Shown here piece by piece: positions 1 through 55,689 of a stretch of DNA of 55,689 nucleotides. The stretch is from the NCBI GenBank assembly GCA_013180605.1, contig QBUL01000187.1, positions 1 to 55,689 on the forward strand. The letters are read 5' to 3'. The DNA comes from Candidatus Methanophagaceae archaeon GoMg1 (lineage in GTDB: Archaea > Halobacteriota > Syntropharchaeia > Alkanophagales > Methanospirareceae). Both the position numbers and the translations under genes were made by a program. Position 1 is the first letter of the stretch, and the number at the start of each line of letters is the position of its first letter. Below the pieces are notes generated by a model, which ran no database searches, was not told the origin of the DNA, and was given only the letters and a program-made list of their open reading frames with translations.

Positions 1-420
1 CAAGGTTTCCGAGAGCAGTGCCTTCACCGCGTCTGTCGCCAATCTCCTTAGCAATAGCGAGAGCCTGCTCATAATATTTAATCGCTCGCTCCACCTGCCC
101 CAGGACATAGTAAGCAAGTCCAAGGTTTCCGAGAGCATTACCTTCACCGCGTCTGTCGCCAATCTCCTTAGAAATAGCGAGTGCCTGCTCATAATATTTA
201 ATCGCTCGCTCCTCCTGCCCCAGGTCAGAGTAAGCATTTCCAAGGCTTCCGAGCCAGGCGCCTTCATTTCTTCTGTCTCCAATCTCCTTAGCAATCGCGA
301 GTGCCTGCTTATAATATTCAATCGCACGCTCCACCTGCCCCAATAGATAGTAAGCATTTCCAAGGCTTCCGAGACCAGCACCTTCACCGCGTCTGTCGCC
401 AATAGCCTGTGCAATCTTAA
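1..420. repeat. 120-bp tandem repeats encoding TPR units
   Basis: caaggYttccgag recurs at 1, 121, 241 and 361. Confidence 0.95.
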
Positions 421-979
421 GCGCTTTTTCAGAATACTCAATCGATTTTTTATAAGACCCGATTTGACCATATAAAACCCCCAGAGAACCCAGCAAGTAT
501 CCGCTTATTTCAGCCTCAGTTGAAAGCTCGGAAAGCAGTTTCTCTTTTAGCTCTATACTTCGCTTGATATCTTCCAGAGATTTATATTCAGTCTCTAAGG
601 CGAATTCAACCAGAGCAGGTCTGCGCTCTTCAGTCATAGATACTTCCATAAATTCTACCACACGGTTTCTGAACGCGAAGAAGTCAGGCGCCTCAAGACT
701 GATACGAGCAAGTTCCTCTTCTCTTACCCAGAATACCGCCTTGACATGGTGCTCAACAAGTTCTTCACGCTTAAAATTCAAATACTGAAGCGCTTCAGGA
801 AATCCTTTATCCATATTACGAACGGAAAAAACATAGTTGCCGGAGTTCATTGAAGAAAAAAAGGCGGGCAGGTCTTTATTGCCCCCTGCGTCCACGCTTA
901 CAACTTCGAGCCCCTGCTCAACCAGCGCTCTCTTAAGCGATTTCTCAACGTCACTTCGCAAAAATTCACTCAGATACAT
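1..979 (-). CDS. TPR-repeat protein, runs off the window edge
   Basis: Manual translation from ATG 979 (MYLSEFLRSDVEK...APDFFAFRNRVVEF) leads into 40-aa repeats such as LGQVERAIKYYEQALAIAKEIGDRRGEG.ALGNL. Absent from the ORF track because no stop lies in the window. Confidence 0.85.
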   Translation of the reverse strand, partial: MYLSEFLRSDVEKSLKRALVEQGLEVVSVDAGGNKDLPAFFSSMNSGNYVFSVRNMDKGFPEALQYLNFKREELVEHHVKAVFWVREEELARISLEAPDFFAFRNRVVEFMEVSMTEERRPALVEFALETEYKSLEDIKRSIELKEKLLSELSTEAEISGYLLGSLGVLYGQIGSYKKSIEYSEKALKIAQAIGDRRGEGAGLGSLGNAYYLLGQVERAIEYYKQALAIAKEIGDRRNEGAWLGSLGNAYSDLGQEERAIKYYEQALAISKEIGDRRGEGNALGNLGLAYYVLGQVERAIKYYEQALAIAKEIGDRRGEGTALGNL

Positions 980-1027
980 GGCATATCCAAAAAATCAAGA
1001 AAAATCATAGAAAAATTGGAATATCCT

Positions 1028-1606
1028 CTAAACTCTTCCTAAACAACGTTTTATAAACCTTTCAGATGGATATTCGTGAATAGTCGTAGCGATTATTTCC
1101 CCTGCCCCGTATTCAGACACAACCAAAATCGCTTTCGTATTCTCCTCTTTATCGCCTTTTATTCTTAATATTACTTCTCCTTCTATCCCCACCTCGTCGA
1201 AGTAACCATCGCACATGCATTCTCCTTTTTCCACTATCACTGCTACTTTATGCTCCTTTACCACCTCTATTCTTACCCTCCTCTTCTCCATCACGTATTC
1301 GGTTTTTATGGGAAGCCAATTGTATGCGTCCTTGTTTGAAAGCGCACCGGATACTAAAAGAACACCTCCCGCCTTTACAAAATCTTTTATACACTCACTA
1401 TTTGCTCTGAGTCCCTTTAGTATTCCCGAATATCGTTCGTTCCCAAATCCCGCTGGCACTATCACTAACTTATAGCCGGTAAATGAAAAGAACGGAGCAA
1501 ACAACAGATTCGGCGTTATTAGCTCACAATCAAACCCCTTATCGGTGAGGTGCTGCATAAAAGGCGTATCTTTATCCCATAATAACGCTATCTCTCTTTC
1601 CTTCAC
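1028..1606 (-). CDS. Hypothetical protein, class I glutamine amidotransferase-like fold
   Basis: LVIVPAGFG, FVKAGGVLLVSG and ATTIHEYP motifs; 4-nt overlap with the upstream gene. Confidence 0.6.
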   Translation of the reverse strand: MKEREIALLWDKDTPFMQHLTDKGFDCELITPNLLFAPFFSFTGYKLVIVPAGFGNERYSGILKGLRANSECIKDFVKAGGVLLVSGALSNKDAYNWLPIKTEYVMEKRRVRIEVVKEHKVAVIVEKGECMCDGYFDEVGIEGEVILRIKGDKEENTKAILVVSEYGAGEIIATTIHEYPSERFIKRCLGRV

Positions 1607-1968
1607 TTTTTCTTTAATACCACTATATCGGGTCGTGGTGAAGCTTTAGAGCCTGCAAATTCCTTTTTGCATCGTTCGCATAATTCCCTCGCCGTTAGCG
1701 TGACCACTTCTTCGCTTCCCGGCAGCTTTCTCGCATATACAAACTCCGGCTCTACGCCAACGGATTTGCTTATCTCCTCTAATACCGCACTTATCTTCTC
1801 CCTGAACACGTCTACATCGTCATATTGCAATCCACGCAGGTCTGCTGCGAAGCCGGTACAGCCACACACCATCCCGAATACTTTTGCTTCCGGCACGAAT
1901 ATGTTCCCTATCAGATGCCTCAGCTCTTCTTCAAGCTTTTTCCTGCCTTCACTTATCTCTTCCTTCAT
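1603..1968 (-). CDS. Small Cys-containing conserved protein (possibly DUF5402-like)
   Basis: CGC and LCERC motifs; lies downstream of the U32 pair in the same orientation. Confidence 0.55.
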   Translation of the reverse strand: MKEEISEGRKKLEEELRHLIGNIFVPEAKVFGMVCGCTGFAADLRGLQYDDVDVFREKISAVLEEISKSVGVEPEFVYARKLPGSEEVVTLTARELCERCKKEFAGSKASPRPDIVVLKKK

Positions 1969-1990
1969 TTTTCTGCAAGATATTTTATTG

Positions 1991-2040
1991 CATATAAAGT
2001 ATAACTTCCTTCTATTTAAGACGCGGATTTACACGGATTT
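1991..2040. repeat. Single arm of a GxxExxY-associated repeat element with conserved flank
   Basis: cataTaaagtataacttcc..tatttaagacgcggatttacacggattt, matching copies at 13211, 20251 and 22467. Confidence 0.8.
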
Positions 2041-2050
2041 ATTTATTTTG

Positions 2051-3070
2051 TCATTTCACCACGCTCAAAACCTTACTCGTCAGCTCATCGCAATACCTGC
2101 ATTCATCGCATATCTTTTTGCACCGTTTCCATTGTTTTATGCTGCCATCCAGGAGTTTGTTATCCAGGTAAAACGTATAGCTGAGTTCGGAAGGGCAATC
2201 AAGAAGTTCAAGCAGGTTTCCTTTAAATGACCGTCGTGAGTATGCCGTCATGCAATTTATTATCCAGTTCACCGTGTTTGCTCTACCCGCAATCTTGAAT
2301 TTTTCTATCCCTATCTCCTCGTATTCCTTCATATCCTCGGGTCTTATCCACGGCGACCTTATGATCTCCGATGGCTGTCGCATGCGAATGGATATGCACT
2401 TATCGAAATAGTAGTCGCCAAAGGTATTCAGTGGCTGGTTCCGTGCATTCAAAAAAGAAGATCGGGGGGTGGTTATGTGCGAGAAGAGGTTGAAATGCGC
2501 ATACCGAAACGGGCACTTATAAAGACAGGCTTCGTTCACAAGTATTCGGATGTCGCAATTCACGGCTCTCAGTATTGCTTCTAATGTTTGGAAGTCCCTG
2601 TTGATGTTCGTGTCCACCGTGATTGTATCGGCACCCAGGTCCTCAAAGAATTCAGCACGCTGCGGTGAATCTACATGCGCTACACACGAAACAACCGTCT
2701 CCATCGGGAACTCCTTCAAAAGCTCAATTAGATACGGCTCTGCCACGGTAATACCATCAACATCCGCCTTATTCAATTCCCCAAAGTACCACTCAAACAC
2801 CTTATAACCCTCGAAGGTAAGGTGATAACCGCCCAGGCATGATGCATTTATCACAATGTTCATCTTTATGTCGTGCTGATGCGCATAAGCAGTCTGCTCT
2901 TTTATCTCTTCAATAACCGCTCCGTGGAGCATCGCTCTTCCGCTGCCTACCACTTCTGGAGAGCCCGCCATGTAAACCTCATATACGTCTTTCAAACCCG
3001 CTGCTTCTTTTGTTTCTATTATCTCCTTCAATGCGGGGAAATGACCCGGATGCGGGACTATCACTTTCAT
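2051..3070 (-). CDS. U32 family Fe-S protein (UbiU/UbiV/TrhP-like hydroxylase), paralog 2
   Basis: NEACLYKCPFRYAH, WIRPED and FKIAGR motifs; C-terminal CKKICDEC..C. Confidence 0.85.
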   Translation of the reverse strand: MKVIVPHPGHFPALKEIIETKEAAGLKDVYEVYMAGSPEVVGSGRAMLHGAVIEEIKEQTAYAHQHDIKMNIVINASCLGGYHLTFEGYKVFEWYFGELNKADVDGITVAEPYLIELLKEFPMETVVSCVAHVDSPQRAEFFEDLGADTITVDTNINRDFQTLEAILRAVNCDIRILVNEACLYKCPFRYAHFNLFSHITTPRSSFLNARNQPLNTFGDYYFDKCISIRMRQPSEIIRSPWIRPEDMKEYEEIGIEKFKIAGRANTVNWIINCMTAYSRRSFKGNLLELLDCPSELSYTFYLDNKLLDGSIKQWKRCKKICDECRYCDELTSKVLSVVK

Positions 3071-4074
3071 TTGATACTGGTCAATACCTCCTGTGTAAGT
3101 TTATCACAATATCCACATTCGTTACAGATTTTTTTACAGTTCTTCCATTGTTCTATGCTCCCCTCAAGCTTTCCGTTATCCACGTAAAACACGAACCTTA
3201 GCATTTGAGGGCAGTCCAGGAGTTCAAGCAAGTTCCCCTTGAACGACCTGTGAGAATACGCCTTCATGCACTCTATTATCCAGTTCACCGTTTTTGTCCT
3301 CCCGGAAAGCTTGAAGCTCTTTATCCCTATCGCTTCGTATTCCTTCACATCTTCGGGTCTTATCCACGGGGACTTTATTATCTGCGTGGGGTCTCTCAGA
3401 CGGATGTTTATGCATTTATCGAAATAGAAGTCGGGTGCGAATAGAGGAGAGCGAGGTTGGTTTAAACTGCTGAGATGCGAGGCGAGATTGTAGTGAAAAT
3501 ACCTGAAAGGACACCGGTAAAGGCAGCCTTCGTTCACTATTACCCTCACGTCACAGTTAACCGCTTTTACTATTGCTCTCAACAGCGGGAAATGACGGTT
3601 TATGTTCGTGTCTACCGTTATCACATCAGCCCCAAGGTCTTCAAAGAACTTAGCACGCTGTGGCGCATCAACATAAGACAAAACCGATACAATGGTTTTC
3701 ATCGGGAAATCGCGCAGAAGCTCCACGAGATAGGGCTCTGCCACTATAACACCGTCAACGTCTGCTTTATTCAACTCGCTGAAATACCACTTGAACATCT
3801 TATAGCCCTCGAAGGTCAGATGATGGCCCCCGAGACACGTGGAATTCATTACGATATTCATTTTTATATCGTGCTGATGCGCATATTCGGTTTGTTCCCT
3901 TATCTCATCAATAAGCGGTGCATGCAGTACTCCTCTTCCGCTTCCCATTACTTCCGGCGAGCCGCCCATGAACACCTCTTCCACTTCCTCTAATCCTTCT
4001 TCCAACTCTTTTGCTTCTATTATCTCCTTCAATGCGGAAAAATGCCCGGGATGCGGAACCATTAGCCTTGTCAT
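3067..4074 (-). CDS. U32 family Fe-S protein, paralog 1
   Basis: NEGCLYRCPFR and FKLSGR motifs. Start moved to MTRLMVPHPGH (4074) by alignment with the paralog; the longer track ORF reads through a repeat. Confidence 0.85.
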   Translation of the reverse strand: MTRLMVPHPGHFSALKEIIEAKELEEGLEEVEEVFMGGSPEVMGSGRGVLHAPLIDEIREQTEYAHQHDIKMNIVMNSTCLGGHHLTFEGYKMFKWYFSELNKADVDGVIVAEPYLVELLRDFPMKTIVSVLSYVDAPQRAKFFEDLGADVITVDTNINRHFPLLRAIVKAVNCDVRVIVNEGCLYRCPFRYFHYNLASHLSSLNQPRSPLFAPDFYFDKCINIRLRDPTQIIKSPWIRPEDVKEYEAIGIKSFKLSGRTKTVNWIIECMKAYSHRSFKGNLLELLDCPQMLRFVFYVDNGKLEGSIEQWKNCKKICNECGYCDKLTQEVLTSIK

Positions 4075-4128
4075 CGGTCTATTAAGAATATCAGTAGTTC
4101 TATAAAAATCATTTAAATTTTTTTCTTT

Positions 4129-4302
4129 TAGCACAAACCTTTTCTTAAGAAGAAAAGCTTTACCAAAAGAAGATGGAAAACTTTCTTTCACAAAGAAAGT
4201 TTTATCAACAACTTTTTTACCTTCGGTAAAAACCTTGACTAAAAATATTTCCATGTTTTTTCTTTTAGCACAGGTTTTCTTTTTTACAAAAAGAAAAAGT
4301 GT
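4129..4302. repeat. AT-rich dispersed repeat, copy 1
   Basis: About 4200-4301 is the reverse complement of about 52947-53050; a partial copy lies at 55060-55106. Confidence 0.85.
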
Positions 4303-4303
4303 T

Positions 4304-5023
4304 ATGGCAAAACTATTTCGAGAGACGCAAGGTGTAATCCCGGCGTGTGACGTAACCACGATAGAAGAATTCCAAACGTTAATTGAGCGGACATGCTCGA
4401 TTGAAGGAATCGTGGGATATAAGGTAGGGTGCACACTTGCGTTACGCTACGGATTACCGAAATTGGCGGAGATAGCAGCAGAGCAGACCGACTTGCCTGT
4501 GATATATGACCATCAAAAGGCAGGCACGGACATACCGGCGATGGGGGCTAAATTCGCAGAGGTGTGCGCAAAAGCAGGTGTAAAAGTCGTTATTATTTTC
4601 CCGATGGCGGGTCCTGCCACCGAGAAAGCGTTTATCGAAGCCGCATTTAAAAACGGGTTGGTTCCCTGGGTGGGCGGTGAAATGACACATGAGAAGTACC
4701 TGCATAGAGAAGGGGGATTTATTAACGCTGATGCACCAAAAAAGATATACAAAATCGCAGCAGAATGCGGTGTGGAATATTTCGTAGCTCCTGGAAGCAA
4801 ACCCGGTATTGTTGCGGAATACAATCGTTTCCTATCGGAAATCGTGAACGAGCCGAAGTTTTGCATGCCCGGGATTGGTTCACAGGGTGGTGCGATAAGC
4901 AAAGCTTTTGAAGCAGTAAAAGGTAAAGAAGCGTATGCTATTATAGGGTCTGCGATATACAAAAGCAGGGATATAGAGGGTGCGGCGAGAAGGTTTTGCA
5001 AGGAGGCAATGGCGTTCTTATAA
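4304..5023 (+). CDS. pyrF: Orotidine 5'-phosphate decarboxylase
   Basis: IPACD, GYKVG, YDHQKAGTDIP, PGIGSQGG and IIGSAIY motifs; start at MAKLF. Confidence 0.8.
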   Translation: MAKLFRETQGVIPACDVTTIEEFQTLIERTCSIEGIVGYKVGCTLALRYGLPKLAEIAAEQTDLPVIYDHQKAGTDIPAMGAKFAEVCAKAGVKVVIIFPMAGPATEKAFIEAAFKNGLVPWVGGEMTHEKYLHREGGFINADAPKKIYKIAAECGVEYFVAPGSKPGIVAEYNRFLSEIVNEPKFCMPGIGSQGGAISKAFEAVKGKEAYAIIGSAIYKSRDIEGAARRFCKEAMAFL

Positions 5024-5212
5024 TTGCTCACAATCGGATGAGGGGGGAGGATGGTTGAGCAATTAACTTGACAATCTCTCATTTCAAAATCTTTTTGTCT
5101 CTCCGGGAATATCCGAAAATCGCCCATCTTCTCGTAAAATCCGCTCCCTTCATTATCTGTAATATCTCTCGCATCTTCTCCGCATTTGAAAGGCAAGTTT
5201 CAATTAAAAAAG

Positions 5213-5315
5213 GGTAGTGCCCTAATTAAGAATAGTTAATGAAAAGAAATCTTGCCATGTCCATAGGTGGTCTGTTAACCCTTCTAACATTGCAGGTGAA
5301 GTTCTTCTTTTGAAC
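5213..5315 (-). mobile_element. IS1-family transposase C-terminal remnant with terminal repeat
   Basis: Minus frame KRRTSPAMLEGLTDHLWTWQDFFSLTILN* followed by GGCACTACC (GGTAGTG-type end). Confidence 0.6.
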
Positions 5316-5349
5316 TCATTTATGAAATCCCGAGAGATTTAAAGAAAAA

Positions 5350-5477
5350 TCATTTTTTGGTAAACAACTTCCTTATCCCCGCGCCAACCGTCTCAACCTG
5401 ATGCTTGCCTATCTTCTCTCTGCTCTCTTTCAAGAACTGGATACCTCTTTTGTATTCCTCAACCCATTCATTTGCAA
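5350..5477 (-). pseudogene. ilvC: Duplicated 3' fragment of ilvC
   Basis: Close match to 21439-21566 (ANEWVEEYK...HQVETVGA.IRKLF.KK*). Confidence 0.85.
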
Positions 5478-6032
5478 CCCCACGTTTTCAGAGACCATTA
5501 AAATTGAGTGCGGACGCTGCTGTTCATAGCAGTACAAAATACATAGGTGGTCACGCAGATATTTTAGGAGGTGTCATTGTCGGAAGAAAAAAGCAGATGA
5601 GCGGTTTTGGTGGTATGATCTCTTTTGGAATCAAGGGCGGAGGCACAGTCTAAAAATCTAGTGATTTATCACCGCGGAGAGCGCAGAGTACGCAGAGTTT
5701 TAAGATGATTTTATCCTTGTTGAGTTTCCTGATGTCTCCGCGTGCTCTGCGGTGAAATTCAAGGATATAGAGATTTCACTAGAAAATTCGACAGTGCCAA
5801 GGGCGGAATAGAGGAGGGACGCAAGCTCATGAACCGCGTTGAACGGTGTACTTTAGCGGTTAGCCTCGGGTACGTTGATACCGTAATACAACATCCGGCA
5901 TCTATGACCCACGCGAATATACCCCGAAAGGTCAGGTTGAAGATTGGGATAACCGATGATTTGGTGCGACTCTCTGTCGGTATAGAAGAGCCAGAAGACA
6001 TAATAGCAGATCTGGAACAAACATTAAGCTAA
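5471..6032 (+). pseudogene. Cys/Met metabolism PLP enzyme (methionine gamma-lyase type), fragmented
   Basis: FATP.FQRPL, HSSTKYIGGHAD, FGGMISF, LAVSLG, HPASMTH and VRLSVGIE motifs; 5' end lost, internal deletion, MITE insertion. Confidence 0.85.
5642..5798. mobile_element. 157-bp MITE (IS256-like ends)
   Basis: 23-bp imperfect TIR (18/23) GGCACAGTCTAAAAATCTAGTGA; 9-bp TSD AAGGGCGGA at 5633-5641 and 5799-5807. Removal restores [10 protein letters not shown]. Confidence 0.9.
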
Positions 6033-6098
6033 CCGACTTTACATATTTAAAGGTTTATTCTCCAGCATTATATGTGGTATCATAACGATTATAAATTT

Positions 6099-6547
6099 AT
6101 GGTAAAAGTCTTGGGTCACAGAGGCTGTGCAAGCATAGAGCCTGAGAACACGATTAGGGCTTTTAAGAGAGCAATGGATTTAGGTGTGGATTTTATTTAA
6201 AGATTGTAACGAAAGAAGGGTTGAGCAGTAAAGTCATTATAGTTTCTTTCTGGCACGATGTATTGAAGAGAATTAAAGAGATAGAACCGGAAATAAAAAC
6301 CGGAGCTATCTTTGTTGGCAGACCCGTGGATACAGTATCAATAGCAAAAGCAGCTAAATCAGAATTGATATGCCTGAAACACAAATTCATTGATGAGGAA
6401 GTCGTAGTGGAATGCCACGAAAATGACATTGAAGTCAATGCATGGACCGTGAACGAGATAGAGGATATAGAAAGGATGAAGGAATTAGGTGTTGACATAA
6501 TAAGCAGTGACCATCCAGATAGGGTCTTAGAAGAATTAAAATCATAA
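6099..6547 (+). pseudogene. Glycerophosphodiester phosphodiesterase with internal deletion
   Basis: MVKVLGHRGCASIEPENT...DFI* jumps to the C-terminal half (AWTVN, IISSDHPD). Confidence 0.85.
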
Positions 6548-6565
6548 TTTTGAGATACATGAAAA

Positions 6566-8239
6566 ATGGGGAAAGAAATAGCCGCATTCGATTACGAAGA
6601 GGAAAGAAAGAAGTTCAAATGGGATATTCCTGAAGACTACAACTTTGTTGATGTTATTCGAAGATGGACAGACGATAGAACAAAGTTGATGGCGATTACT
6701 GAGCATCCAGACGGGAAGGTTGAGAAAGCAGGATACTGGGAAGTATGGGACAGTGCCATGAGATTTGGAAACGTCCTGAGAGATTCAGGCATCCAGAAAG
6801 GCGATCGGGTTTTGGTGATACTTCCGAGGGGAACGGATGTTTATACTGTGAGCACCGGTATCTGGGCAATAGGCGGCGTTGTTGTTCCTGGCACAATAAT
6901 GCTCAGGAGAGCAGATATAGAATATAGGATTTTAGATGCCGGGGTCAAGGCTTTAATTACAAGTGATTCAACCGTTGCTGATGAGGTAGATGCAATTAAA
7001 GGTAGAATTTCAATTGGAAACCTTTTCTTTTCAGGTCAGAGGGAAGGATGGCGGGACTTCCGGCAGGAGGTCAATTCGGCATCAAGTACTCTAACGCTTG
7101 AAAAAATCAAAAAAAGTGATCCCTTAGCCGTCAACTACACCTCCGGGACTACGGGCGCACCAAAAGGAGTGTTACACACTCATTCATTGATGTACTGTTT
7201 CGATAGGCTGAATAGATATTACTGGTGGGATACACAACCAGACGAGCTGTGCTGGGCAACAACAGAACCCGGATGGGCTAAATGGTACTGGGCACCATTT
7301 GGGGCTATTTTAAACGCCGGCGCTACAAACTTCCATTACTCGGGCAGATTTGAACCTGAAAAATGGTTTGAGCTGCTTGCTAAATGGCGGATAAACAGGG
7401 CGTGTATGACTCCAACAGAACTCAGGGCTATGGCAACCATTGATGATGCAAACAGGAGATACGATTTGAATGACTTGAAGGTCATTTTAACTGCTGGAGA
7501 GCCCTGCACACCATGCATTATTAGATTCTTCGATGAGAAGTTTGGAGTATCGGTTAGAGAAGGTTATGGGCAGACAGAAACTTGCGTTATTGCCTGCAAT
7601 TTACCAGGGATGGAGATAAAGCAGGGGTCGATGGGCAGGTTTATACCCGGGGTTGAAGGAGCAATTGTGAATCCTGAGACAGGAGAACGAGTGCCGGTAG
7701 GTGAGAGGGGAATGATTGCTGTTGCTAAGGATCATCCGATGCTGTTCAAAGGATATCACAATAAACCAGAAAAAACTGCTGAATGCTTCGTTGGCAATTG
7801 GTATTTAACTGGAGACCTCGCAATGATGGATGAGGCGGGATATATATGGTTTGACTCAAGGGCTGATGACGTCTGTATAAGTTCGGGATATAGAATTGGT
7901 CCATTTGAGGTTGAAAGTGCAGTTGATTCGCATGAGGCAGTGCTTGAATGTGCGATGATTCCAAGCCCTGACCCCATAAGAGGAGAGATTGTTAAGGTTT
8001 TTGTTGTCTTACAGGAGGGACACGAACCATCGGAACAACTTATCAAAGATATTCAGCAGCATGTCAAACGGATAACTGCCCCGTATAAGTATCCGAGAGA
8101 GATTGAATTTGTTAAAGAGCTCCCAAAAACTATTAGTGGTAAAATTAAGCGTAAAGAGCTCAGAACCAGGGAGTTTGAGAGAAAAAGGGATGTAATTGAA
8201 AAACTTAAAGAAAAAGGGTTATGGCTGAGGTTGGACTAG
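6566..8239 (+). CDS. AMP-forming acyl-CoA synthetase (short/medium chain)
   Basis: YTSGTTGAPKG, EGYGQTET, TGD, SSGYRIGPFEVE and PKTISGKIKR motifs. Confidence 0.92.
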   Translation: MGKEIAAFDYEEERKKFKWDIPEDYNFVDVIRRWTDDRTKLMAITEHPDGKVEKAGYWEVWDSAMRFGNVLRDSGIQKGDRVLVILPRGTDVYTVSTGIWAIGGVVVPGTIMLRRADIEYRILDAGVKALITSDSTVADEVDAIKGRISIGNLFFSGQREGWRDFRQEVNSASSTLTLEKIKKSDPLAVNYTSGTTGAPKGVLHTHSLMYCFDRLNRYYWWDTQPDELCWATTEPGWAKWYWAPFGAILNAGATNFHYSGRFEPEKWFELLAKWRINRACMTPTELRAMATIDDANRRYDLNDLKVILTAGEPCTPCIIRFFDEKFGVSVREGYGQTETCVIACNLPGMEIKQGSMGRFIPGVEGAIVNPETGERVPVGERGMIAVAKDHPMLFKGYHNKPEKTAECFVGNWYLTGDLAMMDEAGYIWFDSRADDVCISSGYRIGPFEVESAVDSHEAVLECAMIPSPDPIRGEIVKVFVVLQEGHEPSEQLIKDIQQHVKRITAPYKYPREIEFVKELPKTISGKIKRKELRTREFERKRDVIEKLKEKGLWLRLD

Positions 8240-8331
8240 AGTCGCAGAGTAGGAGGGGGCATCGGCATGGGTGCATGAGGCTATAGTTAACCTACTTTGG
8301 TATTAAATAAGACGTATATATTAAAAAATTT

Positions 8332-9237
8332 ATGTTAATTATAATGACAGTAACTTTAGATGGAATAATTAGTTCATTAACCAATAATGATATTGTCGCA
8401 GGTGCAATTTTAGGAAGTATTATAATCCCCTTAATTTTTTATTTAATCCTGTTTTTGCATAGAAAATATATTTCATTATTACCTGCAAATTCTCTTCTTG
8501 GACAATTTAAAGATAACGAAATAGAATGTTTATTTTTTCTAAAAGAATTATACGATATTCAAAAATCCAATGAATATTTGTTTAAAATTCCTGATTTCTT
8601 TCCACCTCATACTACAATGAAGGAACAAAGAGCAATTAATATACCAAGAGTTTTTGCAAAGGCAGATACTGAGTGTTTAAATGACGTTATGAATGTTTTG
8701 GGAACGGTTGGAAAAAATAAAAATATAGAAATTGCAAGTATAGAAACAGATTGGGATGTTTGGAACAAACCCCTCATTTCAATTGGTGGGAATTACAAAA
8801 CAGAAAGAATTTTAGAAAGATGCAAACCGATTTACGTTGAGCAAGGATTTGCAGATATAGATCTAAATGGGAAAAAAGAAAAATCGTATTATTTTAAATT
8901 AAAAAATAAAAAAGAAAAATTATTTGCAATTATACCTGATGATTATGGGATAGTCCACAAAACAAAAGATATATCGACAGGAAATGATGTATTTTTTATA
9001 TTGGGTTTAGGTTGTTTAGCGACTGAGTCTGTTGGAAGATTTTTTAGGAGTCAATTTTTACAACTGGGAAAAATGTATGGTAATAGGCCATTTGTTGCAA
9101 TAATAAAATCTAATTTATATGAAGGAAAAGAAAGTTATGTTTTGTATGATTATTACCCTGAACCAACATTTATTAGAAAAATTGTTTTTCCCATCACTTG
9201 GTTTAAACATTTTAAGCCTGAAAAAAAATATACTTAG
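8332..9237 (+). CDS. AT-rich hypothetical protein with N-terminal TM helix (possible cassette cargo)
   Basis: 301-aa ORF much more AT-rich than its flanks; hydrophobic IVAGAILGSIIIPLIFYLILFL. Confidence 0.7.
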   Translation: MLIIMTVTLDGIISSLTNNDIVAGAILGSIIIPLIFYLILFLHRKYISLLPANSLLGQFKDNEIECLFFLKELYDIQKSNEYLFKIPDFFPPHTTMKEQRAINIPRVFAKADTECLNDVMNVLGTVGKNKNIEIASIETDWDVWNKPLISIGGNYKTERILERCKPIYVEQGFADIDLNGKKEKSYYFKLKNKKEKLFAIIPDDYGIVHKTKDISTGNDVFFILGLGCLATESVGRFFRSQFLQLGKMYGNRPFVAIIKSNLYEGKESYVLYDYYPEPTFIRKIVFPITWFKHFKPEKKYT

Positions 9238-9477
9238 GAAATAGCATCTGCTTCAAAATCAATAGACTAATATGGTACAGACTTTGTGATCTCGCTAGAA
9301 GATGTTGCTGAACAAAGATACACGAGAGTCACTATACCCCGTACTTAACTTAATTACGAAGCCTGCCTGATATTATTTGGCATAAAGGTATGTAAAAGCA
9401 TTTCGTTTTTTTCTCTCAACAGTTTTCCTCATCACCATACCACTGCATGACTTCTGTTTGCGAATCGTTGTGTTTAG

Positions 9478-10629
9478 CTATACGAAACCAGGAGCTGAGG
9501 AAAACAGCGACCAGCGTCTATAACTCATGGATTTCTTCAGCCGCTGTACGGCGAGGTCCACGGCAACTTCCCGAGGCAGTATCCCTCTGGCTGCCGCATC
9601 CTCCAGCACCAGCCGGGTATTGCGCCGCAGCCTCTCCTCGATAGCCTGAAATGCCAACGACTGGCAGGCTCTTTGACACTCCATAGCCGCGCAGATCACG
9701 CCACCCGCGTTGGCGATAAAATCGGGAACGCAGAGCACTCCTTTCTCGTAAAGGTATTTTTCCGCACCGTAGGTGATGGGGATGTTGGCACCTTCGATTA
9801 CCAGCTTGGTTTTCAAGCGGTTTACGTTTTCCTCATCAATAACGTCAGGCTGCGCCGCTGGAATCCAGATATCGCACTCGATGTCAATCACTGCGTCACG
9901 GTGGAGCTTCTTTCCGTCCGGATAATCGGCTACACTCTTGCCCGCCTTCTTCAACTCGATCAATGCGTGGACATCAAGCCCTTGGGGATTGTAGATTGTC
10001 CCCCGGGAATCCGCTACACCCACCAGCATGGCACCCTTTTCCGTGAGGAAGCGGGCAGTGTGTTTACCCACGGCACCGAAGCCCTGGACTACGACCCGAG
10101 CCCCTTCCAAATCGAAGTCACAGTACTCAAGGGCGACATCTGTGACGTGGCTGATACCCCATCCAGTCGCCCCGATCTCGTCGAGGGGTATTCCGCCGAA
10201 TTCGCAGGGCAATCCCACCACCCTGCCGATCTCATCCTTTACCCAGGCCATGCATTCCTCATCGGTACCCATGTCCGGAGCGAATATATACTCTTGAATT
10301 TCTCGCAATGAGCTTGCAAAAGCCCGAATCAGTGTCTCTTTTTCTTTTTTCGGCATCTTCGGATCACCGTAGATCACCGACTTGCCGCCACCGTGAGGCA
10401 GATCGGCAGCGGCGTTCTTCAATGTCATGGTCCGTGCCAGCCGGAAGCACTCCTCCGTACTCACGTCAGGAGCCATGCGCAATCCGCCAATCGCCGGCCC
10501 TCTTGCTACGTTGTCCACCACCAGAACTGCCTTCAGCCCCACCGAAGGCTCATAAACGTGAATGACCTTTGTCGGTCCTAACTCATCCGCAAATCTAAAG
10601 ATGTCTTCCATCAAACTATTCCCTCGCAT
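9478..10629 (-). CDS. Glu/Leu/Phe/Val dehydrogenase
   Basis: GGLRM, GGGKS, APDMGT, QGFGAVG, EGAN and PDFIANAGGV motifs; GC-richer than neighbours. Confidence 0.92.
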   Translation of the reverse strand: MRGNSLMEDIFRFADELGPTKVIHVYEPSVGLKAVLVVDNVARGPAIGGLRMAPDVSTEECFRLARTMTLKNAAADLPHGGGKSVIYGDPKMPKKEKETLIRAFASSLREIQEYIFAPDMGTDEECMAWVKDEIGRVVGLPCEFGGIPLDEIGATGWGISHVTDVALEYCDFDLEGARVVVQGFGAVGKHTARFLTEKGAMLVGVADSRGTIYNPQGLDVHALIELKKAGKSVADYPDGKKLHRDAVIDIECDIWIPAAQPDVIDEENVNRLKTKLVIEGANIPITYGAEKYLYEKGVLCVPDFIANAGGVICAAMECQRACQSLAFQAIEERLRRNTRLVLEDAAARGILPREVAVDLAVQRLKKSMSYRRWSLFSSAPGFV

Positions 10630-10793
10630 CTAAAATTCTTTTATGTTCTTATATGTTGAAATGCTTACCATGAGTTTAATCCTTATGAGTGGAAAGCATG
10701 AATTTATATAAGGCATAAATCAGAGAGAGAATAATGGGCAATGTAGAATGAAAGGAAGGAAAATAAAGGAGAAAGAAGGTTCAGCCATAGTGA

Positions 10794-10906
10794 TGTATAT
10801 ACGAAGTACTTCAGATATACTGCCAAAAGGGAAGGATATACGAAATTCGTATATACCTCCAAATTGGAATGATATGCGATGTATTGCGGATATAACTAAG
10901 TTAAAC
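10794..10906 (+). other. attI-like site, type A copy 1
   Basis: Repeated (G/T)ATAT(A/G)C-type boxes ending in GTTAAAC at 10900; aligns with 37926-38005 on the minus strand. Confidence 0.65.
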
Positions 10907-10998
10907 TCAATCGAGAAAGAGGGCTAAAATTAAATGGGGGACAAAAATTAGAAAATGTAAACAAAGTTATATAAATTAGAAAATAATCTTAATTTATT

Positions 10999-12132
10999 AT
11001 GAAAGATGCAGATGAATTTTATAAACCTGCGATTAAGCAAAAAGTATTAATTGATGGAATTGCAGGCGAAACAATAGCAAAAGGCTCTACAGGAAAAATA
11101 ATTCAAAAAGGATTTCTGACTTCAGTTCAAACTAATTTTGCTTCTATTGCTAACAATCTAACATCTACTTTTTATTCGTATAATTCAAAAGATTTAGTTA
11201 ATAGTTCATTAATTATTATCAAAAAGGATAATACTGCAAAAATATACTCTAAATTTCCTTTATCTATGTTAATGAGAGCTAAGAAAGATATTAAAAAGGG
11301 AACATTAGTAAATAGAGAAGATATTTTTGATATTGCAAAACTTGAATTTAAGGATTCTGTTTACGAAGTTAACATTGAAGCTGACGATAAAATCATCTTT
11401 ATTTTTAGGATGGATTGGAAATTCGGCATATTTTTTGACTTCACTAAAAAAATAGATTCGGGAAAATTGAAAGAAGAGTTAGGTTATTGTTATAAGCGTT
11501 TATTTTTTTATGATTTGTACGCATTTCTTGAAAATGAAAATTATTTCAATGATTTAAGAGCGGATGGATGGTTTCCATTTATAAGAATTATTGGAAGAAA
11601 TTTTGATACGATAATGCAATACTACAAAGAAGACAAAAAACATGACTTCCAAATTGATGAATTAATCTCAGAATTCACAAAAGAAAAAATTGAATCATTT
11701 ACACAATATTGGTGGAAAAAACAATTATTTAATGATAAGAAAGGAATCATTGAAGCAGGAATTAATTCTTTTTTACAAAATGATAAAAATGGATTTATTA
11801 CATGTTTACATACACTTTATCCTCAAATAGAAGGAATTATGGGTTTTGATTATTTTAATGTCAATGGCAAAAAACCTTCATTTAGAGAACTTATAGACCA
11901 TATAAAACAAAAAGCAGAGTCTAAATTTAACACAGTTTCATCAACAGGATTTCCTACGGAATTTTATGAATATCTAAAAAAGACTGTTTTTGAAAATTTT
12001 GATCTTGCAACAGGAAAGGTTGATTTATCTAGACACACAACATCCCATGGATATGCTAATGCAGATGATTTTAACAAGGCGAAAGCACTCCAAGCAATTC
12101 TAATTTTAGACCAAATATACTTCTATTTGTAA
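10999..12132 (+). CDS. Cassette-borne protein with C-terminal HEPN-like motif
   Basis: IEG...SRHTTSHG (Rx4H); AT-rich; bounded by a GTT core and attC. Confidence 0.65.
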   Translation: MKDADEFYKPAIKQKVLIDGIAGETIAKGSTGKIIQKGFLTSVQTNFASIANNLTSTFYSYNSKDLVNSSLIIIKKDNTAKIYSKFPLSMLMRAKKDIKKGTLVNREDIFDIAKLEFKDSVYEVNIEADDKIIFIFRMDWKFGIFFDFTKKIDSGKLKEELGYCYKRLFFYDLYAFLENENYFNDLRADGWFPFIRIIGRNFDTIMQYYKEDKKHDFQIDELISEFTKEKIESFTQYWWKKQLFNDKKGIIEAGINSFLQNDKNGFITCLHTLYPQIEGIMGFDYFNVNGKKPSFRELIDHIKQKAESKFNTVSSTGFPTEFYEYLKKTVFENFDLATGKVDLSRHTTSHGYANADDFNKAKALQAILILDQIYFYL

Positions 12133-12252
12133 TTTTTGTCCCATCGATTTAGTTCTTTATGTATCGCATTCGCTCTTTAGATAGAACGCCCTCTTTCTCG
12201 ACTTTGATTTTTCCCTTCGGGACGTTGCACTAAAAATCAATCCTAACGGAGA

Positions 12253-12342
12253 GTTCAACAGGGATTATGAGGTTACGAAGTCTTGCAGACTTCTCCACCC
12301 AAATTCGCCTAAGGCGAACTTCTCATAATCCTGATGTTAAGC
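12253..12342 (+). other. attC-like site
   Basis: GTTCAAC (RYYYAAC) to GTTAAGC (GTTRRRY); arms GGATTATGAG and CTCATAATCC. Confidence 0.75.
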
Positions 12343-12508
12343 AAAATTAAAAAGATACAGGAAGAATCAACGTATGAACTCAAAAATCATCATTACTTTG
12401 TCAGCTTTTGTTTACAGGCTTTGTATTTTTTTGATTTAACTTTTGCACTTTGCACTTTTCATTTTGCGTTGTCTGCTCAAAAATCCACCGATTTTTTAGC
12501 AGATACGG

Positions 12509-13210
12509 TCATTGTAACACCACTCTCGCATCCACTGCCACTGCCCCCTCTTCATAAACCAAAAGGGGGTTTATTTCTATTTCTTTTATCTCTTCTATCT
12601 CCAGTAAGACCTCAGACAGCTTCATAACGGTGGATGCCAGTTTCTCTATGTCAACCGGCTTCGAACCTCTGAATCCTGTCAACAGTGGGTAACTCTTTAC
12701 CTCTCGCATCATATCAAAAACCTCTTCTCTGTCCAGCGGTGCAAGCCTGAAGCTCACGTCCTTCACGAGTTCCACGGCAATGCCCCCTGTGCCGAACATA
12801 ACAGCAGGACCAAATTGCGGGTCCCTCAAGCCCCCTATTATCAGCTCTATACCCGTGGGGACGGTCTCCTCTAAAAGAAAACCCGCTATCCTTGCCTTTG
12901 GTGCTTTTTCTGCAAGATTCTTCTTCAGCTCCCTCAAGGCAACGCTCGCTTCTTCGCTGTCTTTTATACCTGTTATTACCCCACCAAACTCCCTTTTATG
13001 AAGGATGTCTTGCGATACCACTTTGAGAACAAGAGGAGGAGTAATCTCCTTTGATTTTATTGCCACATCATCCAGCCCTTCGACCAAAACCGATTTGGGC
13101 ACCTGTATGCCCCATGCAGATACCAGTGCTTTCGCCTCCGGCTCAAAGAGGGCTTGCCTGCCTGCGTTTAAGGCATTAATGACGAGCTTTTTAGCTTCTT
13201 CTTTGTTCAT
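12509..13210 (-). CDS. acdB: ADP-forming acyl/acetyl-CoA synthetase beta (ATP-grasp) subunit
   Basis: LKVVSQDILHK, RDPQFGPAVMFGTGG, EIEINPL and AVDARV motifs. Confidence 0.9.
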   Translation of the reverse strand: MNKEEAKKLVINALNAGRQALFEPEAKALVSAWGIQVPKSVLVEGLDDVAIKSKEITPPLVLKVVSQDILHKREFGGVITGIKDSEEASVALRELKKNLAEKAPKARIAGFLLEETVPTGIELIIGGLRDPQFGPAVMFGTGGIAVELVKDVSFRLAPLDREEVFDMMREVKSYPLLTGFRGSKPVDIEKLASTVMKLSEVLLEIEEIKEIEINPLLVYEEGAVAVDARVVLQ

Positions 13211-13343
13211 TGTACATAAAGTATAACTTCCTTATATTTAAGACGCAGATTAACACGGATTTACGCGGATTTTAAGTTTAATTTTAATATTGTTGATTGT
13301 TGATCTTTATCATCTGTGTTAATCTGCGTTAATCTGTGTCAAT
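13211..13343. repeat. Empty GxxExxY-associated inverted-repeat element
   Basis: gacgcagattaacacggatttacgcggatt ... atctgtgttaatctgcgttaatctgtgtc with a conserved flank abutting the acdB ATG. Confidence 0.8.
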
Positions 13344-13356
13344 AAATAAAAAAAAT

Positions 13357-13395
13357 TGAGAAATAATAGAATAAGGATAAAAAGCAATGTTAGCG
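13357..13395 (+). other. attI-like site, type B copy 1
   Basis: 28/35 identical, ungapped, to 15352-15386; ends in the GTT that starts the cassette. Confidence 0.7.
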
Positions 13396-13456
13396 CGCAC
13401 GATCAGGGCAATATGGTTATGTTTAGCATACTTCTGTATTAGTAGGAGACCAACCA

Positions 13457-14707
13457 ATGCAGAATATTGACCTCTATTACGAGTCTCTTAAACAAGTATA
13501 CGATCAAATTGAGAGCTGGGAGCATAATCCTTCCTTACGCGAGAGATTTGTAGACTGGTTGGTCGGCATAAGCGGGGTCCTATTTGTTCTATCGCTAATA
13601 CCTATATTCCCTGCAATACTTGTATTTGTTGGTAGCCAAACAGGTCTTGTCATTGGGCCTATCAATTTAAGCGTGGCCACTTTTGGACAATTCATACTCG
13701 TCTGGATCATCACCACTGTGGTCACAGGGCCTATTCTTGGATTAATGGTTTGGATAGACAACAAAGTGGATTCCGCAGTTGAAGAGTCAAAGAGACCGCC
13801 ACAAACACTTTCACCAGAACAGCTAACATTCGTAGCTGTTTACGAGAGCTACAATGAGCTCAAGACATTCTTCGTGAGTCATATTGAACAACACGTCAAC
13901 AACTCCTTGAAAGCCTTGAAAAGAATAGTGTCTCGTAGAATGCTATGGCGAGCTTCGCCTTCGGCATTACATATCATTGGAGAAGATATCGACGTTGGCC
14001 CTCACGAACGAGAACTCTCATACCGAGAAATGTATGTGCGGGAGCATCGCTCCTTTCAGAAATCTACTTCTAGCTTGGCAATGCAAGTGTCAGTCGCTCA
14101 ATCATTTCTGAACATCTTTGAAAAATACGCTTGGTTCCAATTGGATACTGCAACCAAGTCTGTACTTCAAGCGCTCATATCATTCCCTGCTAAGATATAC
14201 TATCGCCTTTTAGAGAAAGAAGACCTCCCAATCGTTCTTAGCATTTTGGAGAACCTGAGCAAGTTTATTTACGCTTATCTGCCGGAACATCAAACCTATA
14301 TGGAGCCCGAGGCGCTTCAGAGGTTACAGAATGATGGCCGCAAAGCATTAGATTCTTTTGTGCAACAAATAAATGACCTCGCCCCTTATCGGCCCGTCGT
14401 GGAAAAAGGAGAAAAACGGCTAAAACCAGAAATCCCTCCTCTTGGTTTCAAGAAAAATTTATCGAGGCTCTACGCGGACAATGTTTTCTTCAGATTCACA
14501 CTCTGGTTCATAATCATTCTGCTGCTTACCTCAGGAATAGTGTATCTCGTAAATCAACGGGTAGCACAACTAGACATTAACGTTATGGTAAGCGTGGTCA
14601 TCGGAGCGAGTGCCACAGGGGCTGCAGCATTGGCTGCCTTTACGCAAAAAGCTTCAAAGGAAAAAGTTGAACAAGAAGACCAAAGAAACGAATCTGACGA
14701 AGACTGA
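13457..14707 (+). CDS. Cassette-borne membrane protein (2 N-terminal and 2 C-terminal TM segments)
   Basis: RBS aggag; cassette start GTTAGCGCGCAC is complementary (10/12) to end GTGCGGGCTAAT. Confidence 0.75.
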   Translation: MQNIDLYYESLKQVYDQIESWEHNPSLRERFVDWLVGISGVLFVLSLIPIFPAILVFVGSQTGLVIGPINLSVATFGQFILVWIITTVVTGPILGLMVWIDNKVDSAVEESKRPPQTLSPEQLTFVAVYESYNELKTFFVSHIEQHVNNSLKALKRIVSRRMLWRASPSALHIIGEDIDVGPHERELSYREMYVREHRSFQKSTSSLAMQVSVAQSFLNIFEKYAWFQLDTATKSVLQALISFPAKIYYRLLEKEDLPIVLSILENLSKFIYAYLPEHQTYMEPEALQRLQNDGRKALDSFVQQINDLAPYRPVVEKGEKRLKPEIPPLGFKKNLSRLYADNVFFRFTLWFIIILLLTSGIVYLVNQRVAQLDINVMVSVVIGASATGAAALAAFTQKASKEKVEQEDQRNESDED

Positions 14708-14728
14708 TTTGTATAGCAATGATGTGCG

Positions 14729-14860
14729 GGCTAATCACGGCTTGCACCCGACCCGGCCAATCGCGGCCCGAATTTGAAAGGAGCACCGTTGTTGTAGGGC
14801 GACTTGTGTCGGGCAATGTACTGCAAACCCGCCGGGCAGGTGAAGCCGGTACCGTTATCT
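14729..14860 (+). other. attC site, classical bacterial style
   Basis: GGCTTGCACCCGACCCGGC pairs with GCCGGGCAGGTGAAGCC with bulged bases; ends at GTTATCT. R'' reads TAAT rather than TAAC. Confidence 0.75.
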
Positions 14861-14950
14861 TATCTATGAAGGAGCACTGTCGAACATGTTTGTAACTTAT
14901 ACAGGATCGTTGTTGCGATAGAAACCGGACAGGTTTACCATCTGCTCCGT

Positions 14951-15215
14951 TTAGTTGTCCAGCGGGCTGCGGACAACGAGAACGTTCCTCGTAGCTACAG
15001 GGGTACAGATCATAGTGTCAAGTTTTGATGACTCAGGAGTTTCTGAATCGTCCTGATGACATAACCATTTTCCAATAAATGTGTCGGGAAGCTATGTCTT
15101 AGTGTATGAACAAAGGCATTTTTCGTAATGCCTGCTTTTTCAACCACGGTTTTGGAAGCCATCTGCGGTGATGCCAAGTGTACATGGTAACGGCTGACCG
15201 TAAGGAATTTTAATG
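14951..15215 (-). pseudogene. intI: Integron integrase C-terminal remnant
   Basis: [41 protein letters not shown], then frameshift to [21 protein letters not shown]. The catalytic Tyr position reads Cys and the N-terminus is missing. Confidence 0.88.
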
Positions 15216-15351
15216 GTAAAAAAGGATAAAAGCCTCCTGTTTTATGTAATAAAAGTAATAAAAGACGTAGGTGGACATAGAGCACGAGATGAGTTTATGA
15301 TAGTCTTAAGAGGTATTGCCAAATTAATTGCTACAGTTATTTATATGCAAG

Positions 15352-15390
15352 TGAGAAATAATAGAACAAAGATGGGAAACAGTGTTATAG
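15352..15390 (+). other. attI-like site, type B copy 2 (divergent from intI)
   Basis: Canonical intI-attI-cassette geometry; GTT at 15384. Confidence 0.72.
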
Positions 15391-15399
15391 GAAAATAAT

Positions 15400-16353
15400 A
15401 TGAAGAAAATTCTCGATGATTTATTCATTTCCTTAATTATTACTTTGGTTATTTTGGGATTTAATTCTTTCATTGGTTCTTTCATTGGTACACCCAAATG
15501 GCACCACTATATATTTGCATTAATTGTACTTTTCTTAGTTAAGTGGCTCATTTTGCCATGGGTGTGGAAAGAAATAAAAGCTATTAAGAATTGGGCCAGA
15601 AAGAAATTCTCCAAAATAGGCATTTTAAACGGCAGTATTTTTGATCCAGCGAAAGAATTCCGTTGCCAAAAGGCATGGACAAATGTAACGGCAAGCATGT
15701 GGAATTCTGAACTAAAAAGGAATCTTAAGACAAGAAAAAAAATTCAAATGATTTCAACTTCTCAAATAGATGATAGTTTTTCTCTTATCATCAACCCCTT
15801 TGGTGATATCTATCCAGAAAAAAATACCAAATCGCATGAAACATTTGATGAAATTAAAAATTTTATTAAACAGGGGGGCATTTTTGTTTGTACTGGTGGC
15901 GCTTTCTTTTCTCATCAAGATACAATACATTTACAAGAATCTGATTGGGTATTCAAGCGCACTATAAATGGAGTCCAATCCTTAAAGGAATCTTTGCTTT
16001 ATTATGGTTTTGGAGTTGAAACAACAGGTGATGTATTTGTTAATGGTAGGGCATTAATGCAAGAACCAACGGAAGTCGAGATATATCAAAAAGAAGAAGA
16101 TAAAATTTATACTGGCAATCTATCTACTGCGACAAAAATAAAACGATTTAGAGCCCTAATCCCACAAACATCAGAATATATTCCATTTATTCGCGAAAAA
16201 AATGATGTATCGTTTCCAGTAGCTGCAGTAAGATTAGGAGAAGGATACTTGCTTCATGCGGGAATATATTTAGAATCGGTAAGATCAAATGAATTTAAAT
16301 TATTGATAGAAATTATTAAAAATTTAGTTGATTCGGAATTTAAAAACCTATAA
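15400..16353 (+). CDS. Cassette-borne protein: 2 TM segments plus GATase-like domain
   Basis: IINPFGDIYPE and FIKQGGIFVCTGG; cassette starts GTTATAGG and ends CCTATAAC (perfect complement). Confidence 0.75.
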   Translation: MKKILDDLFISLIITLVILGFNSFIGSFIGTPKWHHYIFALIVLFLVKWLILPWVWKEIKAIKNWARKKFSKIGILNGSIFDPAKEFRCQKAWTNVTASMWNSELKRNLKTRKKIQMISTSQIDDSFSLIINPFGDIYPEKNTKSHETFDEIKNFIKQGGIFVCTGGAFFSHQDTIHLQESDWVFKRTINGVQSLKESLLYYGFGVETTGDVFVNGRALMQEPTEVEIYQKEEDKIYTGNLSTATKIKRFRALIPQTSEYIPFIREKNDVSFPVAAVRLGEGYLLHAGIYLESVRSNEFKLLIEIIKNLVDSEFKNL

Positions 16354-16423
16354 CAACTCAATCGAGCAGACTTAAACTCGCGCTTTCAGCGCTCGCTTAA
16401 GCCGCTTATTTCGAATCTTAGGC
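16348..16423 (+). other. attC-like site with degenerate R' (CTTAGGC)
   Basis: CTATAAC overlaps the stop codon; hairpin cttaaactcgcgc/gcgctcgcttaag. Confidence 0.65.
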
Positions 16424-16449
16424 ACTGAGGACTTTGTTCGTCGAGGCAC

Positions 16450-16719
16450 TTGATGAAGGTATTCTTGAGCCATAGTCACCGAGCTAAAGCCCTTGTCCGG
16501 GCGGATCCGCTCGTACCGGCCCAAAAATATATCCATGTGGATAGACGAGTACGATCTCCTGATAGTGCAGACATTAACGCGCCGATAAGAACTGCGATCC
16601 AAGAAGAGGCGGATTTCGTGATAGTTTGCCTCGGTCAGGAGGCAATGAAATCTGAATGGGTCAGGAGAGAGTTTGAATGGACACTTGAAAGAGAGAAGTT
16701 CCTTTCAAATTTCAAATAA
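16450..16719 (+). pseudogene. Truncated TIR-domain cassette gene
   Basis: MKVFLSHSH ... AIQEEADFVIVCL..EAMKSEWVRREFEW. Confidence 0.75.
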
Positions 16720-16752
16720 CGCATAATCCTATTCATCTATGTTTTTGATAAC

Positions 16753-18117
16753 TTACCTCTTACCACCAGCTAATACCGCTGCCGCCCTCGCTGCGCTTTC
16801 TGGCGTATAAAATACGGGCATACCTTTTTCTTCGAAGTGCTTTGCCATTCTCCTTGTAAACTCACCACCTGGGCTGCATACGATCATCGGTTTATTATAT
16901 GTATCCCTGACCTCTTTTAGTTTATCTACCAGTCGTTCAGTGATTTCCGGTGGACCCCATAGCACAGCTACAATGACAATATCATATTCTTCCCTCAAAC
17001 CCGCCTCAAGGGCAATCACGTAATCCTCATCTGTAACACTACCGGTCAGGTCTATGGGATTACCCGTAGCGGAGAACCCGGGAAGTTTGGAGCTCAGGCG
17101 TTTTCTCGTCTCCTCTGTAAGACCGGTCACTTCAAGTCCCAAATCCTCACAAGTATCTGCTATACTTATGCCGACGCCTCCACCATCCGTTACAATCAAA
17201 ACCTTTTTCCCCTCGACCAATCCATAGGTGTTCAAAACCTTACAGGCATCCTTTAACCCTTCGTATCCGTCCACCTCTATTATCCCTGCCTTTTTAAATG
17301 CTGCCCTGTATATTTCATACCTCCCGCATATTGCCCCCGTATGGGACCTGGCAGCATGAACCCCCGCCTCCCTTTTGCCCACCTTCACGGCAACAACGGG
17401 CTTTTTCTTTGTGCATCGGGATGCCACATCTACAAACCTCCTTCCGTCGTCTACCGATTCTATGTATAAGACAATAACCTTCGTTGCCTCATCATCCATC
17501 AAGAAATTGAGACAATCGGTCTCTCCAACGTCAACTCTATTCCCATAACTCACAATCCTTGCCACTCCAATACCTTCTGATGCCATCTCATCCACGATCA
17601 TTTCAGCAAAAGAACCGCTCTGAGTGAGTATGGACAGCCCGCCTCTTTTAAGTCTCTTCATCCTATCCACAGGTATAAAGAAGGTATCTATCCTGGACAC
17701 GGTATCATATATACCCAAACAGTTTGGACCGATGATCCTTATCCCCTTCCTTTCAACAATCTCTTTTAGTTCTTCCTCTAACCTCCTCCCTGCATCCCCC
17801 ATCTCCTTGAAACCCGCACTGACAATGATTGCACCCCTGACATTTTCGACGGGCTTCAGGCACTCTATGACCCTTGGGGCAGGGAGTGCAAAGATAGCCA
17901 CATCAATATCGTCCTTTATTTCGGCTATTGAGCGGTAGCACTTGCAGCCGTTGATATATGAATATTTTGGATTTACCAGATAGATCGCCCCCTTAAAACC
18001 AATTCTCTTAAGGCTTCCCAATATAACATGAGAAGGTTTTTCAGGGATCGGCGAAGCTCCAACAATGGCGATGGATTTAGGGCTAAAGAAGAAGCTTATG
18101 TCTGTTCCAATACTCAT
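16753..18117 (-). CDS. acdA: ADP-forming acyl/acetyl-CoA synthetase alpha subunit
   Basis: SIAIVGAS, IIGPNCLG, SHTG phospho-His motif and NPIDLTG. Confidence 0.9.
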   Translation of the reverse strand: MSIGTDISFFFSPKSIAIVGASPIPEKPSHVILGSLKRIGFKGAIYLVNPKYSYINGCKCYRSIAEIKDDIDVAIFALPAPRVIECLKPVENVRGAIIVSAGFKEMGDAGRRLEEELKEIVERKGIRIIGPNCLGIYDTVSRIDTFFIPVDRMKRLKRGGLSILTQSGSFAEMIVDEMASEGIGVARIVSYGNRVDVGETDCLNFLMDDEATKVIVLYIESVDDGRRFVDVASRCTKKKPVVAVKVGKREAGVHAARSHTGAICGRYEIYRAAFKKAGIIEVDGYEGLKDACKVLNTYGLVEGKKVLIVTDGGGVGISIADTCEDLGLEVTGLTEETRKRLSSKLPGFSATGNPIDLTGSVTDEDYVIALEAGLREEYDIVIVAVLWGPPEITERLVDKLKEVRDTYNKPMIVCSPGGEFTRRMAKHFEEKGMPVFYTPESAARAAAVLAGGKR

Positions 18118-19018
18118 TTACCATCTCCTGAATCTTATTCAGCGCCTCTTCCCTTCTCACTGGTTTAAAGAGATGGGCGAACCTTCCTTGTTCTTTTAGA
18201 TAATCTTCCACAGGCTTAAATCTTTTTGGAACAACCGTATGTTTTACCTCACCAAAAACAGCCTCTTTTAATGCCCAGATACCTGTATCAACCGCCAGTT
18301 TTGCAAGTTTAACAGAGTAGGACGAGTCTATTCCCCATCCAGGAGGACAGGGAGAAAGGGCTATAAAGAGTTTGGGTCCTTTGTACTGTTCTGCCTTTTT
18401 AAACTTGTTAATCAAATCAACAGGGTGGGCTGGCGAGATGGTGGCAAGATAGGGTGGCTTGTGACTATTCCATATCTCAAAGAGGTCTTTCTTTGGAAGC
18501 TCCGATCCTATTGGACTTATCCTTCCTGGAGGAGTTGTTCCAGTCTTTGATGCAAATGGTGTTGCCCCGGACCGCTGGAAGCCGGTATTTCCGTATGCTT
18601 CATTATCGTAACAGATATAATAGAAGTCGAGGTTGCGGTAGATAGCCCCAGATGTAGACGAAAGGCCCATATCGTAAGCAGCCCCATCGCCCGTCAATAC
18701 TACTACCTTCAAATCCTCTTCTGGGTCGAGCCTACTCTTTTTTACCAATATATCCAGAGCATCACGAATCCCTTGCGCACCGGCAGGGGCACATGCCATT
18801 GCGGTATAAAGCCATGAATTCTTAAAAGGGGTAAAGGGATAGATGGAAAGGAGGGTAAAGCAACCGGCAGCATTTACGATAACAACCCTTTTACCCAGTG
18901 CTTTCATACAGTGCCTCAGTGCCAAAAGCCCCCCACAACCCGCACAAGTAGGAGTGCCTGGGAGTACGTTCTCTTCAGGGGGTAGGTCTTTAATAGATTT
19001 GATACGCTCTATCTCCAT
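18083..19018 (-). CDS. porB: 2-oxoacid:ferredoxin oxidoreductase beta subunit
   Basis: CAGCG, GDG..YD, DNEAYGNTGFQ and SPCP motifs; start at MEIERIK. Confidence 0.88.
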   Translation of the reverse strand: MEIERIKSIKDLPPEENVLPGTPTCAGCGGLLALRHCMKALGKRVVIVNAAGCFTLLSIYPFTPFKNSWLYTAMACAPAGAQGIRDALDILVKKSRLDPEEDLKVVVLTGDGAAYDMGLSSTSGAIYRNLDFYYICYDNEAYGNTGFQRSGATPFASKTGTTPPGRISPIGSELPKKDLFEIWNSHKPPYLATISPAHPVDLINKFKKAEQYKGPKLFIALSPCPPGWGIDSSYSVKLAKLAVDTGIWALKEAVFGEVKHTVVPKRFKPVEDYLKEQGRFAHLFKPVRREEALNKIQEMVNEYWNRHKLLL

Positions 19019-19023
19019 TTCTT

Positions 19024-20250
19024 TTACCCCTTTCCGGCTATCCCCTTCAATCTCGCCATTTCCTTCCATTCTGTCTCTGTATATAGAAGTTGAGATGTTT
19101 TCTCCCCTTCTCCCTCCACACCCCTAACCTTAATCATATTATCAAAGATGAACTCAAACTCTCCAGGGCTTATGTTTTTTCCACCAAGACCACCAATAAA
19201 AGATAGCAAGTGAGGCCTCTGTTTCTCATTATATAGGCAACTGGCAATCTCCGAATGCAGAATGCCGCCCTTGCCTATGCTGATGTTCTGGTCTATGACC
19301 GCTACAGCCCTCCTCCCTTTAAGTGCACCCGTTATATCCTCCACTGGAAATGGTCTTATGAGCCTCAACCTCAAAAGCCCTGCCTTTATTCCCCTTTCTC
19401 GTGCTTTATTCACTGCAGCCTTTCCGAGCGTGGAAAATGAGTTGGTCATAACGAGAACATATTTGGCATCCTCCAGCATATAGCCTTCTATGGTATCATA
19501 GTTTCGGCCAAACTCCTTTTCAAATTTCCCACATACCTCTTTGTAGACATTCAGCGCATTTTGACTTGCCAGATGCATCTGGTATTTGAAATAAGAATAC
19601 ATTGACCCGCCAAGGACTGCCACGCCCTGGGCCATGGGTTGACTTGCCTTGAAGAAAGCATGTCTTGGCTGGTAAGGCGGCAGAAACTTCCTAACCGTCT
19701 CCAACTCGGGCACCTCTACGGGTTCCCTGGTAAACGAAAGATAAAACCCATCCATATTCACAATAACCGGTAGAAGCACCTGCTCGTCCTCTACCAATCT
19801 GTATGCCATCAGTAGAGAATCTAAAACCTCCTGGCAGGTCTCACAGTGTATCTGCAAAAATCCCGAATCCCTCGCTGCGAGTACATCGTTATGATCTGGT
19901 TCGAGAGTAATCGGTGAAGACAATCCCCTCGATACATTGACCATCACCAGAGGGACTCGCCATCCTGCCACTGTATAGAGCATCTCAAAACCATACATAA
20001 GCCCTTGACTCGATGTAGCTGTAAAAGCCCTCACCCCGGTAGCAGAAGCAGCCCCTGCTGCTGTAATCATAGAATGTTCTGAGTCCATTGTAACGAGCTT
20101 GCTATCCATATCCCCATCAGATATCCATTTTGCCAATGTCTCGATAATCTCTGTCTGTGGAGTTACAGGGTAGACTGGAATATAATCCACCTCTGCTAAT
20201 CTCACTCCCCATGCAGCCGCTGCATTGCCAGTGAGCATCTCTCTTTCCAT
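19024..20250 (-). CDS. porA: 2-oxoacid:ferredoxin oxidoreductase alpha subunit
   Basis: YPVTPQT, SEHS, TATSSQGL and GGLGG motifs. Confidence 0.9.
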   Translation of the reverse strand: MEREMLTGNAAAAWGVRLAEVDYIPVYPVTPQTEIIETLAKWISDGDMDSKLVTMDSEHSMITAAGAASATGVRAFTATSSQGLMYGFEMLYTVAGWRVPLVMVNVSRGLSSPITLEPDHNDVLAARDSGFLQIHCETCQEVLDSLLMAYRLVEDEQVLLPVIVNMDGFYLSFTREPVEVPELETVRKFLPPYQPRHAFFKASQPMAQGVAVLGGSMYSYFKYQMHLASQNALNVYKEVCGKFEKEFGRNYDTIEGYMLEDAKYVLVMTNSFSTLGKAAVNKARERGIKAGLLRLRLIRPFPVEDITGALKGRRAVAVIDQNISIGKGGILHSEIASCLYNEKQRPHLLSFIGGLGGKNISPGEFEFIFDNMIKVRGVEGEGEKTSQLLYTETEWKEMARLKGIAGKG

Positions 20251-20495
20251 TGTACATAAAGTATAACTTCTACCTATAAATTTAATTTAGGACGCAGATT
20301 TACGCGGATTTACGCAGAAGACTATTTCCTCAAGTTATCAAATGCCTTACGTTTATTATAAACTCGATAGAAGATTCTAATAATCTCCTCCGTCAATTCC
20401 TTATATTTAAAATCCTGATTATCCGCTTTCATCTGCGTCCGATTATAAAAATTATTCTTTCTTGTCTGCGTTAATCAGTGTTAATCTGTGTCTAT
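20251..20495. mobile_element. GxxExxY-associated inverted-repeat element containing a gene remnant
   Basis: Same 10-bp-period arms and flank as at 13211 and 22467. Confidence 0.8.
20322..20432 (-). pseudogene. GxxExxY protein with central deletion
   Basis: MKADNQDFKYKELTEEIIRIFYRVYNK joined to RKAFDNLRK*, i.e. the family's N- and C-termini as I recall them. Confidence 0.75.
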
Positions 20496-20514
20496 AATTT
20501 ATTTTTCCCCTTTT

Positions 20515-21423
20515 TTATTTTCCGATCACCTTCTTAGCATGAACCTCCCTTATCTTCTCCAATGTCTTTGTGGGACATTCCTCAACACATATCAGACAGC
20601 CCTTACAGTTATCGTAATCGGTATATGGAAAGCCGTCTTCATTTACTAAAATACAACCATCAGGACATCTGGCAACGCAGATCATACACCTGGTGCAGGC
20701 ATCGTAATTCCAGACAGGTCTAAATACACGCCAGTTGCCTGTTCTTCGCAAGGGGGTATTGCCGGTAGCGTTTAGAGCAGGACTGGAGACCCCGGCAGTC
20801 TCGAACGGCATAGTGATAACCCCGCTTCCTTTTTGGATGACCTCGGCAGTTTTTAGTTCTACTGGTGGGATGGCATTAAAACAATACAGAGATGCCTCTA
20901 TGTTCTTCTCTATAAGAACTCTGTCTGTTACAATCTCAGATATCACCTTCTCCACAGCTTCCTTTAAAGAATCCTCTCGAAGACCAGCAATCTTGGAGGC
21001 AACAGCACCTGCAAGCGAGCTTAGGATTGTCCTTTCCAGTATATCAAGGCAAATCTTTGTTATATCCAGTGTTATAATCTGTCCTGAAATCTTATACTCA
21101 GCCCTCGCCTCCTCCGGACTTTGAGGGGTGTTGATAAACACGATGCCACCCTTTTTAAGCCCCGATACAGGCATTATCCGGGGATCATACAAGAGGGTTT
21201 TGTCCATCACGATCACAATATCTGGCTCTGATATCACTCCTCGTTCCATGATGGGTTCTTCAGATATGCGTGTGAAGGCAGCTATCGGTGCACCCCTCCT
21301 CTCGGCACCATACAACGGGAAGTCCTGAGCATAGTAGCCTTCCAAAAATGCTGCAGTCCCCAGCACTCTGCTGGCAACTTTCACCCCCTGACCACCCCTG
21401 CCGTGGAATCTCAACCTGAGCAT
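20515..21423 (-). CDS. 2-oxoacid:ferredoxin oxidoreductase fused gamma-delta subunit
   Basis: FHGRGGQG and YGAERRGAP; C-terminal 2x[4Fe-4S] CTRCMICVARCP and CKGCLICVEECP. Confidence 0.9.
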   Translation of the reverse strand: MLRLRFHGRGGQGVKVASRVLGTAAFLEGYYAQDFPLYGAERRGAPIAAFTRISEEPIMERGVISEPDIVIVMDKTLLYDPRIMPVSGLKKGGIVFINTPQSPEEARAEYKISGQIITLDITKICLDILERTILSSLAGAVASKIAGLREDSLKEAVEKVISEIVTDRVLIEKNIEASLYCFNAIPPVELKTAEVIQKGSGVITMPFETAGVSSPALNATGNTPLRRTGNWRVFRPVWNYDACTRCMICVARCPDGCILVNEDGFPYTDYDNCKGCLICVEECPTKTLEKIREVHAKKVIGK

Positions 21424-21438
21424 TTTAGAAATAGAAAC

Positions 21439-22437
21439 TCATTTTTTAGCAAACAACTTCCTTATCTCCGCACCAACCGTCTCAACCTGATGCTCCCCTA
21501 TCTTCTCTCTGCTCTCTTTCAAGAACGGAATCCCCTTTTTGTATTCCTCAACCCATTCATTTGCGAATTCACCGCTCTCAACTCGTTTCAGCGTTTCTTT
21601 CATCCTCTCCTTTACCTCAGGTCCGATTATCTTATGCCCTACGGACCACATTCCATACTCCGCCGTGTTAGAGATAACCTCTGCCATTCGCTTTATCCCG
21701 CCCTGCCACACTAAATCCACAATGAGCTTCATCTCGTGCACGCACTCGAAATACGCCATTTCCGGTGGATAGCCTGCTTCTACTAAAACCTCAAAACCAT
21801 TTTTCATTAATTCTACTAACCCACCGCATAAAACGCACTGCTCACCGAATAAATCCTCGTATGTCTCCTCTTCAAAAGTACATTCTAAGATGCCAGCTTT
21901 TGTCCAGTGCATCGCCTTTGTCATCGCCAGCGCCACGTCTCTGGCTTTTCCCGACGGGTTCTGTTTTACGGCAACGAGACCGGGAACGCCAAAGCCTTCT
22001 AAATATGCCTTCCTTTCCTCTGTTCCCGGCGCCTTCGGTGCAACCATAATAACGTCCACGTCCTCTCTTGGAACAATTCGTTTGAAGCAGATATTAAAAC
22101 CATGCGAAAAACCGAGTGTTTTTCCTGCTTTCATGTGCTTCCTTATCTGATTTTCATAAATATCCGGTTGTATTTCGTCTGGAAGCAGGATATGCACAAT
22201 ATCTCCTTTTTCTGCCGCTTTTTCTATCGCCAATACCTCAAAACCGTCCTCTTTTGCCTTTTCCCAGCTTGGGTTTTTACTGCCGCCTAATATCTCCGTC
22301 TCCCCTATGATTACGGCAACGCCGGAATCTCTTAAGCAGTTTGCCTGTGCATCTCCCTGTGCCCCATACCCCATCACTGCTATTGTTTTATCTCTTAAAA
22401 TGCCCTCATCTATATCCTCATCATGTAATACGTTCAT
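21439..22437 (-). CDS. ilvC: Ketol-acid reductoisomerase
   Basis: GYGAQG, FSHGF, APKAPG, DLFGEQ and SNTAEYG motifs. Confidence 0.95.
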   Translation of the reverse strand: MNVLHDEDIDEGILRDKTIAVMGYGAQGDAQANCLRDSGVAVIIGETEILGGSKNPSWEKAKEDGFEVLAIEKAAEKGDIVHILLPDEIQPDIYENQIRKHMKAGKTLGFSHGFNICFKRIVPREDVDVIMVAPKAPGTEERKAYLEGFGVPGLVAVKQNPSGKARDVALAMTKAMHWTKAGILECTFEEETYEDLFGEQCVLCGGLVELMKNGFEVLVEAGYPPEMAYFECVHEMKLIVDLVWQGGIKRMAEVISNTAEYGMWSVGHKIIGPEVKERMKETLKRVESGEFANEWVEEYKKGIPFLKESREKIGEHQVETVGAEIRKLFAKK

Positions 22438-22466
22438 GTTATCTCCCCTCCTGTATGTTTTATTTT

Positions 22467-22593
22467 TGTGTATAAACTATAACTTCATTCTATTTAAGAC
22501 ACTGATTTACACGGATTTTTTCTTTCTTTTGCTGGGCTGGGCTAACGGCATTAATCTTTTCATCTGTGTTAATCTGCGTTAATCTGCGTCAAT
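22467..22593. repeat. Empty GxxExxY-associated element
   Basis: tataaactataacttc..tatttaagacactgatttacacggatt ... atctgtgttaatctgcgttaatctgcgtc. Confidence 0.8.
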
Positions 22594-22707
22594 ATTTTAT
22601 TTTCTATTTTCTTGTAAGTAATTTTATTATATTTATAAATGTTGCTTTTTTGATTTAAAACTTTTTCGAATACCTTTTCACAAAAGGAGAACTCATGTAC
22701 CTCATTT

Positions 22708-23208
22708 CTATTTCTCCACGCCTCCACCCGCACTTATCCCAATCGCCGTGACCCCCGTCCTGAACAACTGTTTCACGCCAAAATGGCGCATCAAATCCAC
22801 GAACCTATCTATCTTTTTTGGCTCTTCCGTAAGTTCCAGTGTTACGGAATCCAGAGCGGCGTCCAATATTTTCGCTCCGTAAGATTCCGCAAGCTGCATC
22901 ACCTCCAAACGGGCTCCTGAATCCTTCGCATGCACCTTTAGCAGGCATAAATCGCGGATAATCGCTTCGTTCTCTTTCAAATCCACCACTTTTACCACTT
23001 CTATCAGGTTGCTGAGCTGCTTCCTTACCATCTCCAGCTCGCTCTCTGAACCCTCTATCGCTACCGTCATCCTCGATAACCCTTCCTTCTCGCATGGAGA
23101 AACCGTAAGCGAGGTGATATTGATTCCTCGCTGGGTGAACATGCCCGACATTCTCGTAAGCACCCCCGGATTATCCTCCACCAATAACGAAATTATATGT
23201 GTTTGCAT
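22708..23208 (-). CDS. ilvN: Acetolactate synthase small subunit
   Basis: ACT domain EDNPGVLTR..G.F..RG.NI.SL. Confidence 0.93.
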   Translation of the reverse strand: MQTHIISLLVEDNPGVLTRMSGMFTQRGINITSLTVSPCEKEGLSRMTVAIEGSESELEMVRKQLSNLIEVVKVVDLKENEAIIRDLCLLKVHAKDSGARLEVMQLAESYGAKILDAALDSVTLELTEEPKKIDRFVDLMRHFGVKQLFRTGVTAIGISAGGGVEK

Positions 23209-24911
23209 CTTTCCGTTCCTATCATTCCCGTTATACCACCACCTGGAGGAATCATAGGCAATACCTTGTCCTCCTTACCTACAATCATGTCAAGCACTGC
23301 GGGTTTTCCCGACTCAAATGCGTTGTTTAATGCGTCTTTCAAATCCTCTGGCTTTTCCACTCGCTCGCCATAGCATCCAAACGCTTCCGCCAGCTTAACA
23401 AAATCCGGCGTTATTCCCAAACCTGTATGCGCGTATTTCTTTTCATAGAACAGCTCCTGCCACTGCCTTACCATACCCAAATATCTGTTGTCTAATATGC
23501 AGACCACGACGGGTATATCATTCTCAACGCAGGTAGCCAAATCTTGACAGGTCATCAGGAAACTTCCGTCCCCTGCTATGTCCACGACTTTCTTATCCGG
23601 TGCCGCAACCTTCGCTCCTATTGCTGCGGGGAATCCGAATCCCATCGTCCCCAGTCCGCCGGAGGAAATAAAAGTGCGGGGCTTTCTCGTCATGTAATAA
23701 TGCGCTGCAAACATCTGACACTGCCCCACTTCTGTGGTGACGATTGCGTCGTCATCCAGGATTCTGCTGATTTCTTTTATTAATATATCTGATACCGATG
23801 CCCCTTCCCTCGATATATCTTCTACACACGAGTCACATGCCTCGTGCATCTTTTTTATTCTCTTCTCCCATTCGCTCTCACTTTTCTTCGCTCTTTTTTT
23901 CTCCAGCAACTTTAATATTCCCGACAGCGCGAGTTTTACATCTCCTACAATCGGTATATCCACCTGTATGTTCTTGTTTATCTCCGCGGTATCTATGTCC
24001 ACGTGTATCAGAGTGGCATCCGGAGCAAACTGGTCTAATTGCCAGCCCGTGGTTCTATCGCTGAATCTTGTCCCTAAGGCAAGCAGAGCATCGCATTCAT
24101 TAATCGCTCTGTTCGCATAGAGCTGTCCATGCATCCCTGCCATGCCCAAGCAGAAAGGATGATTTTCGGGAATCGCTCCTTTACCCATAAGCGTTGTTAC
24201 TACGGGAGCACCAAGAAAATCAGCTAAATGACGTAACTCCACCGCAGCATCTGCGCTGATAACGCCTCCGCCTGCCAGTATAAGAGGTCGCTCCGCATTT
24301 GCTAAAATCTCAACAACTCGCTTTATTTGCACTTGATTCGGCTTTATATTCGGTTTATAGCCCGCAAAAGTCTCCTTCTGGTGTAAATCCACCTTTGCCT
24401 TACCTGCTAATATGTCCGTTGGCAGGTCAACCAAAACAACCCCTTTCCTTCCGGTATTGGCAATATAAAAGGCATTATGGATGACCTTGGGTAAATCTTC
24501 TGTTCTTTTTACGAGGAAGTTATGTTTCGTGATGGGCATGGTGATAGTGAAGGTGCTGGCTTCCTGAAATGCGTTTGTGCCTATTACAGAGGTCGGCACC
24601 TGCCCTGTTAATGCCACCACAGGCGAAGAATCCATGTTTGCATTCGCCAGTCCAGTAACGAGGTTCGTGGCGCCGGGACCCGAAGTGGCGATGCAAACGC
24701 CTGCTTTACCTGATACACGTGCATAGCCGTCAGCAGCGTGCGCCGCACATTGCTCATGCCTCATTAATATGTGTCTTATCGCCTCTTCCTTGTACAGCAC
24801 ATCGTACAAGTCTAACAGAGCTCCCCCAGGTATTCCAAAGGCTACTTCCGCTCCTTCCGTCTTCAACTCCTCTACTACTATTTCCGCACCACTTAGCTTC
24901 TGCTTTGCCAT
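23193..24911 (-). CDS. ilvB: Acetolactate synthase large subunit
   Basis: RHEQ, TSGPGATN, SGGLGTMGFG, GDGSF and LGMVRQWQ motifs. Confidence 0.95.
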   Translation of the reverse strand: MAKQKLSGAEIVVEELKTEGAEVAFGIPGGALLDLYDVLYKEEAIRHILMRHEQCAAHAADGYARVSGKAGVCIATSGPGATNLVTGLANANMDSSPVVALTGQVPTSVIGTNAFQEASTFTITMPITKHNFLVKRTEDLPKVIHNAFYIANTGRKGVVLVDLPTDILAGKAKVDLHQKETFAGYKPNIKPNQVQIKRVVEILANAERPLILAGGGVISADAAVELRHLADFLGAPVVTTLMGKGAIPENHPFCLGMAGMHGQLYANRAINECDALLALGTRFSDRTTGWQLDQFAPDATLIHVDIDTAEINKNIQVDIPIVGDVKLALSGILKLLEKKRAKKSESEWEKRIKKMHEACDSCVEDISREGASVSDILIKEISRILDDDAIVTTEVGQCQMFAAHYYMTRKPRTFISSGGLGTMGFGFPAAIGAKVAAPDKKVVDIAGDGSFLMTCQDLATCVENDIPVVVCILDNRYLGMVRQWQELFYEKKYAHTGLGITPDFVKLAEAFGCYGERVEKPEDLKDALNNAFESGKPAVLDMIVGKEDKVLPMIPPGGGITGMIGTERCKHI

Positions 24912-25012
24912 TTTTCCCTAGTTTTCCCCACGCCTTTTAATTTATATCCGTGATGCCGTGGCTCAAATTATCTCTTTTGAATATAGTGCTTGCAGAATAT
25001 TTAAACCTTTTG

Positions 25013-26176
25013 CTATCCCTTCTGATGCATCTTCTTGAAAATAGTAGGGCAGCTAATACTTGTTATTAACGCAAGCACAATGATAGCCGATTCCATTGCT
25101 GTATCTACCAATCCGAGTTCCAACCCAACCGCTGCCATCGCGATTATCAAGCTTAATCGCGAAGAAAGTAAAACACCGGCGGAAATGCTATCCTTCAATG
25201 AATGCCGGATGAGAAAAAGCAGCGACGGCACTATCTTCACCACGAATGCGATTAAAAGTAGCATTGGAACAAGATAAATCCCTCCTCGCGCCAAAGCTCC
25301 AAGGTCAAACTGCATTCCTACGCTTATAAAGAATATCGGTATGAGGAATCCGTAACCAATCCCGAAGAGTTTCTGCTCGAGCACCGTCCCGCCACGGAAC
25401 AAAAGGGAGAGCATCACACCCGCAAGAAACGCACCCAGTATGGCTATGGCTTTAATATCGGCTATCTCGGATAAAGCAACGAATACGAGCAATAATGCGA
25501 AGGCAGCCCTTACACCCATCTCTGTCGGCTGGTCAGATTTAAACCACGCGGAAAGACGCTCTGGATAATGCCAGATCACAAGCTTACCCACGTAATACAC
25601 CATGAAAAACAGAATAAATACAAGTGCAATTAAAAACATCTCCCATGTGACTCCCTTTTTAAAATGTAGCGTGTACACCGTAACGAGCAACACAGTGGCA
25701 AAATCAGCAATGAATGCCGATATGAGGATTGTCTGTCCAAAGTCACTCTTTAATAGCCCCAGTTCCCTTATCGTTGGCACGGTTAAGCCCACCGCGGAGG
25801 TTGAGAGGATGAGCGCAAGATATAATCCAAAGCCCTGTTTAGTCGTCAGGAATATCGAAATGCCGAGCGTGATGATAAAGATAAAAGTTCCAAGGATAAA
25901 CAGTTTCGCACCATGAACCTCAACCTTAGAAAAATCTATCTCCAGACCTACTAAAAACATCAGAAATATAAGTCCAAAGCTCGCAAGAAAGTCTATAACT
26001 ATTCGTCCTTCTGCTTCGAGTGAGAACCCCAAAAGCCCAAAGAGCATTCCGCAGACGATTTCTCCAACCACTGCCGGGACGCCTATTCTATCAGAAAGAA
26101 TTGGAATGATGAATGCGAATACCGCTATCGCTAATAATAGGATATAGGGACTTATAGTTATGGTCACAATCATCAC
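25013..26176 (-). CDS. Cation:proton antiporter (CPA2)
   Basis: Multi-TM; LMFLVGLE, LGAFLAG and PIFFISVG motifs. Confidence 0.88.
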   Translation of the reverse strand: MMIVTITISPYILLLAIAVFAFIIPILSDRIGVPAVVGEIVCGMLFGLLGFSLEAEGRIVIDFLASFGLIFLMFLVGLEIDFSKVEVHGAKLFILGTFIFIITLGISIFLTTKQGFGLYLALILSTSAVGLTVPTIRELGLLKSDFGQTILISAFIADFATVLLVTVYTLHFKKGVTWEMFLIALVFILFFMVYYVGKLVIWHYPERLSAWFKSDQPTEMGVRAAFALLLVFVALSEIADIKAIAILGAFLAGVMLSLLFRGGTVLEQKLFGIGYGFLIPIFFISVGMQFDLGALARGGIYLVPMLLLIAFVVKIVPSLLFLIRHSLKDSISAGVLLSSRLSLIIAMAAVGLELGLVDTAMESAIIVLALITSISCPTIFKKMHQKG

Positions 26177-27330
26177 ACAACCGTTAGAACAGAACAGGGA
26201 GCGTCATTTACTATTTTCCTTATCAGGTCTGACCTTATAACACCCGTTCCTTTCCAGGGAATCACTGCGAGCTCGTAATTCCCACTTTTTACTTCTTTTA
26301 CCGCTTCTATCATTGGGTTACCTTCCACCCAATTTTCAATAATCCGTACGTTTCCTTTTTCTCCCATCTTTTTTATCCCATCAATCAGCTCGCCGGGAAC
26401 TGTCTCCAAAATGAGTAAATGCAGCTCAGCCCCGCATGAATGCGCTATCTGAACCGCGTGCCTTCCAACACTCGCAGATACATCAGATGAATCCAGAAGT
26501 GCAAGAACGCGTTCGTAATACCTAAATGTTCGCGCAACAAGAATCGGACAGCAAGCGCATTTTATCAGCTTCAAAACGACACTCCGTTTAAATAATTTAT
26601 CCAGAATGCCAAGTTCTTCGTGGTCTAGTATTATACAATCAGGGTAATAGGCGTGTTCTTTTACACGGTCCATTATTATACAGCCAGGATAATGCAGGTG
26701 CTTTTTTATTATCTCCATCAGTTTTTCCTCTTCCAACAATATCTTAAGCGGTACGCCCATCTCCATTGCCCGGGATTCCATCTCTTGCCTGTCTATCTCC
26801 TCAGATGATACAGCAGTAACCTCCGCCCCCACGACGGAAGCAACCAACAAAGCTTCTTTGAACGCCTTATCCACCGTATCATTACTGATAATCGGAACGA
26901 GGATTTTTTCGAAAGGCATGTGTATTTCGGCGCTCGCATCAAAGCCAGAACGCATCATATCGCCGATGAGATTCGCAACTATCTTTGTAGGAAACATGAT
27001 GGATTCAATACCCAACTTCTGAAATCTCTCCCTGTCTTCCGGGTCTTCTACCCGAACAATTATCTTAGGGACACCGTATTTCTTCGCAATAGCTGCAGCG
27101 CGATAATTGACATCGTCATTGCCCGTGAGCGATATAAAAGCCTCGGCATCATCCAAACCAACTCGCTTTAGCAATTCTTCGTCGCTTCCATCGCCAATAA
27201 TTACCTCTACGCCCGCTAATCCCTGGAGTTTCTCACGCTTTTCCGTGTTTATCTCAATAATTACAGATCCGGGTAACTGAGCTGCCAGATCTCTCCCTAC
27301 TCTTCCACCACCAATAATGATCTTTTTCAT
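26173..27330 (-). CDS. TrkA-N (RCK) domain fused to tandem USP domains
   Basis: IIGGGRVG and GDG; KILVP and APCSVL USP motifs; start at MKKII. Confidence 0.8.
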   Translation of the reverse strand: MKKIIIGGGRVGRDLAAQLPGSVIIEINTEKREKLQGLAGVEVIIGDGSDEELLKRVGLDDAEAFISLTGNDDVNYRAAAIAKKYGVPKIIVRVEDPEDRERFQKLGIESIMFPTKIVANLIGDMMRSGFDASAEIHMPFEKILVPIISNDTVDKAFKEALLVASVVGAEVTAVSSEEIDRQEMESRAMEMGVPLKILLEEEKLMEIIKKHLHYPGCIIMDRVKEHAYYPDCIILDHEELGILDKLFKRSVVLKLIKCACCPILVARTFRYYERVLALLDSSDVSASVGRHAVQIAHSCGAELHLLILETVPGELIDGIKKMGEKGNVRIIENWVEGNPMIEAVKEVKSGNYELAVIPWKGTGVIRSDLIRKIVNDAPCSVLTVV

Positions 27331-27421
27331 TTCTTCGACTTGACAGAACAAATTAGAAATTAAACGGTTCCTTTAAAAATTTATTTAGTGGGAGCGTGAA
27401 CAGATAAAAAGAGAAACGAGA

Positions 27422-29983
27422 ATGGAAAAAGAGGGTTTTCTACTGGACATTGATTATGTAACGGAGAGAGACGATACAGGGAACGAAAAGCCGGTGATAC
27501 GACTATGGTGCAAGAGCAAAGAAGGAGAGGTTTTTGTTGTGTTAGACAAAAGTTTCGAGCCGTATTTTTACGCCTTTCTACATTCTCATTTCCATTCTTA
27601 CCCCTACCGAGATATTGAAGAAACTAAGGGAGTGGTGGAAAAAATCCGAGTGGATAGAGGAGACGAACAAATAAGCGTTAAGCGAGTGGAATTTTGCCAG
27701 AAGAAATTACTTGGTGTTGAACAGAAAGGGTTAAAGATTTATGCCGAACATCCGAGACACGTTCCGCTGCTGCGAGAGGCAGTCAAAAAAGCAGGTCTTA
27801 CCGTGCTTGAAGCGGACATTCTATTTGCCATTCGGTACTTGATAGACAAACAACTGAGACCTTTTGATGGCATAAACGTGATGGGCAAAGAAATAAAATT
27901 GGACTATGCCAATACGGCTATTCTTGCCTCGGACATATCGTACAAAAAAATGGGCGGCGGGGGTGACCTGCCAGCGCTAAAAATCCTCGCTTTTGACTGC
28001 GAAATGGCTACGCTGAGCGGGTATGGAATGCCATCGCCGAAAAGCGACCCGATAACAATCATTTCGGCTGCATACACCGAAGGTATAGGAAAAGAAGTCA
28101 AAGCAAAGCTCTTCATGATGGAAGAAGAGGGATGGACGGAAAAGGGGGATAAAAAAGTAATAACCGATTTTTTGAACTTTGTAGCGCAATTCCAGCCGGA
28201 TGTTATCGTGGGCTATAATTCTGACGCTTTTGACTGGCAGTACATAAGGGAACGTGCGAAAATGCACAGGATTCGTTTAACCGTCGGTGTGGATGGCAGC
28301 ACGGTGCAGTATGACAAGGAGAGGGGAGGTGCGTTGCCCGGGGTGAACATCACGGGGCGGCTGAACGTTGACCTTTTCAAACTCGCAAAGCGCGACTTAA
28401 GCAGCGTGAAAGTGAAGAAACTGGAAAATGTAGCCGAATACCTTGGCGTGATGAAGAAAATCGAGAGAGTAAATTTAACGCCACGTGAGATTACCGACTA
28501 CTGGGTTGACGCTTCGCCGTCGTCTGCCGCGCGACAGCAGTTATACGAATACGCAAAGGCGGATGCAGTCAGCACGCTGGGCATCGCGGAGAAGATGCTG
28601 CCACTGCAAATAGAACTTTCTAAGATGATCGGCTATCCTCTGGACGAGGTAGCAAAGATGGGCCGGGGCAGGCAGGTAGAAGCGTTTTTAACCGCAGAAG
28701 CATTCAAAAAAGGCGAACTGGTGCCACCAAAGCGAGGAGCAGAAAAGACCTTCGAGGGTGGATTCGTACTCCCTCCGGAAAAGGGCTTGCACGAGAATGT
28801 TATCGCCCTTGACTTCTCTTCTATGTACCCCACCATCATGATTTCCTTTAACATCTCCCCTGATACATTCGTAGAAGCCCGGGGTGCGAGTGCAGAACCT
28901 GAATCGGATTTACATATCGCACCGGAGGTGGGCTATGCATTCAGAAAAACGCCGGATGGATTCTTTAAACGAATAATGAGCGATTTGATCGCACGAAGAA
29001 GAGCGATAAAGGCGGAAATGAAGAACCACGACAAAAATTCCGACAAATATCTGTTGCTGGACATACAACAGCAGAGTATCAAAATCCTCACGAACAGCTT
29101 CTATGGATATACGGGATGGAGCGCAGCGAAATTTTACAAGCGCGAATGCGCTGAAGCGACAACGGCATGGGGACGGCATTTTATAAAGCGCACGGTGGAG
29201 GTAGCGGAGAAGCTCGGATTTGAGGTTATCTATGGAGATACCGACAGCATATTCGCGAAACTCCCACTCACGCCTGATGCGGCGGCAAAAGAAGGAGATA
29301 TAAAAGCGGCGACGTGGGATAAAGCGAGAGAAGTTTCAGCGCGTATTTCCGAGGAGCTTCCACTTGAACTCGAGATACAGGACTTCTTTAAAGCTATTTT
29401 CTTTACGGGGAAGAAGAAGAGATACGCAGCGCTTACCGACAAAGGCGAGATCATAGTGCGTGGCCTGGAAGTGCGCCGCGGGGACTGGTGCGAGCTGGCG
29501 AAGGAAGTGCAGACGGAGGTGATAGAACTCATATTAAAACAAAAAGACCCTGAAGCTGCTATGAAATATGCCAAAACCGTCATACAGGACGTAAAAGAGG
29601 GAAAAATATCCGTAGACAAGTTAACGATTTACAAGACGCTCACCAGAAAGATAAGCAGCTATGAGACAAAGCAAGCGCACGTTATGGCGGCAGAAAGAGC
29701 TTTAACTTCGTCCTCGCGCATTGTATACGAAGTTGGCTCGAAAATCCCGTATGTGATAATAAAAGGCGCAGGGAAGACGAGCGACCGTGCATTCCCCGTG
29801 GATGTTATAGAGAGAAGCGAAGGGGACGAAATAACAGCAGAGGGGCGAGCATACCAGATTGACTGCTCGTATTACGTCCAGCATCAGCTGATACCGGTTG
29901 CGCACCGAGTGCTGCAACTTTTTGGCTATGACCTCTCTTCTTTTGATGATATGCGCCAGAAGACATTAGGTCATTGGTTTTGA
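27422..29983 (+). CDS. polB: Family B DNA polymerase
   Basis: Exo motifs FDCE, YNSDAFD, YAKADA; Pol motifs DFSSMYP, KILTNSFYG, YGDTDS; no intein. Confidence 0.96.
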   Translation: MEKEGFLLDIDYVTERDDTGNEKPVIRLWCKSKEGEVFVVLDKSFEPYFYAFLHSHFHSYPYRDIEETKGVVEKIRVDRGDEQISVKRVEFCQKKLLGVEQKGLKIYAEHPRHVPLLREAVKKAGLTVLEADILFAIRYLIDKQLRPFDGINVMGKEIKLDYANTAILASDISYKKMGGGGDLPALKILAFDCEMATLSGYGMPSPKSDPITIISAAYTEGIGKEVKAKLFMMEEEGWTEKGDKKVITDFLNFVAQFQPDVIVGYNSDAFDWQYIRERAKMHRIRLTVGVDGSTVQYDKERGGALPGVNITGRLNVDLFKLAKRDLSSVKVKKLENVAEYLGVMKKIERVNLTPREITDYWVDASPSSAARQQLYEYAKADAVSTLGIAEKMLPLQIELSKMIGYPLDEVAKMGRGRQVEAFLTAEAFKKGELVPPKRGAEKTFEGGFVLPPEKGLHENVIALDFSSMYPTIMISFNISPDTFVEARGASAEPESDLHIAPEVGYAFRKTPDGFFKRIMSDLIARRRAIKAEMKNHDKNSDKYLLLDIQQQSIKILTNSFYGYTGWSAAKFYKRECAEATTAWGRHFIKRTVEVAEKLGFEVIYGDTDSIFAKLPLTPDAAAKEGDIKAATWDKAREVSARISEELPLELEIQDFFKAIFFTGKKKRYAALTDKGEIIVRGLEVRRGDWCELAKEVQTEVIELILKQKDPEAAMKYAKTVIQDVKEGKISVDKLTIYKTLTRKISSYETKQAHVMAAERALTSSSRIVYEVGSKIPYVIIKGAGKTSDRAFPVDVIERSEGDEITAEGRAYQIDCSYYVQHQLIPVAHRVLQLFGYDLSSFDDMRQKTLGHWF

Positions 29984-30006
29984 TAGTGTTTTAGAGGTCA
30001 TACAAC

Positions 30007-30022
30007 CGAAAAGCTTATATAC
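30007..30022 (+). promoter_or_regulatory. BRE/TATA promoter of the histone gene
   Basis: cgaaaagcTTATATA about 35 nt upstream of ATG 30054. Confidence 0.6.
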
Positions 30023-30053
30023 CCCTTTGTATTATGTAATCACAGTGATAGAA

Positions 30054-30254
30054 ATGGCTGAAATACCAACAGCACCTGTAACCAGGTTAATGAGAAACGC
30101 CGGAGCAGAGAGAGTAAGCGAAGATGCGAGTCAGGCATTGGTAGAGGTATTAGAAGAATATGGCGAAAAAATAGCGGCAAAATCCGTTAGCCTCGCCAAA
30201 CATGCCGGAAGGAAGACAGTGAAGGCCGAAGACGTCTTGGAAGCAGTAGCATAG
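30054..30254 (+). CDS. Archaeal histone (HMf-like)
   Basis: MAEIPTAPVTRLMRNAGAERVS...AKHAGRKTVKAED. Confidence 0.95.
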   Translation: MAEIPTAPVTRLMRNAGAERVSEDASQALVEVLEEYGEKIAAKSVSLAKHAGRKTVKAEDVLEAVA

Positions 30255-30316
30255 AAAAAAAGCAGAATAAAGGGGAACTATAAAACATACAAAATTCACC
30301 CTTTTTTTTTTTTTTT

Positions 30317-31094
<778 letters not shown>

Positions 31095-31098
<4 letters not shown>

Positions 31099-32120
31099 AC
31101 ACCTCCTTTCCTTTTCTTTACCAGTAAAACAAAACTAATAAAGAGTGCAAAAGCTGCAGATAAAGTTTCAAAGCCCGGTGCCTTCGGTACTGGAGTGGGA
31201 TAAGGCATAGGCATAGGGGCTGGTGCGCTTGGACGAATAAAATCAGTAATTTCTACCGTGGGTGAAATTTCTACCGTCTTCTCTTTCGCTTCTACTACTA
31301 CCGTTCTGTTCACAAAAGGACTTAATAGAACCATCCCACTGCTCTCTTTTATTATCCTTTCTGATTGCCATATTTGAATCTCAAATATGTAATCCCTACC
31401 ATTAAGCACCCTTAGCTCTGCGTAATGTAGCGATGTAGTGCCTTCTTTTAGAACCCCGAGGTCTTCCCACCCCATATCTGCTATTAACCTCGTTTCGTTG
31501 TCCCTCGCCTTTATCAAAGCTCTCAGACCGCCAACATCTTTTCCGAGATTGTCAATGTATAGAGTGGTATTGACGGTTGCATACTCCTTCTCTTTCCCCA
31601 TTCCGCTCTCTACTTCTACTGCTTCCACGAAGAAATCAAGTTCCCGTATGGAAATTTTTGCAACAGAAGGAGGTTCCAAACGTGATAATCCATAAATCTT
31701 TCTTTCTCCCCGCAATATGCCTTTGCCGTCTTCAAAAACAACTATTTGCAGTCGATAGCCGCCTTCTTTTGGAAGTTTCAAGTACGTGTTCGCATATTTT
31801 GTCTCTCTTCCGTCTATTTCCCCCACTTTCGACCCATTAGAAGCTACGAGTAAATTTGTATCTGCATCGTATGCCTTTATCAACACATCCACTTCGCCGG
31901 ATTTCACATCTCCGCTATTATCCAGATACATGGTCACGTTTAGCATTACATCGGCAATACCAAGCGCTTCGGCAGATATGTCAATATCCGCGATTGCTAT
32001 TTCAGACTGCTCATAAGATTTTAAACCGCCGCCAATCGTTGCTACTAACGCAATAAGCACTAAGAACGCAAGCACTACCACAACTGTTGCAATTGTCAGT
32101 TGTTTTCCCTGCAAGTCCAT
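31095..32120 (-). CDS. Surface protein with PGF-CTERM sorting signal
   Basis: N-terminal TM, two repeated beta domains, Pro-rich linker and PGF-TM-KKRK tail. Confidence 0.85.
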
Positions 32121-32198
32121 AACATTTATTTATTTGTCCTCATTTATAAATATTTGTGCATTACTATTATTAGCGGGGCATATTGGAGGTAAGAAAAA

Positions 32199-32744
32199 AT
32201 GGCTGTCGTTGTATTTTTGGCTACGGGATTTGAAGAGATAGAAGCTATGGGTATTGTGGACACACTCAGAAGGGCGGGGATAGAGGTTGTGATTGCCGGT
32301 CTTCAAACGGGCGCTATCGAAGGCGGGCATGGAGTTAAGGTGGTTCCGGATAGAGAAATAGAAGGGATTAATATCAAGGATTTTGATGCGGTCGTTTTGC
32401 CTGGTGGGTCTCCCGGGTACGTGAATCTGGGTAACGACAAACGCGTTTTGGATGCGGTGAGAAAAGCATTTGAACTCGGTAAAGTCGTTGCAGCTATCTG
32501 TGCTGCACCTTCGGTATTAGCAAAAGCGGGGATTTTAGAGGGAAAAAAAGCGACGATTTATCCGGGTTTGGAAACCACTTTAGCCGGTGCAAAACACATC
32601 AATGAGCGAGTGGTAGTGGATGATAAGATAATCACCAGTCAGGGTCCGGGGACTACGCTCGAATTCGGCGTTAAACTGGTCGAGATATTAGCGGGAGTGA
32701 AGAGCGCACGCGAACTTAAGAATAGTCTCATAGCGAATTTTTAG
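32199..32744 (+). CDS. DJ-1/PfpI/ThiJ family protein
   Basis: GFEEIE, LPGG, AAICAAP and TSQGPGT motifs. Confidence 0.93.
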   Translation: MAVVVFLATGFEEIEAMGIVDTLRRAGIEVVIAGLQTGAIEGGHGVKVVPDREIEGINIKDFDAVVLPGGSPGYVNLGNDKRVLDAVRKAFELGKVVAAICAAPSVLAKAGILEGKKATIYPGLETTLAGAKHINERVVVDDKIITSQGPGTTLEFGVKLVEILAGVKSARELKNSLIANF

Positions 32745-32754
32745 ACTGGCTGTT

Positions 32755-32904
32755 TCATCGAGCGAAATAGCGTTGAAAAGGAGGGTAGAGAAACCAGAGG
32801 AAATGGGTGCGGATGCGGTCGTGAATCTTCAGTTTATGACTTCGATGGTGATGACTGGTGCCGCGGAAATACTTGCACACGGGACTGTGGTGAAGTTAAG
32901 GTGA
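32755..32904 (+). pseudogene. YbjQ/UPF0145 C-terminal remnant
   Basis: EIALKR.VEK.EEMGADAVVNL.F.TSMVMTGAAEILAHGTVVKL*. Confidence 0.75.
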
Positions 32905-32935
32905 AGTAAGATAAAAAATTAAAAAAGGAGGATAA

Positions 32936-33544
32936 TTAATATCCTCCAAATCTTGGTCCGAGTTCGGGTATTAGTTCCGGCATTGTAATAAGTGCAGCAA
33001 AGACCACTATAGCGGCAACGATTCCCGGTATGATTATTGCGAGAATAAACGCGAGAACTGCTTTTCCAGTGGATAGCTCGTGAAGTTGCCTTATGCCGAT
33101 GATTTCCACAACAAGAGCCCATATTCCTGCAATGATGCCTATAAATGGAATCCATCCCAATAGGTAGCTCGGCGTCGCTCCGTACATCAATGCCTTTATG
33201 GTCTGCGTTACTCCTTTTCTACCGCCCACAACATATACCCAGATGTGCATCCAGAGACCCATAATGAAAACAGCAATTATCCCGGCGATTAACGACAAAA
33301 CAAGCATGGATACCGCAAGAAGAGGCCCCGCAGTAAGCCCCAGCATCGCAGCCCACGGTCCTACTATCCATGCCATCGCCGAAAATGCTACCAACACCAT
33401 GATACTGAAAAGCACTGCATATATCGCTAAAAGGACGACGAAATACTTGAAGGCATCGCCGAGTGTGTCTTCCTTAGAGTTGTCGAACGTTTTTGAAGGA
33501 CTGAACAAGAATCCCTTTATTCTTTCCCTGGTACTTAACACCAT
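32936..33544 (-). CDS. YIP1 family membrane protein
   Basis: LFSPSKTF, YGATP and GIRQLH.LSTGKA motifs; multi-TM. Confidence 0.8.
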   Translation of the reverse strand: MVLSTRERIKGFLFSPSKTFDNSKEDTLGDAFKYFVVLLAIYAVLFSIMVLVAFSAMAWIVGPWAAMLGLTAGPLLAVSMLVLSLIAGIIAVFIMGLWMHIWVYVVGGRKGVTQTIKALMYGATPSYLLGWIPFIGIIAGIWALVVEIIGIRQLHELSTGKAVLAFILAIIIPGIVAAIVVFAALITMPELIPELGPRFGGY

Positions 33545-33683
33545 TTTGTGTCACCGAAATAACTAAAAATGTTTTTCTCCTTATAAAGTTTTCGGTTGCT
33601 GTTCGCTTTCTGGATATTCTATTGTAAAATGCCGAATATTTTTTATATTGCATTGCTTTTTTTTATTATTGTTTTTAATAATC

Positions 33684-33968
33684 ATGGACTCAAAAGTAAG
33701 GGCACATGTGTTTGTCAAAGGGCGAGTGCAAGGAGTTCTATTTAGGCACACAACCAAAAAAGAAGCGAATCTGCGGGCGGTAAATGGCTGGGCGCGAAAC
33801 ATGGAAGATGGGCGAGTAGAAGCGGTATTTGAAGGAACAAAGGAAAAAGTGGACGAAATGATAGAATTTTGTCATTATGGGCCTCCTGCGGCGAAGGTGT
33901 CGTCGGTAAAGGTTACATGGGGAGAACATACGGGGGAGTTTAGAAATTTTTATGTTCGGTATCGGTAA
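33684..33968 (+). CDS. acyP: Acylphosphatase
   Basis: GRVQGVLFR, GWARN..DGRVE and GPPAA motifs. Confidence 0.92.
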   Translation: MDSKVRAHVFVKGRVQGVLFRHTTKKEANLRAVNGWARNMEDGRVEAVFEGTKEKVDEMIEFCHYGPPAAKVSSVKVTWGEHTGEFRNFYVRYR

Positions 33969-34034
33969 ATGATTCTAAGAGGACAGAAATGAATGAATGA
34001 ATGGAATAAAGAAATAAAGGCAACGAGGTGGAAA

Positions 34035-34331
34035 ATGGACAAAAAACTTGAAGAAATGATAAATACCATCAAAGCAAATAAGAACTTCCTGGAGGAGGAG
34101 TATAAGGTAAAAGAGATAGGTGTGTTCGGCTCTTTTGTACGCGGTGAGCAAAAGAGGAGGAGTGACGTGGATGTCCTTGCGGACTTTTATGAAGTGCCTG
34201 ACCTATTTAACTTCATCAGCCTTGAACGGTATCTCCAAAGGATTTTGAAGAAAAAAGTTGACCTCGTAAGAAAGCCGGTAGTGAGGAAAGAGCGGAAGAA
34301 AAGAATCTTGAGCGAGACGGTGTATGTATGA
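34035..34331 (+). CDS. MNT nucleotidyltransferase antitoxin (MntA-like)
   Basis: FGSFVRGEQ..SDVDV and KVDLV motifs. Confidence 0.88.
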   Translation: MDKKLEEMINTIKANKNFLEEEYKVKEIGVFGSFVRGEQKRRSDVDVLADFYEVPDLFNFISLERYLQRILKKKVDLVRKPVVRKERKKRILSETVYV

Positions 34332-34444
34332 AAAGGGACTATAAAATCGTTTGGAAGGTGATAAAGGAGCGTCTACCCATACTTAAACGACAAATCGAAG
34401 CACTTCTTAAGGATGCGGAGGGGAAAGAAGCTACAGGAGCATAA
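34328..34444 (+). pseudogene. HepT/DUF86 toxin with the core deleted
   Basis: MKRDY joined to KIVWKVIKERLPILK; ATGA overlap with the MNT gene; no Rx4HxY motif. Confidence 0.75.
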
Positions 34445-34530
34445 GGCTTTCGGCTGATTATAGGCAGCTTAATGCTTTATAGATTGCGATTTATCAGAGA
34501 AAAAAAATATTGTAGCCTATAAAACTCGTA

Positions 34531-35337
34531 ATGTCCGGTTATAAAGACAAAATACTGTTCGCAAAAAATCCTAATGAATACATAAACGACTCACAGCGAG
34601 CACGAGCAACCAGTTTCTATTCCTCTATCTGTGCGACTTATGGGAAAACAAACCTTGAATCATTAATGAAAACAAAGAGAAAAGGGAAAAAATATCCTGA
34701 CCCATTGGCTGATTTACCGATAGCTTGCCACAAGGATTTTGGCGATTATAATAAAAGAAGGGCAGAGCTCTTTGAGAAAGGGAGAAAATGGTTCGATGGT
34801 AGAGTTGCTAACTGGGCAAAAAATCCTGAAATCCCTGAGCTCAACTTTCCTTCGCTCAAAGTGAAATATCCAGAAGGCAAGAAGTTCGAATTCGGTAATA
34901 CCTCACTTCGATTCAGTAAACCTCTGTTTCATGGCATAGAGTTCTCACGCGTGGGTTGGGTATTTTATACGATTGTGGAGCACGAAACCGAGAAATTTAT
35001 CCATTCTTCTGACCTTGACGGTCCTATAATCGAGGATTATGCGCAGCAAATAATCCATGAGAATCCTCAGGTGCTTATCCTGGATGGTCCTATGACCTAC
35101 ATGTTTGGCTATTTGCTGAACCGGATTAATTTAAACCGGGCAGTGGAGAATGCCGCAGAAATTGTGCGTGAAATTGATGCGGAATTGATTATTTACGACC
35201 ATCACTTGCCAAGAGATAGAAAATTTCGCGAAAGGACTGAAAAGGTGTGGAACACAGCAAAGGAAGCGAAGAAGAAAGTTATGACTGCGGCGGAATTTTT
35301 GGGTAAGGAACCGGTTGTGCTTTCAGTAGGGTCTTAA
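34531..35337 (+). CDS. MBL-fold hydrolase (UPF0282-like), probably 5'-truncated
   Basis: KNPNEYINDSQR.R, PLFHG, SSDLDGP and DHHL.RD motifs; N-terminal MBL motif absent. Confidence 0.65.
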   Translation: MSGYKDKILFAKNPNEYINDSQRARATSFYSSICATYGKTNLESLMKTKRKGKKYPDPLADLPIACHKDFGDYNKRRAELFEKGRKWFDGRVANWAKNPEIPELNFPSLKVKYPEGKKFEFGNTSLRFSKPLFHGIEFSRVGWVFYTIVEHETEKFIHSSDLDGPIIEDYAQQIIHENPQVLILDGPMTYMFGYLLNRINLNRAVENAAEIVREIDAELIIYDHHLPRDRKFRERTEKVWNTAKEAKKKVMTAAEFLGKEPVVLSVGS

Positions 35338-35369
35338 TAGCTGTGCTCGAAAGCGGTGTTGGTTCTGGG

Positions 35370-35457
35370 TTATAACATTTTGAGTATATCTAAAGTTCCG
35401 AGCGAAGCGAGGATTTTGGGTGAGGGCGTAGCCCGAACCTGATATACTCTGTTGGCC
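35370..35457 (-). other. attC-like site (GATATAC type)
   Basis: Minus strand GGCCAAC-AGAGTATATC ... GATATACTCAAAAT-GTTATAA. Confidence 0.75.
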
Positions 35458-35508
35458 GACCCGAAGGGCAAGGGAGCGATAGCGACCGCAGAGTCGTGGA
35501 CGAAAGTT

Positions 35509-36273
35509 TTACGGTTCTTCATCTAATATCTTTATCCTACTTCCTAAGTCTTTTAAATACCCTTCAGCTTTTTTCTCATCTTGTGGTAGATTTTCCGGGT
35601 CTAATGGGAATATATCTGTCAATAATTTCGCTAATCCCGATGCTTGATATCCTTTTTGAACAAAAACCGCAACATTTTTACCTGGTCCACTCTTAAATGC
35701 CATACCTATCTCATTTCCAATCCAGCCGACCTCACCTCCTTTATCAAAAACATGAGCGGTCAAAATCTGGATAATGCAATCAGAATCACGGATTGCTTGA
35801 TCTATTTTGTCAATCGTTGGTTTAACTTTGTAAATTTCTTTTTGCCATATGGTATTAAATCCTGCATTCTCAGCTCTATTCCTAACCCATCTAATCAATT
35901 GATTTGCACCATCATCGAAAGAAGCACTAATGAATGCAATAGGCTGTTTTGCCTTTTTTCTTTTTTCTATGTATACATCTTTTTCTTCTCTTTCCCTTGC
36001 TTTGAGAATATCTATACCATCTGCTGTTATTTTTAGACCAAGAGAGAGGTCAAATGGAAACGAACCAAATGGTAATGGGATTTCTACTCTAACTTCTTTC
36101 TTCTCTAAAAGCTTATGATCCTCTAGATATTTTATTTCTCTGTCAAACTTATCTGGGTTTTTATTTGATAAAAGGGCCAACAGACTGCTTTTTCTCAACG
36201 ATTTTGGATATTTTCCGTCGAGAAGGTTAAGCATTTCATAGTGATATTCAGTCAGTTTCATTTGTACCACCAA
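35509..36273 (-). CDS. Cassette-borne wHTH plus TIR/nucleotide-hydrolase-like protein
   Basis: N-terminal LKITADGID wHTH; AFISASF, AIRDSDCIIQIL and WIGNEIGMA motifs. Confidence 0.7.
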   Translation of the reverse strand: MVVQMKLTEYHYEMLNLLDGKYPKSLRKSSLLALLSNKNPDKFDREIKYLEDHKLLEKKEVRVEIPLPFGSFPFDLSLGLKITADGIDILKAREREEKDVYIEKRKKAKQPIAFISASFDDGANQLIRWVRNRAENAGFNTIWQKEIYKVKPTIDKIDQAIRDSDCIIQILTAHVFDKGGEVGWIGNEIGMAFKSGPGKNVAVFVQKGYQASGLAKLLTDIFPLDPENLPQDEKKAEGYLKDLGSRIKILDEEP

Positions 36274-36318
36274 AGTTTTGAATTACTTTTTTTGAAGATT
36301 TTCTTCGTCCACGATTTC

Positions 36319-36403
36319 GGCTACCGTTTTTGGTATATCCGAAGTTTTTGCCGATAGGCAAAAATTTGGGCGAACGACATGAGCCAGATATACCATGTTA
36401 TAC
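36319..36403 (-). other. attC-like site (GATATAC type)
   Basis: Minus strand GTATAAC-ATGGTATATC ... GATATACCAAAAAC-GGTAGCC (GTT core reads GGT). Confidence 0.72.
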
Positions 36404-36509
36404 GCCCCCGCTAGGGACAAGGAGCGGAGCGACGAAGAGTCGTGAGCAAAAGGCCATTTTAACTTACGAAGCATCTATTTTTTGGTGCGTATCTGCTTTT
36501 ATCTGGGCA

Positions 36510-36596
36510 ATACCCTGTGGCTTGCCACAGGGTCGCAGCAGTAGTGGTTGGTATATGGATATTGATACCCTGCGGCTTGCCGCAGGGTTCTTCATT
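36510..36596. mobile_element. Twin-palindrome miniature element (IS200/IS605- or REP-like)
   Basis: ACCCTGTGGCTTGCCACAGGGT and ACCCTGCGGCTTGCCGCAGGGT, 55 bp apart. Confidence 0.7.
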
Positions 36597-36622
36597 GGAA
36601 GATCCTCCTCTCGCGTTTTTTA

Positions 36623-37852
36623 TTATCTTACATAAAGAAATTTATCGTATTGCTTAAACAAATCTGGATATTGTTGATAGAAGAGGTACTTATTGAACTG
36701 AATTCCCAAGAATGTCTTTTGAAGTGGCAATCCCTTTTGACTCCTGAGCATTGCTAGGAGTTTAACGTTGGGTATCTGCGTTCTTTTATATATGGATCGC
36801 ATCCGCATTTCTAGATTTGAACTAGCCTTTTGATTATCTAGTCGGGAGTTATATCCGCTTTCCGAACCTTTCGGGTATATAGTAAAGTCAGGCAATGGGC
36901 ATCGTAGCCATGGTTCCATACAGAAGGAAGAGTCGAAATCCTTTCGTTTTACGGTTCTAATAATTTTTTTTCCTATCGAAGGAATGGGTATAAGCGAAGG
37001 TAATAGGTTTATGATATTTTGAGTATATATTGCAACGGAAATGGACGTGGAAACCACCGCAATGTTCTCCCATTGCTTTCTAATTGTTTGCTTCACCTTC
37101 TCACTAATAAGGGGCATTTCCTCTATAAGGTTTCTTGAGGTCCGTGCTCCGTTATTCCAAGCTCGTGCTAATTTCTCGCGATACGTATGCATTTCAGAGA
37201 TATCCTCTAGTTCAATAATCCTTTTGAACAGGTTTTGCTCAATTCTTTTTCGGAGACTCGGTATTAGAGTACAGGAGTCAGGAATATGAGAAAAAAACCA
37301 ATGTCCAAGTAATTCTCTTACTTTACGCACACTATAATTCCCCTCCAATCCTGGCTCGCGTAACGTTAGGGAAGATAACCATAAAGTAGTGTACGTTGGA
37401 AACACTAAACACGCTTCGAGTTCTACAGCGGTTCCCCATCTAGCGTAGGCCTCCAGTGTTACTCCAAAATCAAAACCAAACGGTATCACGTAGGAAAGCT
37501 CTTCATCCTCTAAAACACAAGGAAGCTCTTCTTTTAGGACGTCATACAAAGCACAATAAACACGGTTCTTTCTAGCTTGGCCTAACTCCCAGAATCTATC
37601 AGAGCAAAACTCTACAAACTCAAGGTTGCATATTTCCCTTGGTAGTGAAGATTCTGTTGACTCCGGGAATAATATAGACTCAAAACCATGGAAAATATGT
37701 AAATCTTGTAGATACTTTACACACAATCTTGCGTCTCTGGTTTTATCAATATTGTAATCCCCAGTATCAATTAGGTTATACCGAAGAAGAGGTCCGGCTT
37801 TCCGGTAATCTTTCATCAATCTTATTGGGATTGTGTTAAGTATTGCTCTCAT
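36623..37852 (-). CDS. Cassette-borne hypothetical protein (409 aa)
   Basis: Long ORF with ggggtgg SD; no family recognised. Confidence 0.7.
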   Translation of the reverse strand: MRAILNTIPIRLMKDYRKAGPLLRYNLIDTGDYNIDKTRDARLCVKYLQDLHIFHGFESILFPESTESSLPREICNLEFVEFCSDRFWELGQARKNRVYCALYDVLKEELPCVLEDEELSYVIPFGFDFGVTLEAYARWGTAVELEACLVFPTYTTLWLSSLTLREPGLEGNYSVRKVRELLGHWFFSHIPDSCTLIPSLRKRIEQNLFKRIIELEDISEMHTYREKLARAWNNGARTSRNLIEEMPLISEKVKQTIRKQWENIAVVSTSISVAIYTQNIINLLPSLIPIPSIGKKIIRTVKRKDFDSSFCMEPWLRCPLPDFTIYPKGSESGYNSRLDNQKASSNLEMRMRSIYKRTQIPNVKLLAMLRSQKGLPLQKTFLGIQFNKYLFYQQYPDLFKQYDKFLYVR

Positions 37853-37925
37853 GTATTACCACCCCTCAGTTACACTTCATTTCTATAACATTAACTTCTT
37901 TCCTAAGCCTTTTGCTCACGATTGC

Positions 37926-38005
37926 GTATAACGTCGGTATATCCGACATTAATGTCGCATATCCTCCCATTTTGGGGTTATATCCAAAACTTACTTCGTA
38001 GATCC
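37926..38005 (-). other. attI-like site, type A copy 2
   Basis: GGATATAACCCCAAAATGGGAGGATATGCGAC..CGGATATACCGAC-GTTATAC aligns with about 10850-10906. Confidence 0.65.
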
Positions 38006-38114
38006 CCCCCCCCTTTAGCAGACTGCTAACCCTCATCTCCTTCAGCCTCACTTTCAATATACGAATTCTTCATTATTAAACCTAACGGGCTTTTTATCCT
38101 TTCCCTTGACAATC

Positions 38115-38492
38115 TCATCGTGTTAATTTAACAGTGCCTTCTACAAAGTTCAGCACAAGCTCCTGACCCACTGCGGAAAGAAATTCCATACCAAGCAGCC
38201 AATCTCCTGGAATAAAACATGCCTCAACCTCAAAATCTTTTATAATCACCTTGCCCAAAAACACGGGTAACTCCACAATCTCACCAGTGGCTAATCTAAA
38301 AGTGTCATAATCCACCAATTCCAGTTCCATCTCCTCCAAAACTTCTCCGGGAATGGCTATTCCACCGTTAAAGCCACTGTCTATCGTTAATGTTTGATCA
38401 CCCTCTTCGCTGAAAATAAGATTCTCTCCTTCCACAAAAGCATTAAAGAAGGGAATAAAGTCGGTAATGCCCCCTTTTATTATGTTTTCCAT
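38115..38492 (-). CDS. Clan AA aspartic protease-like protein
   Basis: IDSGFNG and LLGMEFL motifs. Confidence 0.75.
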   Translation of the reverse strand: MENIIKGGITDFIPFFNAFVEGENLIFSEEGDQTLTIDSGFNGGIAIPGEVLEEMELELVDYDTFRLATGEIVELPVFLGKVIIKDFEVEACFIPGDWLLGMEFLSAVGQELVLNFVEGTVKLTR

Positions 38493-38728
38493 ACCTTTCT
38501 AATTCCGCCTTTGTGCTCATGGGCATAGGGTGAACCAATGCGGATGGAATAAAAGATTTTATCAGGATATTTGTTTTTTGCTTTTTTAAGAGCCTCAAGC
38601 AACGTCTTTCCTAAGAACCATTCCTCTGATTCTGGCTCAATCACCGCAATCGTCCCCTTCTTGTCACTAAAAGAATGAACCTTTGCTAGAACTTCATCCG
38701 ACGGTCTTTTTACTTCTGGTTTCTTCAC
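38480..38728 (-). CDS. Small partner protein (DUF5678-like)
   Basis: IAVIEPES.EWFLG...AK.KYPDK.FY.IRIG; overlaps the protease gene. Confidence 0.6.
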   Translation of the reverse strand: MKKPEVKRPSDEVLAKVHSFSDKKGTIAVIEPESEEWFLGKTLLEALKKAKNKYPDKIFYSIRIGSPYAHEHKGGIRKVWKT

Positions 38729-38770
38729 TTTTTATCACTTCCTCTTTCGATAAAAACCACTCATCTGATA

Positions 38771-39967
38771 TTATTTCTCTATCACCATCTCCTCCACCGC
38801 AATTCCAAAATGCCGAGCCGTCTCCGTAACATGAACCATAACCTCATCACCCGCTTTCAAATCAACCACGGAAATCGGTTTCTTTTTATCCCTACCCACC
38901 AACTTTATCGTTTCCGCATTCTGAAGTATAATACTGCACTTCCTCTTCTCACCGCCACCTGTTTCCACTTCCAGTTCCGCTTCCACGAGCATAAGCGGTC
39001 GTTTCTCTATCTTCACCCTACCTACCACCGCTTTTCTCGCACTTCCTTCCGCATTCACAATCAACACGTCATCTCCAGACTTCAACTCCGACAAATATCT
39101 CGTCTTCTCACCCACTAATATGTAAGCATAAACGCCGCCCGCATTCACCCTGAACGGTCTCGCAGCTACGTAAGGACTCTCTTCTGATTCCGAATGCACC
39201 AAGAACAACGCAAAAGACTGCGACCCCACCAGCATTCCTTCTCCTAAAGTCATCAATGAGCAGGTGTCCACGCATACCCTATCCCCCATTTCAAGTTCTT
39301 TCACGTTTGTTATCTTCGCTGCAGAAAGAGTAATCTTACCCATTTCGCTCTCGTCACGTATCTCCACCGCTCTTTTTATCTCGGATACGTCATCAGTATC
39401 AAGAAGAACGCCATCGGCACCGTATTCAAGCGTTTCAAACGCCGTCCTCGCCTCTTCTGCACTCTGCACCCCCGCTATCACCTTCGCTTCCTTCTTTTGC
39501 AGTTCCGCAATTATATTCTCCAGCGGGATTATCTTCCAATCTTTTCCTATCACAATCACGTAATCACAGTAATCCGCAATATTCACGGCAAATTGCTCAT
39601 ATTCCTTGCCTCTTATCTCCACATACACTGCACCTGCATTAACTTTACTGTCCGAAGTCCTTCTCAACGCACCTAAGACACTTGACTCACCTACTTCCGT
39701 CGGAATGGACTTCGTTCCATCTCCTTCACTTCCCTTACCATAAACGGCAACGTCCGCTTCTACTTTTTCTGTTGATTCATCGGATGCAAACGCAGCTATT
39801 TTTATGCGTCCTAACTCCTTCACCTTCTCAATGTCTGCTTCCTCAACAAGCACTCCGTCCACGCCAGATTCCAAACCTGCAGTAATCCGGGACTTCTTCT
39901 CGCCCCACGTGCCCGCTTCATCATCCGCTTTTATCCATATCTCTTTTCGCTTTTGCTTTTCTTTCAT
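38771..39967 (-). CDS. aroB': 3-dehydroquinate synthase II
   Basis: DWKIIPLEN, GDRVCVDTCS, RPFRVNAG and LQNAET motifs. Confidence 0.93.
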   Translation of the reverse strand: MKEKQKRKEIWIKADDEAGTWGEKKSRITAGLESGVDGVLVEEADIEKVKELGRIKIAAFASDESTEKVEADVAVYGKGSEGDGTKSIPTEVGESSVLGALRRTSDSKVNAGAVYVEIRGKEYEQFAVNIADYCDYVIVIGKDWKIIPLENIIAELQKKEAKVIAGVQSAEEARTAFETLEYGADGVLLDTDDVSEIKRAVEIRDESEMGKITLSAAKITNVKELEMGDRVCVDTCSLMTLGEGMLVGSQSFALFLVHSESEESPYVAARPFRVNAGGVYAYILVGEKTRYLSELKSGDDVLIVNAEGSARKAVVGRVKIEKRPLMLVEAELEVETGGGEKRKCSIILQNAETIKLVGRDKKKPISVVDLKAGDEVMVHVTETARHFGIAVEEMVIEK

Positions 39968-40030
39968 TTCGAACTCCCCCTCTCTCCTTACCCCCTAGTG
40001 GCTATTGGCTATTCCCTATTGGCTATTCCC

Positions 40031-40855
40031 TCACTTCACTATTTCCATCGCCTCTTCCGCCGGAACGCCCTCATGCACTACCTTGCTTATCGCTATGGTC
40101 ATATTAGCCGGGTTCTCATGCTGAAACACGTTTCTTCCTATTGACACGCCTGCAGCACCGCTCGCGACTGCATCCTCCACCATCTTCAGCACTTCCGCAT
40201 CCGTATTCGCCTTCGGTCCTCCTGCTATTATCACCGGCACTGGACAGCCCTGCACAACTTCCTTGAACGTTTCCGGGTCACCGGTATAATTTGTTTTTAT
40301 GACATCAGCACCAAGCTCCGCACCTATGCGAGCCACGTGCTTTACCACTTCCACGTCATGCTCGTTCTTTACCTTTTCGCCTCGTGGATACATCATCGCC
40401 AGAAAAGGAATACCCCATTCCTCACATACCATTGCGGTCTCTCCCAGTTCTACAAGCATATCCGCCTCGTTCTCCGCACCCACGTTCACGTGCATTGACA
40501 CCGCATCTGCACCTAACCGCGTTGCCTCTTCCACCGTTGCCACGGTTACCTTATTTAACGGGTCGGGTCCCAACGAAGTGCTTGCAGATAAGTGAATTAT
40601 CAGCCCTATGTCCTTGCCATAACCTCGATGCCCTGCTATTACAATGCCCTTATGCACGAGTACCGCATTTGCACCTCCTTCTGCTACCGCGTTTACCGCA
40701 CGCTGCATGTCCTCCAACCCGCGTATGGGACCTAAAGTCACACCATGGTCCATAGGGACGATAACGCTTCTTCCGCTCTTACGGTCCACTATCCGCTCCA
40801 TCCTGATGCTCTTCCCTATGCTCATCTGCTCCATTCTTTCCCTTATGCTTGTCAT
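40031..40855 (-). CDS. aroA': 2-amino-3,7-dideoxy-D-threo-hept-6-ulosonate synthase (class I aldolase)
   Basis: [18 protein letters not shown] and GRNVFQ motifs; adjacent to DHQS II. Confidence 0.9.
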
Positions 40856-40933
40856 TTTCTTCTCTCCCCTCCCCTTTTGTATAAGATTTTAGCCTTTTTT
40901 ATTGTATCTAATATAGTAAGTTGATAGTATTAG

Positions 40934-41112
40934 ATTAACCGCAGAGTTCACGGAGAACGCAGAGGGGGTAAATTTTAGATTAGGGCTAGGGAACCAGATA
41001 CCTAACACCTAATTCTCTCTGTGAACTCAGCGTTCTCTGCGGTAAATTTTGAAATGTGACATTGGCATTGCTCGTTTCATCTGTGTTAATCTGCGTTAAT
41101 CTGTGTCTATAA
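40934..41112. repeat. Composite repeat element, copy 1
   Basis: accgcagag...ctctgcggt hairpin plus atctgtgttaatctgcgtt arm; inverted copy at 53868-54035. Confidence 0.85.
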
Positions 41113-41151
41113 TCATTTTTTTTGATTTTTACATTTGACCTTTTGCATTTT

Positions 41152-43038
41152 TTAGACCAATCTCAACGTCTCTAAATTCATCGGCGCTACCGTCTCTATA
41201 TTAAACCTCTTGTGTATTCCACTTGCTAATGCCACACATTTGCTGCTCTCGCCGTGCATACACATTATCTTTGACGGTAGTGGCCGTATCCCTCTTACGT
41301 ATTCAATCAATTGATTGCGGTCTGAATGCCCGGAGAACCCATCTATTGTCCTCGTTTCCAGGTTTATTTTTATGTTTTTCATTTTTCCCTCGTTTGGAAG
41401 CTGTATCTCACTCCAGCCTTTCTGTATTCTCCTCCCAAGCGTTCCTTCTCCTTGATAACCAACAAAGATAAGTTTGTTCTTTTCGTCGCCTGCAAGCCCT
41501 TTCAGGTATTCTAACACAGGACCGCCATTTAACATCCCCGCAGTAGCAAGTACGATAAACGGCTCTTTCTCGTCTATTATTCCTCTCCTCTTCTCTGCAT
41601 CGTCCACCGGTACAAAAACGTCTGATAAGAATGGATTTTCACCCTGGAATATCGAATTTTTTAGATTTCGATTGAGGTACTCGGGATATGCCGTATGGAT
41701 TGCAGTCGCCTCCCAGATCATACCATCTAAATACACGGGAACCTCCAAATGCATTCTTTCCAGTGCTATCATTACTTCCTGCGAACGACCAACCGCAAAA
41801 GCGGGTATTATTGTTTTACCTCCCTTCTTTATCGTTTCCTTTATCTCTTCATTTAAATGGTGTTCCGCTTCTTTTCTCGACGGTTGCAGGTCATTCATAC
41901 CGCCGTATGTAGACTCCATGACCATGGCATCAACCCGTGGGAACCCATTAAAAGCAGGGTCAAAGAGAAACGTTCGCTCGTACTTTATGTCTCCCGTGAA
42001 TGCGAAGTTGTAAAGACCATTGCCTATGTTAAAATATGCGCTTGCAGAGCCCAGGATGTGTCCCGCATTGTAAAAAGTTAGCTTCACGTCCGGCGATATG
42101 TCTGTTACGTCCCCGTATTTCAGTGGGATGGTGTGCCTTATCGCATCTCGTATCAAGGATGATTTGTACGGGACTTTCTTCCCCTCTCTTGCCGACACTT
42201 CTATATAGTCAAGCAGAAGAAGAGCCATAAGGGCTCTCGTTGGCTCTGTCATGTATATAGGACCGTCATAACCATATAAGAGCAGAAGAGGCACTAAACC
42301 CGAATGGTCAAGATGCGCATGCGTTATTACTACCGCATCTATATCCTTTATCGGTGATGCTTCAGGAACGTATAAATAAGGCACCCCTTCCGAGCCCACA
42401 CTCACCCCGCAATCTATTAAAACCCGCGTCTCCGGCGTAGAAAGCATAAACGCATTTCTCCCTACCTCCCGACACCCGCCCAACGCGGTTATACGCAGCC
42501 ATTCATCTTCTTTTGTCTTATCTCGGTATATCATCCGCCCTACTTTTTTTACAAAGTTCTTCCTGAATTCGCTCTCCTCTCTTAGGTATCTCCTTATGCT
42601 TTTTATTGTTGTGGATTGTATCGGCGGTGCCCTGATAACATTGGGCCGCCACCCTATCACCCTTGCCACTTCTCGTAGTGTCGCTCCATGCGTGCCTATT
42701 ACCAACCCCGGCTTTTCCGCCTCTATTATCGCCTCCGCCTTGTCCATATCAAAATAAATGTCTTTTATCCCTCCTTCATCAGGTATAATGTCATAAATCA
42801 CCTTGGACGCTTTTTCCGGCTCCATCAGCATGTCACTATTTGGTCTGACGGAAATCCTTTTCTTTAATTCCCTCGCCAGTGTCCTCACTATGGCACCATC
42901 ATCAGCGAATTTCTGTGTGTCTTCCGTATATACTACAAGTTCCGGTCCTTCAAACTCCACACCGCTAATGCTTACCTCAGCCGGTAATAACCCCTTTATT
43001 CGGCGCTTTAATTCTGAAAGCGTTTCTTCTGCTGGCAT
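41152..43038 (-). CDS. fttA: Beta-CASP ribonuclease aCPSF1 / termination factor FttA
   Basis: N-terminal KH domains; THAHLDH, AGHILGS, ESTYG and FSGHSD motifs. Confidence 0.95.
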
Positions 43039-43268
43039 TGTCTATATCCCTGCCTCTATCCTTATTCTTGCTTCTAATCAATCCTGATCTTAGTCTTAGC
43101 TTTAGCCTTAGCACAATAGCTACTTTATCTTTCGCCCTTATCCTTCCTATTTTTAGTTTTCAATATCAACATTAATGCCTGTGCCTGCACCCCCCAACTA
43201 ATTCCCGTACAGGCACAAAAACAAAATGTGTTTCAAATTTTAAAAGATTGATTCTTTGTTGTTGTTTT

Positions 43269-43883
43269 TTATGCCCCTTCTCCTGTCTCTTTATACATGT
43301 CCTTTGTTATCGTTACTATCTCTATCTCTTCGCCCGAAGCACTATCCCTTTTCATTGCGGAACGTAATGCCTGTGTTGCAAGTGCTACTCCTTCTTCCAG
43401 TGGCATGTCTGCTGAATACTTATCCTCAAGTACGCCGTATGCAATAGGCGAACCCGAGCCGGTGGCTGCAATCTCTCGCTCATCTGTATTGCCGCCAAAA
43501 GGGTCTACTGAATATATATGCGCCCCGTTTCGGTCTATCCCGCCTACCAAAAGTTGCACAAGATACGGAAACATCCGCTGCCCGTTCAGCACGTTGGACA
43601 ACAGCGTTGTCATTGCTTTTACCGTCATTGGCTCTTGTCTCCTCGTTTTATACAGCCTCGCTTCTACGGATATTAGCCGAACCAACGTCTGTGCATCTCC
43701 CACTATTCCCGCTGTGGTCATACCCATTCGGTCATCCACCTGGTATATCTTCCTCGCTGCCTTAGAAGCGATAAAAGAACCCATTGTCGCACGCTTCTCA
43801 CTCGCCAATACTACACTGTCTCCGCATATTAAACCCACGGTTGTCGTTCCCTTCTTTAACTGGTCCATTATCTCTATTTCCAT
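43269..43883 (-). CDS. psmB: Proteasome beta subunit
   Basis: Propeptide KG|TTTVG, GSGS and RDSASG motifs. Confidence 0.95.
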
Positions 43884-43886
43884 TTC

Positions 43887-44309
43887 CTATATTCCTCCAT
43901 GTGTCGTTGTCAGTTTCACGTGTTTTACGCCCCTCAAACTCATTATATCTTCCGCTAAATTCTTTATCCCTTTCGCCTCTCCTTTCATCACTACTACCTC
44001 AAAGCAATTCTGTTCATCTAAATGAATATGCGTTGCCGATTTTATCAGATTCATGTAATGGTGCTGCGCCTCAGTTAGCTGGTCACCCAATCCCCGCTGG
44101 CTGTGGTCGTAGAGATACGTTATAGTTCCTATTTCCTCCCCGGTCTCACGCTCCATCCATTCGTATTCCACTATATAGGCGCGGATTGCATCTCTTATTC
44201 CTTCCGACCTCGATGAGTAACCTCTCCCTCGTATTATCCCATCAAACTTGTTCAACAGATTCGAAGGCAATGATACACCTATTCGAGTCAGCCCTATCTC
44301 TTCTTCCAT
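43887..44309 (-). CDS. nikR: Nickel-responsive regulator
   Basis: RHH RIGVSL..SRSEGIRD; HIH....C metal site. Confidence 0.93.
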   Translation of the reverse strand: MEEEIGLTRIGVSLPSNLLNKFDGIIRGRGYSSRSEGIRDAIRAYIVEYEWMERETGEEIGTITYLYDHSQRGLGDQLTEAQHHYMNLIKSATHIHLDEQNCFEVVVMKGEAKGIKNLAEDIMSLRGVKHVKLTTTHGGI

Positions 44310-44737
44310 TTTTCTTCACCCCTCAATTCTACTATATGTTTTATTATCTCCTCTGCTTTACAAAAAGCATTTGAATTATATCTTTTTATACGGACGACCT
44401 TCGAGTTGAAGCCCCGCTTCGAGAGTTCCCGCTCCAGCATCACCACATCGAAATCCTGGTCATACCCTATTGCAATTATATCTGGTTTTATACTATATAA
44501 AGGTTCATACATATCCTTTTCGCTACCCAGCATCGCTTTGTCTACCACTTTCAATGCAGAAATCATCTTCAACCTCTGCTCTTCCCGTATAATTGGCGTT
44601 CTTTTCCTCTTCTTCACGTTTATATCTCTCGCAACAATGACAAAAAGCTCATCACCCAGTTTCTTTGCTTCCTCCAAATAAAGCAAATGCCCTGGATGCA
44701 GTATTTCAAATGTTCCCGTCGCTAAAACCCTTACCAT
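44294..44737 (-). CDS. ribL: FAD synthase (cytidylyltransferase family)
   Basis: GTFEILHPGH, VIVARD and GYDQ motifs. Confidence 0.85.
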   Translation of the reverse strand: MVRVLATGTFEILHPGHLLYLEEAKKLGDELFVIVARDINVKKRKRTPIIREEQRLKMISALKVVDKAMLGSEKDMYEPLYSIKPDIIAIGYDQDFDVVMLERELSKRGFNSKVVRIKRYNSNAFCKAEEIIKHIVELRGEEKWKKR

Positions 44738-45159
44738 AAAAGTTCTCCTCCTTCTTTCAACTCCTCTAAATCCTTCTCCACTATTTCCAACTCTATCTCT
44801 TCTCCTTTTGAATTATAACATCTCCAACTCTCCCTTGCATAGGGATAAAACGTGATGATATGACAATTACCCGTTTTAGAAAACATCAATAAATCCTGCT
44901 CTGATGGATGCATAGCGGCGGGATGTGGGTGACTATGAACAGACCCTACATAGTCAAGACCCATTGGCATCATATCTAGGCGTATAATTGCATTTTCATC
45001 TGACGAAACCGTGCCCGGGAGGAAAAAAACATCTGTTATGACATCCGCATCGGAGCACAGCATGCCGATGAATTCCCTCGGATAATTAGATTTGCTCACT
45101 TCGAGGATAAAATCCAACGTATCCTTTGCTATTCCCACGATTTTTCTCCTCTTGTTCAT
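44731..45159 (-). CDS. JAMM/MPN+ metalloprotease
   Basis: PREF and HSHP......S..D motifs. Confidence 0.88.
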   Translation of the reverse strand: MNKRRKIVGIAKDTLDFILEVSKSNYPREFIGMLCSDADVITDVFFLPGTVSSDENAIIRLDMMPMGLDYVGSVHSHPHPAAMHPSEQDLLMFSKTGNCHIITFYPYARESWRCYNSKGEEIELEIVEKDLEELKEGGELLW

Positions 45160-45169
45160 CTAAACTATT

Positions 45170-46096
45170 CTAAGAAAGTTTTAAAGTAAAACATCCTTCG
45201 GTTTTTAGTTCCTCTTCCAGCGGCAGAGTTCCAAATTTCGCTCTCAATATCAAATCCGCCACCTCGTAATTTATCACTTTTGCCGTTCCCACGATGGATG
45301 TGGTGGGTCTTGGGTTCACATCCACGACGTATGGCGTGCCATCGTCACCTAATACAAAATCCATCCCCACATATCCTTTGCAGTGAAGCAGGGTTACAAC
45401 TCTCTTACTTAACCGCATTATCGCCTTCTCGGCATCTTGTCCTACAGAATACGGAACCGACCCTCCCTCGTATATCAGCCTTCTTCCTCGCATCACTACA
45501 AATTGCTTGTTTATCGTCAGCGGCAACACGGAAAGACCTCCAACTACCACGCTACTGCTTACGTCCTCCCCTTTTATAAATTCCGTTATGATATATCCCT
45601 GATTATCCACAAAAGAAGCGTCGTTCTGACTTTGTTTTCCCTTCAGTATAAACACGTTTTCCGATGCACATCCATATCGCGGCTTCTTTACATATACCGC
45701 TCCTTGCGCTCTACCGTTCCTCATCTCTTCTTCGGGAACAATCCGCGGTACGGGTATTCCGTTATTATCCAGAATTTTTGTCGTCTGTATCTTGTCGGCG
45801 CACATTTTTACGCATTCCGACGGGCAACCCAGATTAGCGGTATTTGGCTCCAGAATCTTCGTAAGTTCGTATAGCTTCTCATCGGGTGCGATAACGATGC
45901 CCGCATCGCTCTTCTTTGAAAGTTTGTCCACTGCTGATTCAAAATCCGCTTCCGCCATCGGATAAACAACTTCATTACCCAACCGCTCAAAACTATCCCT
46001 TAACGTTGTAAGCATCGCTTTTCCTTCCCGCAGTAAAGATGCGCTCTTCCCCTTGTCCCCTCCTCCTACTGCGTATTCCGCTACCAGCACCCTCAT
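45170..46096 (-). CDS. ATP-grasp ligase, MfnD-like (tyramine-glutamate ligase)
   Basis: EYAVGGG, EGKAML, IAPD, KPRYG, NKQ and DVNPRPTTS motifs; start at MRVLV. Confidence 0.75.
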   Translation of the reverse strand: MRVLVAEYAVGGGDKGKSASLLREGKAMLTTLRDSFERLGNEVVYPMAEADFESAVDKLSKKSDAGIVIAPDEKLYELTKILEPNTANLGCPSECVKMCADKIQTTKILDNNGIPVPRIVPEEEMRNGRAQGAVYVKKPRYGCASENVFILKGKQSQNDASFVDNQGYIITEFIKGEDVSSSVVVGGLSVLPLTINKQFVVMRGRRLIYEGGSVPYSVGQDAEKAIMRLSKRVVTLLHCKGYVGMDFVLGDDGTPYVVDVNPRPTTSIVGTAKVINYEVADLILRAKFGTLPLEEELKTEGCFTLKLS

Positions 46097-46109
46097 TTTA
46101 GTCCTGTAC

Positions 46110-46760
46110 CTACGCAGGTGCAAGTGTTTTCCCGTGCTCAAGTAGTTTTGCTAACGCAAGGAGGATATTTACGAAATAATCATCCTGCATGGATTTATCC
46201 AGATGTTCCTCCCAGCTCTTCTTAATATCTGCAAATCGTTTCTCTGTCGCTTTTGATATTTTACCAATGCCGGAAGAATAAACAACCTTTTCTATTCCTT
46301 CCTCTATTGCTTTTGCCTTTATCGGTTTTCCCTCTTTTCCCCTTCGCAAATCAGTAATTAGATAGCCCATCGAGTTTAGCGCTCTCGTCACCGTTGATAT
46401 TTTTATTTGCTCTGGCCTTATCTTATTCTCCTCCTCCAGAACGTCTTCTACGGTTATCGTCCCGTTTTCTATCCTGTCGCAGTATTTCTGCAACCAGTCT
46501 GGTCCGATTCTGGCTTTTTTTATCTTTTCACCCTGCTTCTCCTTTTTCACGCCTGCTGCCAAATCTACCGTTTCACCACTCCGTAATTCAGCAACCGAAT
46601 AGCCCATCGAGTTTAGCGCTCTCGTCACTGTTGATAACTTTATGGGCGTTACCCTCACCTTATTCTCCGCTTTCAGTATATCCTCGACCGCTATTGCCCG
46701 TTTATCTATCCTTTCCATGTACTTCTGTATCCAACCTGGTGCTTCATCTATCCGCCCCAT
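46110..46760 (-). CDS. Hypothetical protein with duplicated approx. 55-aa domain
   Basis: P.W.QKY..RI....I.VED.L..ENK.R...IK.STVTRALNSMGY occurs twice. Confidence 0.7.
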   Translation of the reverse strand: MGRIDEAPGWIQKYMERIDKRAIAVEDILKAENKVRVTPIKLSTVTRALNSMGYSVAELRSGETVDLAAGVKKEKQGEKIKKARIGPDWLQKYCDRIENGTITVEDVLEEENKIRPEQIKISTVTRALNSMGYLITDLRRGKEGKPIKAKAIEEGIEKVVYSSGIGKISKATEKRFADIKKSWEEHLDKSMQDDYFVNILLALAKLLEHGKTLAPA

Positions 46761-46891
46761 CTCGTTTTCCTCCCTTGCATTTTTATCTTTCTTTTACCAT
46801 AATAAGGTTATTTATATTTTATGTATCAAAACATCAAAAGAAGATAAGTAGTAAATCAAAACAGCGAGAAATGAAAAAGGTGGTGATTTAA

Positions 46892-46978
46892 ATTCCCTGT
46901 GGAAAGAAGAGAAAATTGGCAAAGATGCGGAAGCACAAGCTAAAGAAAAGAAGGAAGAAGATGCGGTATAAGAAGTAA
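46892..46978 (+). CDS. 28-aa basic bS22/mS38(COX24)-like small protein, ATT start
   Basis: (M)PCGKKRKLAKMRKHKLKKRRKKMRYKK*; SD GGTGGTGA 5 nt before ATT. Confidence 0.7.
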   Translation: MPCGKKRKLAKMRKHKLKKRRKKMRYKK

Positions 46979-47016
46979 GCTAAGCGTGAGAATAGAAAGA
47001 GGAGGTAAGATAAAAA

Positions 47017-47406
47017 ATGAAGGAGCTGACCGAGGCGAGGACATTAAAAGAGGGGAGGTACGTGCTTATAGACGAGGAACCCTGCACAATAGTTAACATA
47101 ACGACTTCAAAACCGGGAAAGCACGGGGCGGCGAAAGCGAGGATAGAAGGGATTGGTGTATTTGATTCGCAAAAAAGAACGGCGGTTCAGCCAGTTACTG
47201 CGAAGCTATACGTGCCTGTGATAGAGCGAAGGAGTGGTCAAGTGCTTTCAGTTTCCGGGGACATGGCGCAAATTATGGACATGGGCGACTATTCAACGAT
47301 TGAAATAGAAATACCGGGAGAGTTGAAGGGGAAAGGGAAGGTTGAGCCGGGTAAGGAAATGCCCTTCTTACACTATGAAGGGAAATACAAGATAGATATG
47401 AAATAA
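47017..47406 (+). CDS. eif5a: Translation factor aIF5A
   Basis: SKPGKHGAAK hypusine loop. Confidence 0.96.
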   Translation: MKELTEARTLKEGRYVLIDEEPCTIVNITTSKPGKHGAAKARIEGIGVFDSQKRTAVQPVTAKLYVPVIERRSGQVLSVSGDMAQIMDMGDYSTIEIEIPGELKGKGKVEPGKEMPFLHYEGKYKIDMK

Positions 47407-47463
47407 GGCGGTATGGATGTAGGTGTGGGTATGGCGGTGTAGAACCAAAAAGGGAGAAATAAA

Positions 47464-47730
47464 ATGGTTGAAAAGAAGTTGGTAGGAAAAATCACGCATT
47501 ATTTCTCGAAGATAGGCATTGCCGTGGTAGAGCTGAGTGGTGATGTAAAGGAAGGGGATAGGATAAAGGTAGAAGGAGCTACGACATCGTTCGAACAGGT
47601 CATAGAATCAATGGAGATAGAAAACGAAAAAGTCGAACTCGCTACGGTAGGGCAGTCAATAGGGCTAAAGATGAAAGATCGAGTAAGGCTGCATGACAAC
47701 GTATACAAAATAATGGAGAACACAAAATAA
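47464..47730 (+). CDS. Small beta-barrel protein (translation-factor domain II / U32 C-terminal-like)
   Basis: VGKITHYFSKIGIA, GDRI and SMEI motifs. Confidence 0.75.
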   Translation: MVEKKLVGKITHYFSKIGIAVVELSGDVKEGDRIKVEGATTSFEQVIESMEIENEKVELATVGQSIGLKMKDRVRLHDNVYKIMENTK

Positions 47731-47752
47731 GGATAGAGCAGAATAATGAGAT

Positions 47753-48619
47753 ATGGCGCAAAATAAGGAGAAACAGAACGAGCAAGCGAGAATAAGGGAC
47801 ATAATGGTGGAGGATGTCGCTTATGTGACCGTGCCAGGGACAAGAGAGGCGATAATGGAGATATGCAGAGAAAGATACATCTCCGGGGTTCCAGTTGTTA
47901 AAAAAGGGAAAGTAGAAGGAGTAGTTACAAGACAGGATTTGCTGAAAAATCCCAATGAGCGGCAAATAGCGCTGCTGATGAGTAGAAATCCCATTACAAT
48001 CAGCCCAGAAGCTACCATTGCAGAGGCTGCGCGGATTATCCTCTCCCATAGCTTTCGCCGTTTGCCCGTGGTGGAGGGCGAGAAGCTTGTTGGGATAATT
48101 ACCGTTGCGGACATCATCAGGGAAATAGCGAAGGGGGGCTATAAGGCGCCCATAGGCGATTACGTGGGGGAGAAGACCATAGCAACGTGGGATAAGATGC
48201 CTTTATCAGTTGCAGGTAGAATAATGGAGCTTGGAAAGGTAAAGGCAGCTCCTGTTCTGAATTTGGAATTCGAACTTGTTGGACTGATAACAGATAGGGA
48301 TTTGATAAACGCTGCGGTGATAGAGGATGAAACAGAACATTCAGACCTCTCTTTAGGCGCTGATGAAGATGCATGGACATGGGAAGGGATGAGAGATACG
48401 ATGAAACTGTACTACGGCGTATCAAAGATGAAATTACCGGATAAGCGTGTGAGCGAAGTGATGGTGAAAGAAGTGGTTACAGCGACTCGTAATTGTGAAG
48501 TGAACGAATGTGCGGGAAAAATGAGCGAAAACCAGTTCGACCAGCTTCCTGTTATCTCTACAAGAGGTAAATTGACCGGCATGCTACTCGATAGGGACCT
48601 TCTTAAGGTTCTGGAATAA
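47753..48619 (+). CDS. Four-CBS-domain protein
   Basis: ISGVPVV, FRRLPVV, GLITDRD and FDQLPV motifs. Confidence 0.9.
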   Translation: MAQNKEKQNEQARIRDIMVEDVAYVTVPGTREAIMEICRERYISGVPVVKKGKVEGVVTRQDLLKNPNERQIALLMSRNPITISPEATIAEAARIILSHSFRRLPVVEGEKLVGIITVADIIREIAKGGYKAPIGDYVGEKTIATWDKMPLSVAGRIMELGKVKAAPVLNLEFELVGLITDRDLINAAVIEDETEHSDLSLGADEDAWTWEGMRDTMKLYYGVSKMKLPDKRVSEVMVKEVVTATRNCEVNECAGKMSENQFDQLPVISTRGKLTGMLLDRDLLKVLE

Positions 48620-48644
48620 GGGGGGGGATGGAGGGTAGCTACAA

Positions 48645-49094
48645 ATGACTGTTTTAGGTGGACTTTTCAAACAGCAAAGAACGCGGTATAGAATAAACGA
48701 GGATGAGAAATTTTATTTGATGAGTTGTTCCGATTTACTGGGTGGGATAGCTCCTGTTATAGACGGCGTGGTGACCATGCATGACTTCTTCTGGGAGAAA
48801 ATCGCAGAGCCCAAATATGAAGAAGAGATGAAAAAGTGTGGAAGTGCTGCAAAGAGCAGACTTAGTGAGGCAGAGTACATTAAGGCACCGCAGCGGTGTA
48901 AAGAGATGCATGAGCACCTTGTGAATGGGCTCAGATATTTTGTGGATTCTTATAACGAATCGCTGGTTTTTTTAACGGATAAGCAAAGGGAACACATAGC
49001 AAAAGCGATAGAATTAGCGCTGTTAGGGAGCGCGGAACTCAGAGATGGAAATAGGCAGTGGGAAAAGATAAAAGAGGATGTACGGGTTGAGTAG
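48645..49094 (+). CDS. Hypothetical helical protein
   Basis: 149-aa ORF with ggaggg SD, same strand as neighbours. Confidence 0.6.
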   Translation: MTVLGGLFKQQRTRYRINEDEKFYLMSCSDLLGGIAPVIDGVVTMHDFFWEKIAEPKYEEEMKKCGSAAKSRLSEAEYIKAPQRCKEMHEHLVNGLRYFVDSYNESLVFLTDKQREHIAKAIELALLGSAELRDGNRQWEKIKEDVRVE

Positions 49095-49157
49095 TACACA
49101 CATTGCAAAATGCAAAGTGTAAAATGTAAAATGATAAGTGCAAAGTCAAAGTGAGAA

Positions 49158-50678
49158 ATGGTAAGTGCAGACATTAAAGAGGGGAGAAGGGACGAAGTAG
49201 CAGAGCTTGCACGTAGAAGAGGATTTCTGTGGCTGGCTTTTGAGATATACGGGGGTGCTGCGGGGTTCTACGACTATGCCCCTCTGGGTGCATTACTGAA
49301 ACGGCGGGTGGAAACCGCGTGGCGAGATTTCTATACGAGAGAGGGTTTTTATGAGATAGAGACGACAAGCGTTGCGCCGAGGGATGTATTTGAGGCATCA
49401 GGGCACTTAGAAAGTTTTACGGACAGGACAGTGGTGTGCAAGCACTGCAAGACCTTTTTTCGTGTGGATGAGGGTATAGATATAAATAAGTCCTGCCCTG
49501 AATGTGGTGGAGAACTTGAAGCGGCAGGTGAGTTTAATCTGATGTTCCAGACGAGAATAGGCGTGCCAAAAGGCGAAAGGGGTGGAAAGGTGCTGGACAA
49601 AAGCGAAGGTTATCTGCGACCTGAGACAGCGCAGGGGACTTTTCTCAATTTCCCGCGATTGCTGAGGTTCAATCGCGATAAGCTGCCTTTTGGTGTAATT
49701 CAGATAGGGAAAGCATACAGAAACGAGATTTCACCAAGACAGAGCCTTATTCGACTGCGTGAATTCACAATAGCAGAAGCGGAGGTTTTTGTATATCCCG
49801 AGGAGAAAAACAAACATCCGCGGTTTGAAGAGGTGAAGGAAAGAAAGCTGAGGTTAGTTCCTGGTGAAGGAGCGCAAGCCCAAGAGGAGATGGAAAAGAC
49901 CGTGGAAGAAGCAGTTAGGAGCGGAACAATCGCAAATGAGTATTTAGGGTATCATATAGCGAAGGTAGATGAATTTTTGGAGGGGATAGGAATTCCACGG
50001 GATAAACTGAGGTTCCGACAACATGAGCCGGAAGAGATGGCGCATTATGCACAAGATTGCTGGGATGCGGAATTCTTTAGCGATAGATATAGCTGGATGG
50101 AGATTGTAGGTGTGGCGGATAGGGGGGATTATGACCTTTCGTCACATGCATCATATTCGAATACCGATATGGGTGTGTATCCTCAATTGCAATCTCAAGT
50201 GCAAGCCGAAGGCGAAGCGGAGAAGGCAAAGGCGAAGATTATACCGCACGTGATTGAACCCTCTTATGGAATAGATCGGATAATCTATGCGTTACTGGAA
50301 AGTTCGTTTTACAAGGAGCAAGTGGGGAAAGAGAAAAGAAAAGTGCTGAGGTTTAAGAAGGAAATGGCACCGATAAGAGCGGCGGTGTTCCCATTGCTCA
50401 ATCGGGATGAGTTGAAGCGTAAAGCAAAGGAAGTGTTCCAGGACTTGAGAAATGAGGTGATATCCGTTGAATATGACGATTCGGGCAGTATTGGCAGGCG
50501 GTATCGGCGTCAGGACGAGATAGGCACGCCTTATTGTGTCACCATAGATTACGATACGCTGGAAGACGATACGGTAACAATAAGGGAAAGAGACACGATG
50601 AAACAGATTAGGGTTCCGGTAGCGGAAGTAAAAGAGGTGCTGTTAAAAGGAAGTTACGGAACGGGAAAACAATTATAA
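49158..50678 (+). CDS. glyS: Glycine-tRNA ligase (alpha2 type)
   Basis: LRPETAQG, RNEISPR, AHYA, EPSYGIDR and SIGRRYRRQDEIG motifs. Confidence 0.96.
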   Translation: MVSADIKEGRRDEVAELARRRGFLWLAFEIYGGAAGFYDYAPLGALLKRRVETAWRDFYTREGFYEIETTSVAPRDVFEASGHLESFTDRTVVCKHCKTFFRVDEGIDINKSCPECGGELEAAGEFNLMFQTRIGVPKGERGGKVLDKSEGYLRPETAQGTFLNFPRLLRFNRDKLPFGVIQIGKAYRNEISPRQSLIRLREFTIAEAEVFVYPEEKNKHPRFEEVKERKLRLVPGEGAQAQEEMEKTVEEAVRSGTIANEYLGYHIAKVDEFLEGIGIPRDKLRFRQHEPEEMAHYAQDCWDAEFFSDRYSWMEIVGVADRGDYDLSSHASYSNTDMGVYPQLQSQVQAEGEAEKAKAKIIPHVIEPSYGIDRIIYALLESSFYKEQVGKEKRKVLRFKKEMAPIRAAVFPLLNRDELKRKAKEVFQDLRNEVISVEYDDSGSIGRRYRRQDEIGTPYCVTIDYDTLEDDTVTIRERDTMKQIRVPVAEVKEVLLKGSYGTGKQL

Positions 50679-50698
50679 GTATAGCCATTCCAAAAAAT

Positions 50699-50889
50699 AT
50701 TAACCACAAGATTACACATCGTGGGCTCTGCCCACGTCCCCGCAAACCCAGAAAGGGTTTATTCCACGAGAGAATAATATTCTGTAAAAATACTGTTTCA
50801 GGGTTCTATATGTGTTTTTATCCATTATTAATCCCCCTCTCTTGTGTTAATCTTGTGAAATCTCGTGGTTCATTATTTACAATTTATTA
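50699..50889. repeat. AACCACRAGATT inverted-repeat element, copy 1
   Basis: Shares both ends with 52927-53109. Confidence 0.75.
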
Positions 50890-50896
50890 TCCAGTC

Positions 50897-51266
50897 TTAT
50901 TTTCCCGTGCCTGGCGGGTATTTCTCTTTTAAAACCGAAAATGCTTTTTTTCAGGTCTTCTTTTCTTTCTTCAATGTCTTCAACATGGGCTATTCCAAAT
51001 CTCCTGAACGCCCTTCACAGTTCCTTTGCAACTTCCGATTTGTGTATCCAGAAACAATATGAGCAACTCCAAATACGCCCTCCATCCTTCTTGAGCACCC
51101 ATTCCCCTCCTGTTTGTTCGTCTTCACAGGGATAAAAGGGGCAGAAACACCACGTGCAATCCTGACCTGTAAAATGACAGGGATAATATTCACACGTTTC
51201 GTCGGGTCCTACGAGTTTCTTATCCTTCAATACCCTTTTCAAGCGTTCATAAGCGAGTGGATGCAT
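50897..51266 (-). pseudogene. Cysteine-rich small domain protein, disrupted
   Basis: CEYYPCH..GQDCTWCFCPFYPC; in-frame TGA at 51015-51017 and an apparent extra A near 50945. Confidence 0.7.
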
Positions 51267-51282
51267 TTTCGGTAAAAGGGTT

Positions 51283-51652
51283 CTATACAGATTTTGACAT
51301 TGCCGCCTTGATAATGTCAATGACTTCAATCAAGTTCACTTTGTCACATGTCCTAACACCTTCTGGAGTGTGCAAGTGAAATGGAAAAGAGGAAATCTCC
51401 TTGTGATGAGGTGCGCTGTCCCATCGTTTGATCAATCTATTATTTCCATTCATAAAATGAAAGCGATAATCTGTGTGTTCCATAGATACTAACTCCCTGA
51501 AGTCTAAGGAATAGTTGTTAACAAAAACGACTTTACCTTTGATAATGCCCATTTCCTCGGAAACTAAACTGAATTCGATGCTTTTCTTTTTTATTAACCA
51601 TTTACACTCCTCTAACTTTTTTTTCCACCTCACTAAAATAGTCCCGGATCAT
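51283..51652 (-). CDS. DUF6516/TumE-like toxin (apparent +1 frameshift near the start)
   Basis: YRFH...RWDSAPHH.....PFHLH; MIRDYFSEVEK rejoins the frame if A8 is A7. Confidence 0.75.
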
Positions 51653-51667
51653 AAATCATATCTGCAT

Positions 51668-51940
51668 TTATATTAATATCCCTTCTAAGAGCTTTAACTT
51701 CTTCCTCACGTGTTCATAGGCTCTGTAAGCGAAGAGGAAATCAAACCACTCTGCATCATCGCCCAAGTCGCCAGAGTCAAACTTTTGAATAAATTCCTCT
51801 CTCGACATTTTATATTTCTTCTCAAAAGTCTCCAAATCCTTTTTATATTCGTATAAACTTATTTTCAATAGATTTTCTTCAATCGCCAGCCCAGACTTGA
51901 TGATGGGTATCTCCTCTTTCTGAATCTTTATCGTTGCCAT
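51668..51940 (-). CDS. Putative antitoxin partner
   Basis: FEKKYKMS.EEF..KF.SG.LGDD motif; directly upstream of the toxin. Confidence 0.7.
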   Translation of the reverse strand: MATIKIQKEEIPIIKSGLAIEENLLKISLYEYKKDLETFEKKYKMSREEFIQKFDSGDLGDDAEWFDFLFAYRAYEHVRKKLKLLEGILI

Positions 51941-51956
51941 ATTTTCACTACTCTTT

Positions 51957-52923
51957 TTATTTATTATAACACTTACTAATAGGATATGAAAAACCGCAAA
52001 TGTTACAATGGAAGCAATTTTTTGGCATTCCCGCCTTGCATAGCGGACATACATTCGCCTTTACCTTCGGCTTTGGAACTTCATCCACAACCTCTTTATA
52101 TATCTCGTAGAAGAAGAGATGCTCTTTATTCATGAATTCCATCTCATATTCTCTTTTCTTCGCATCGAACTCAGCATCCGAGATTTTCAAAGCGATAATA
52201 TCCCGTAGCTTTGTTGTTCCAGAACCGAACTCTATCGGTTCTTTTTCTCTCCATGCTACCTCACCCAATTCTTTTTCATACGCCTTTCTTAATATCCATT
52301 TCCCATATTTTCTCCCTTTTATTTCCTTTACCTTCAAGTCTGGACTCATATCGAGAGCGAATTCAACAATTTCTTTATCAAGATACGGCTGTTTTATCTT
52401 CACACCGAGAAAATCACCAAGTTTGTTAGAGGAGAAATACATCGTTTTTGAAAGATTTATTATGTATTTATTCAACTCTTTGTGTGAGAGTTCGTGCATG
52501 TAAGAATAACCAGCAAAAAGCTCGTCTGCACCATCTCCGGTCATTACGCTTTCTATTCCTAAATTCTTTGCTTCTTTTATTGCCACGTAGATAGCCAAAT
52601 CATTGGGAAGAGCAGGATCAAAACTTCTGACCGCTTTTATCACATTCCCAGATTTTTTCTAATGCTTCATTTTCTGCTATGCGGATCAAATGATGCTCAT
52701 AAAGGAACCTCTGAGCCATCCTTTTTGCATATTCAAGGTCAGGAGCAGGAGTTCCTGCTAAGGATACCGTAAGTGCTTTCTTGTTTCTTCCAGCGTCTTT
52801 AGAAACGGCAGCTAAAATGCTCGTGTCTAATCCGCCAGAAAGTAGCAATGCCTCTGCAGCGTTTCTCTCAACAGCGTCACTTAATAGTTCTCTTAGCCTG
52901 CTGCATACCTCCTCTTCTTTCAT
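51957..52923 (-). pseudogene. Asparagine synthase C-terminal-like PP-loop ATPase with Zn ribbon, frameshifted
   Basis: LSGGLDTS, TGDGADELFAGY, PYLD, KWILR and CPLC..CNIC motifs; split near 52650. Confidence 0.8.
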
Positions 52924-52926
52924 GAG

Positions 52927-53109
52927 TTAACCACGAGATTACACAACACTTTTTCTTTTTTGCAAAAAGAAAACCTGTGCTAAAAGAAAAACTATGGAAC
53001 TATTTTTAGTCAAGGTTTTTACCGAAGGTAAAAAAGTTGTTGGTAAAGCTTTTCTTTCTAATAAAAAGTTTCTCGTGAAATCTCGCGGTTCATTATTTGC
53101 AATTTATTA
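52927..53109. repeat. AACCACRAGATT element copy 2 with nested AT-rich repeat
   Basis: Ends as at 50699; interior matches about 4200-4301 in reverse complement. Confidence 0.8.
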
Positions 53110-53133
53110 CTGGAATGACTATAATACGACAAG

Positions 53134-53859
53134 ATGAAAGAGAGTTTCAGGTTAAAAGAAACTTTCGTATGGATAACCGCGGATGAAAAGAGGTACATAG
53201 AGATAGCAAAAGAGGAACTAAAACGACGTAGGAACGATTTGGAGCGGTTTACGCGATGGCACCCGTATTTCCTTGTAACGCTCGAAGGTTACCCGATAAA
53301 ACAAACAGACATCGAGTTCGGGAGTGCCATAGGAAAGGACAAGATACCCGAGATAATAACAAGAATGACAGAATCCGCGGAAAAATTTGGTATTGGACCA
53401 ATGTCTGCAGTGGCAGGGACGTTGGCGGAGTTCGCGGTGGAAGCAATGCACGATGCAGGAGCGACTTATGCAATGGTGGATAATGGCGGTGACGTTGCAT
53501 TAATATGCGATAGGGAAGTACTGGTTGGTATATATGCGGGAGAAAGTCCCTTCTCAAACAGAATTGCACTTAAGCTGCACCCCTCTTCTTCCTTATTGGG
53601 TGTGTGCACGTCTTCAGGAACGGTGGGGCATTCTATAAGCTTCGGAAACGCCGATGCGGCAACCGTGATAAGCAATAGTGCATCTTTGTCTGATGCGGCA
53701 GCTACTGCGCTCGGTAATTCCGTAACCGACGCCCAGTCTGTCTCAAAAGCATTTGGGGTGATTAAATATGTGGAAGGCATCAAAGGTGCGCTTGTGATAT
53801 ATAAGGACACACTCGCAACATGGGGCGAAATTCCGGAGGTCGTGGAAACAAGAAAATAG
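53134..53859 (+). CDS. UPF0280 / ApbE-like protein
   Basis: GPMSAVAG, DNGGD, CTSSGTVGHSISFG and DAAATA motifs. Confidence 0.9.
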   Translation: MKESFRLKETFVWITADEKRYIEIAKEELKRRRNDLERFTRWHPYFLVTLEGYPIKQTDIEFGSAIGKDKIPEIITRMTESAEKFGIGPMSAVAGTLAEFAVEAMHDAGATYAMVDNGGDVALICDREVLVGIYAGESPFSNRIALKLHPSSSLLGVCTSSGTVGHSISFGNADAATVISNSASLSDAAATALGNSVTDAQSVSKAFGVIKYVEGIKGALVIYKDTLATWGEIPEVVETRK

Positions 53860-53867
53860 AAAATAAA

Positions 53868-54035
53868 TTGTTGACACAGATCAACGCAGATTAACACAGA
53901 TGAAACGAGCAAAGCCAATGCCACATTCCAAAATTTACCGCAGAGAACGCGGAATTAGAGGTTTCGTTTATTAGCGGTTCAGCTCGTTAGCTAAACCTCC
54001 AAACCGCTATCCTCTGTGAACTCTGCGGTTAATCT
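53868..54035. repeat. Composite repeat element, copy 2 (inverted)
   Basis: Outer parts nearly identical to 40934-41112; the loop differs. Confidence 0.85.
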
Positions 54036-54047
54036 GACATCGTCAAG

Positions 54048-55058
54048 TTATATCCTCAGCAGGGCAACTTCATTTTCGTCCAGCGGTGAAACAACTATTC
54101 TCTCTTTCCTTTGTTCTTGATCTCCGTGGAGTTCAGCCCCATGAAAGGGTTTATATTCCACTAATACTTCCTCTTTGGCACCCGCATCAGAATACCTCGC
54201 AGTCAATTTTGCTGCGACTTCAATCGCTTCTTTGCTCTTTTCACCTTCCAAAATCGTTATTGGGCTCCCGTAACCAAGCACCTCGAAAACATAATCCTCT
54301 GTGTTCTTCAAATCCAGTAAAAGCGTATTCTCTGCTTCATTTCTCCCTACTATTATTTTCGACGACCCGAACCGAAAATGCCTGCCTATTTTCAGTACTC
54401 TTACATCCCGCATCGTCACGCGTTCATTATGGTCGAACAAATCCCTCAGCTTAGATGCAAATTCGCGGTAGGTTAAGAGACAACCGCCAGAAGGAGTGGG
54501 GTACTCCTCTTCCAGAATGCCAAACTTCTTTGCAAGCGCAATCTGGGGCTTTCTGCTCTTTCCTTTTATATCCAGAAGCTTGCTCCTGTCCACCCAACCT
54601 TTTTGTTCCGGAATTGTTTCAGGGAGTAGTTTTGCGGATAGCGGTCTCAAAACCATTTTTTCCAATCCCGCTTCTTTTTCCTCGAGTTCCAATGCTTTCC
54701 TGTGCTGGCTCATGGGTCTTTCACCCAGAACATCGCCTGTAAAGATGAGATTGGCACCCACGTCTTTCGCAATCCGCTTCGCTTCTCGCAGCATATAAAT
54801 ATGACAATCTATACAGGGGTTCATCCCCGAGCCATAGCCATACTTAGGGTTTCGTACCATGTCAAGGTATTCTTCACCTGATTCTACCCGAACAAGCGGT
54901 ATCCCGAATTTCTTTGCCACCTCACCCGCATAATCCCTCTTCTCCGCAGTAACAGGCAAAATAAAAGTCACGGCTACAACCTCTATACCCTGGTCTAAGA
55001 CGAGCTTAGTCGCCAATATCGAATCTAAGCCGCCGGATAACAACGCTAACGCTTTCAT
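54048..55058 (-). CDS. ThiI/MnmA-like PP-loop tRNA sulfurtransferase with C-terminal NFACT-R-like domain
   Basis: SGGLDS, NPCIDC, GERPMSQ, GGCLLT, GRHFR and VGRN motifs. Confidence 0.8.
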   Translation of the reverse strand: MKALALLSGGLDSILATKLVLDQGIEVVAVTFILPVTAEKRDYAGEVAKKFGIPLVRVESGEEYLDMVRNPKYGYGSGMNPCIDCHIYMLREAKRIAKDVGANLIFTGDVLGERPMSQHRKALELEEKEAGLEKMVLRPLSAKLLPETIPEQKGWVDRSKLLDIKGKSRKPQIALAKKFGILEEEYPTPSGGCLLTYREFASKLRDLFDHNERVTMRDVRVLKIGRHFRFGSSKIIVGRNEAENTLLLDLKNTEDYVFEVLGYGSPITILEGEKSKEAIEVAAKLTARYSDAGAKEEVLVEYKPFHGAELHGDQEQRKERIVVSPLDENEVALLRI

Positions 55059-55107
55059 TACACTTTTTCTTTTTCATAAAAAGAAAACCTGTGCTAAAAG
55101 AAAAAAC

Positions 55108-55689
55108 GTATGTGTTTAGCTCCATCTACAACCATTTCATCCTTCTCACCTCAACAGCCATCTAAAATCCGGTTAAAACCGAAAAACTACTATATTATGA
55201 GAGCAATACCCTATTTAGAGAAGGATGGACAAAGACGAGATTATCAGACAACTCAAACGTGAGAATGAGCTGCTTAAGGCACGCATAGAGGAATTCGAGG
55301 CCCAACTGGCTAGATATGAGAACCCGCATGCCCCTCCAAGCATGAGACGCGGTGGCAATAGCAGAAGGAATCAGAAGAAAGGGCACAAAGGGGTGACGAG
55401 ACAACGGGCAGAACCAGATAGGCCGGTAGAGGTCCGGATGGGTCGATGCCCGTACTGCGATGCCGAGCTTGGTGATCCGGTCAGCGTGGGATCGAAGATT
55501 ATCGAGGAGATCCCAGAACCACAACCAGTTATCGTCACCGAATACAAAATTGCACATTATACATGTCCCCGGTGTCATAGAGAAGTCGTTGCAAGCGATC
55601 CCGACTGCCCAAAAGAAGGCATATTCGGTAATAACACGATAGCACAAGCGACAGTGCTGAAATACGAGGAGCGGTTGCCACACCGTAAG
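55108..55689 (+). mobile_element. IS66-family element, left end; transposase from ATG 55225, partial
   Basis: Coiled coil, PPS, GHKG, CPYC and CPRC motifs, G.FG; putative left end GTATGTGTTTAGC interrupts the AT-rich repeat. Confidence 0.85.

Follow-up and report, generated by a model that had tools for sequence, protein, structure and literature searches.

Two loci, A and B, in the window (the whole 55,689-nucleotide stretch of DNA analysed here) are probably integrons in decay that belong to a non-canonical archaeal family, which consists of small cassette arrays and occurs in ANME-1 (Methanophagales) and its neighbours, 'decayed' being drawn from the minority of sites that keep integrase remnants. 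The system is also found in methane- and alkane-oxidising archaea neighbouring ANME-1. In the proposed model, a complete unit would comprise, on one strand, a tyrosine recombinase gene, an attI site about 90-130 nt further on and then one or more cassettes. By analogy with bacterial integrons, cassettes would be excised as circles through attC x attC or attI x attC exchange and inserted at attI between G and TT, and the recombinase genes beside the sites would here have been deleted or broken, leaving attI and cassettes behind. The sites with their structure, the cassette junctions, the tie to a recombinase gene and the exchange of cargo between relatives are seen in the sequences; the chemistry, the recombining strand, the box-binding factor and present-day activity are inferred. 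The original prediction had described dispersed integron-like loci with attC-like hairpins, and the sites, folds and junctions bear this out, with small arrays scattered over many contigs; it had also taken the conserved sites for purpose-built solitary landing pads, which they do not appear to be, since 3'-end remnants of integrase genes adjoin sites (at locus B and on contigs C1 and C140) and intact units exist in relatives. As the sites sit behind the ends of co-oriented integrase genes, the pads look like integrons that have lost their integrase.

The docking site and the folded cassette ends

Both loci open, at the positions originally predicted, with a near-identical non-coding site belonging to a family of direct GATATRC boxes that end at GTT, about 85-110 nt in length (Table 1). 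The copy at locus A is a longer, 'double' version of the site compared with that at locus B. A 30-nt core, GATATNNNNCYAAAANGGNNGGATATRCGA, is exact in both; the window holds no further copy with up to 2 mismatches allowed, and none of 100 shuffled controls gave any match. Likeness had been thought to stop at the GTT. It continues for about 25 bases (GTTA.AC.CAATCG.GA..A..GGC), because the cassettes of the two loci have related 5' ends.

Table 1. Features of the two loci in the window
Feature	Positions	Strand	Details
Left part of the block absent from G386	10663-10791	+	last ~40 nt correspond to the double-type spacer between integrase stop and attI
attI-like site, locus A (double type)	10792-10902	+	box GTATATACGAAGTA, two units of GATAT-box / CCAAA / GATATRCGA, last box, GTT at 10900-10902
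Exact core, locus A	10814-10843	+	30 nt
Cassette A	10901-12336	+	1436 bp; one ORF, 10999-12132, 377 aa
attC-like site, cassette A	12249-12344	+	covariance-model match; R'' GTTCAAC, R' GTTAAGC, G at 12336
attC-like site, cassette B2	35461-35368	-	covariance-model match; followed by flank GTTATAACCCAGAACC
Cassette B2	35376-36324	-	949 bp; one ORF, 36273-35509, 254 aa, TIR_2 domain
attC-like site, cassette B1	36407-36317	-	covariance-model match
Cassette B1	36325-37931	-	1607 bp; one ORF, 37852-36623, 409 aa, no family
attI-like site, locus B (single type)	38013-37930	-	GTT at 37932-37930
Exact core, locus B	37984-37955	-	30 nt
Integrase remnant, locus B	38026-38097	-	last ~23 codons, ..KSPLGLIMKNSYIESEAEGDEG, then stop
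Polymorphic segment	38098-38770	-	673 bp; two small ORFs, 125 and 82 aa, no family

When the profile scan suggested with the original prediction was carried out, the attI-like site and the attC type were both found to recur in the genome and in relatives. The site is present in five copies in the genome, more than the two first seen; the fifth, on contig C157, has no attC behind it, and its downstream sequence is identical in 3 genomes. A pattern search through a sample of 400 genomes of the phylum found the exact core at 28 places in 16 of them, the reversed pattern giving no match in the same sample. In a species collection the core is present in 36 stretches, titled mostly Methanophagales, Methanolliviera, Methanosarcinales or Methanoperedens, and metagenomes contain the site in at least 120 stretches. 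Among 43 distinct sites that were aligned, beyond the searched pattern, TATACGAAGTA and the final GGATATACC box are common to them, and most have the GTT end; five double-type sites could be aligned together with the spacer between the integrase stop codon and attI.

As predicted, all three hairpins in the window contain CCCAAA, then a hairpin, then (A)ACTT, and folded as single-stranded DNA they reach z values of -2.2 to -4.9 against shuffles. The GATATAC box forms the inner stem in two of the three; genome-wide the stem sequence varies, with pairing kept. A covariance model built from 14 sites of the genome finds 26 sites on 17 contigs (the 14 training sites and 12 new ones), all with AAC...GTT-type ends. 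The predicted fold is a three-way junction: AAC is followed by a 12-bp stem, a variable hairpin, the unpaired CCCAAA and a second hairpin, and the 3' half continues with AACTT, the return strand of the stem, 4-6 unpaired bases and G|TT. In the alignment of the 14 sites, both partners change in 13 of the 18 predicted pairs without loss of pairing, so that by our own model the sites have the R''-L''...L'-R' arrangement of attC, its AAC...GTT ends and a structure that is kept while the sequence varies. Of 150 genomes from the phylum, 35 contain matches to the model, and a few families hold most of them. The matches are scattered: the closed 1.1-Mb genome G006 has 11, of which the 6 listed span 63 kb to 1,065 kb. 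In 80 metagenome loci the model has 80 matches: 69 are downstream of attI and 9 upstream of it, both groups on the attI strand, and the last 2 are on the opposite strand. The 9 upstream matches are not predicted by a simple integron model.

Both ends could be placed for 11 cassettes. In 10 of these, the first 9 bases of the cassette fit the complement of its own R'' more closely than the R' physically next to it does, and the remaining one is a tie (one-sided sign test, p = 0.001), in a comparison that rests on few variable positions because R'' and R' are strongly conserved (TATAAC and GTTATA). In cassette B1 these 9 bases are wholly complementary to its own R''. Pairing of a cassette's start with its own far end is an integron signature that points to insertion at G|TT, and the conserved site behaves as the attI that had been proposed, with its crossover at this point. 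The encoded protein of cassette A belongs to no Pfam or PADLOC family, and that of B2 matches TIR_2 with E 3.8e-7 and 31.1 bits (cut-off 28). Among the genes carried across the system are those for a reverse transcriptase of DRT8-like type (E 1e-160), an ATPase of AriAB-like type and a TIR protein. Locus B, where 0.95 kb separates two attC-like sites and an intact integrase is lacking, falls within the definition of a CALIN (at least 2 attC, less than 4 kb apart, integrase not nearby), whereas locus A, having one attC only, falls outside it; unlike CALINs, the loci here keep attI and an integrase stub.

Integrase remnants and their intact relatives

The original prediction saw no recombinase gene adjacent to the sites. 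This is correct for an intact gene, but 3'-end remnants do adjoin them. At locus B the remnant resembles closely the C-terminal end of the intact metagenome integrases P0002 and P0003. The C140 copy likewise keeps the last ~23 integrase codons upstream, and the C1 copy has PF00589 fragments directly upstream on the same strand, from a frameshifted and internally deleted gene. An intact integrase gene accompanied by the site had been sought, with the site expected in front of the gene; such genes do occur in relatives, rarely, and it is the gene that precedes the site, attI starting about 90-130 nt past the integrase stop codon on the same strand. Thus, attI adjoins the integrase gene and has a G|TT insertion point, in a downstream and co-oriented position. 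Genome G266 has an intact 346-aa integrase gene followed by a variant site, with the contig ending at GTTA, and the integrase genes of metagenome loci L177 and L189 look intact. Of the metagenome sites, 28 have 1100 nt or more of sequence upstream; 2 of these have an intact gene together with the site and 22 have no integrase similarity at E <= 1e-3; an intact integrase frame was found beside none of 64 sites with readable upstream sequence. Integrases of this type are multi-copy and mostly degraded. The subtype of attI follows that of the integrase tail, all 11 SPLDLIMK tails being accompanied by a site of the CAYTRATG-spacer type, and this tracking of the adjacent remnant argues for an origin in cis.

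Because the window holds integrase remnants only, the enzyme was studied in the intact relatives P0003, P0002, P0045 and P0104. It scores 252.6 bits (cut-off 220) with NF040815, the NCBIfam archaeal XerA model named 'site-specific tyrosine recombinase/integron integrase', and 235.2 bits with TIGR02249, below the cut-off of 265 and in two stretches. VchIntIA (2a3v) is the top fold match, with 33-35% identity. When the enzyme is aligned to it, query residues 243-272 face chain residues 170-241, a shortfall of about 40 residues at the position of the insertion; the enzyme thus lacks the additional, IntI-specific domain that a canonical integrase carries near patch III. The XerA structures 4a8e and 5hxy align with the enzyme from end to end. 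At its N-terminus lies an extra domain of about 64 residues with a HARP-like look, and its C-terminal ..KSPLD.. tail aligns with the C-terminus of IntI.

Turnover of cargo and rival explanations

Variable cargo behind the GTT at orthologous places had been anticipated, and genomes G000, G386 and G231 do differ there, the place compared being that between a dehydroquinate synthase gene and a 268-aa gene. The congener G386 carries at this locus one 3.6-kb three-ORF cassette, set between an attI and an end flank that match those found here, GTTATAACCCAGAACC being found behind its last attC as well. The 673-bp segment separates the integrase remnant from the 3-dehydroquinate synthase II gene; G386 and some metagenome contigs lack it at this place. 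The entire locus A block (remnant, site, cassette and attC) is lacking in G386, which suggests that the pad itself comes and goes. In some metagenome contigs, attI is joined to the flank behind the last attC, in the manner of an empty attI; the two sides of these joints are short (21 and 31 letters, matched at 88% likeness) and may have other DNA between them. For recombination of these sites by the integrase, the differing cassettes of congeners and the contig joints are indirect evidence.

The main rival holds that solitary attI pads are kept for their own sake at several places in the chromosome and all depend on a single recombinase acting in trans, its gene lying elsewhere in the cell or on a virus or plasmid. 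Most sites indeed lack an integrase while their boxes are intact across several families, the arrays are small and scattered both here and in G006, and contig C56 encodes an intact short tyrosine recombinase of 191 aa that has similar counterparts in many genomes of the family. We nevertheless regard this explanation as unlikely, as the remnants and the intact gene-plus-site units indicate that the pads derive from complete units, with attI subtypes that track the neighbouring remnant, and the whole of locus A, with its pad, has been inserted or deleted when compared with G386. Moreover, the attI of congeners is conserved to 88%, no better than the genes on either side (89-95%), and a search of a viral collection gave no match to the site. 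In decayed integrons, too, cassettes may still be moved by an enzyme made elsewhere. The genome, which is 86% complete, yielded no intact integrase of this type, a finding that speaks against the rival yet leaves room for service in trans.

Explanations that dispense with integrons fare worse. Inverted repeats of 9-25 nt at the cassette ends, and an integrase family scoring above the cut-off of the archaeal XerA model, could suggest small transposons or MITE-like elements with terminal inverted repeats, or elements that use dif-like sites through the host Xer. This is very improbable, given that adjacent units share a common boundary head to tail, contain no transposase, and show no target duplication at the edges of the locus A block, and that the docking site, with direct boxes and 5 copies per genome, is unlike dif. 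A terminal-inverted-repeat transposon or MITE was accordingly rejected on the missing target duplication and the head-to-tail boundaries, and XerA/dif chromosome dimer resolution on the 5 site copies, the direct boxes and the variable cargo behind them. Hardly credible at all is the idea that the hairpins and the site are expression signals (a terminator, an RNA stability element or a promoter module) or a small structured RNA: the hairpins lie in sense orientation behind ORFs and fold well on either strand, and the boxes are TATA-like, but the window has no match to Rfam families, the site is tied to a recombinase gene, whole cassettes are exchanged between the same attI and flank in congeners, and an expression signal gives no account of cassette starts that pair with their own distant ends.

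Relation to known integrons and implications

Integrons are a classic bacterial device for gathering and reshuffling genes. The archaeal loci resemble bacterial integrons in that a tyrosine recombinase gene adjoins an attI ending in GTT, the cassettes mostly consist of one ORF and a structured site with AAC...GTT ends and a covarying stem, the crossover is placed at G|TT by the pairing of cassette starts with their own R'', and the cargo is rich in anti-virus defence genes. In contrast to the bacterial systems, the enzyme lacks the ~40-residue IntI-specific insertion and has the additional HARP-like domain, and its gene lies upstream of attI on the same strand instead of divergently, which is unusual for bacteria. 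The attC sites also differ, forming a three-way junction with fixed unpaired CCCAAA and AACTT and a lopsided spacer (about 1 nt versus 4-6 nt unpaired), and many small scattered arrays take the place of one long array. Compared with archaeal XerA and dif, the latter described in the review PMC8371274 as a single-copy 11-6-11 inverted repeat (two 11-nt arms and a 6-nt spacer), the integrase passes NF040815 and aligns fully with XerA structures, but it has the extra N-terminal domain and an IntI-like tail and is multi-copy and mostly degraded, and its site consists of direct repeats, adjoins the gene and has variable cargo behind it.

Archaeal integrons were reported only in 2022, with six integrases, all of which have the IntI-specific domain according to the part of the paper available to us (Ghaly et al. 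2022, Sci Adv, PMC9668308). That part describes cassette arrays in archaeal metagenome-assembled genomes, mostly CALINs, and a putative attI immediately downstream of intI that is semi-conserved across phyla and has the canonical insertion point. It names Asgardarchaeota, Hadarchaeota, Hydrothermarchaeota, Korarchaeia, Nanoarchaeota, Thermoproteota, Aenigmatarchaeota and Methanobacteriota, and ANME-1, Methanoperedens and Halobacteriota are not among the groups named there. Compared by description, so that the sites may overlap, the position of attI downstream of the integrase gene at the present loci agrees with that account, whereas the enzyme studied here lacks the IntI-specific domain.

A bolder and tentative extension, to which we give less credence than to the decayed-integron reading itself, is that the loci represent a separate, so far undescribed integron class, common in ANME-1, Methanoliparia, Methanoperedens and GoM-Arc1. 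In it, a HARP-like junction-binding domain of the XerA-like recombinase might replace the IntI insertion in reading the folded three-way-junction attC, and the many orphan attI sites around the chromosome might still work as landing pads for an enzyme supplied in trans, making up a distributed platform for the exchange of defence genes.

The decayed-integron reading combines the same integron logic (a docking site, folded cassette sites, a G|TT crossover and defence cargo) with an enzyme that lacks the defining feature of IntI. Since integron integrases are recognised by this feature, a standard survey would overlook the enzyme and probably find too few of these loci, and the question arises whether the IntI insertion is truly needed for recombining folded DNA sites. 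A concrete attI sequence and an attC model are now available for anaerobic methane-oxidising archaea, and the system suggests how these uncultured organisms may swap anti-virus genes.

attI-like sites and folded cassette ends

The ANME-1 genome that holds the window (2.34 Mb in 189 contigs, 86% complete, 42.6% G+C; the window is its contig C113, which encodes an archaeal 3-dehydroquinate synthase II) carries, within the window, two near-identical attI-like sites, one at each of two integron-like loci, A with one cassette and B with cassettes B1 and B2, at the positions originally predicted. With up to 2 mismatches allowed, a 30-nt core pattern drawn from both sites has no match in the window apart from these two, and none in 100 shuffled versions of it. 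Similarity had been predicted to stop at the GTT; about 25 further bases are still alike, a consequence of the related 5' ends of the two cassettes. Nor does the site occur only twice, an outcome that had been named as speaking against the prediction: the genome has five copies, two in the window and one each on contigs C1, C140 and C157. In a sample of 400 phylum genomes, 16 have the exact core (28 places, five families), with no match in the same 400 genomes for the pattern read backwards as a control. It is also present in 36 stretches of a one-genome-per-species collection, with titles mostly naming Methanophagales, Methanolliviera, Methanosarcinales (GoM-Arc1) and Methanoperedens, and in at least 120 metagenome stretches; the viral collection gave no match. 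In an alignment of 43 distinct sites, bases outside the searched pattern are also conserved, and the consensus order is TATACGAAGTA, a spacer, a GATAT-box, CCAAAATGG, GGATATRCGA, a short palindromic spacer, GGATATACC, 3 nt and GTT, followed by about nine semi-conserved bases (ATA.GAAAT), beyond which there is no likeness. The arms of archaeal dif sites, which presumably resemble GATATA boxes, were also considered, an idea that we dropped.

Several arrangements of the site were seen in other genomes. In one (L013 / L057, G156:C10), the last attI box continues directly into CCCAAA, a hairpin, CTT and the return arm of an attC, and the site looks, by its sequence, like an attI/attC hybrid. Two tandem attI sites lie 3 kb apart in another (L040, G162:C68, at 3299-3328 and 6343-6372) and an attC end stands about 100 nt ahead of an attI in a third locus (L187); attI sites can therefore sit inside arrays. 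In the genus of the window, the attI lies just 3' of the 3-dehydroquinate synthase II gene (in the window and in L018 of the congener G386), and it has the same position in Methanolliviera (L009 / L055), a different family. The C-termini of the synthases are clearly unlike between the two, and the arrangement points to either an old shared location or a preferred insertion place.

Positions of features in the window
Feature	Position	Strand	Description
attI-like site, locus A	10792-10902, GTT 10900-10902	+	double type, longer than the locus B site
attI-like site, locus B	38013-37930, GTT 37932-37930	-	
Locus A block	~10663 to 12444		remnant, attI, cassette and attC
3-dehydroquinate synthase II gene	38771-39967		
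Segment next to locus B	38098-38770		673 bp, two small ORFs of no known family
Deletion variant in cassette B1	36501-36593		93 bp
Recombinase fragment	15010-15285	-	degraded
Intergenic repeat family	13190-13350, 1973-2047, 20240-20505, 22451-22615, 41024-41120, 53848-53956		tandem TTAATCTG(C/T)G units beside a conserved ~70-nt block
Second repeat family	4103-4315, 52939-53109, 55052-55107	both	..TTTAGCACAGGTTTTC TTTTTT..AAAAAGAAAA..
Direct repeats at window start	1-444		three, 120-nt spacing
Adjacent paralogous stretches	2192-2777 / 3208-3775		two, ~1 kb each, 71-79% alike

The three hairpins predicted in the window are real and mutually alike, as judged by alignment, a covariance model and folding, and the covariance model finds only those three there. 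When 14 attC-like sites of the genome are aligned, AAC, CCAAA and ACTT are invariant and pairing is kept through changes on both sides in 13 of 18 predicted pairs; each site is predicted to fold into a three-way junction, with a 12-bp stem on the outside, a pair of hairpins within and CCCAAA left unpaired. The model built from these 14 finds 26 sites on 17 contigs of the genome (E <= 0.01), 12 of them new, with ends of the TATAAC...GTTATA type, a few being degenerate (ATAAC, or GCT/GAT for GTT), and with CCCAAA exchanged for a small CCCTTCGGG hairpin in some. Matches at E <= 1e-5 were obtained in 35 of 150 sampled phylum genomes, where a few families dominate (positive genomes: 10/14 in f1, 6/7 in f18, 4/4 in f20, 3/3 in f12 and 3/4 in f13), and the families f7, f11, f14 and f15 of that sample gave none. 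The attC model was applied to 80 metagenome loci from a set of at least 120 (the rest enter only the subtype tabulation described below). Of its 80 hits, 69 share the strand of the attI and stand downstream of it, 9 share the strand but stand upstream, and the remaining 2 are on the opposite strand; at least one downstream attC is present in 42 of these 80 loci, at a median distance of 895 nt from the attI. One Methanolliviera contig has five attC sites behind a single attI, and the closed genome G006 has 11 attC matches, of which the 6 listed span 63 kb to 1,065 kb. A scan of the whole window with Rfam returned no family, and a tRNA scan of it no tRNA.

The window also holds other repeats. 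The stretch of about 150 nt around the first-listed copy of the intergenic family has dozens of matching places per genome in each of five congeners, and this family may be a promoter-region module or a MITE. Near-identical copies of the second family are present on at least 7 other contigs of the genome.

Cassette junctions, cargo and turnover

In integrons, recombination takes place between the G and the TT, and the start of a cassette is consequently complementary to the outer box R'' at its own far end. The complement of R'' was compared with the first 9 bases of the same cassette and with the 9 bases that physically follow its attC. Its own start matched better in 10 of the 11 cassettes with both ends defined, with 1 tie (p = 0.001, on few variable positions); for example, the match is 9/9 vs 5/9 for cassette B1 and 9/9 vs 6/9 for the C140 cassette, and in several cassettes the complementarity extends 15-25 bases further. 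By these matches, the cassettes carry the junction signature of integrons. As for their contents, two of the products in the window belong to no family and one is a TIR-domain protein, while a DRT8-like reverse transcriptase (E 1e-160) and an AriAB-like ATPase are encoded in cassettes elsewhere in the genome, a set that, from sequence likeness, fits defence-gene cargo. Contigs from two runs, each of a different study, show the 93-bp deletion variant with 120-letter sides; the deleted stretch belongs to the 3' untranslated part of cassette B1 and has a copy of a CCCTG.GGCAAGCC.CAGGGTAT hairpin on either side.

On its two sides, locus B has the gene for dehydroquinate synthase and one encoding 268 aa. 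Both genes recur in G386, as do the attI (88% identical) and the end flank, GTTATAAC.CAGAACC; what they enclose there is a single 3.6-kb cassette with three ORFs, without likeness to either cassette of the window, and the bases directly after the GTT differ among the genome of the window, G386 and the congener G231; cargo at an orthologous place is thus variable, as anticipated. In some contigs from public sediment and cold-seep runs, the attI is connected with the sequence that borders the last attC (35376 to 37937 and 35380 to 37921); locus B is missing altogether from others (35336 to 38775), and others are without the 673-bp segment, all through joints with short sides (21-47 letters) at a likeness threshold of 88%. 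This segment, which is absent at the place in G386 and has a copy of 96-98% identity on another contig of G231, looks from its distribution like a small mobile or recombined piece. Summed contig depth is far lower for the cassette bodies than for the flanks, attI and attC regions, in run X4, for instance, about 31-39 vs 20,000-33,000; this contrast was set aside as evidence, since the sum mixes organisms and repeats. At the place of locus A, the glutamate dehydrogenase and ATP-grasp genes abut in G386, where the block listed in the table is absent, and no target duplication was found at its edges in this comparison of window and G386; all genomes compared are MAGs, and their contigs often break in these repeats. 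By this indel, the pads themselves are gained or lost.

The integrase and its remnants

A Pfam search found five tyrosine-recombinase pieces in the genome. Two of them, immediately ahead of the C1 site and in its orientation, belong to a single gene that carries a frameshift and has lost an internal part; this gene ends ..KSPLDRL.., 65 nt ahead of the site. Locus B and the C140 site are both preceded by the last ~23 integrase codons (..KSPLGLIMKNSYIESEAEGDEG, then stop); at C157 a broken copy aligns with this 3' stretch, and upstream of locus A only the ~40-nt spacer common to double-type sites is recognisable. The claim that no recombinase is adjacent therefore needs to be restated: remnants adjoin the C1, C140 and locus B sites, and an intact cognate integrase was not found in this 86%-complete genome. 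The orphan sites may still be used in trans. The one intact short tyrosine recombinase of the genome (191 aa) has relatives that are widespread in the family. The window also holds a degraded recombinase fragment (PF00589, E 6e-10), the broken frame of which ends ..VRSPLDN. The next ~300 nt are rich in G+C and have no GATATRC site, and the fragment may be what is left of another type of integron. In L105 (contig C105 of the genome, ~8769-11728), one more integrase stub, with a single TGA, precedes two ORFs and an attC-like site, with no recognisable GATATRC attI between stub and attC-like site.

Intact homologues from metagenomes (P0003 and P0002) have 350-372 residues and a tail nearly as in the locus B remnant. 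With 252.6 bits they clear the cut-off of 220 of NF040815, an NCBIfam model named 'site-specific tyrosine recombinase/integron integrase'; against the integron-integrase model TIGR02249 they reach 235 bits, below the cut-off of 265, and match in two pieces. In comparison with VchIntIA, a solved bacterial integron integrase, they are without ~40 residues at the place of the IntI-specific insertion, whereas the alignment with archaeal XerA is continuous. An AlphaFold model (mean pLDDT 83) has its best fold matches in VchIntIA and XerA, and Foldseek with the whole model returned recombinases only. In the predicted structure, an extra domain is modelled with confidence over the first ~64 residues, with a weak Pfam match to HARP (E 0.023, below cut-off) and Atlas structural neighbours in HARP-bearing SNF2 proteins (TM 0.89-0.91 by query); as a lead from the model, this domain may be HARP-like. 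A plasmid search with P0003 gave bacterial homologues of 41-54% identity, named 'site-specific tyrosine recombinase/integron integrase' or TnpF.

In the family of 66 genomes, 51 have matches to the integrase, and among ~140 listed pieces nearly all are fragments, contain stop codons or lie at contig ends. An intact gene preceded by the site had been proposed as a check; in relatives, intact genes have the site downstream and not ahead of them. In G266, an intact gene of 346 aa comes before a site variant, the contig ending exactly at GTTA; the gene of G191 has a frameshift late in its reading frame, and behind it are a double-type site and a TPR-SIR2-like cargo gene. Translated frames revealed no intact integrase frame at any of 64 sites with readable upstream sequence, 2 more being too short upstream. 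For the 81 sites in the 80 metagenome loci, upstream sequence is too short in 53, and the remaining 28 comprise 2 intact-looking genes, 4 fragments and 22 without similarity at E <= 1e-3. Intact gene-plus-site units exist but are rare. In a rough tabulation, a CAYTRATG spacer is present in 11/11 sites behind an SPLDLIMK tail and in 0/18 behind an SPLD(R/S)LFE tail, 8 of these 18 being double sites; its fuzzy matching files a double site's second unit under 'single:other', and the pattern used recognises no SPLD remnant at 110 of the 164 sites. By this tabulation of sequences, the attI subtype appears to follow the integrase-tail subtype. Several of the counts given here depend on patterns defined for this analysis.

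A probable integron-like system of small, scattered units

Archaeal integrons have been described with six IntIs that have the IntI domain and with a putative attI immediately downstream of intI (Ghaly et al. 2022, PMC9668308). In the text passages of that paper on which the comparison is based, attI placement agrees with the ANME-1 loci, the enzyme differs from the one described here, and neither ANME-1 nor its relatives are named. The IntI insertion is described as 'not fully conserved' in an integron-like subgroup in the part of Smyshlyaev et al. 2021 consulted. No publication linking integrons with ANME-1, Methanophagales, Methanoperedens or Methanoliparia, or HARP with tyrosine recombinases, was found in the main texts of freely accessible literature. 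The system is rated as new as a variant of known integrons, set apart from that of Ghaly et al. 2022 on these text passages.

The sites and hairpins could be read as expression signals, and the cassettes as TIR transposons. Neither reading explains the evidence: as signals, the sites would leave the junction signature, the exchange of cassettes and the tie to a recombinase without a reason, and the same three are left over if the cassettes are TIR transposons. The simplest account of these sequences is an integron-like system, in which a complete unit would consist of integrase, attI and cassettes on one strand. The picture of solitary, dispersed landing pads stands insofar as arrays are small and scattered, as in G006, and gives way as to their origin: given the integrase remnants and the co-variation of attI and integrase subtypes, the pads would have begun as complete units, and on the simplest account the window holds two units whose integrase is lost.

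Follow-up and report, generated by a model that had tools for sequence, protein, structure and literature searches.

The two ends of a gene cassette pair with each other well beyond the R box in an integron-like array of the GoMg1 genome, which we analysed in a stretch of 55,689 nucleotides (the window). This pairing unites the two ends of one cassette and not the two flanks of one att site, and many different arm sequences occur, each complementary to its own partner. In silico folding predicts that each cassette, once excised as a circle, would bear a branched DNA hairpin of unusual size. Our best explanation, which we slightly favour when it is judged as one whole, is that the elements are integron-type gene cassettes on an archaeal chromosome. 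McrA is present in the host genome, and archaeal housekeeping genes flank the array.

A decayed array and its recombinase

The original prediction placed two cassettes between positions 35370 and 37932. The two cassettes stand, and the upstream boundary moves out to approximately 38098 to include an attI-like site and the remnant of a recombinase gene (Table 1). The region from 38098 to 37921 shares 88% identity over 178 nt with the relative G055 (L060, 4624-4798), in which the matching stretch comprises the last recombinase codons and the DNA immediately 3' of them. A tblastn search with an intact relative's recombinase as the query retrieved no further piece of the gene near the window array. 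The attI-like site aligns with the DNA directly 3' of the recombinase genes in G055, G041 and G034, and GTT terminates all of the approximately 20 homologous attI-like sites at other loci; the putative crossover base in the window is the G at 37932. As expected of an attI, the site lies beside an integrase gene, which is itself lost in the window, and the first cassette opens at GTT.

Table 1. Coordinates of the array features, cassette ends and outer arms in the window.
Feature	Position	Strand	Details
Integron-like array, decayed	35370-38098	minus	Recombinase remnant, attI-like site and two cassettes, with an attC-like site closing each
Recombinase gene remnant	38011..38098	minus	3' end of an array-adjacent tyrosine recombinase, gene lost; reads ...KSPLGLIMKNS...
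attI-like site	37932..38010	minus	Short GATATAC-type inverted repeats; ends in ...GGATATACCGAC followed by GTTATACGC
Cassette A	36325..37931	minus	Begins at the TT that follows the attI G and closes with the G of its own attC R' box; R-box match 9; covariance-model match of its site 36305-36447, 133 bits
Cassette A start GTTATACGC	37932-37924	minus	Read from sequence
Cassette A 5' outer arm TCGTGAGCAAAAGGC	37907..37921	minus	After R'-derived GTTATACGC and a CAA linker
Cassette A payload ORF, 409 aa	36623..37852	minus	No family match in Pfam or PADLOC
Cassette A 3' outer arm' GCCTTTTGCTCACGA	36440..36454	minus	Complementary to the 5' arm, 15/15
Cassette A insert, arm' to R'', 34 nt	36406..36439	minus	CTCT first, then short GC hairpin(s)
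Cassette A end GCGTATAAC	36405-36397	minus	9/9 match to start, perfect
Cassette A core attC-like site	36317..36405	minus	R'' 36405-36397; L'' GTATATC 36393-36387; L' GATATAC 36339-36333; R' GGTAGCCGA 36325-36317; variable loop with two hairpins
Cassette B	35376..36324	minus	Covariance-model match 35365-35501, 124.7 bits
Cassette B start GGTAGCCGA	36325-36317	minus	Read from sequence
Cassette B 5' outer arm TCGTGGACGAA	36304..36314	minus	Complementary, 11/11, to 35494-35504
Cassette B payload ORF, 254 aa, TIR domain	35509..36273	minus	Pfam TIR_2, E 3.8e-07, 31.1 bits (cut-off 28); no PADLOC match
Cassette B 3' outer arm' TTCGTCCACGA	35494..35504	minus	Begins 4 nt past the ORF stop codon
Cassette B insert, arm' to R'', 34 nt	35460..35493	minus	CTCT and two small hairpins
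Cassette B end TCGGCCAAC	35459-35451	minus	7/9 match to start
Cassette B core attC-like site	35370..35459	minus	R'' 35459-35451; L'' 35447-35441; L' 35390-35384; R' GTTATAA from 35376; last site of the array
Second mini-array	10810..12356	plus	attI-like site whose last base is the G at 10900; attC-like site 12225-12356, 38.1 bits
Second mini-array 5' arm TCGAGAAAGAGGGC	10911-10924	plus	14/14 to arm' at 12188-12201

The cassette sites carry the R''-L''...L'-R' imperfect repeats, the AAC/GTT bases and the covarying stems of an attC; the L stems vary from site to site, yet pair inside each site. Covariance model R1 finds 25 sites on 19 contigs of the GoMg1 genome, in many small scattered arrays. 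R1 sites occur in 47 of the 61 genomes searched (GoMg1 included) and in 34 of the 36 searched genomes of the family, and of the approximately 650 matches in the 47 genomes the analysis covered 171 sites, with 68 + 81 + 22 matches in the loci examined. A count of the motif CACGACTCT (7 matches versus 6.85 expected) was uninformative.

Bacterial IntI reads the folded attC through an IntI-specific domain. No integrase with this additional domain was found beside the array; in G041, G034, G055 and other relatives, a recombinase lies upstream of the arrays in the same orientation, and an intact array-adjacent enzyme of 351 aa is encoded in a relative at L047, 1326-2381. A search of the GoMg1 genome (86% complete) for an intact array recombinase gene found none, only fragments and a 30%-identical XerA-like gene on contig C56. 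The best TIGR02249 match in this genome has 72 bits against a cut-off of 265, which is passed in none of the 61 genomes; among the TIGR02249 matches listed, many fall into two parts within a single ORF and leave out model positions ~180-231, and others are single fragments. The array-adjacent protein of G041 scores 253.3 bits with NF040815 (XerA_Arch; cut-off 220) and 237 bits with TIGR02249 (cut-off 265), has 27 residues where VchIntIA (2a3v) has 69, and can be aligned from end to end to the XerA of P. abyssi (4a8e). The recombinase beside the arrays in relatives therefore looks like a XerA-type enzyme that lacks the IntI-specific domain, with the XerA assignment based on one relative, G041.

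Pairing of the cassette ends

The perfect match of start and end and the 15-bp inverted repeat predicted for cassette A were borne out, as were the start/end pairing and the 11-bp extra repeat of cassette B (Table 1). The second mini-array has its arm' 58 nt upstream of the R'' end, and contig C177 holds a fourth cassette with exact 14-bp arms, which brings the exact arms of the GoMg1 genome to 15, 11, 14 and 14 bp in four cassettes; more are found in related genomes. The geometry is the same in relatives, with the arm right after GTTANNNG-MAA (M is A or C; MAAT if the first T of the arm is counted) and arm' right before CTCT. The GC hairpin that had been noticed on the 3' side, between the R box and the extra arm, corresponds to a 34-nt insert with one or two hairpins that are individually weak (z of -1.1 and -0.5 for the single hairpins of the two window inserts). 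Because the MAFFT alignment is not structure-aware, 33 inserts from across the loci were folded sequence by sequence, which gave two hairpins in 16 and one hairpin in 16, with a mean z of -1.28 and 11 of 33 below -2. Folding on an alignment of 25 of these inserts yielded no consensus structure; the other eight were left out of the alignment as apparently mis-anchored (four), duplicate (one) or atypical in length or form (three).

The junctions were circularised in silico, folded as ssDNA, and compared with the array context and with the starts of 46 other cassettes. The cassette A junction reaches -40.3 kcal/mol for the top strand and -43.4 for the bottom strand, compared with -29.3 and -32.7 in the array context; the corresponding values are -31.0 and -19.2 kcal/mol for cassette B and -42.8 and -25.1 kcal/mol for C177. 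Relative to the array context, the circular junctions are thus more stable by 11-18 kcal/mol. With the 46 non-cognate starts, the mean is -20.5 to -26.9 (sd 2.1-2.8), and the cognate junctions lie 5-6 sd lower. The in silico junctions fold to one long branched stem, in agreement with the extended stem that had been proposed for the excised circle.

At an anchored match score of at least 8, 32 of 101 cognate start/end pairs are retrieved but only 208 of 10,100 non-cognate pairs (2.1%), and at a score of at least 14 the counts are 9 of 101 and 12 of 10,100. None of 20,000 permutations reached 32 (maximum 9). When the flanks of one att site were tested for mutual pairing, 4 of 151 scored at least 8 and none at least 10, with a mean of 4.56 that equals the background. 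The pairing is thus cassette-specific, as the original prediction held, with clear arms in only 32 of the 101 cassettes. The bases after the G/TT crossover show the signature of a cassette, matching the R'' of the next site over at least 7 nt in 45 of 82 cassettes and the R'' of their own site in 13 of 151.

Covariation of the outer arms across homologous sites had been proposed as a check. The 32 cassettes that score at least 8 contain 29 distinct arm strings, which are kept complementary; however, no compensated change was seen within one module type. Homologous payload pairs screened for compensatory arm changes were few and showed decay or rearrangement, with nothing decisive.

The att module and the possible role of its arms

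A cassette begins at the TT after the conserved G/TT crossover and closes with the G of its own attC-like site, and the module is therefore split across the payload, with ~25 nt at the cassette 5' end (6 nt in a textbook cassette) and ~130 nt at the 3' end. From the outside in, the module consists of an outer stem of 8-15 bp, a junction, an R stem of 8-10 bp (GTTANNNG / CNNNTAAC), an asymmetric spacer (1-3 nt after R'' versus 5-7 nt before R'), an L stem of 10-12 bp and a two-hairpin loop. In the junction, one strand has the unpaired MAA linker, and the facing strand carries CTCT together with one or two small hairpins. A-type arms border five cassettes of differing length, and the three of them with ORFs read (window, G035 and G038) have unlike ORF sets and no common payload DNA. 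Because the same arms surround different payloads, they are part of the att module rather than of the gene.

Long arms are concentrated beside the attI-like sites: a score of at least 14 is found in 7 of the 16 first cassettes after such sites versus 2 of 85 others (Fisher p = 2e-5, with kin counted; three of the seven long arms represent one module type), and the arms are weaker farther along the arrays. We propose that the outer stem and the R stem would become adjacent only after excision, in a circular and probably single-stranded cassette, where they would clamp the base of the hairpin and offer the recombinase a stably folded site. The clamped site would favour insertion at attI, and the arms, dispensable once the cassette is inserted, would then decay. 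In its full form, which we put forward tentatively, a XerA-derived recombinase without the IntI domain would run an integron-like system whose true site is a four-way-junction DNA of ~155-190 nt that is complete in the excised circle and nowhere else; a circle-only licence for attI insertion would be provided by the outer stem, and the module would be attached to new genes as a whole unit around the crossover. Such a licence would explain the perfect arms in the attI-proximal cassette; the enrichment of long arms beside attI would also fit a plain decay with age.

The sequencing runs that contain the stretch, with no RNA run listed among them, are available as assembled contigs, and no circle junctions were seen in these contigs. 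Joints in assembled contigs between 36460 and 37904 (X2, two contigs, side 25) and between 36454 and 37904 (X4) would skip payload A between the arms, and further joints (35498 to 37904-37909 and 35380 to 37921) are likewise ambiguous in origin. These joints may derive from other payloads or other organisms, because the intervening sequence is not known and the sides are short. The payload depth is 14-81 compared with hundreds to tens of thousands on the flanks, which hints only softly at variable cassettes.

A doubtful alternative, though one of real weight, is that the arms are relics of cassette birth with no present role, in which a single palindromic att module was placed around each new payload and the arms have decayed since; a gene could have been captured into an att-bearing circle, or the module could have been laid down by hairpin-templated copying. 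The same arms on five cassettes of different length could be such relics of module attachment: identical arms and attC enclose these cassettes with sharp module/payload borders, and the three payloads examined have no DNA homology and unlike ORF sets. The arm' of C177 overlaps the stop codon of its payload, which suggests that an arm sequence can be payload-derived, and the A-type module in relatives contains uncompensated mismatches (two in G017 and one in G038). The fall of arm strength along the arrays is also as expected for relics. However, the arm sequences are almost wholly different between module types with cores that are ~70-88% identical, yet 9 of 101 cassettes keep perfect arms over 14-15 bp, which speaks against relics. 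No empty or unsplit modules turned up: when the genome and all loci were scanned by regex for joined arms, there were 62 matches versus 63 for the reversed-arm control, and the sole true case is a 306-nt cassette already known. The concentration at attI fits a role in mobility better, because the order of insertion tracks the recency of insertion and not birth.

It is improbable that the att site is an RNA or transcription element, a terminator plus promoter between genes in which the R' box (GTTATAYG) would provide an archaeal TATA-like box and the arms would pair transcript ends or be incidental. The TATA-like R' box does lie 50-80 nt upstream of start codons, and TTCG-type loops are common in the hairpins. 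However, this leaves unexplained why the bases after G/TT match the R'' of the next site and not their own, as well as the recombinase and attI context, and with R' as the TATA box the 5' arm (+11 to +25) would precede the transcript start. Rfam gave no match across the whole window at the gathering score, nor in 35200-38100 at E up to 1.

Still less probable is a reading of the arms as the terminal inverted repeats of a MITE or other small transposon with the att site inside it. If the module is taken as contiguous, inverted repeats of 14-15 bp would indeed enclose it, but arm' and arm at the same site match no better than background in the flank control above, which speaks against an unsplit MITE-like module or an element bounded by terminal inverted repeats, and the scan of the GoMg1 genome and the loci examined turned up no contiguous copy. 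Chance complementarity, in favour of which there is nothing but the shared TCG...CGA motif beside the linkers, has a negligible probability and is refuted by the permutations, none of which attained the observed count, and by the far lower non-cognate control.

Relation to integrons and Xer systems

The Xer recombinases XerCD act on folded single-stranded DNA at the attP hairpin of CTX phage. Compared with CTX attP and XerCD and with archaeal XerA and dif, the common element would be a hairpin resembling a duplex core site with two ~11-bp arms, which an Xer-type enzyme that lacks the IntI domain could use, and the stem lengths here (L stem 10-12 bp, R stem 8-10 bp plus its extension) fit this Xer footprint. 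In contrast to these systems, which act on a single phage or chromosome dimer site, the sites described here are putative substrates in cassette arrays with an attI-like site.

In the portions of Nivina et al. (2016; PMC5027507) consulted, the bacterial attC is described as R''-L''...L'-R' with the crossover in AAC/GTT and ends at the 7-nt R box, which places the extra arms outside the textbook site, as predicted. The arrays resemble the bacterial integrons described there in that mostly same-strand ORFs are each followed by an imperfect palindrome with conserved AAC...GTT and covarying L stems, the start of each cassette is complementary to its own R'', and an attI-like site heads the array. 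They differ from this description in that the end pairing runs 8-15 bp past an R stem of 8-10 bp, usually with CTCT and one or two hairpins between, in that the L stem is 10-12 bp, and in that the spacers are 1-3 and 5-7 nt, compared with spacers of 5-6 nt in each arm of the bacterial attC. The small, scattered distribution of the arrays and a recombinase without the IntI-specific domain are further differences from the bacterial integrons as described in these portions.

Archaeal integrons have been reported by Ghaly et al. (2022; PMC9668308), in whose Results and Discussion sections, as far as consulted, the IntIs carry the additional domain (only six are reported), the archaeal attCs fold like bacterial ones, and pairing past the R box is unmentioned. 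Common to those integrons, as these sections present them, and to the present arrays are the occurrence in archaeal MAGs, mostly as arrays without an integrase, an attI immediately 3' of the integrase gene, and defence-type cassette genes; the present recombinase is distinct in having no additional domain, and the present sites in their spread through the family (34 of 36 genomes searched). Searches of open-access papers and preprints, including PMC3053210, turned up no account of cassette ends that pair past the R box, and none of integrons in ANME-type archaea.

Two open questions on integrons are touched by these elements, namely how an attC gets joined to genes and how folded-DNA recombination arose from ordinary Xer recombination. 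The length of the att module allows it to be followed on either side of a payload, which makes visible its reuse around different payloads, the pairing of cassette ends and the best-paired modules beside attI. If the outer stem is functional, this would be a natural and testable case in which structure-specific recombination combines a larger DNA fold with a simpler enzyme. If it is true that whole modules attach to new genes, the system bears on the origin of integron cassettes and possibly on the ancestral form of the integron.

The cassettes also carry defence-type genes, a TIR-domain protein in the window and, in a relative, a Pycsar pair. Shuffling of immunity genes in uncultured archaea that oxidise or produce methane may therefore be one effect of the system.

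An integron-type array with its recombinase lost

Read on the minus strand, the cassette region contains three related sites, of which sites 2 and 3 are full and share one box order: R'' (GCGTATAAC / TCGGCCAAC), a 1-3 nt spacer, L'' (GTATATC), a two-hairpin loop, L' (GATATAC), a 5-7 nt spacer and R' (GGTAGCCGA / GTTATAA). The payload ORF of cassette A has no family match in Pfam or PADLOC. Searches with a covariance model derived from three full sites found 25 sites in this genome, spread over 19 contigs, and gave matches in 47 of the 61 genomes searched (this genome counted), including 34/36 within the family. The L stems vary between sites, yet pair within each site. In 45/82 cassettes the stretch just after G↓TT agrees over at least 7 nt with R'' of the following site, and agreement with R'' of its own site is seen in only 13/151. 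Such a pattern is the classical hallmark of cassettes that are cut at G↓TT. The att sites are scattered around the chromosome as many small arrays and single sites (G041, G018, G038 and others; 11 sites at 7 places in one 10-contig genome), unlike sedentary bacterial integrons, which typically form one large array. Together with the A-rich spacer 5' of it, the R' box (AAAAC GTTATAYG; for example at window 37932-37924 and 35376-35370) looks like a BRE/TATA element of archaea and lies 50-80 nt upstream of cassette start codons.

Features of the array, its surroundings and related loci
Feature	Position	Strand	Remarks
Site 1	about 38010-37932	-	short; ends ...GGATATACCGAC↓GTTATACGC
Site 2	36454-36317	-	full site
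Site 3	35504-35370	-	full site
Cassette A payload ORF, 409 aa	36623-37852	-	between sites
Cassette B payload ORF, 254 aa	35509-36273	-	TIR domain
Double-hairpin element	36510-36590	-	cassette A 3' non-coding part; CCCTGCGGCAAGCCGCAGGG and CCCTGTGGCAAGCCACAGGG, 55 nt apart
Second mini-array	10810-12356	+	attI-like site ending G10900, one cassette, attC-like site 12225-12356
Arms of second mini-array	10911-10924 vs 12188-12201		14 bp, perfect
Array-type tyrosine recombinase fragment	15022-15222 (= C113:15022-15222)	-	44% identity over 70 aa; opposite strand to nearby second mini-array
Nucleotidyltransferase (MNT-type) ORF	33993-34331		adjoins 268-aa ORF
Convergent 268-aa ORF	34531-35337		no family
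3-dehydroquinate synthase II	38771-39967		archaeal neighbour gene
FttA/aCPSF1 termination factor	41152-43038		archaeal neighbour gene
Arms on contig C177			TTCGTTCATGGCGC; 14 bp, perfect; arm' overlaps payload stop codon
Genes downstream of C177 cassette	L010 (G000:C177) 735-5713		typical cassette-type
A-type cassette of G035	L050 4257-5563		Pycsar cyclase and effector; PycTM 5.2e-27, PycC 3.6e-56

Window 38098-37921 shares 88% identity over 178 nt with a stretch of the related genome G055 that spans the final codons of a tyrosine recombinase gene and the adjoining DNA 3' of it. In G041 and G034 the same attI-like sequence lies directly 3' of recombinase genes; it recurs at about 20 loci and in each of them ends ...GATATACC(N3)GTT. 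The gene order in relatives is recombinase, attI-like site and cassettes on a single strand. This genome retains the array-type recombinase as fragments only (C1, C105, C113, C140 and C35), and the XerA-like gene on C56 shares 30% identity with it. The cassette region is an integron-type array that has lost its integrase.

The archaeal integrons described in PMC9668308 (75 MAGs, 6 IntIs) have attI directly 3' of intI, attCs described as folding like bacterial ones and IntIs with an additional domain, and the single-strand pathway of IntI is reported to rely on a specific domain (PMC4792948). The G041 recombinase reaches 253 bits against NF040815 (archaeal XerA; cut-off 220) and 237 bits against the integron-integrase model, below its cut-off of 265. 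It aligns with P. abyssi XerA over the full length and with VchIntIA (2a3v) in two blocks, with 27 residues at the place where IntI has 69. Many TIGR02249 matches in relatives are split into two pieces of one ORF, with model positions about 180-231 skipped. The system seems integron-like in its workings, yet falls outside the integrons on the IntI-specific domain.

Cassette-specific pairing of the outer arms

The arms beyond the R box lie exactly where the original prediction placed them: 37921-37907 and 36454-36440 are complementary at 15/15 positions in cassette A, and 36314-36304 and 35504-35494 at 11/11 in cassette B. The 3' arm (arm') is 34 nt from R'' in both cassettes, with CTCT at the start of this stretch. 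The geometry is constant at the 5' end (G↓TTA-NNNG-MAA-arm) and at the 3' end (arm'-CTCT-hairpin(s)-CNNNTAAC). An insert between arm' and R'' is present in 23 of the 32 armed cassettes (score at least 8), and in 9/32 the pairing runs on past the R box to give a stem of about 17-20 bp. The small hairpin originally noted between the 3' R box and arm' recurs as one or two short hairpins in 32/33 inserts, which are individually weak (mean z -1.28; z < -2 in 11/33); the stems GGTTGC/GCAACC, GGCTTCC/GGAAGCC and GCAACCC/GGGTTGC interchange at the same position. Such pairing extends, as predicted, beyond the textbook attC, described in PMC5027507 with a 7-nt R box, a 5-6 nt spacer per arm, extrahelical bases and 57-141 bp. 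The Results and Discussion of PMC9668308 make no mention of pairing past the R box, and literature searches among open-access papers and preprints returned no description of such outer arms.

Pairing was scored, with mismatches tolerated and anchoring directly after the linker, in 101 cassettes (adjacent att pairs of this genome and of about 20 relatives; 16 start at attI-like sites). The two ends of the same cassette score at least 8 in 32/101 cases versus 208/10,100 non-cognate pairs, which bears out the cassette-specific pairing originally noted, and at least 14 in 9/101 versus 12/10,100. Exact-run tests gave 13/47 versus 28/2,162 in a first set and 18/82 versus 81/6,642 in a second. Unrelated cassettes, the control named with the prediction, do not pair equally well: none of 20,000 permutations reached 32 (maximum 9). 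Strong non-cognate pairs are mostly of the same module type in a different genome, and the 32 arms comprise 29 distinct strings. The arm' on the upstream side of a site and the arm on the downstream side of that same site do not pair (score at least 8 in 4/151, at least 10 in 0/151; the mean flank score of 4.56 equals background). The cognate excess and the unpaired same-site flanks indicate that the pairing links the two ends of a cassette rather than the flanks of a repeat. Outer arms of this kind are a real and general feature, organised by cassette.

When circular junctions were folded in silico with DNA parameters, those of cassettes A, B and C177 each formed one branched stem. The cassette A junction yields -40.3 (top) and -43.4 (bottom) kcal/mol versus -29.3 and -32.7 in the array context, and its 3' end with non-cognate starts yields -26.9 (sd 2.8). 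The corresponding values are -31.0, -19.2 and -20.5 (sd 2.1) kcal/mol for cassette B, and -42.8, -25.1 and -26.4 (sd 2.8) for C177. The original observation is confirmed and extended, and the longer branched stem it proposed for the excised circle holds in these models and against its controls.

Reuse of modules and a candidate mechanism

Long arms are concentrated next to attI, where 7/16 first cassettes score at least 14 versus 2/85 others (Fisher p = 2e-5; kin are non-independent, and 3/7 represent one module type) and 10/16 score at least 8 versus 22/85 (p = 0.007; the same non-independence of kin applies). The A-type module, that of cassette A (arms TCGTGAGCAAAAGG), flanks five cassettes of 1536 (window), 639 (G004), 1216 (G017), 1516 (G035) and 1078 nt (G038), with two uncompensated mismatches in G017 and one in G038. 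The payloads in the window, G035 and G038 have no common DNA homology and unlike ORF sets; the arms are tied to the att module, not to the gene. The main rival reading, that the arms are a relic of how modules get attached to genes, is possible but rather unlikely. We consider the likeliest mechanism, at slightly better than an even chance, to be an enlarged and branched att module, whose outer stem would form solely in the excised circle and would stabilise the folded site for insertion at attI.

The Pycsar-type pair in the G035 cassette makes an anti-phage system the payload of an archaeal cassette. The genes downstream of the C177 cassette encode DUF1801, a GyrI-like/Cass2 'integron-associated effector binding protein', a glyoxalase/bleomycin-resistance-like protein, DUF3795 and DNA alkylation repair; one cassette holds three genes, between sites 5753-5892 and 4182-4318.

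Host and variable segments

The genome contains McrA (MAG of 2.34 Mb, 86% complete), and the runs containing the stretch are metagenomes of marine sediment and cold seep. Rfam has no match to the window. The read data are assembled contigs, and each depth is a total across every organism with at least 90% similarity; payload depths of 14-81 versus hundreds to tens of thousands for flanks and att sites therefore do no more than hint at the cassettes being rare variants. Several contig joints omit payloads between arms or sites; their sides are short and their inner letters unknown, and they were not counted. In contigs of three runs, 38092-38102 is joined straight to 38771, where the dehydroquinate synthase gene ends; the omission of ~670 nt, including a 125-aa ORF (38115-38492), indicates that 38094-38770 is variable in the population. 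The double-hairpin element has a compensatory change (C-G to T-A), one further copy in the genome (C123:2412-2486) and very high depth in metagenomes, and it is an indel, since 36501-36593 is absent from contigs of two runs. Window 34558-35506, with the 268-aa ORF and site 3, shares 83% identity over 972 nt with a locus of another genus (L014, G029:C96), where both neighbours are unlike those in the window.
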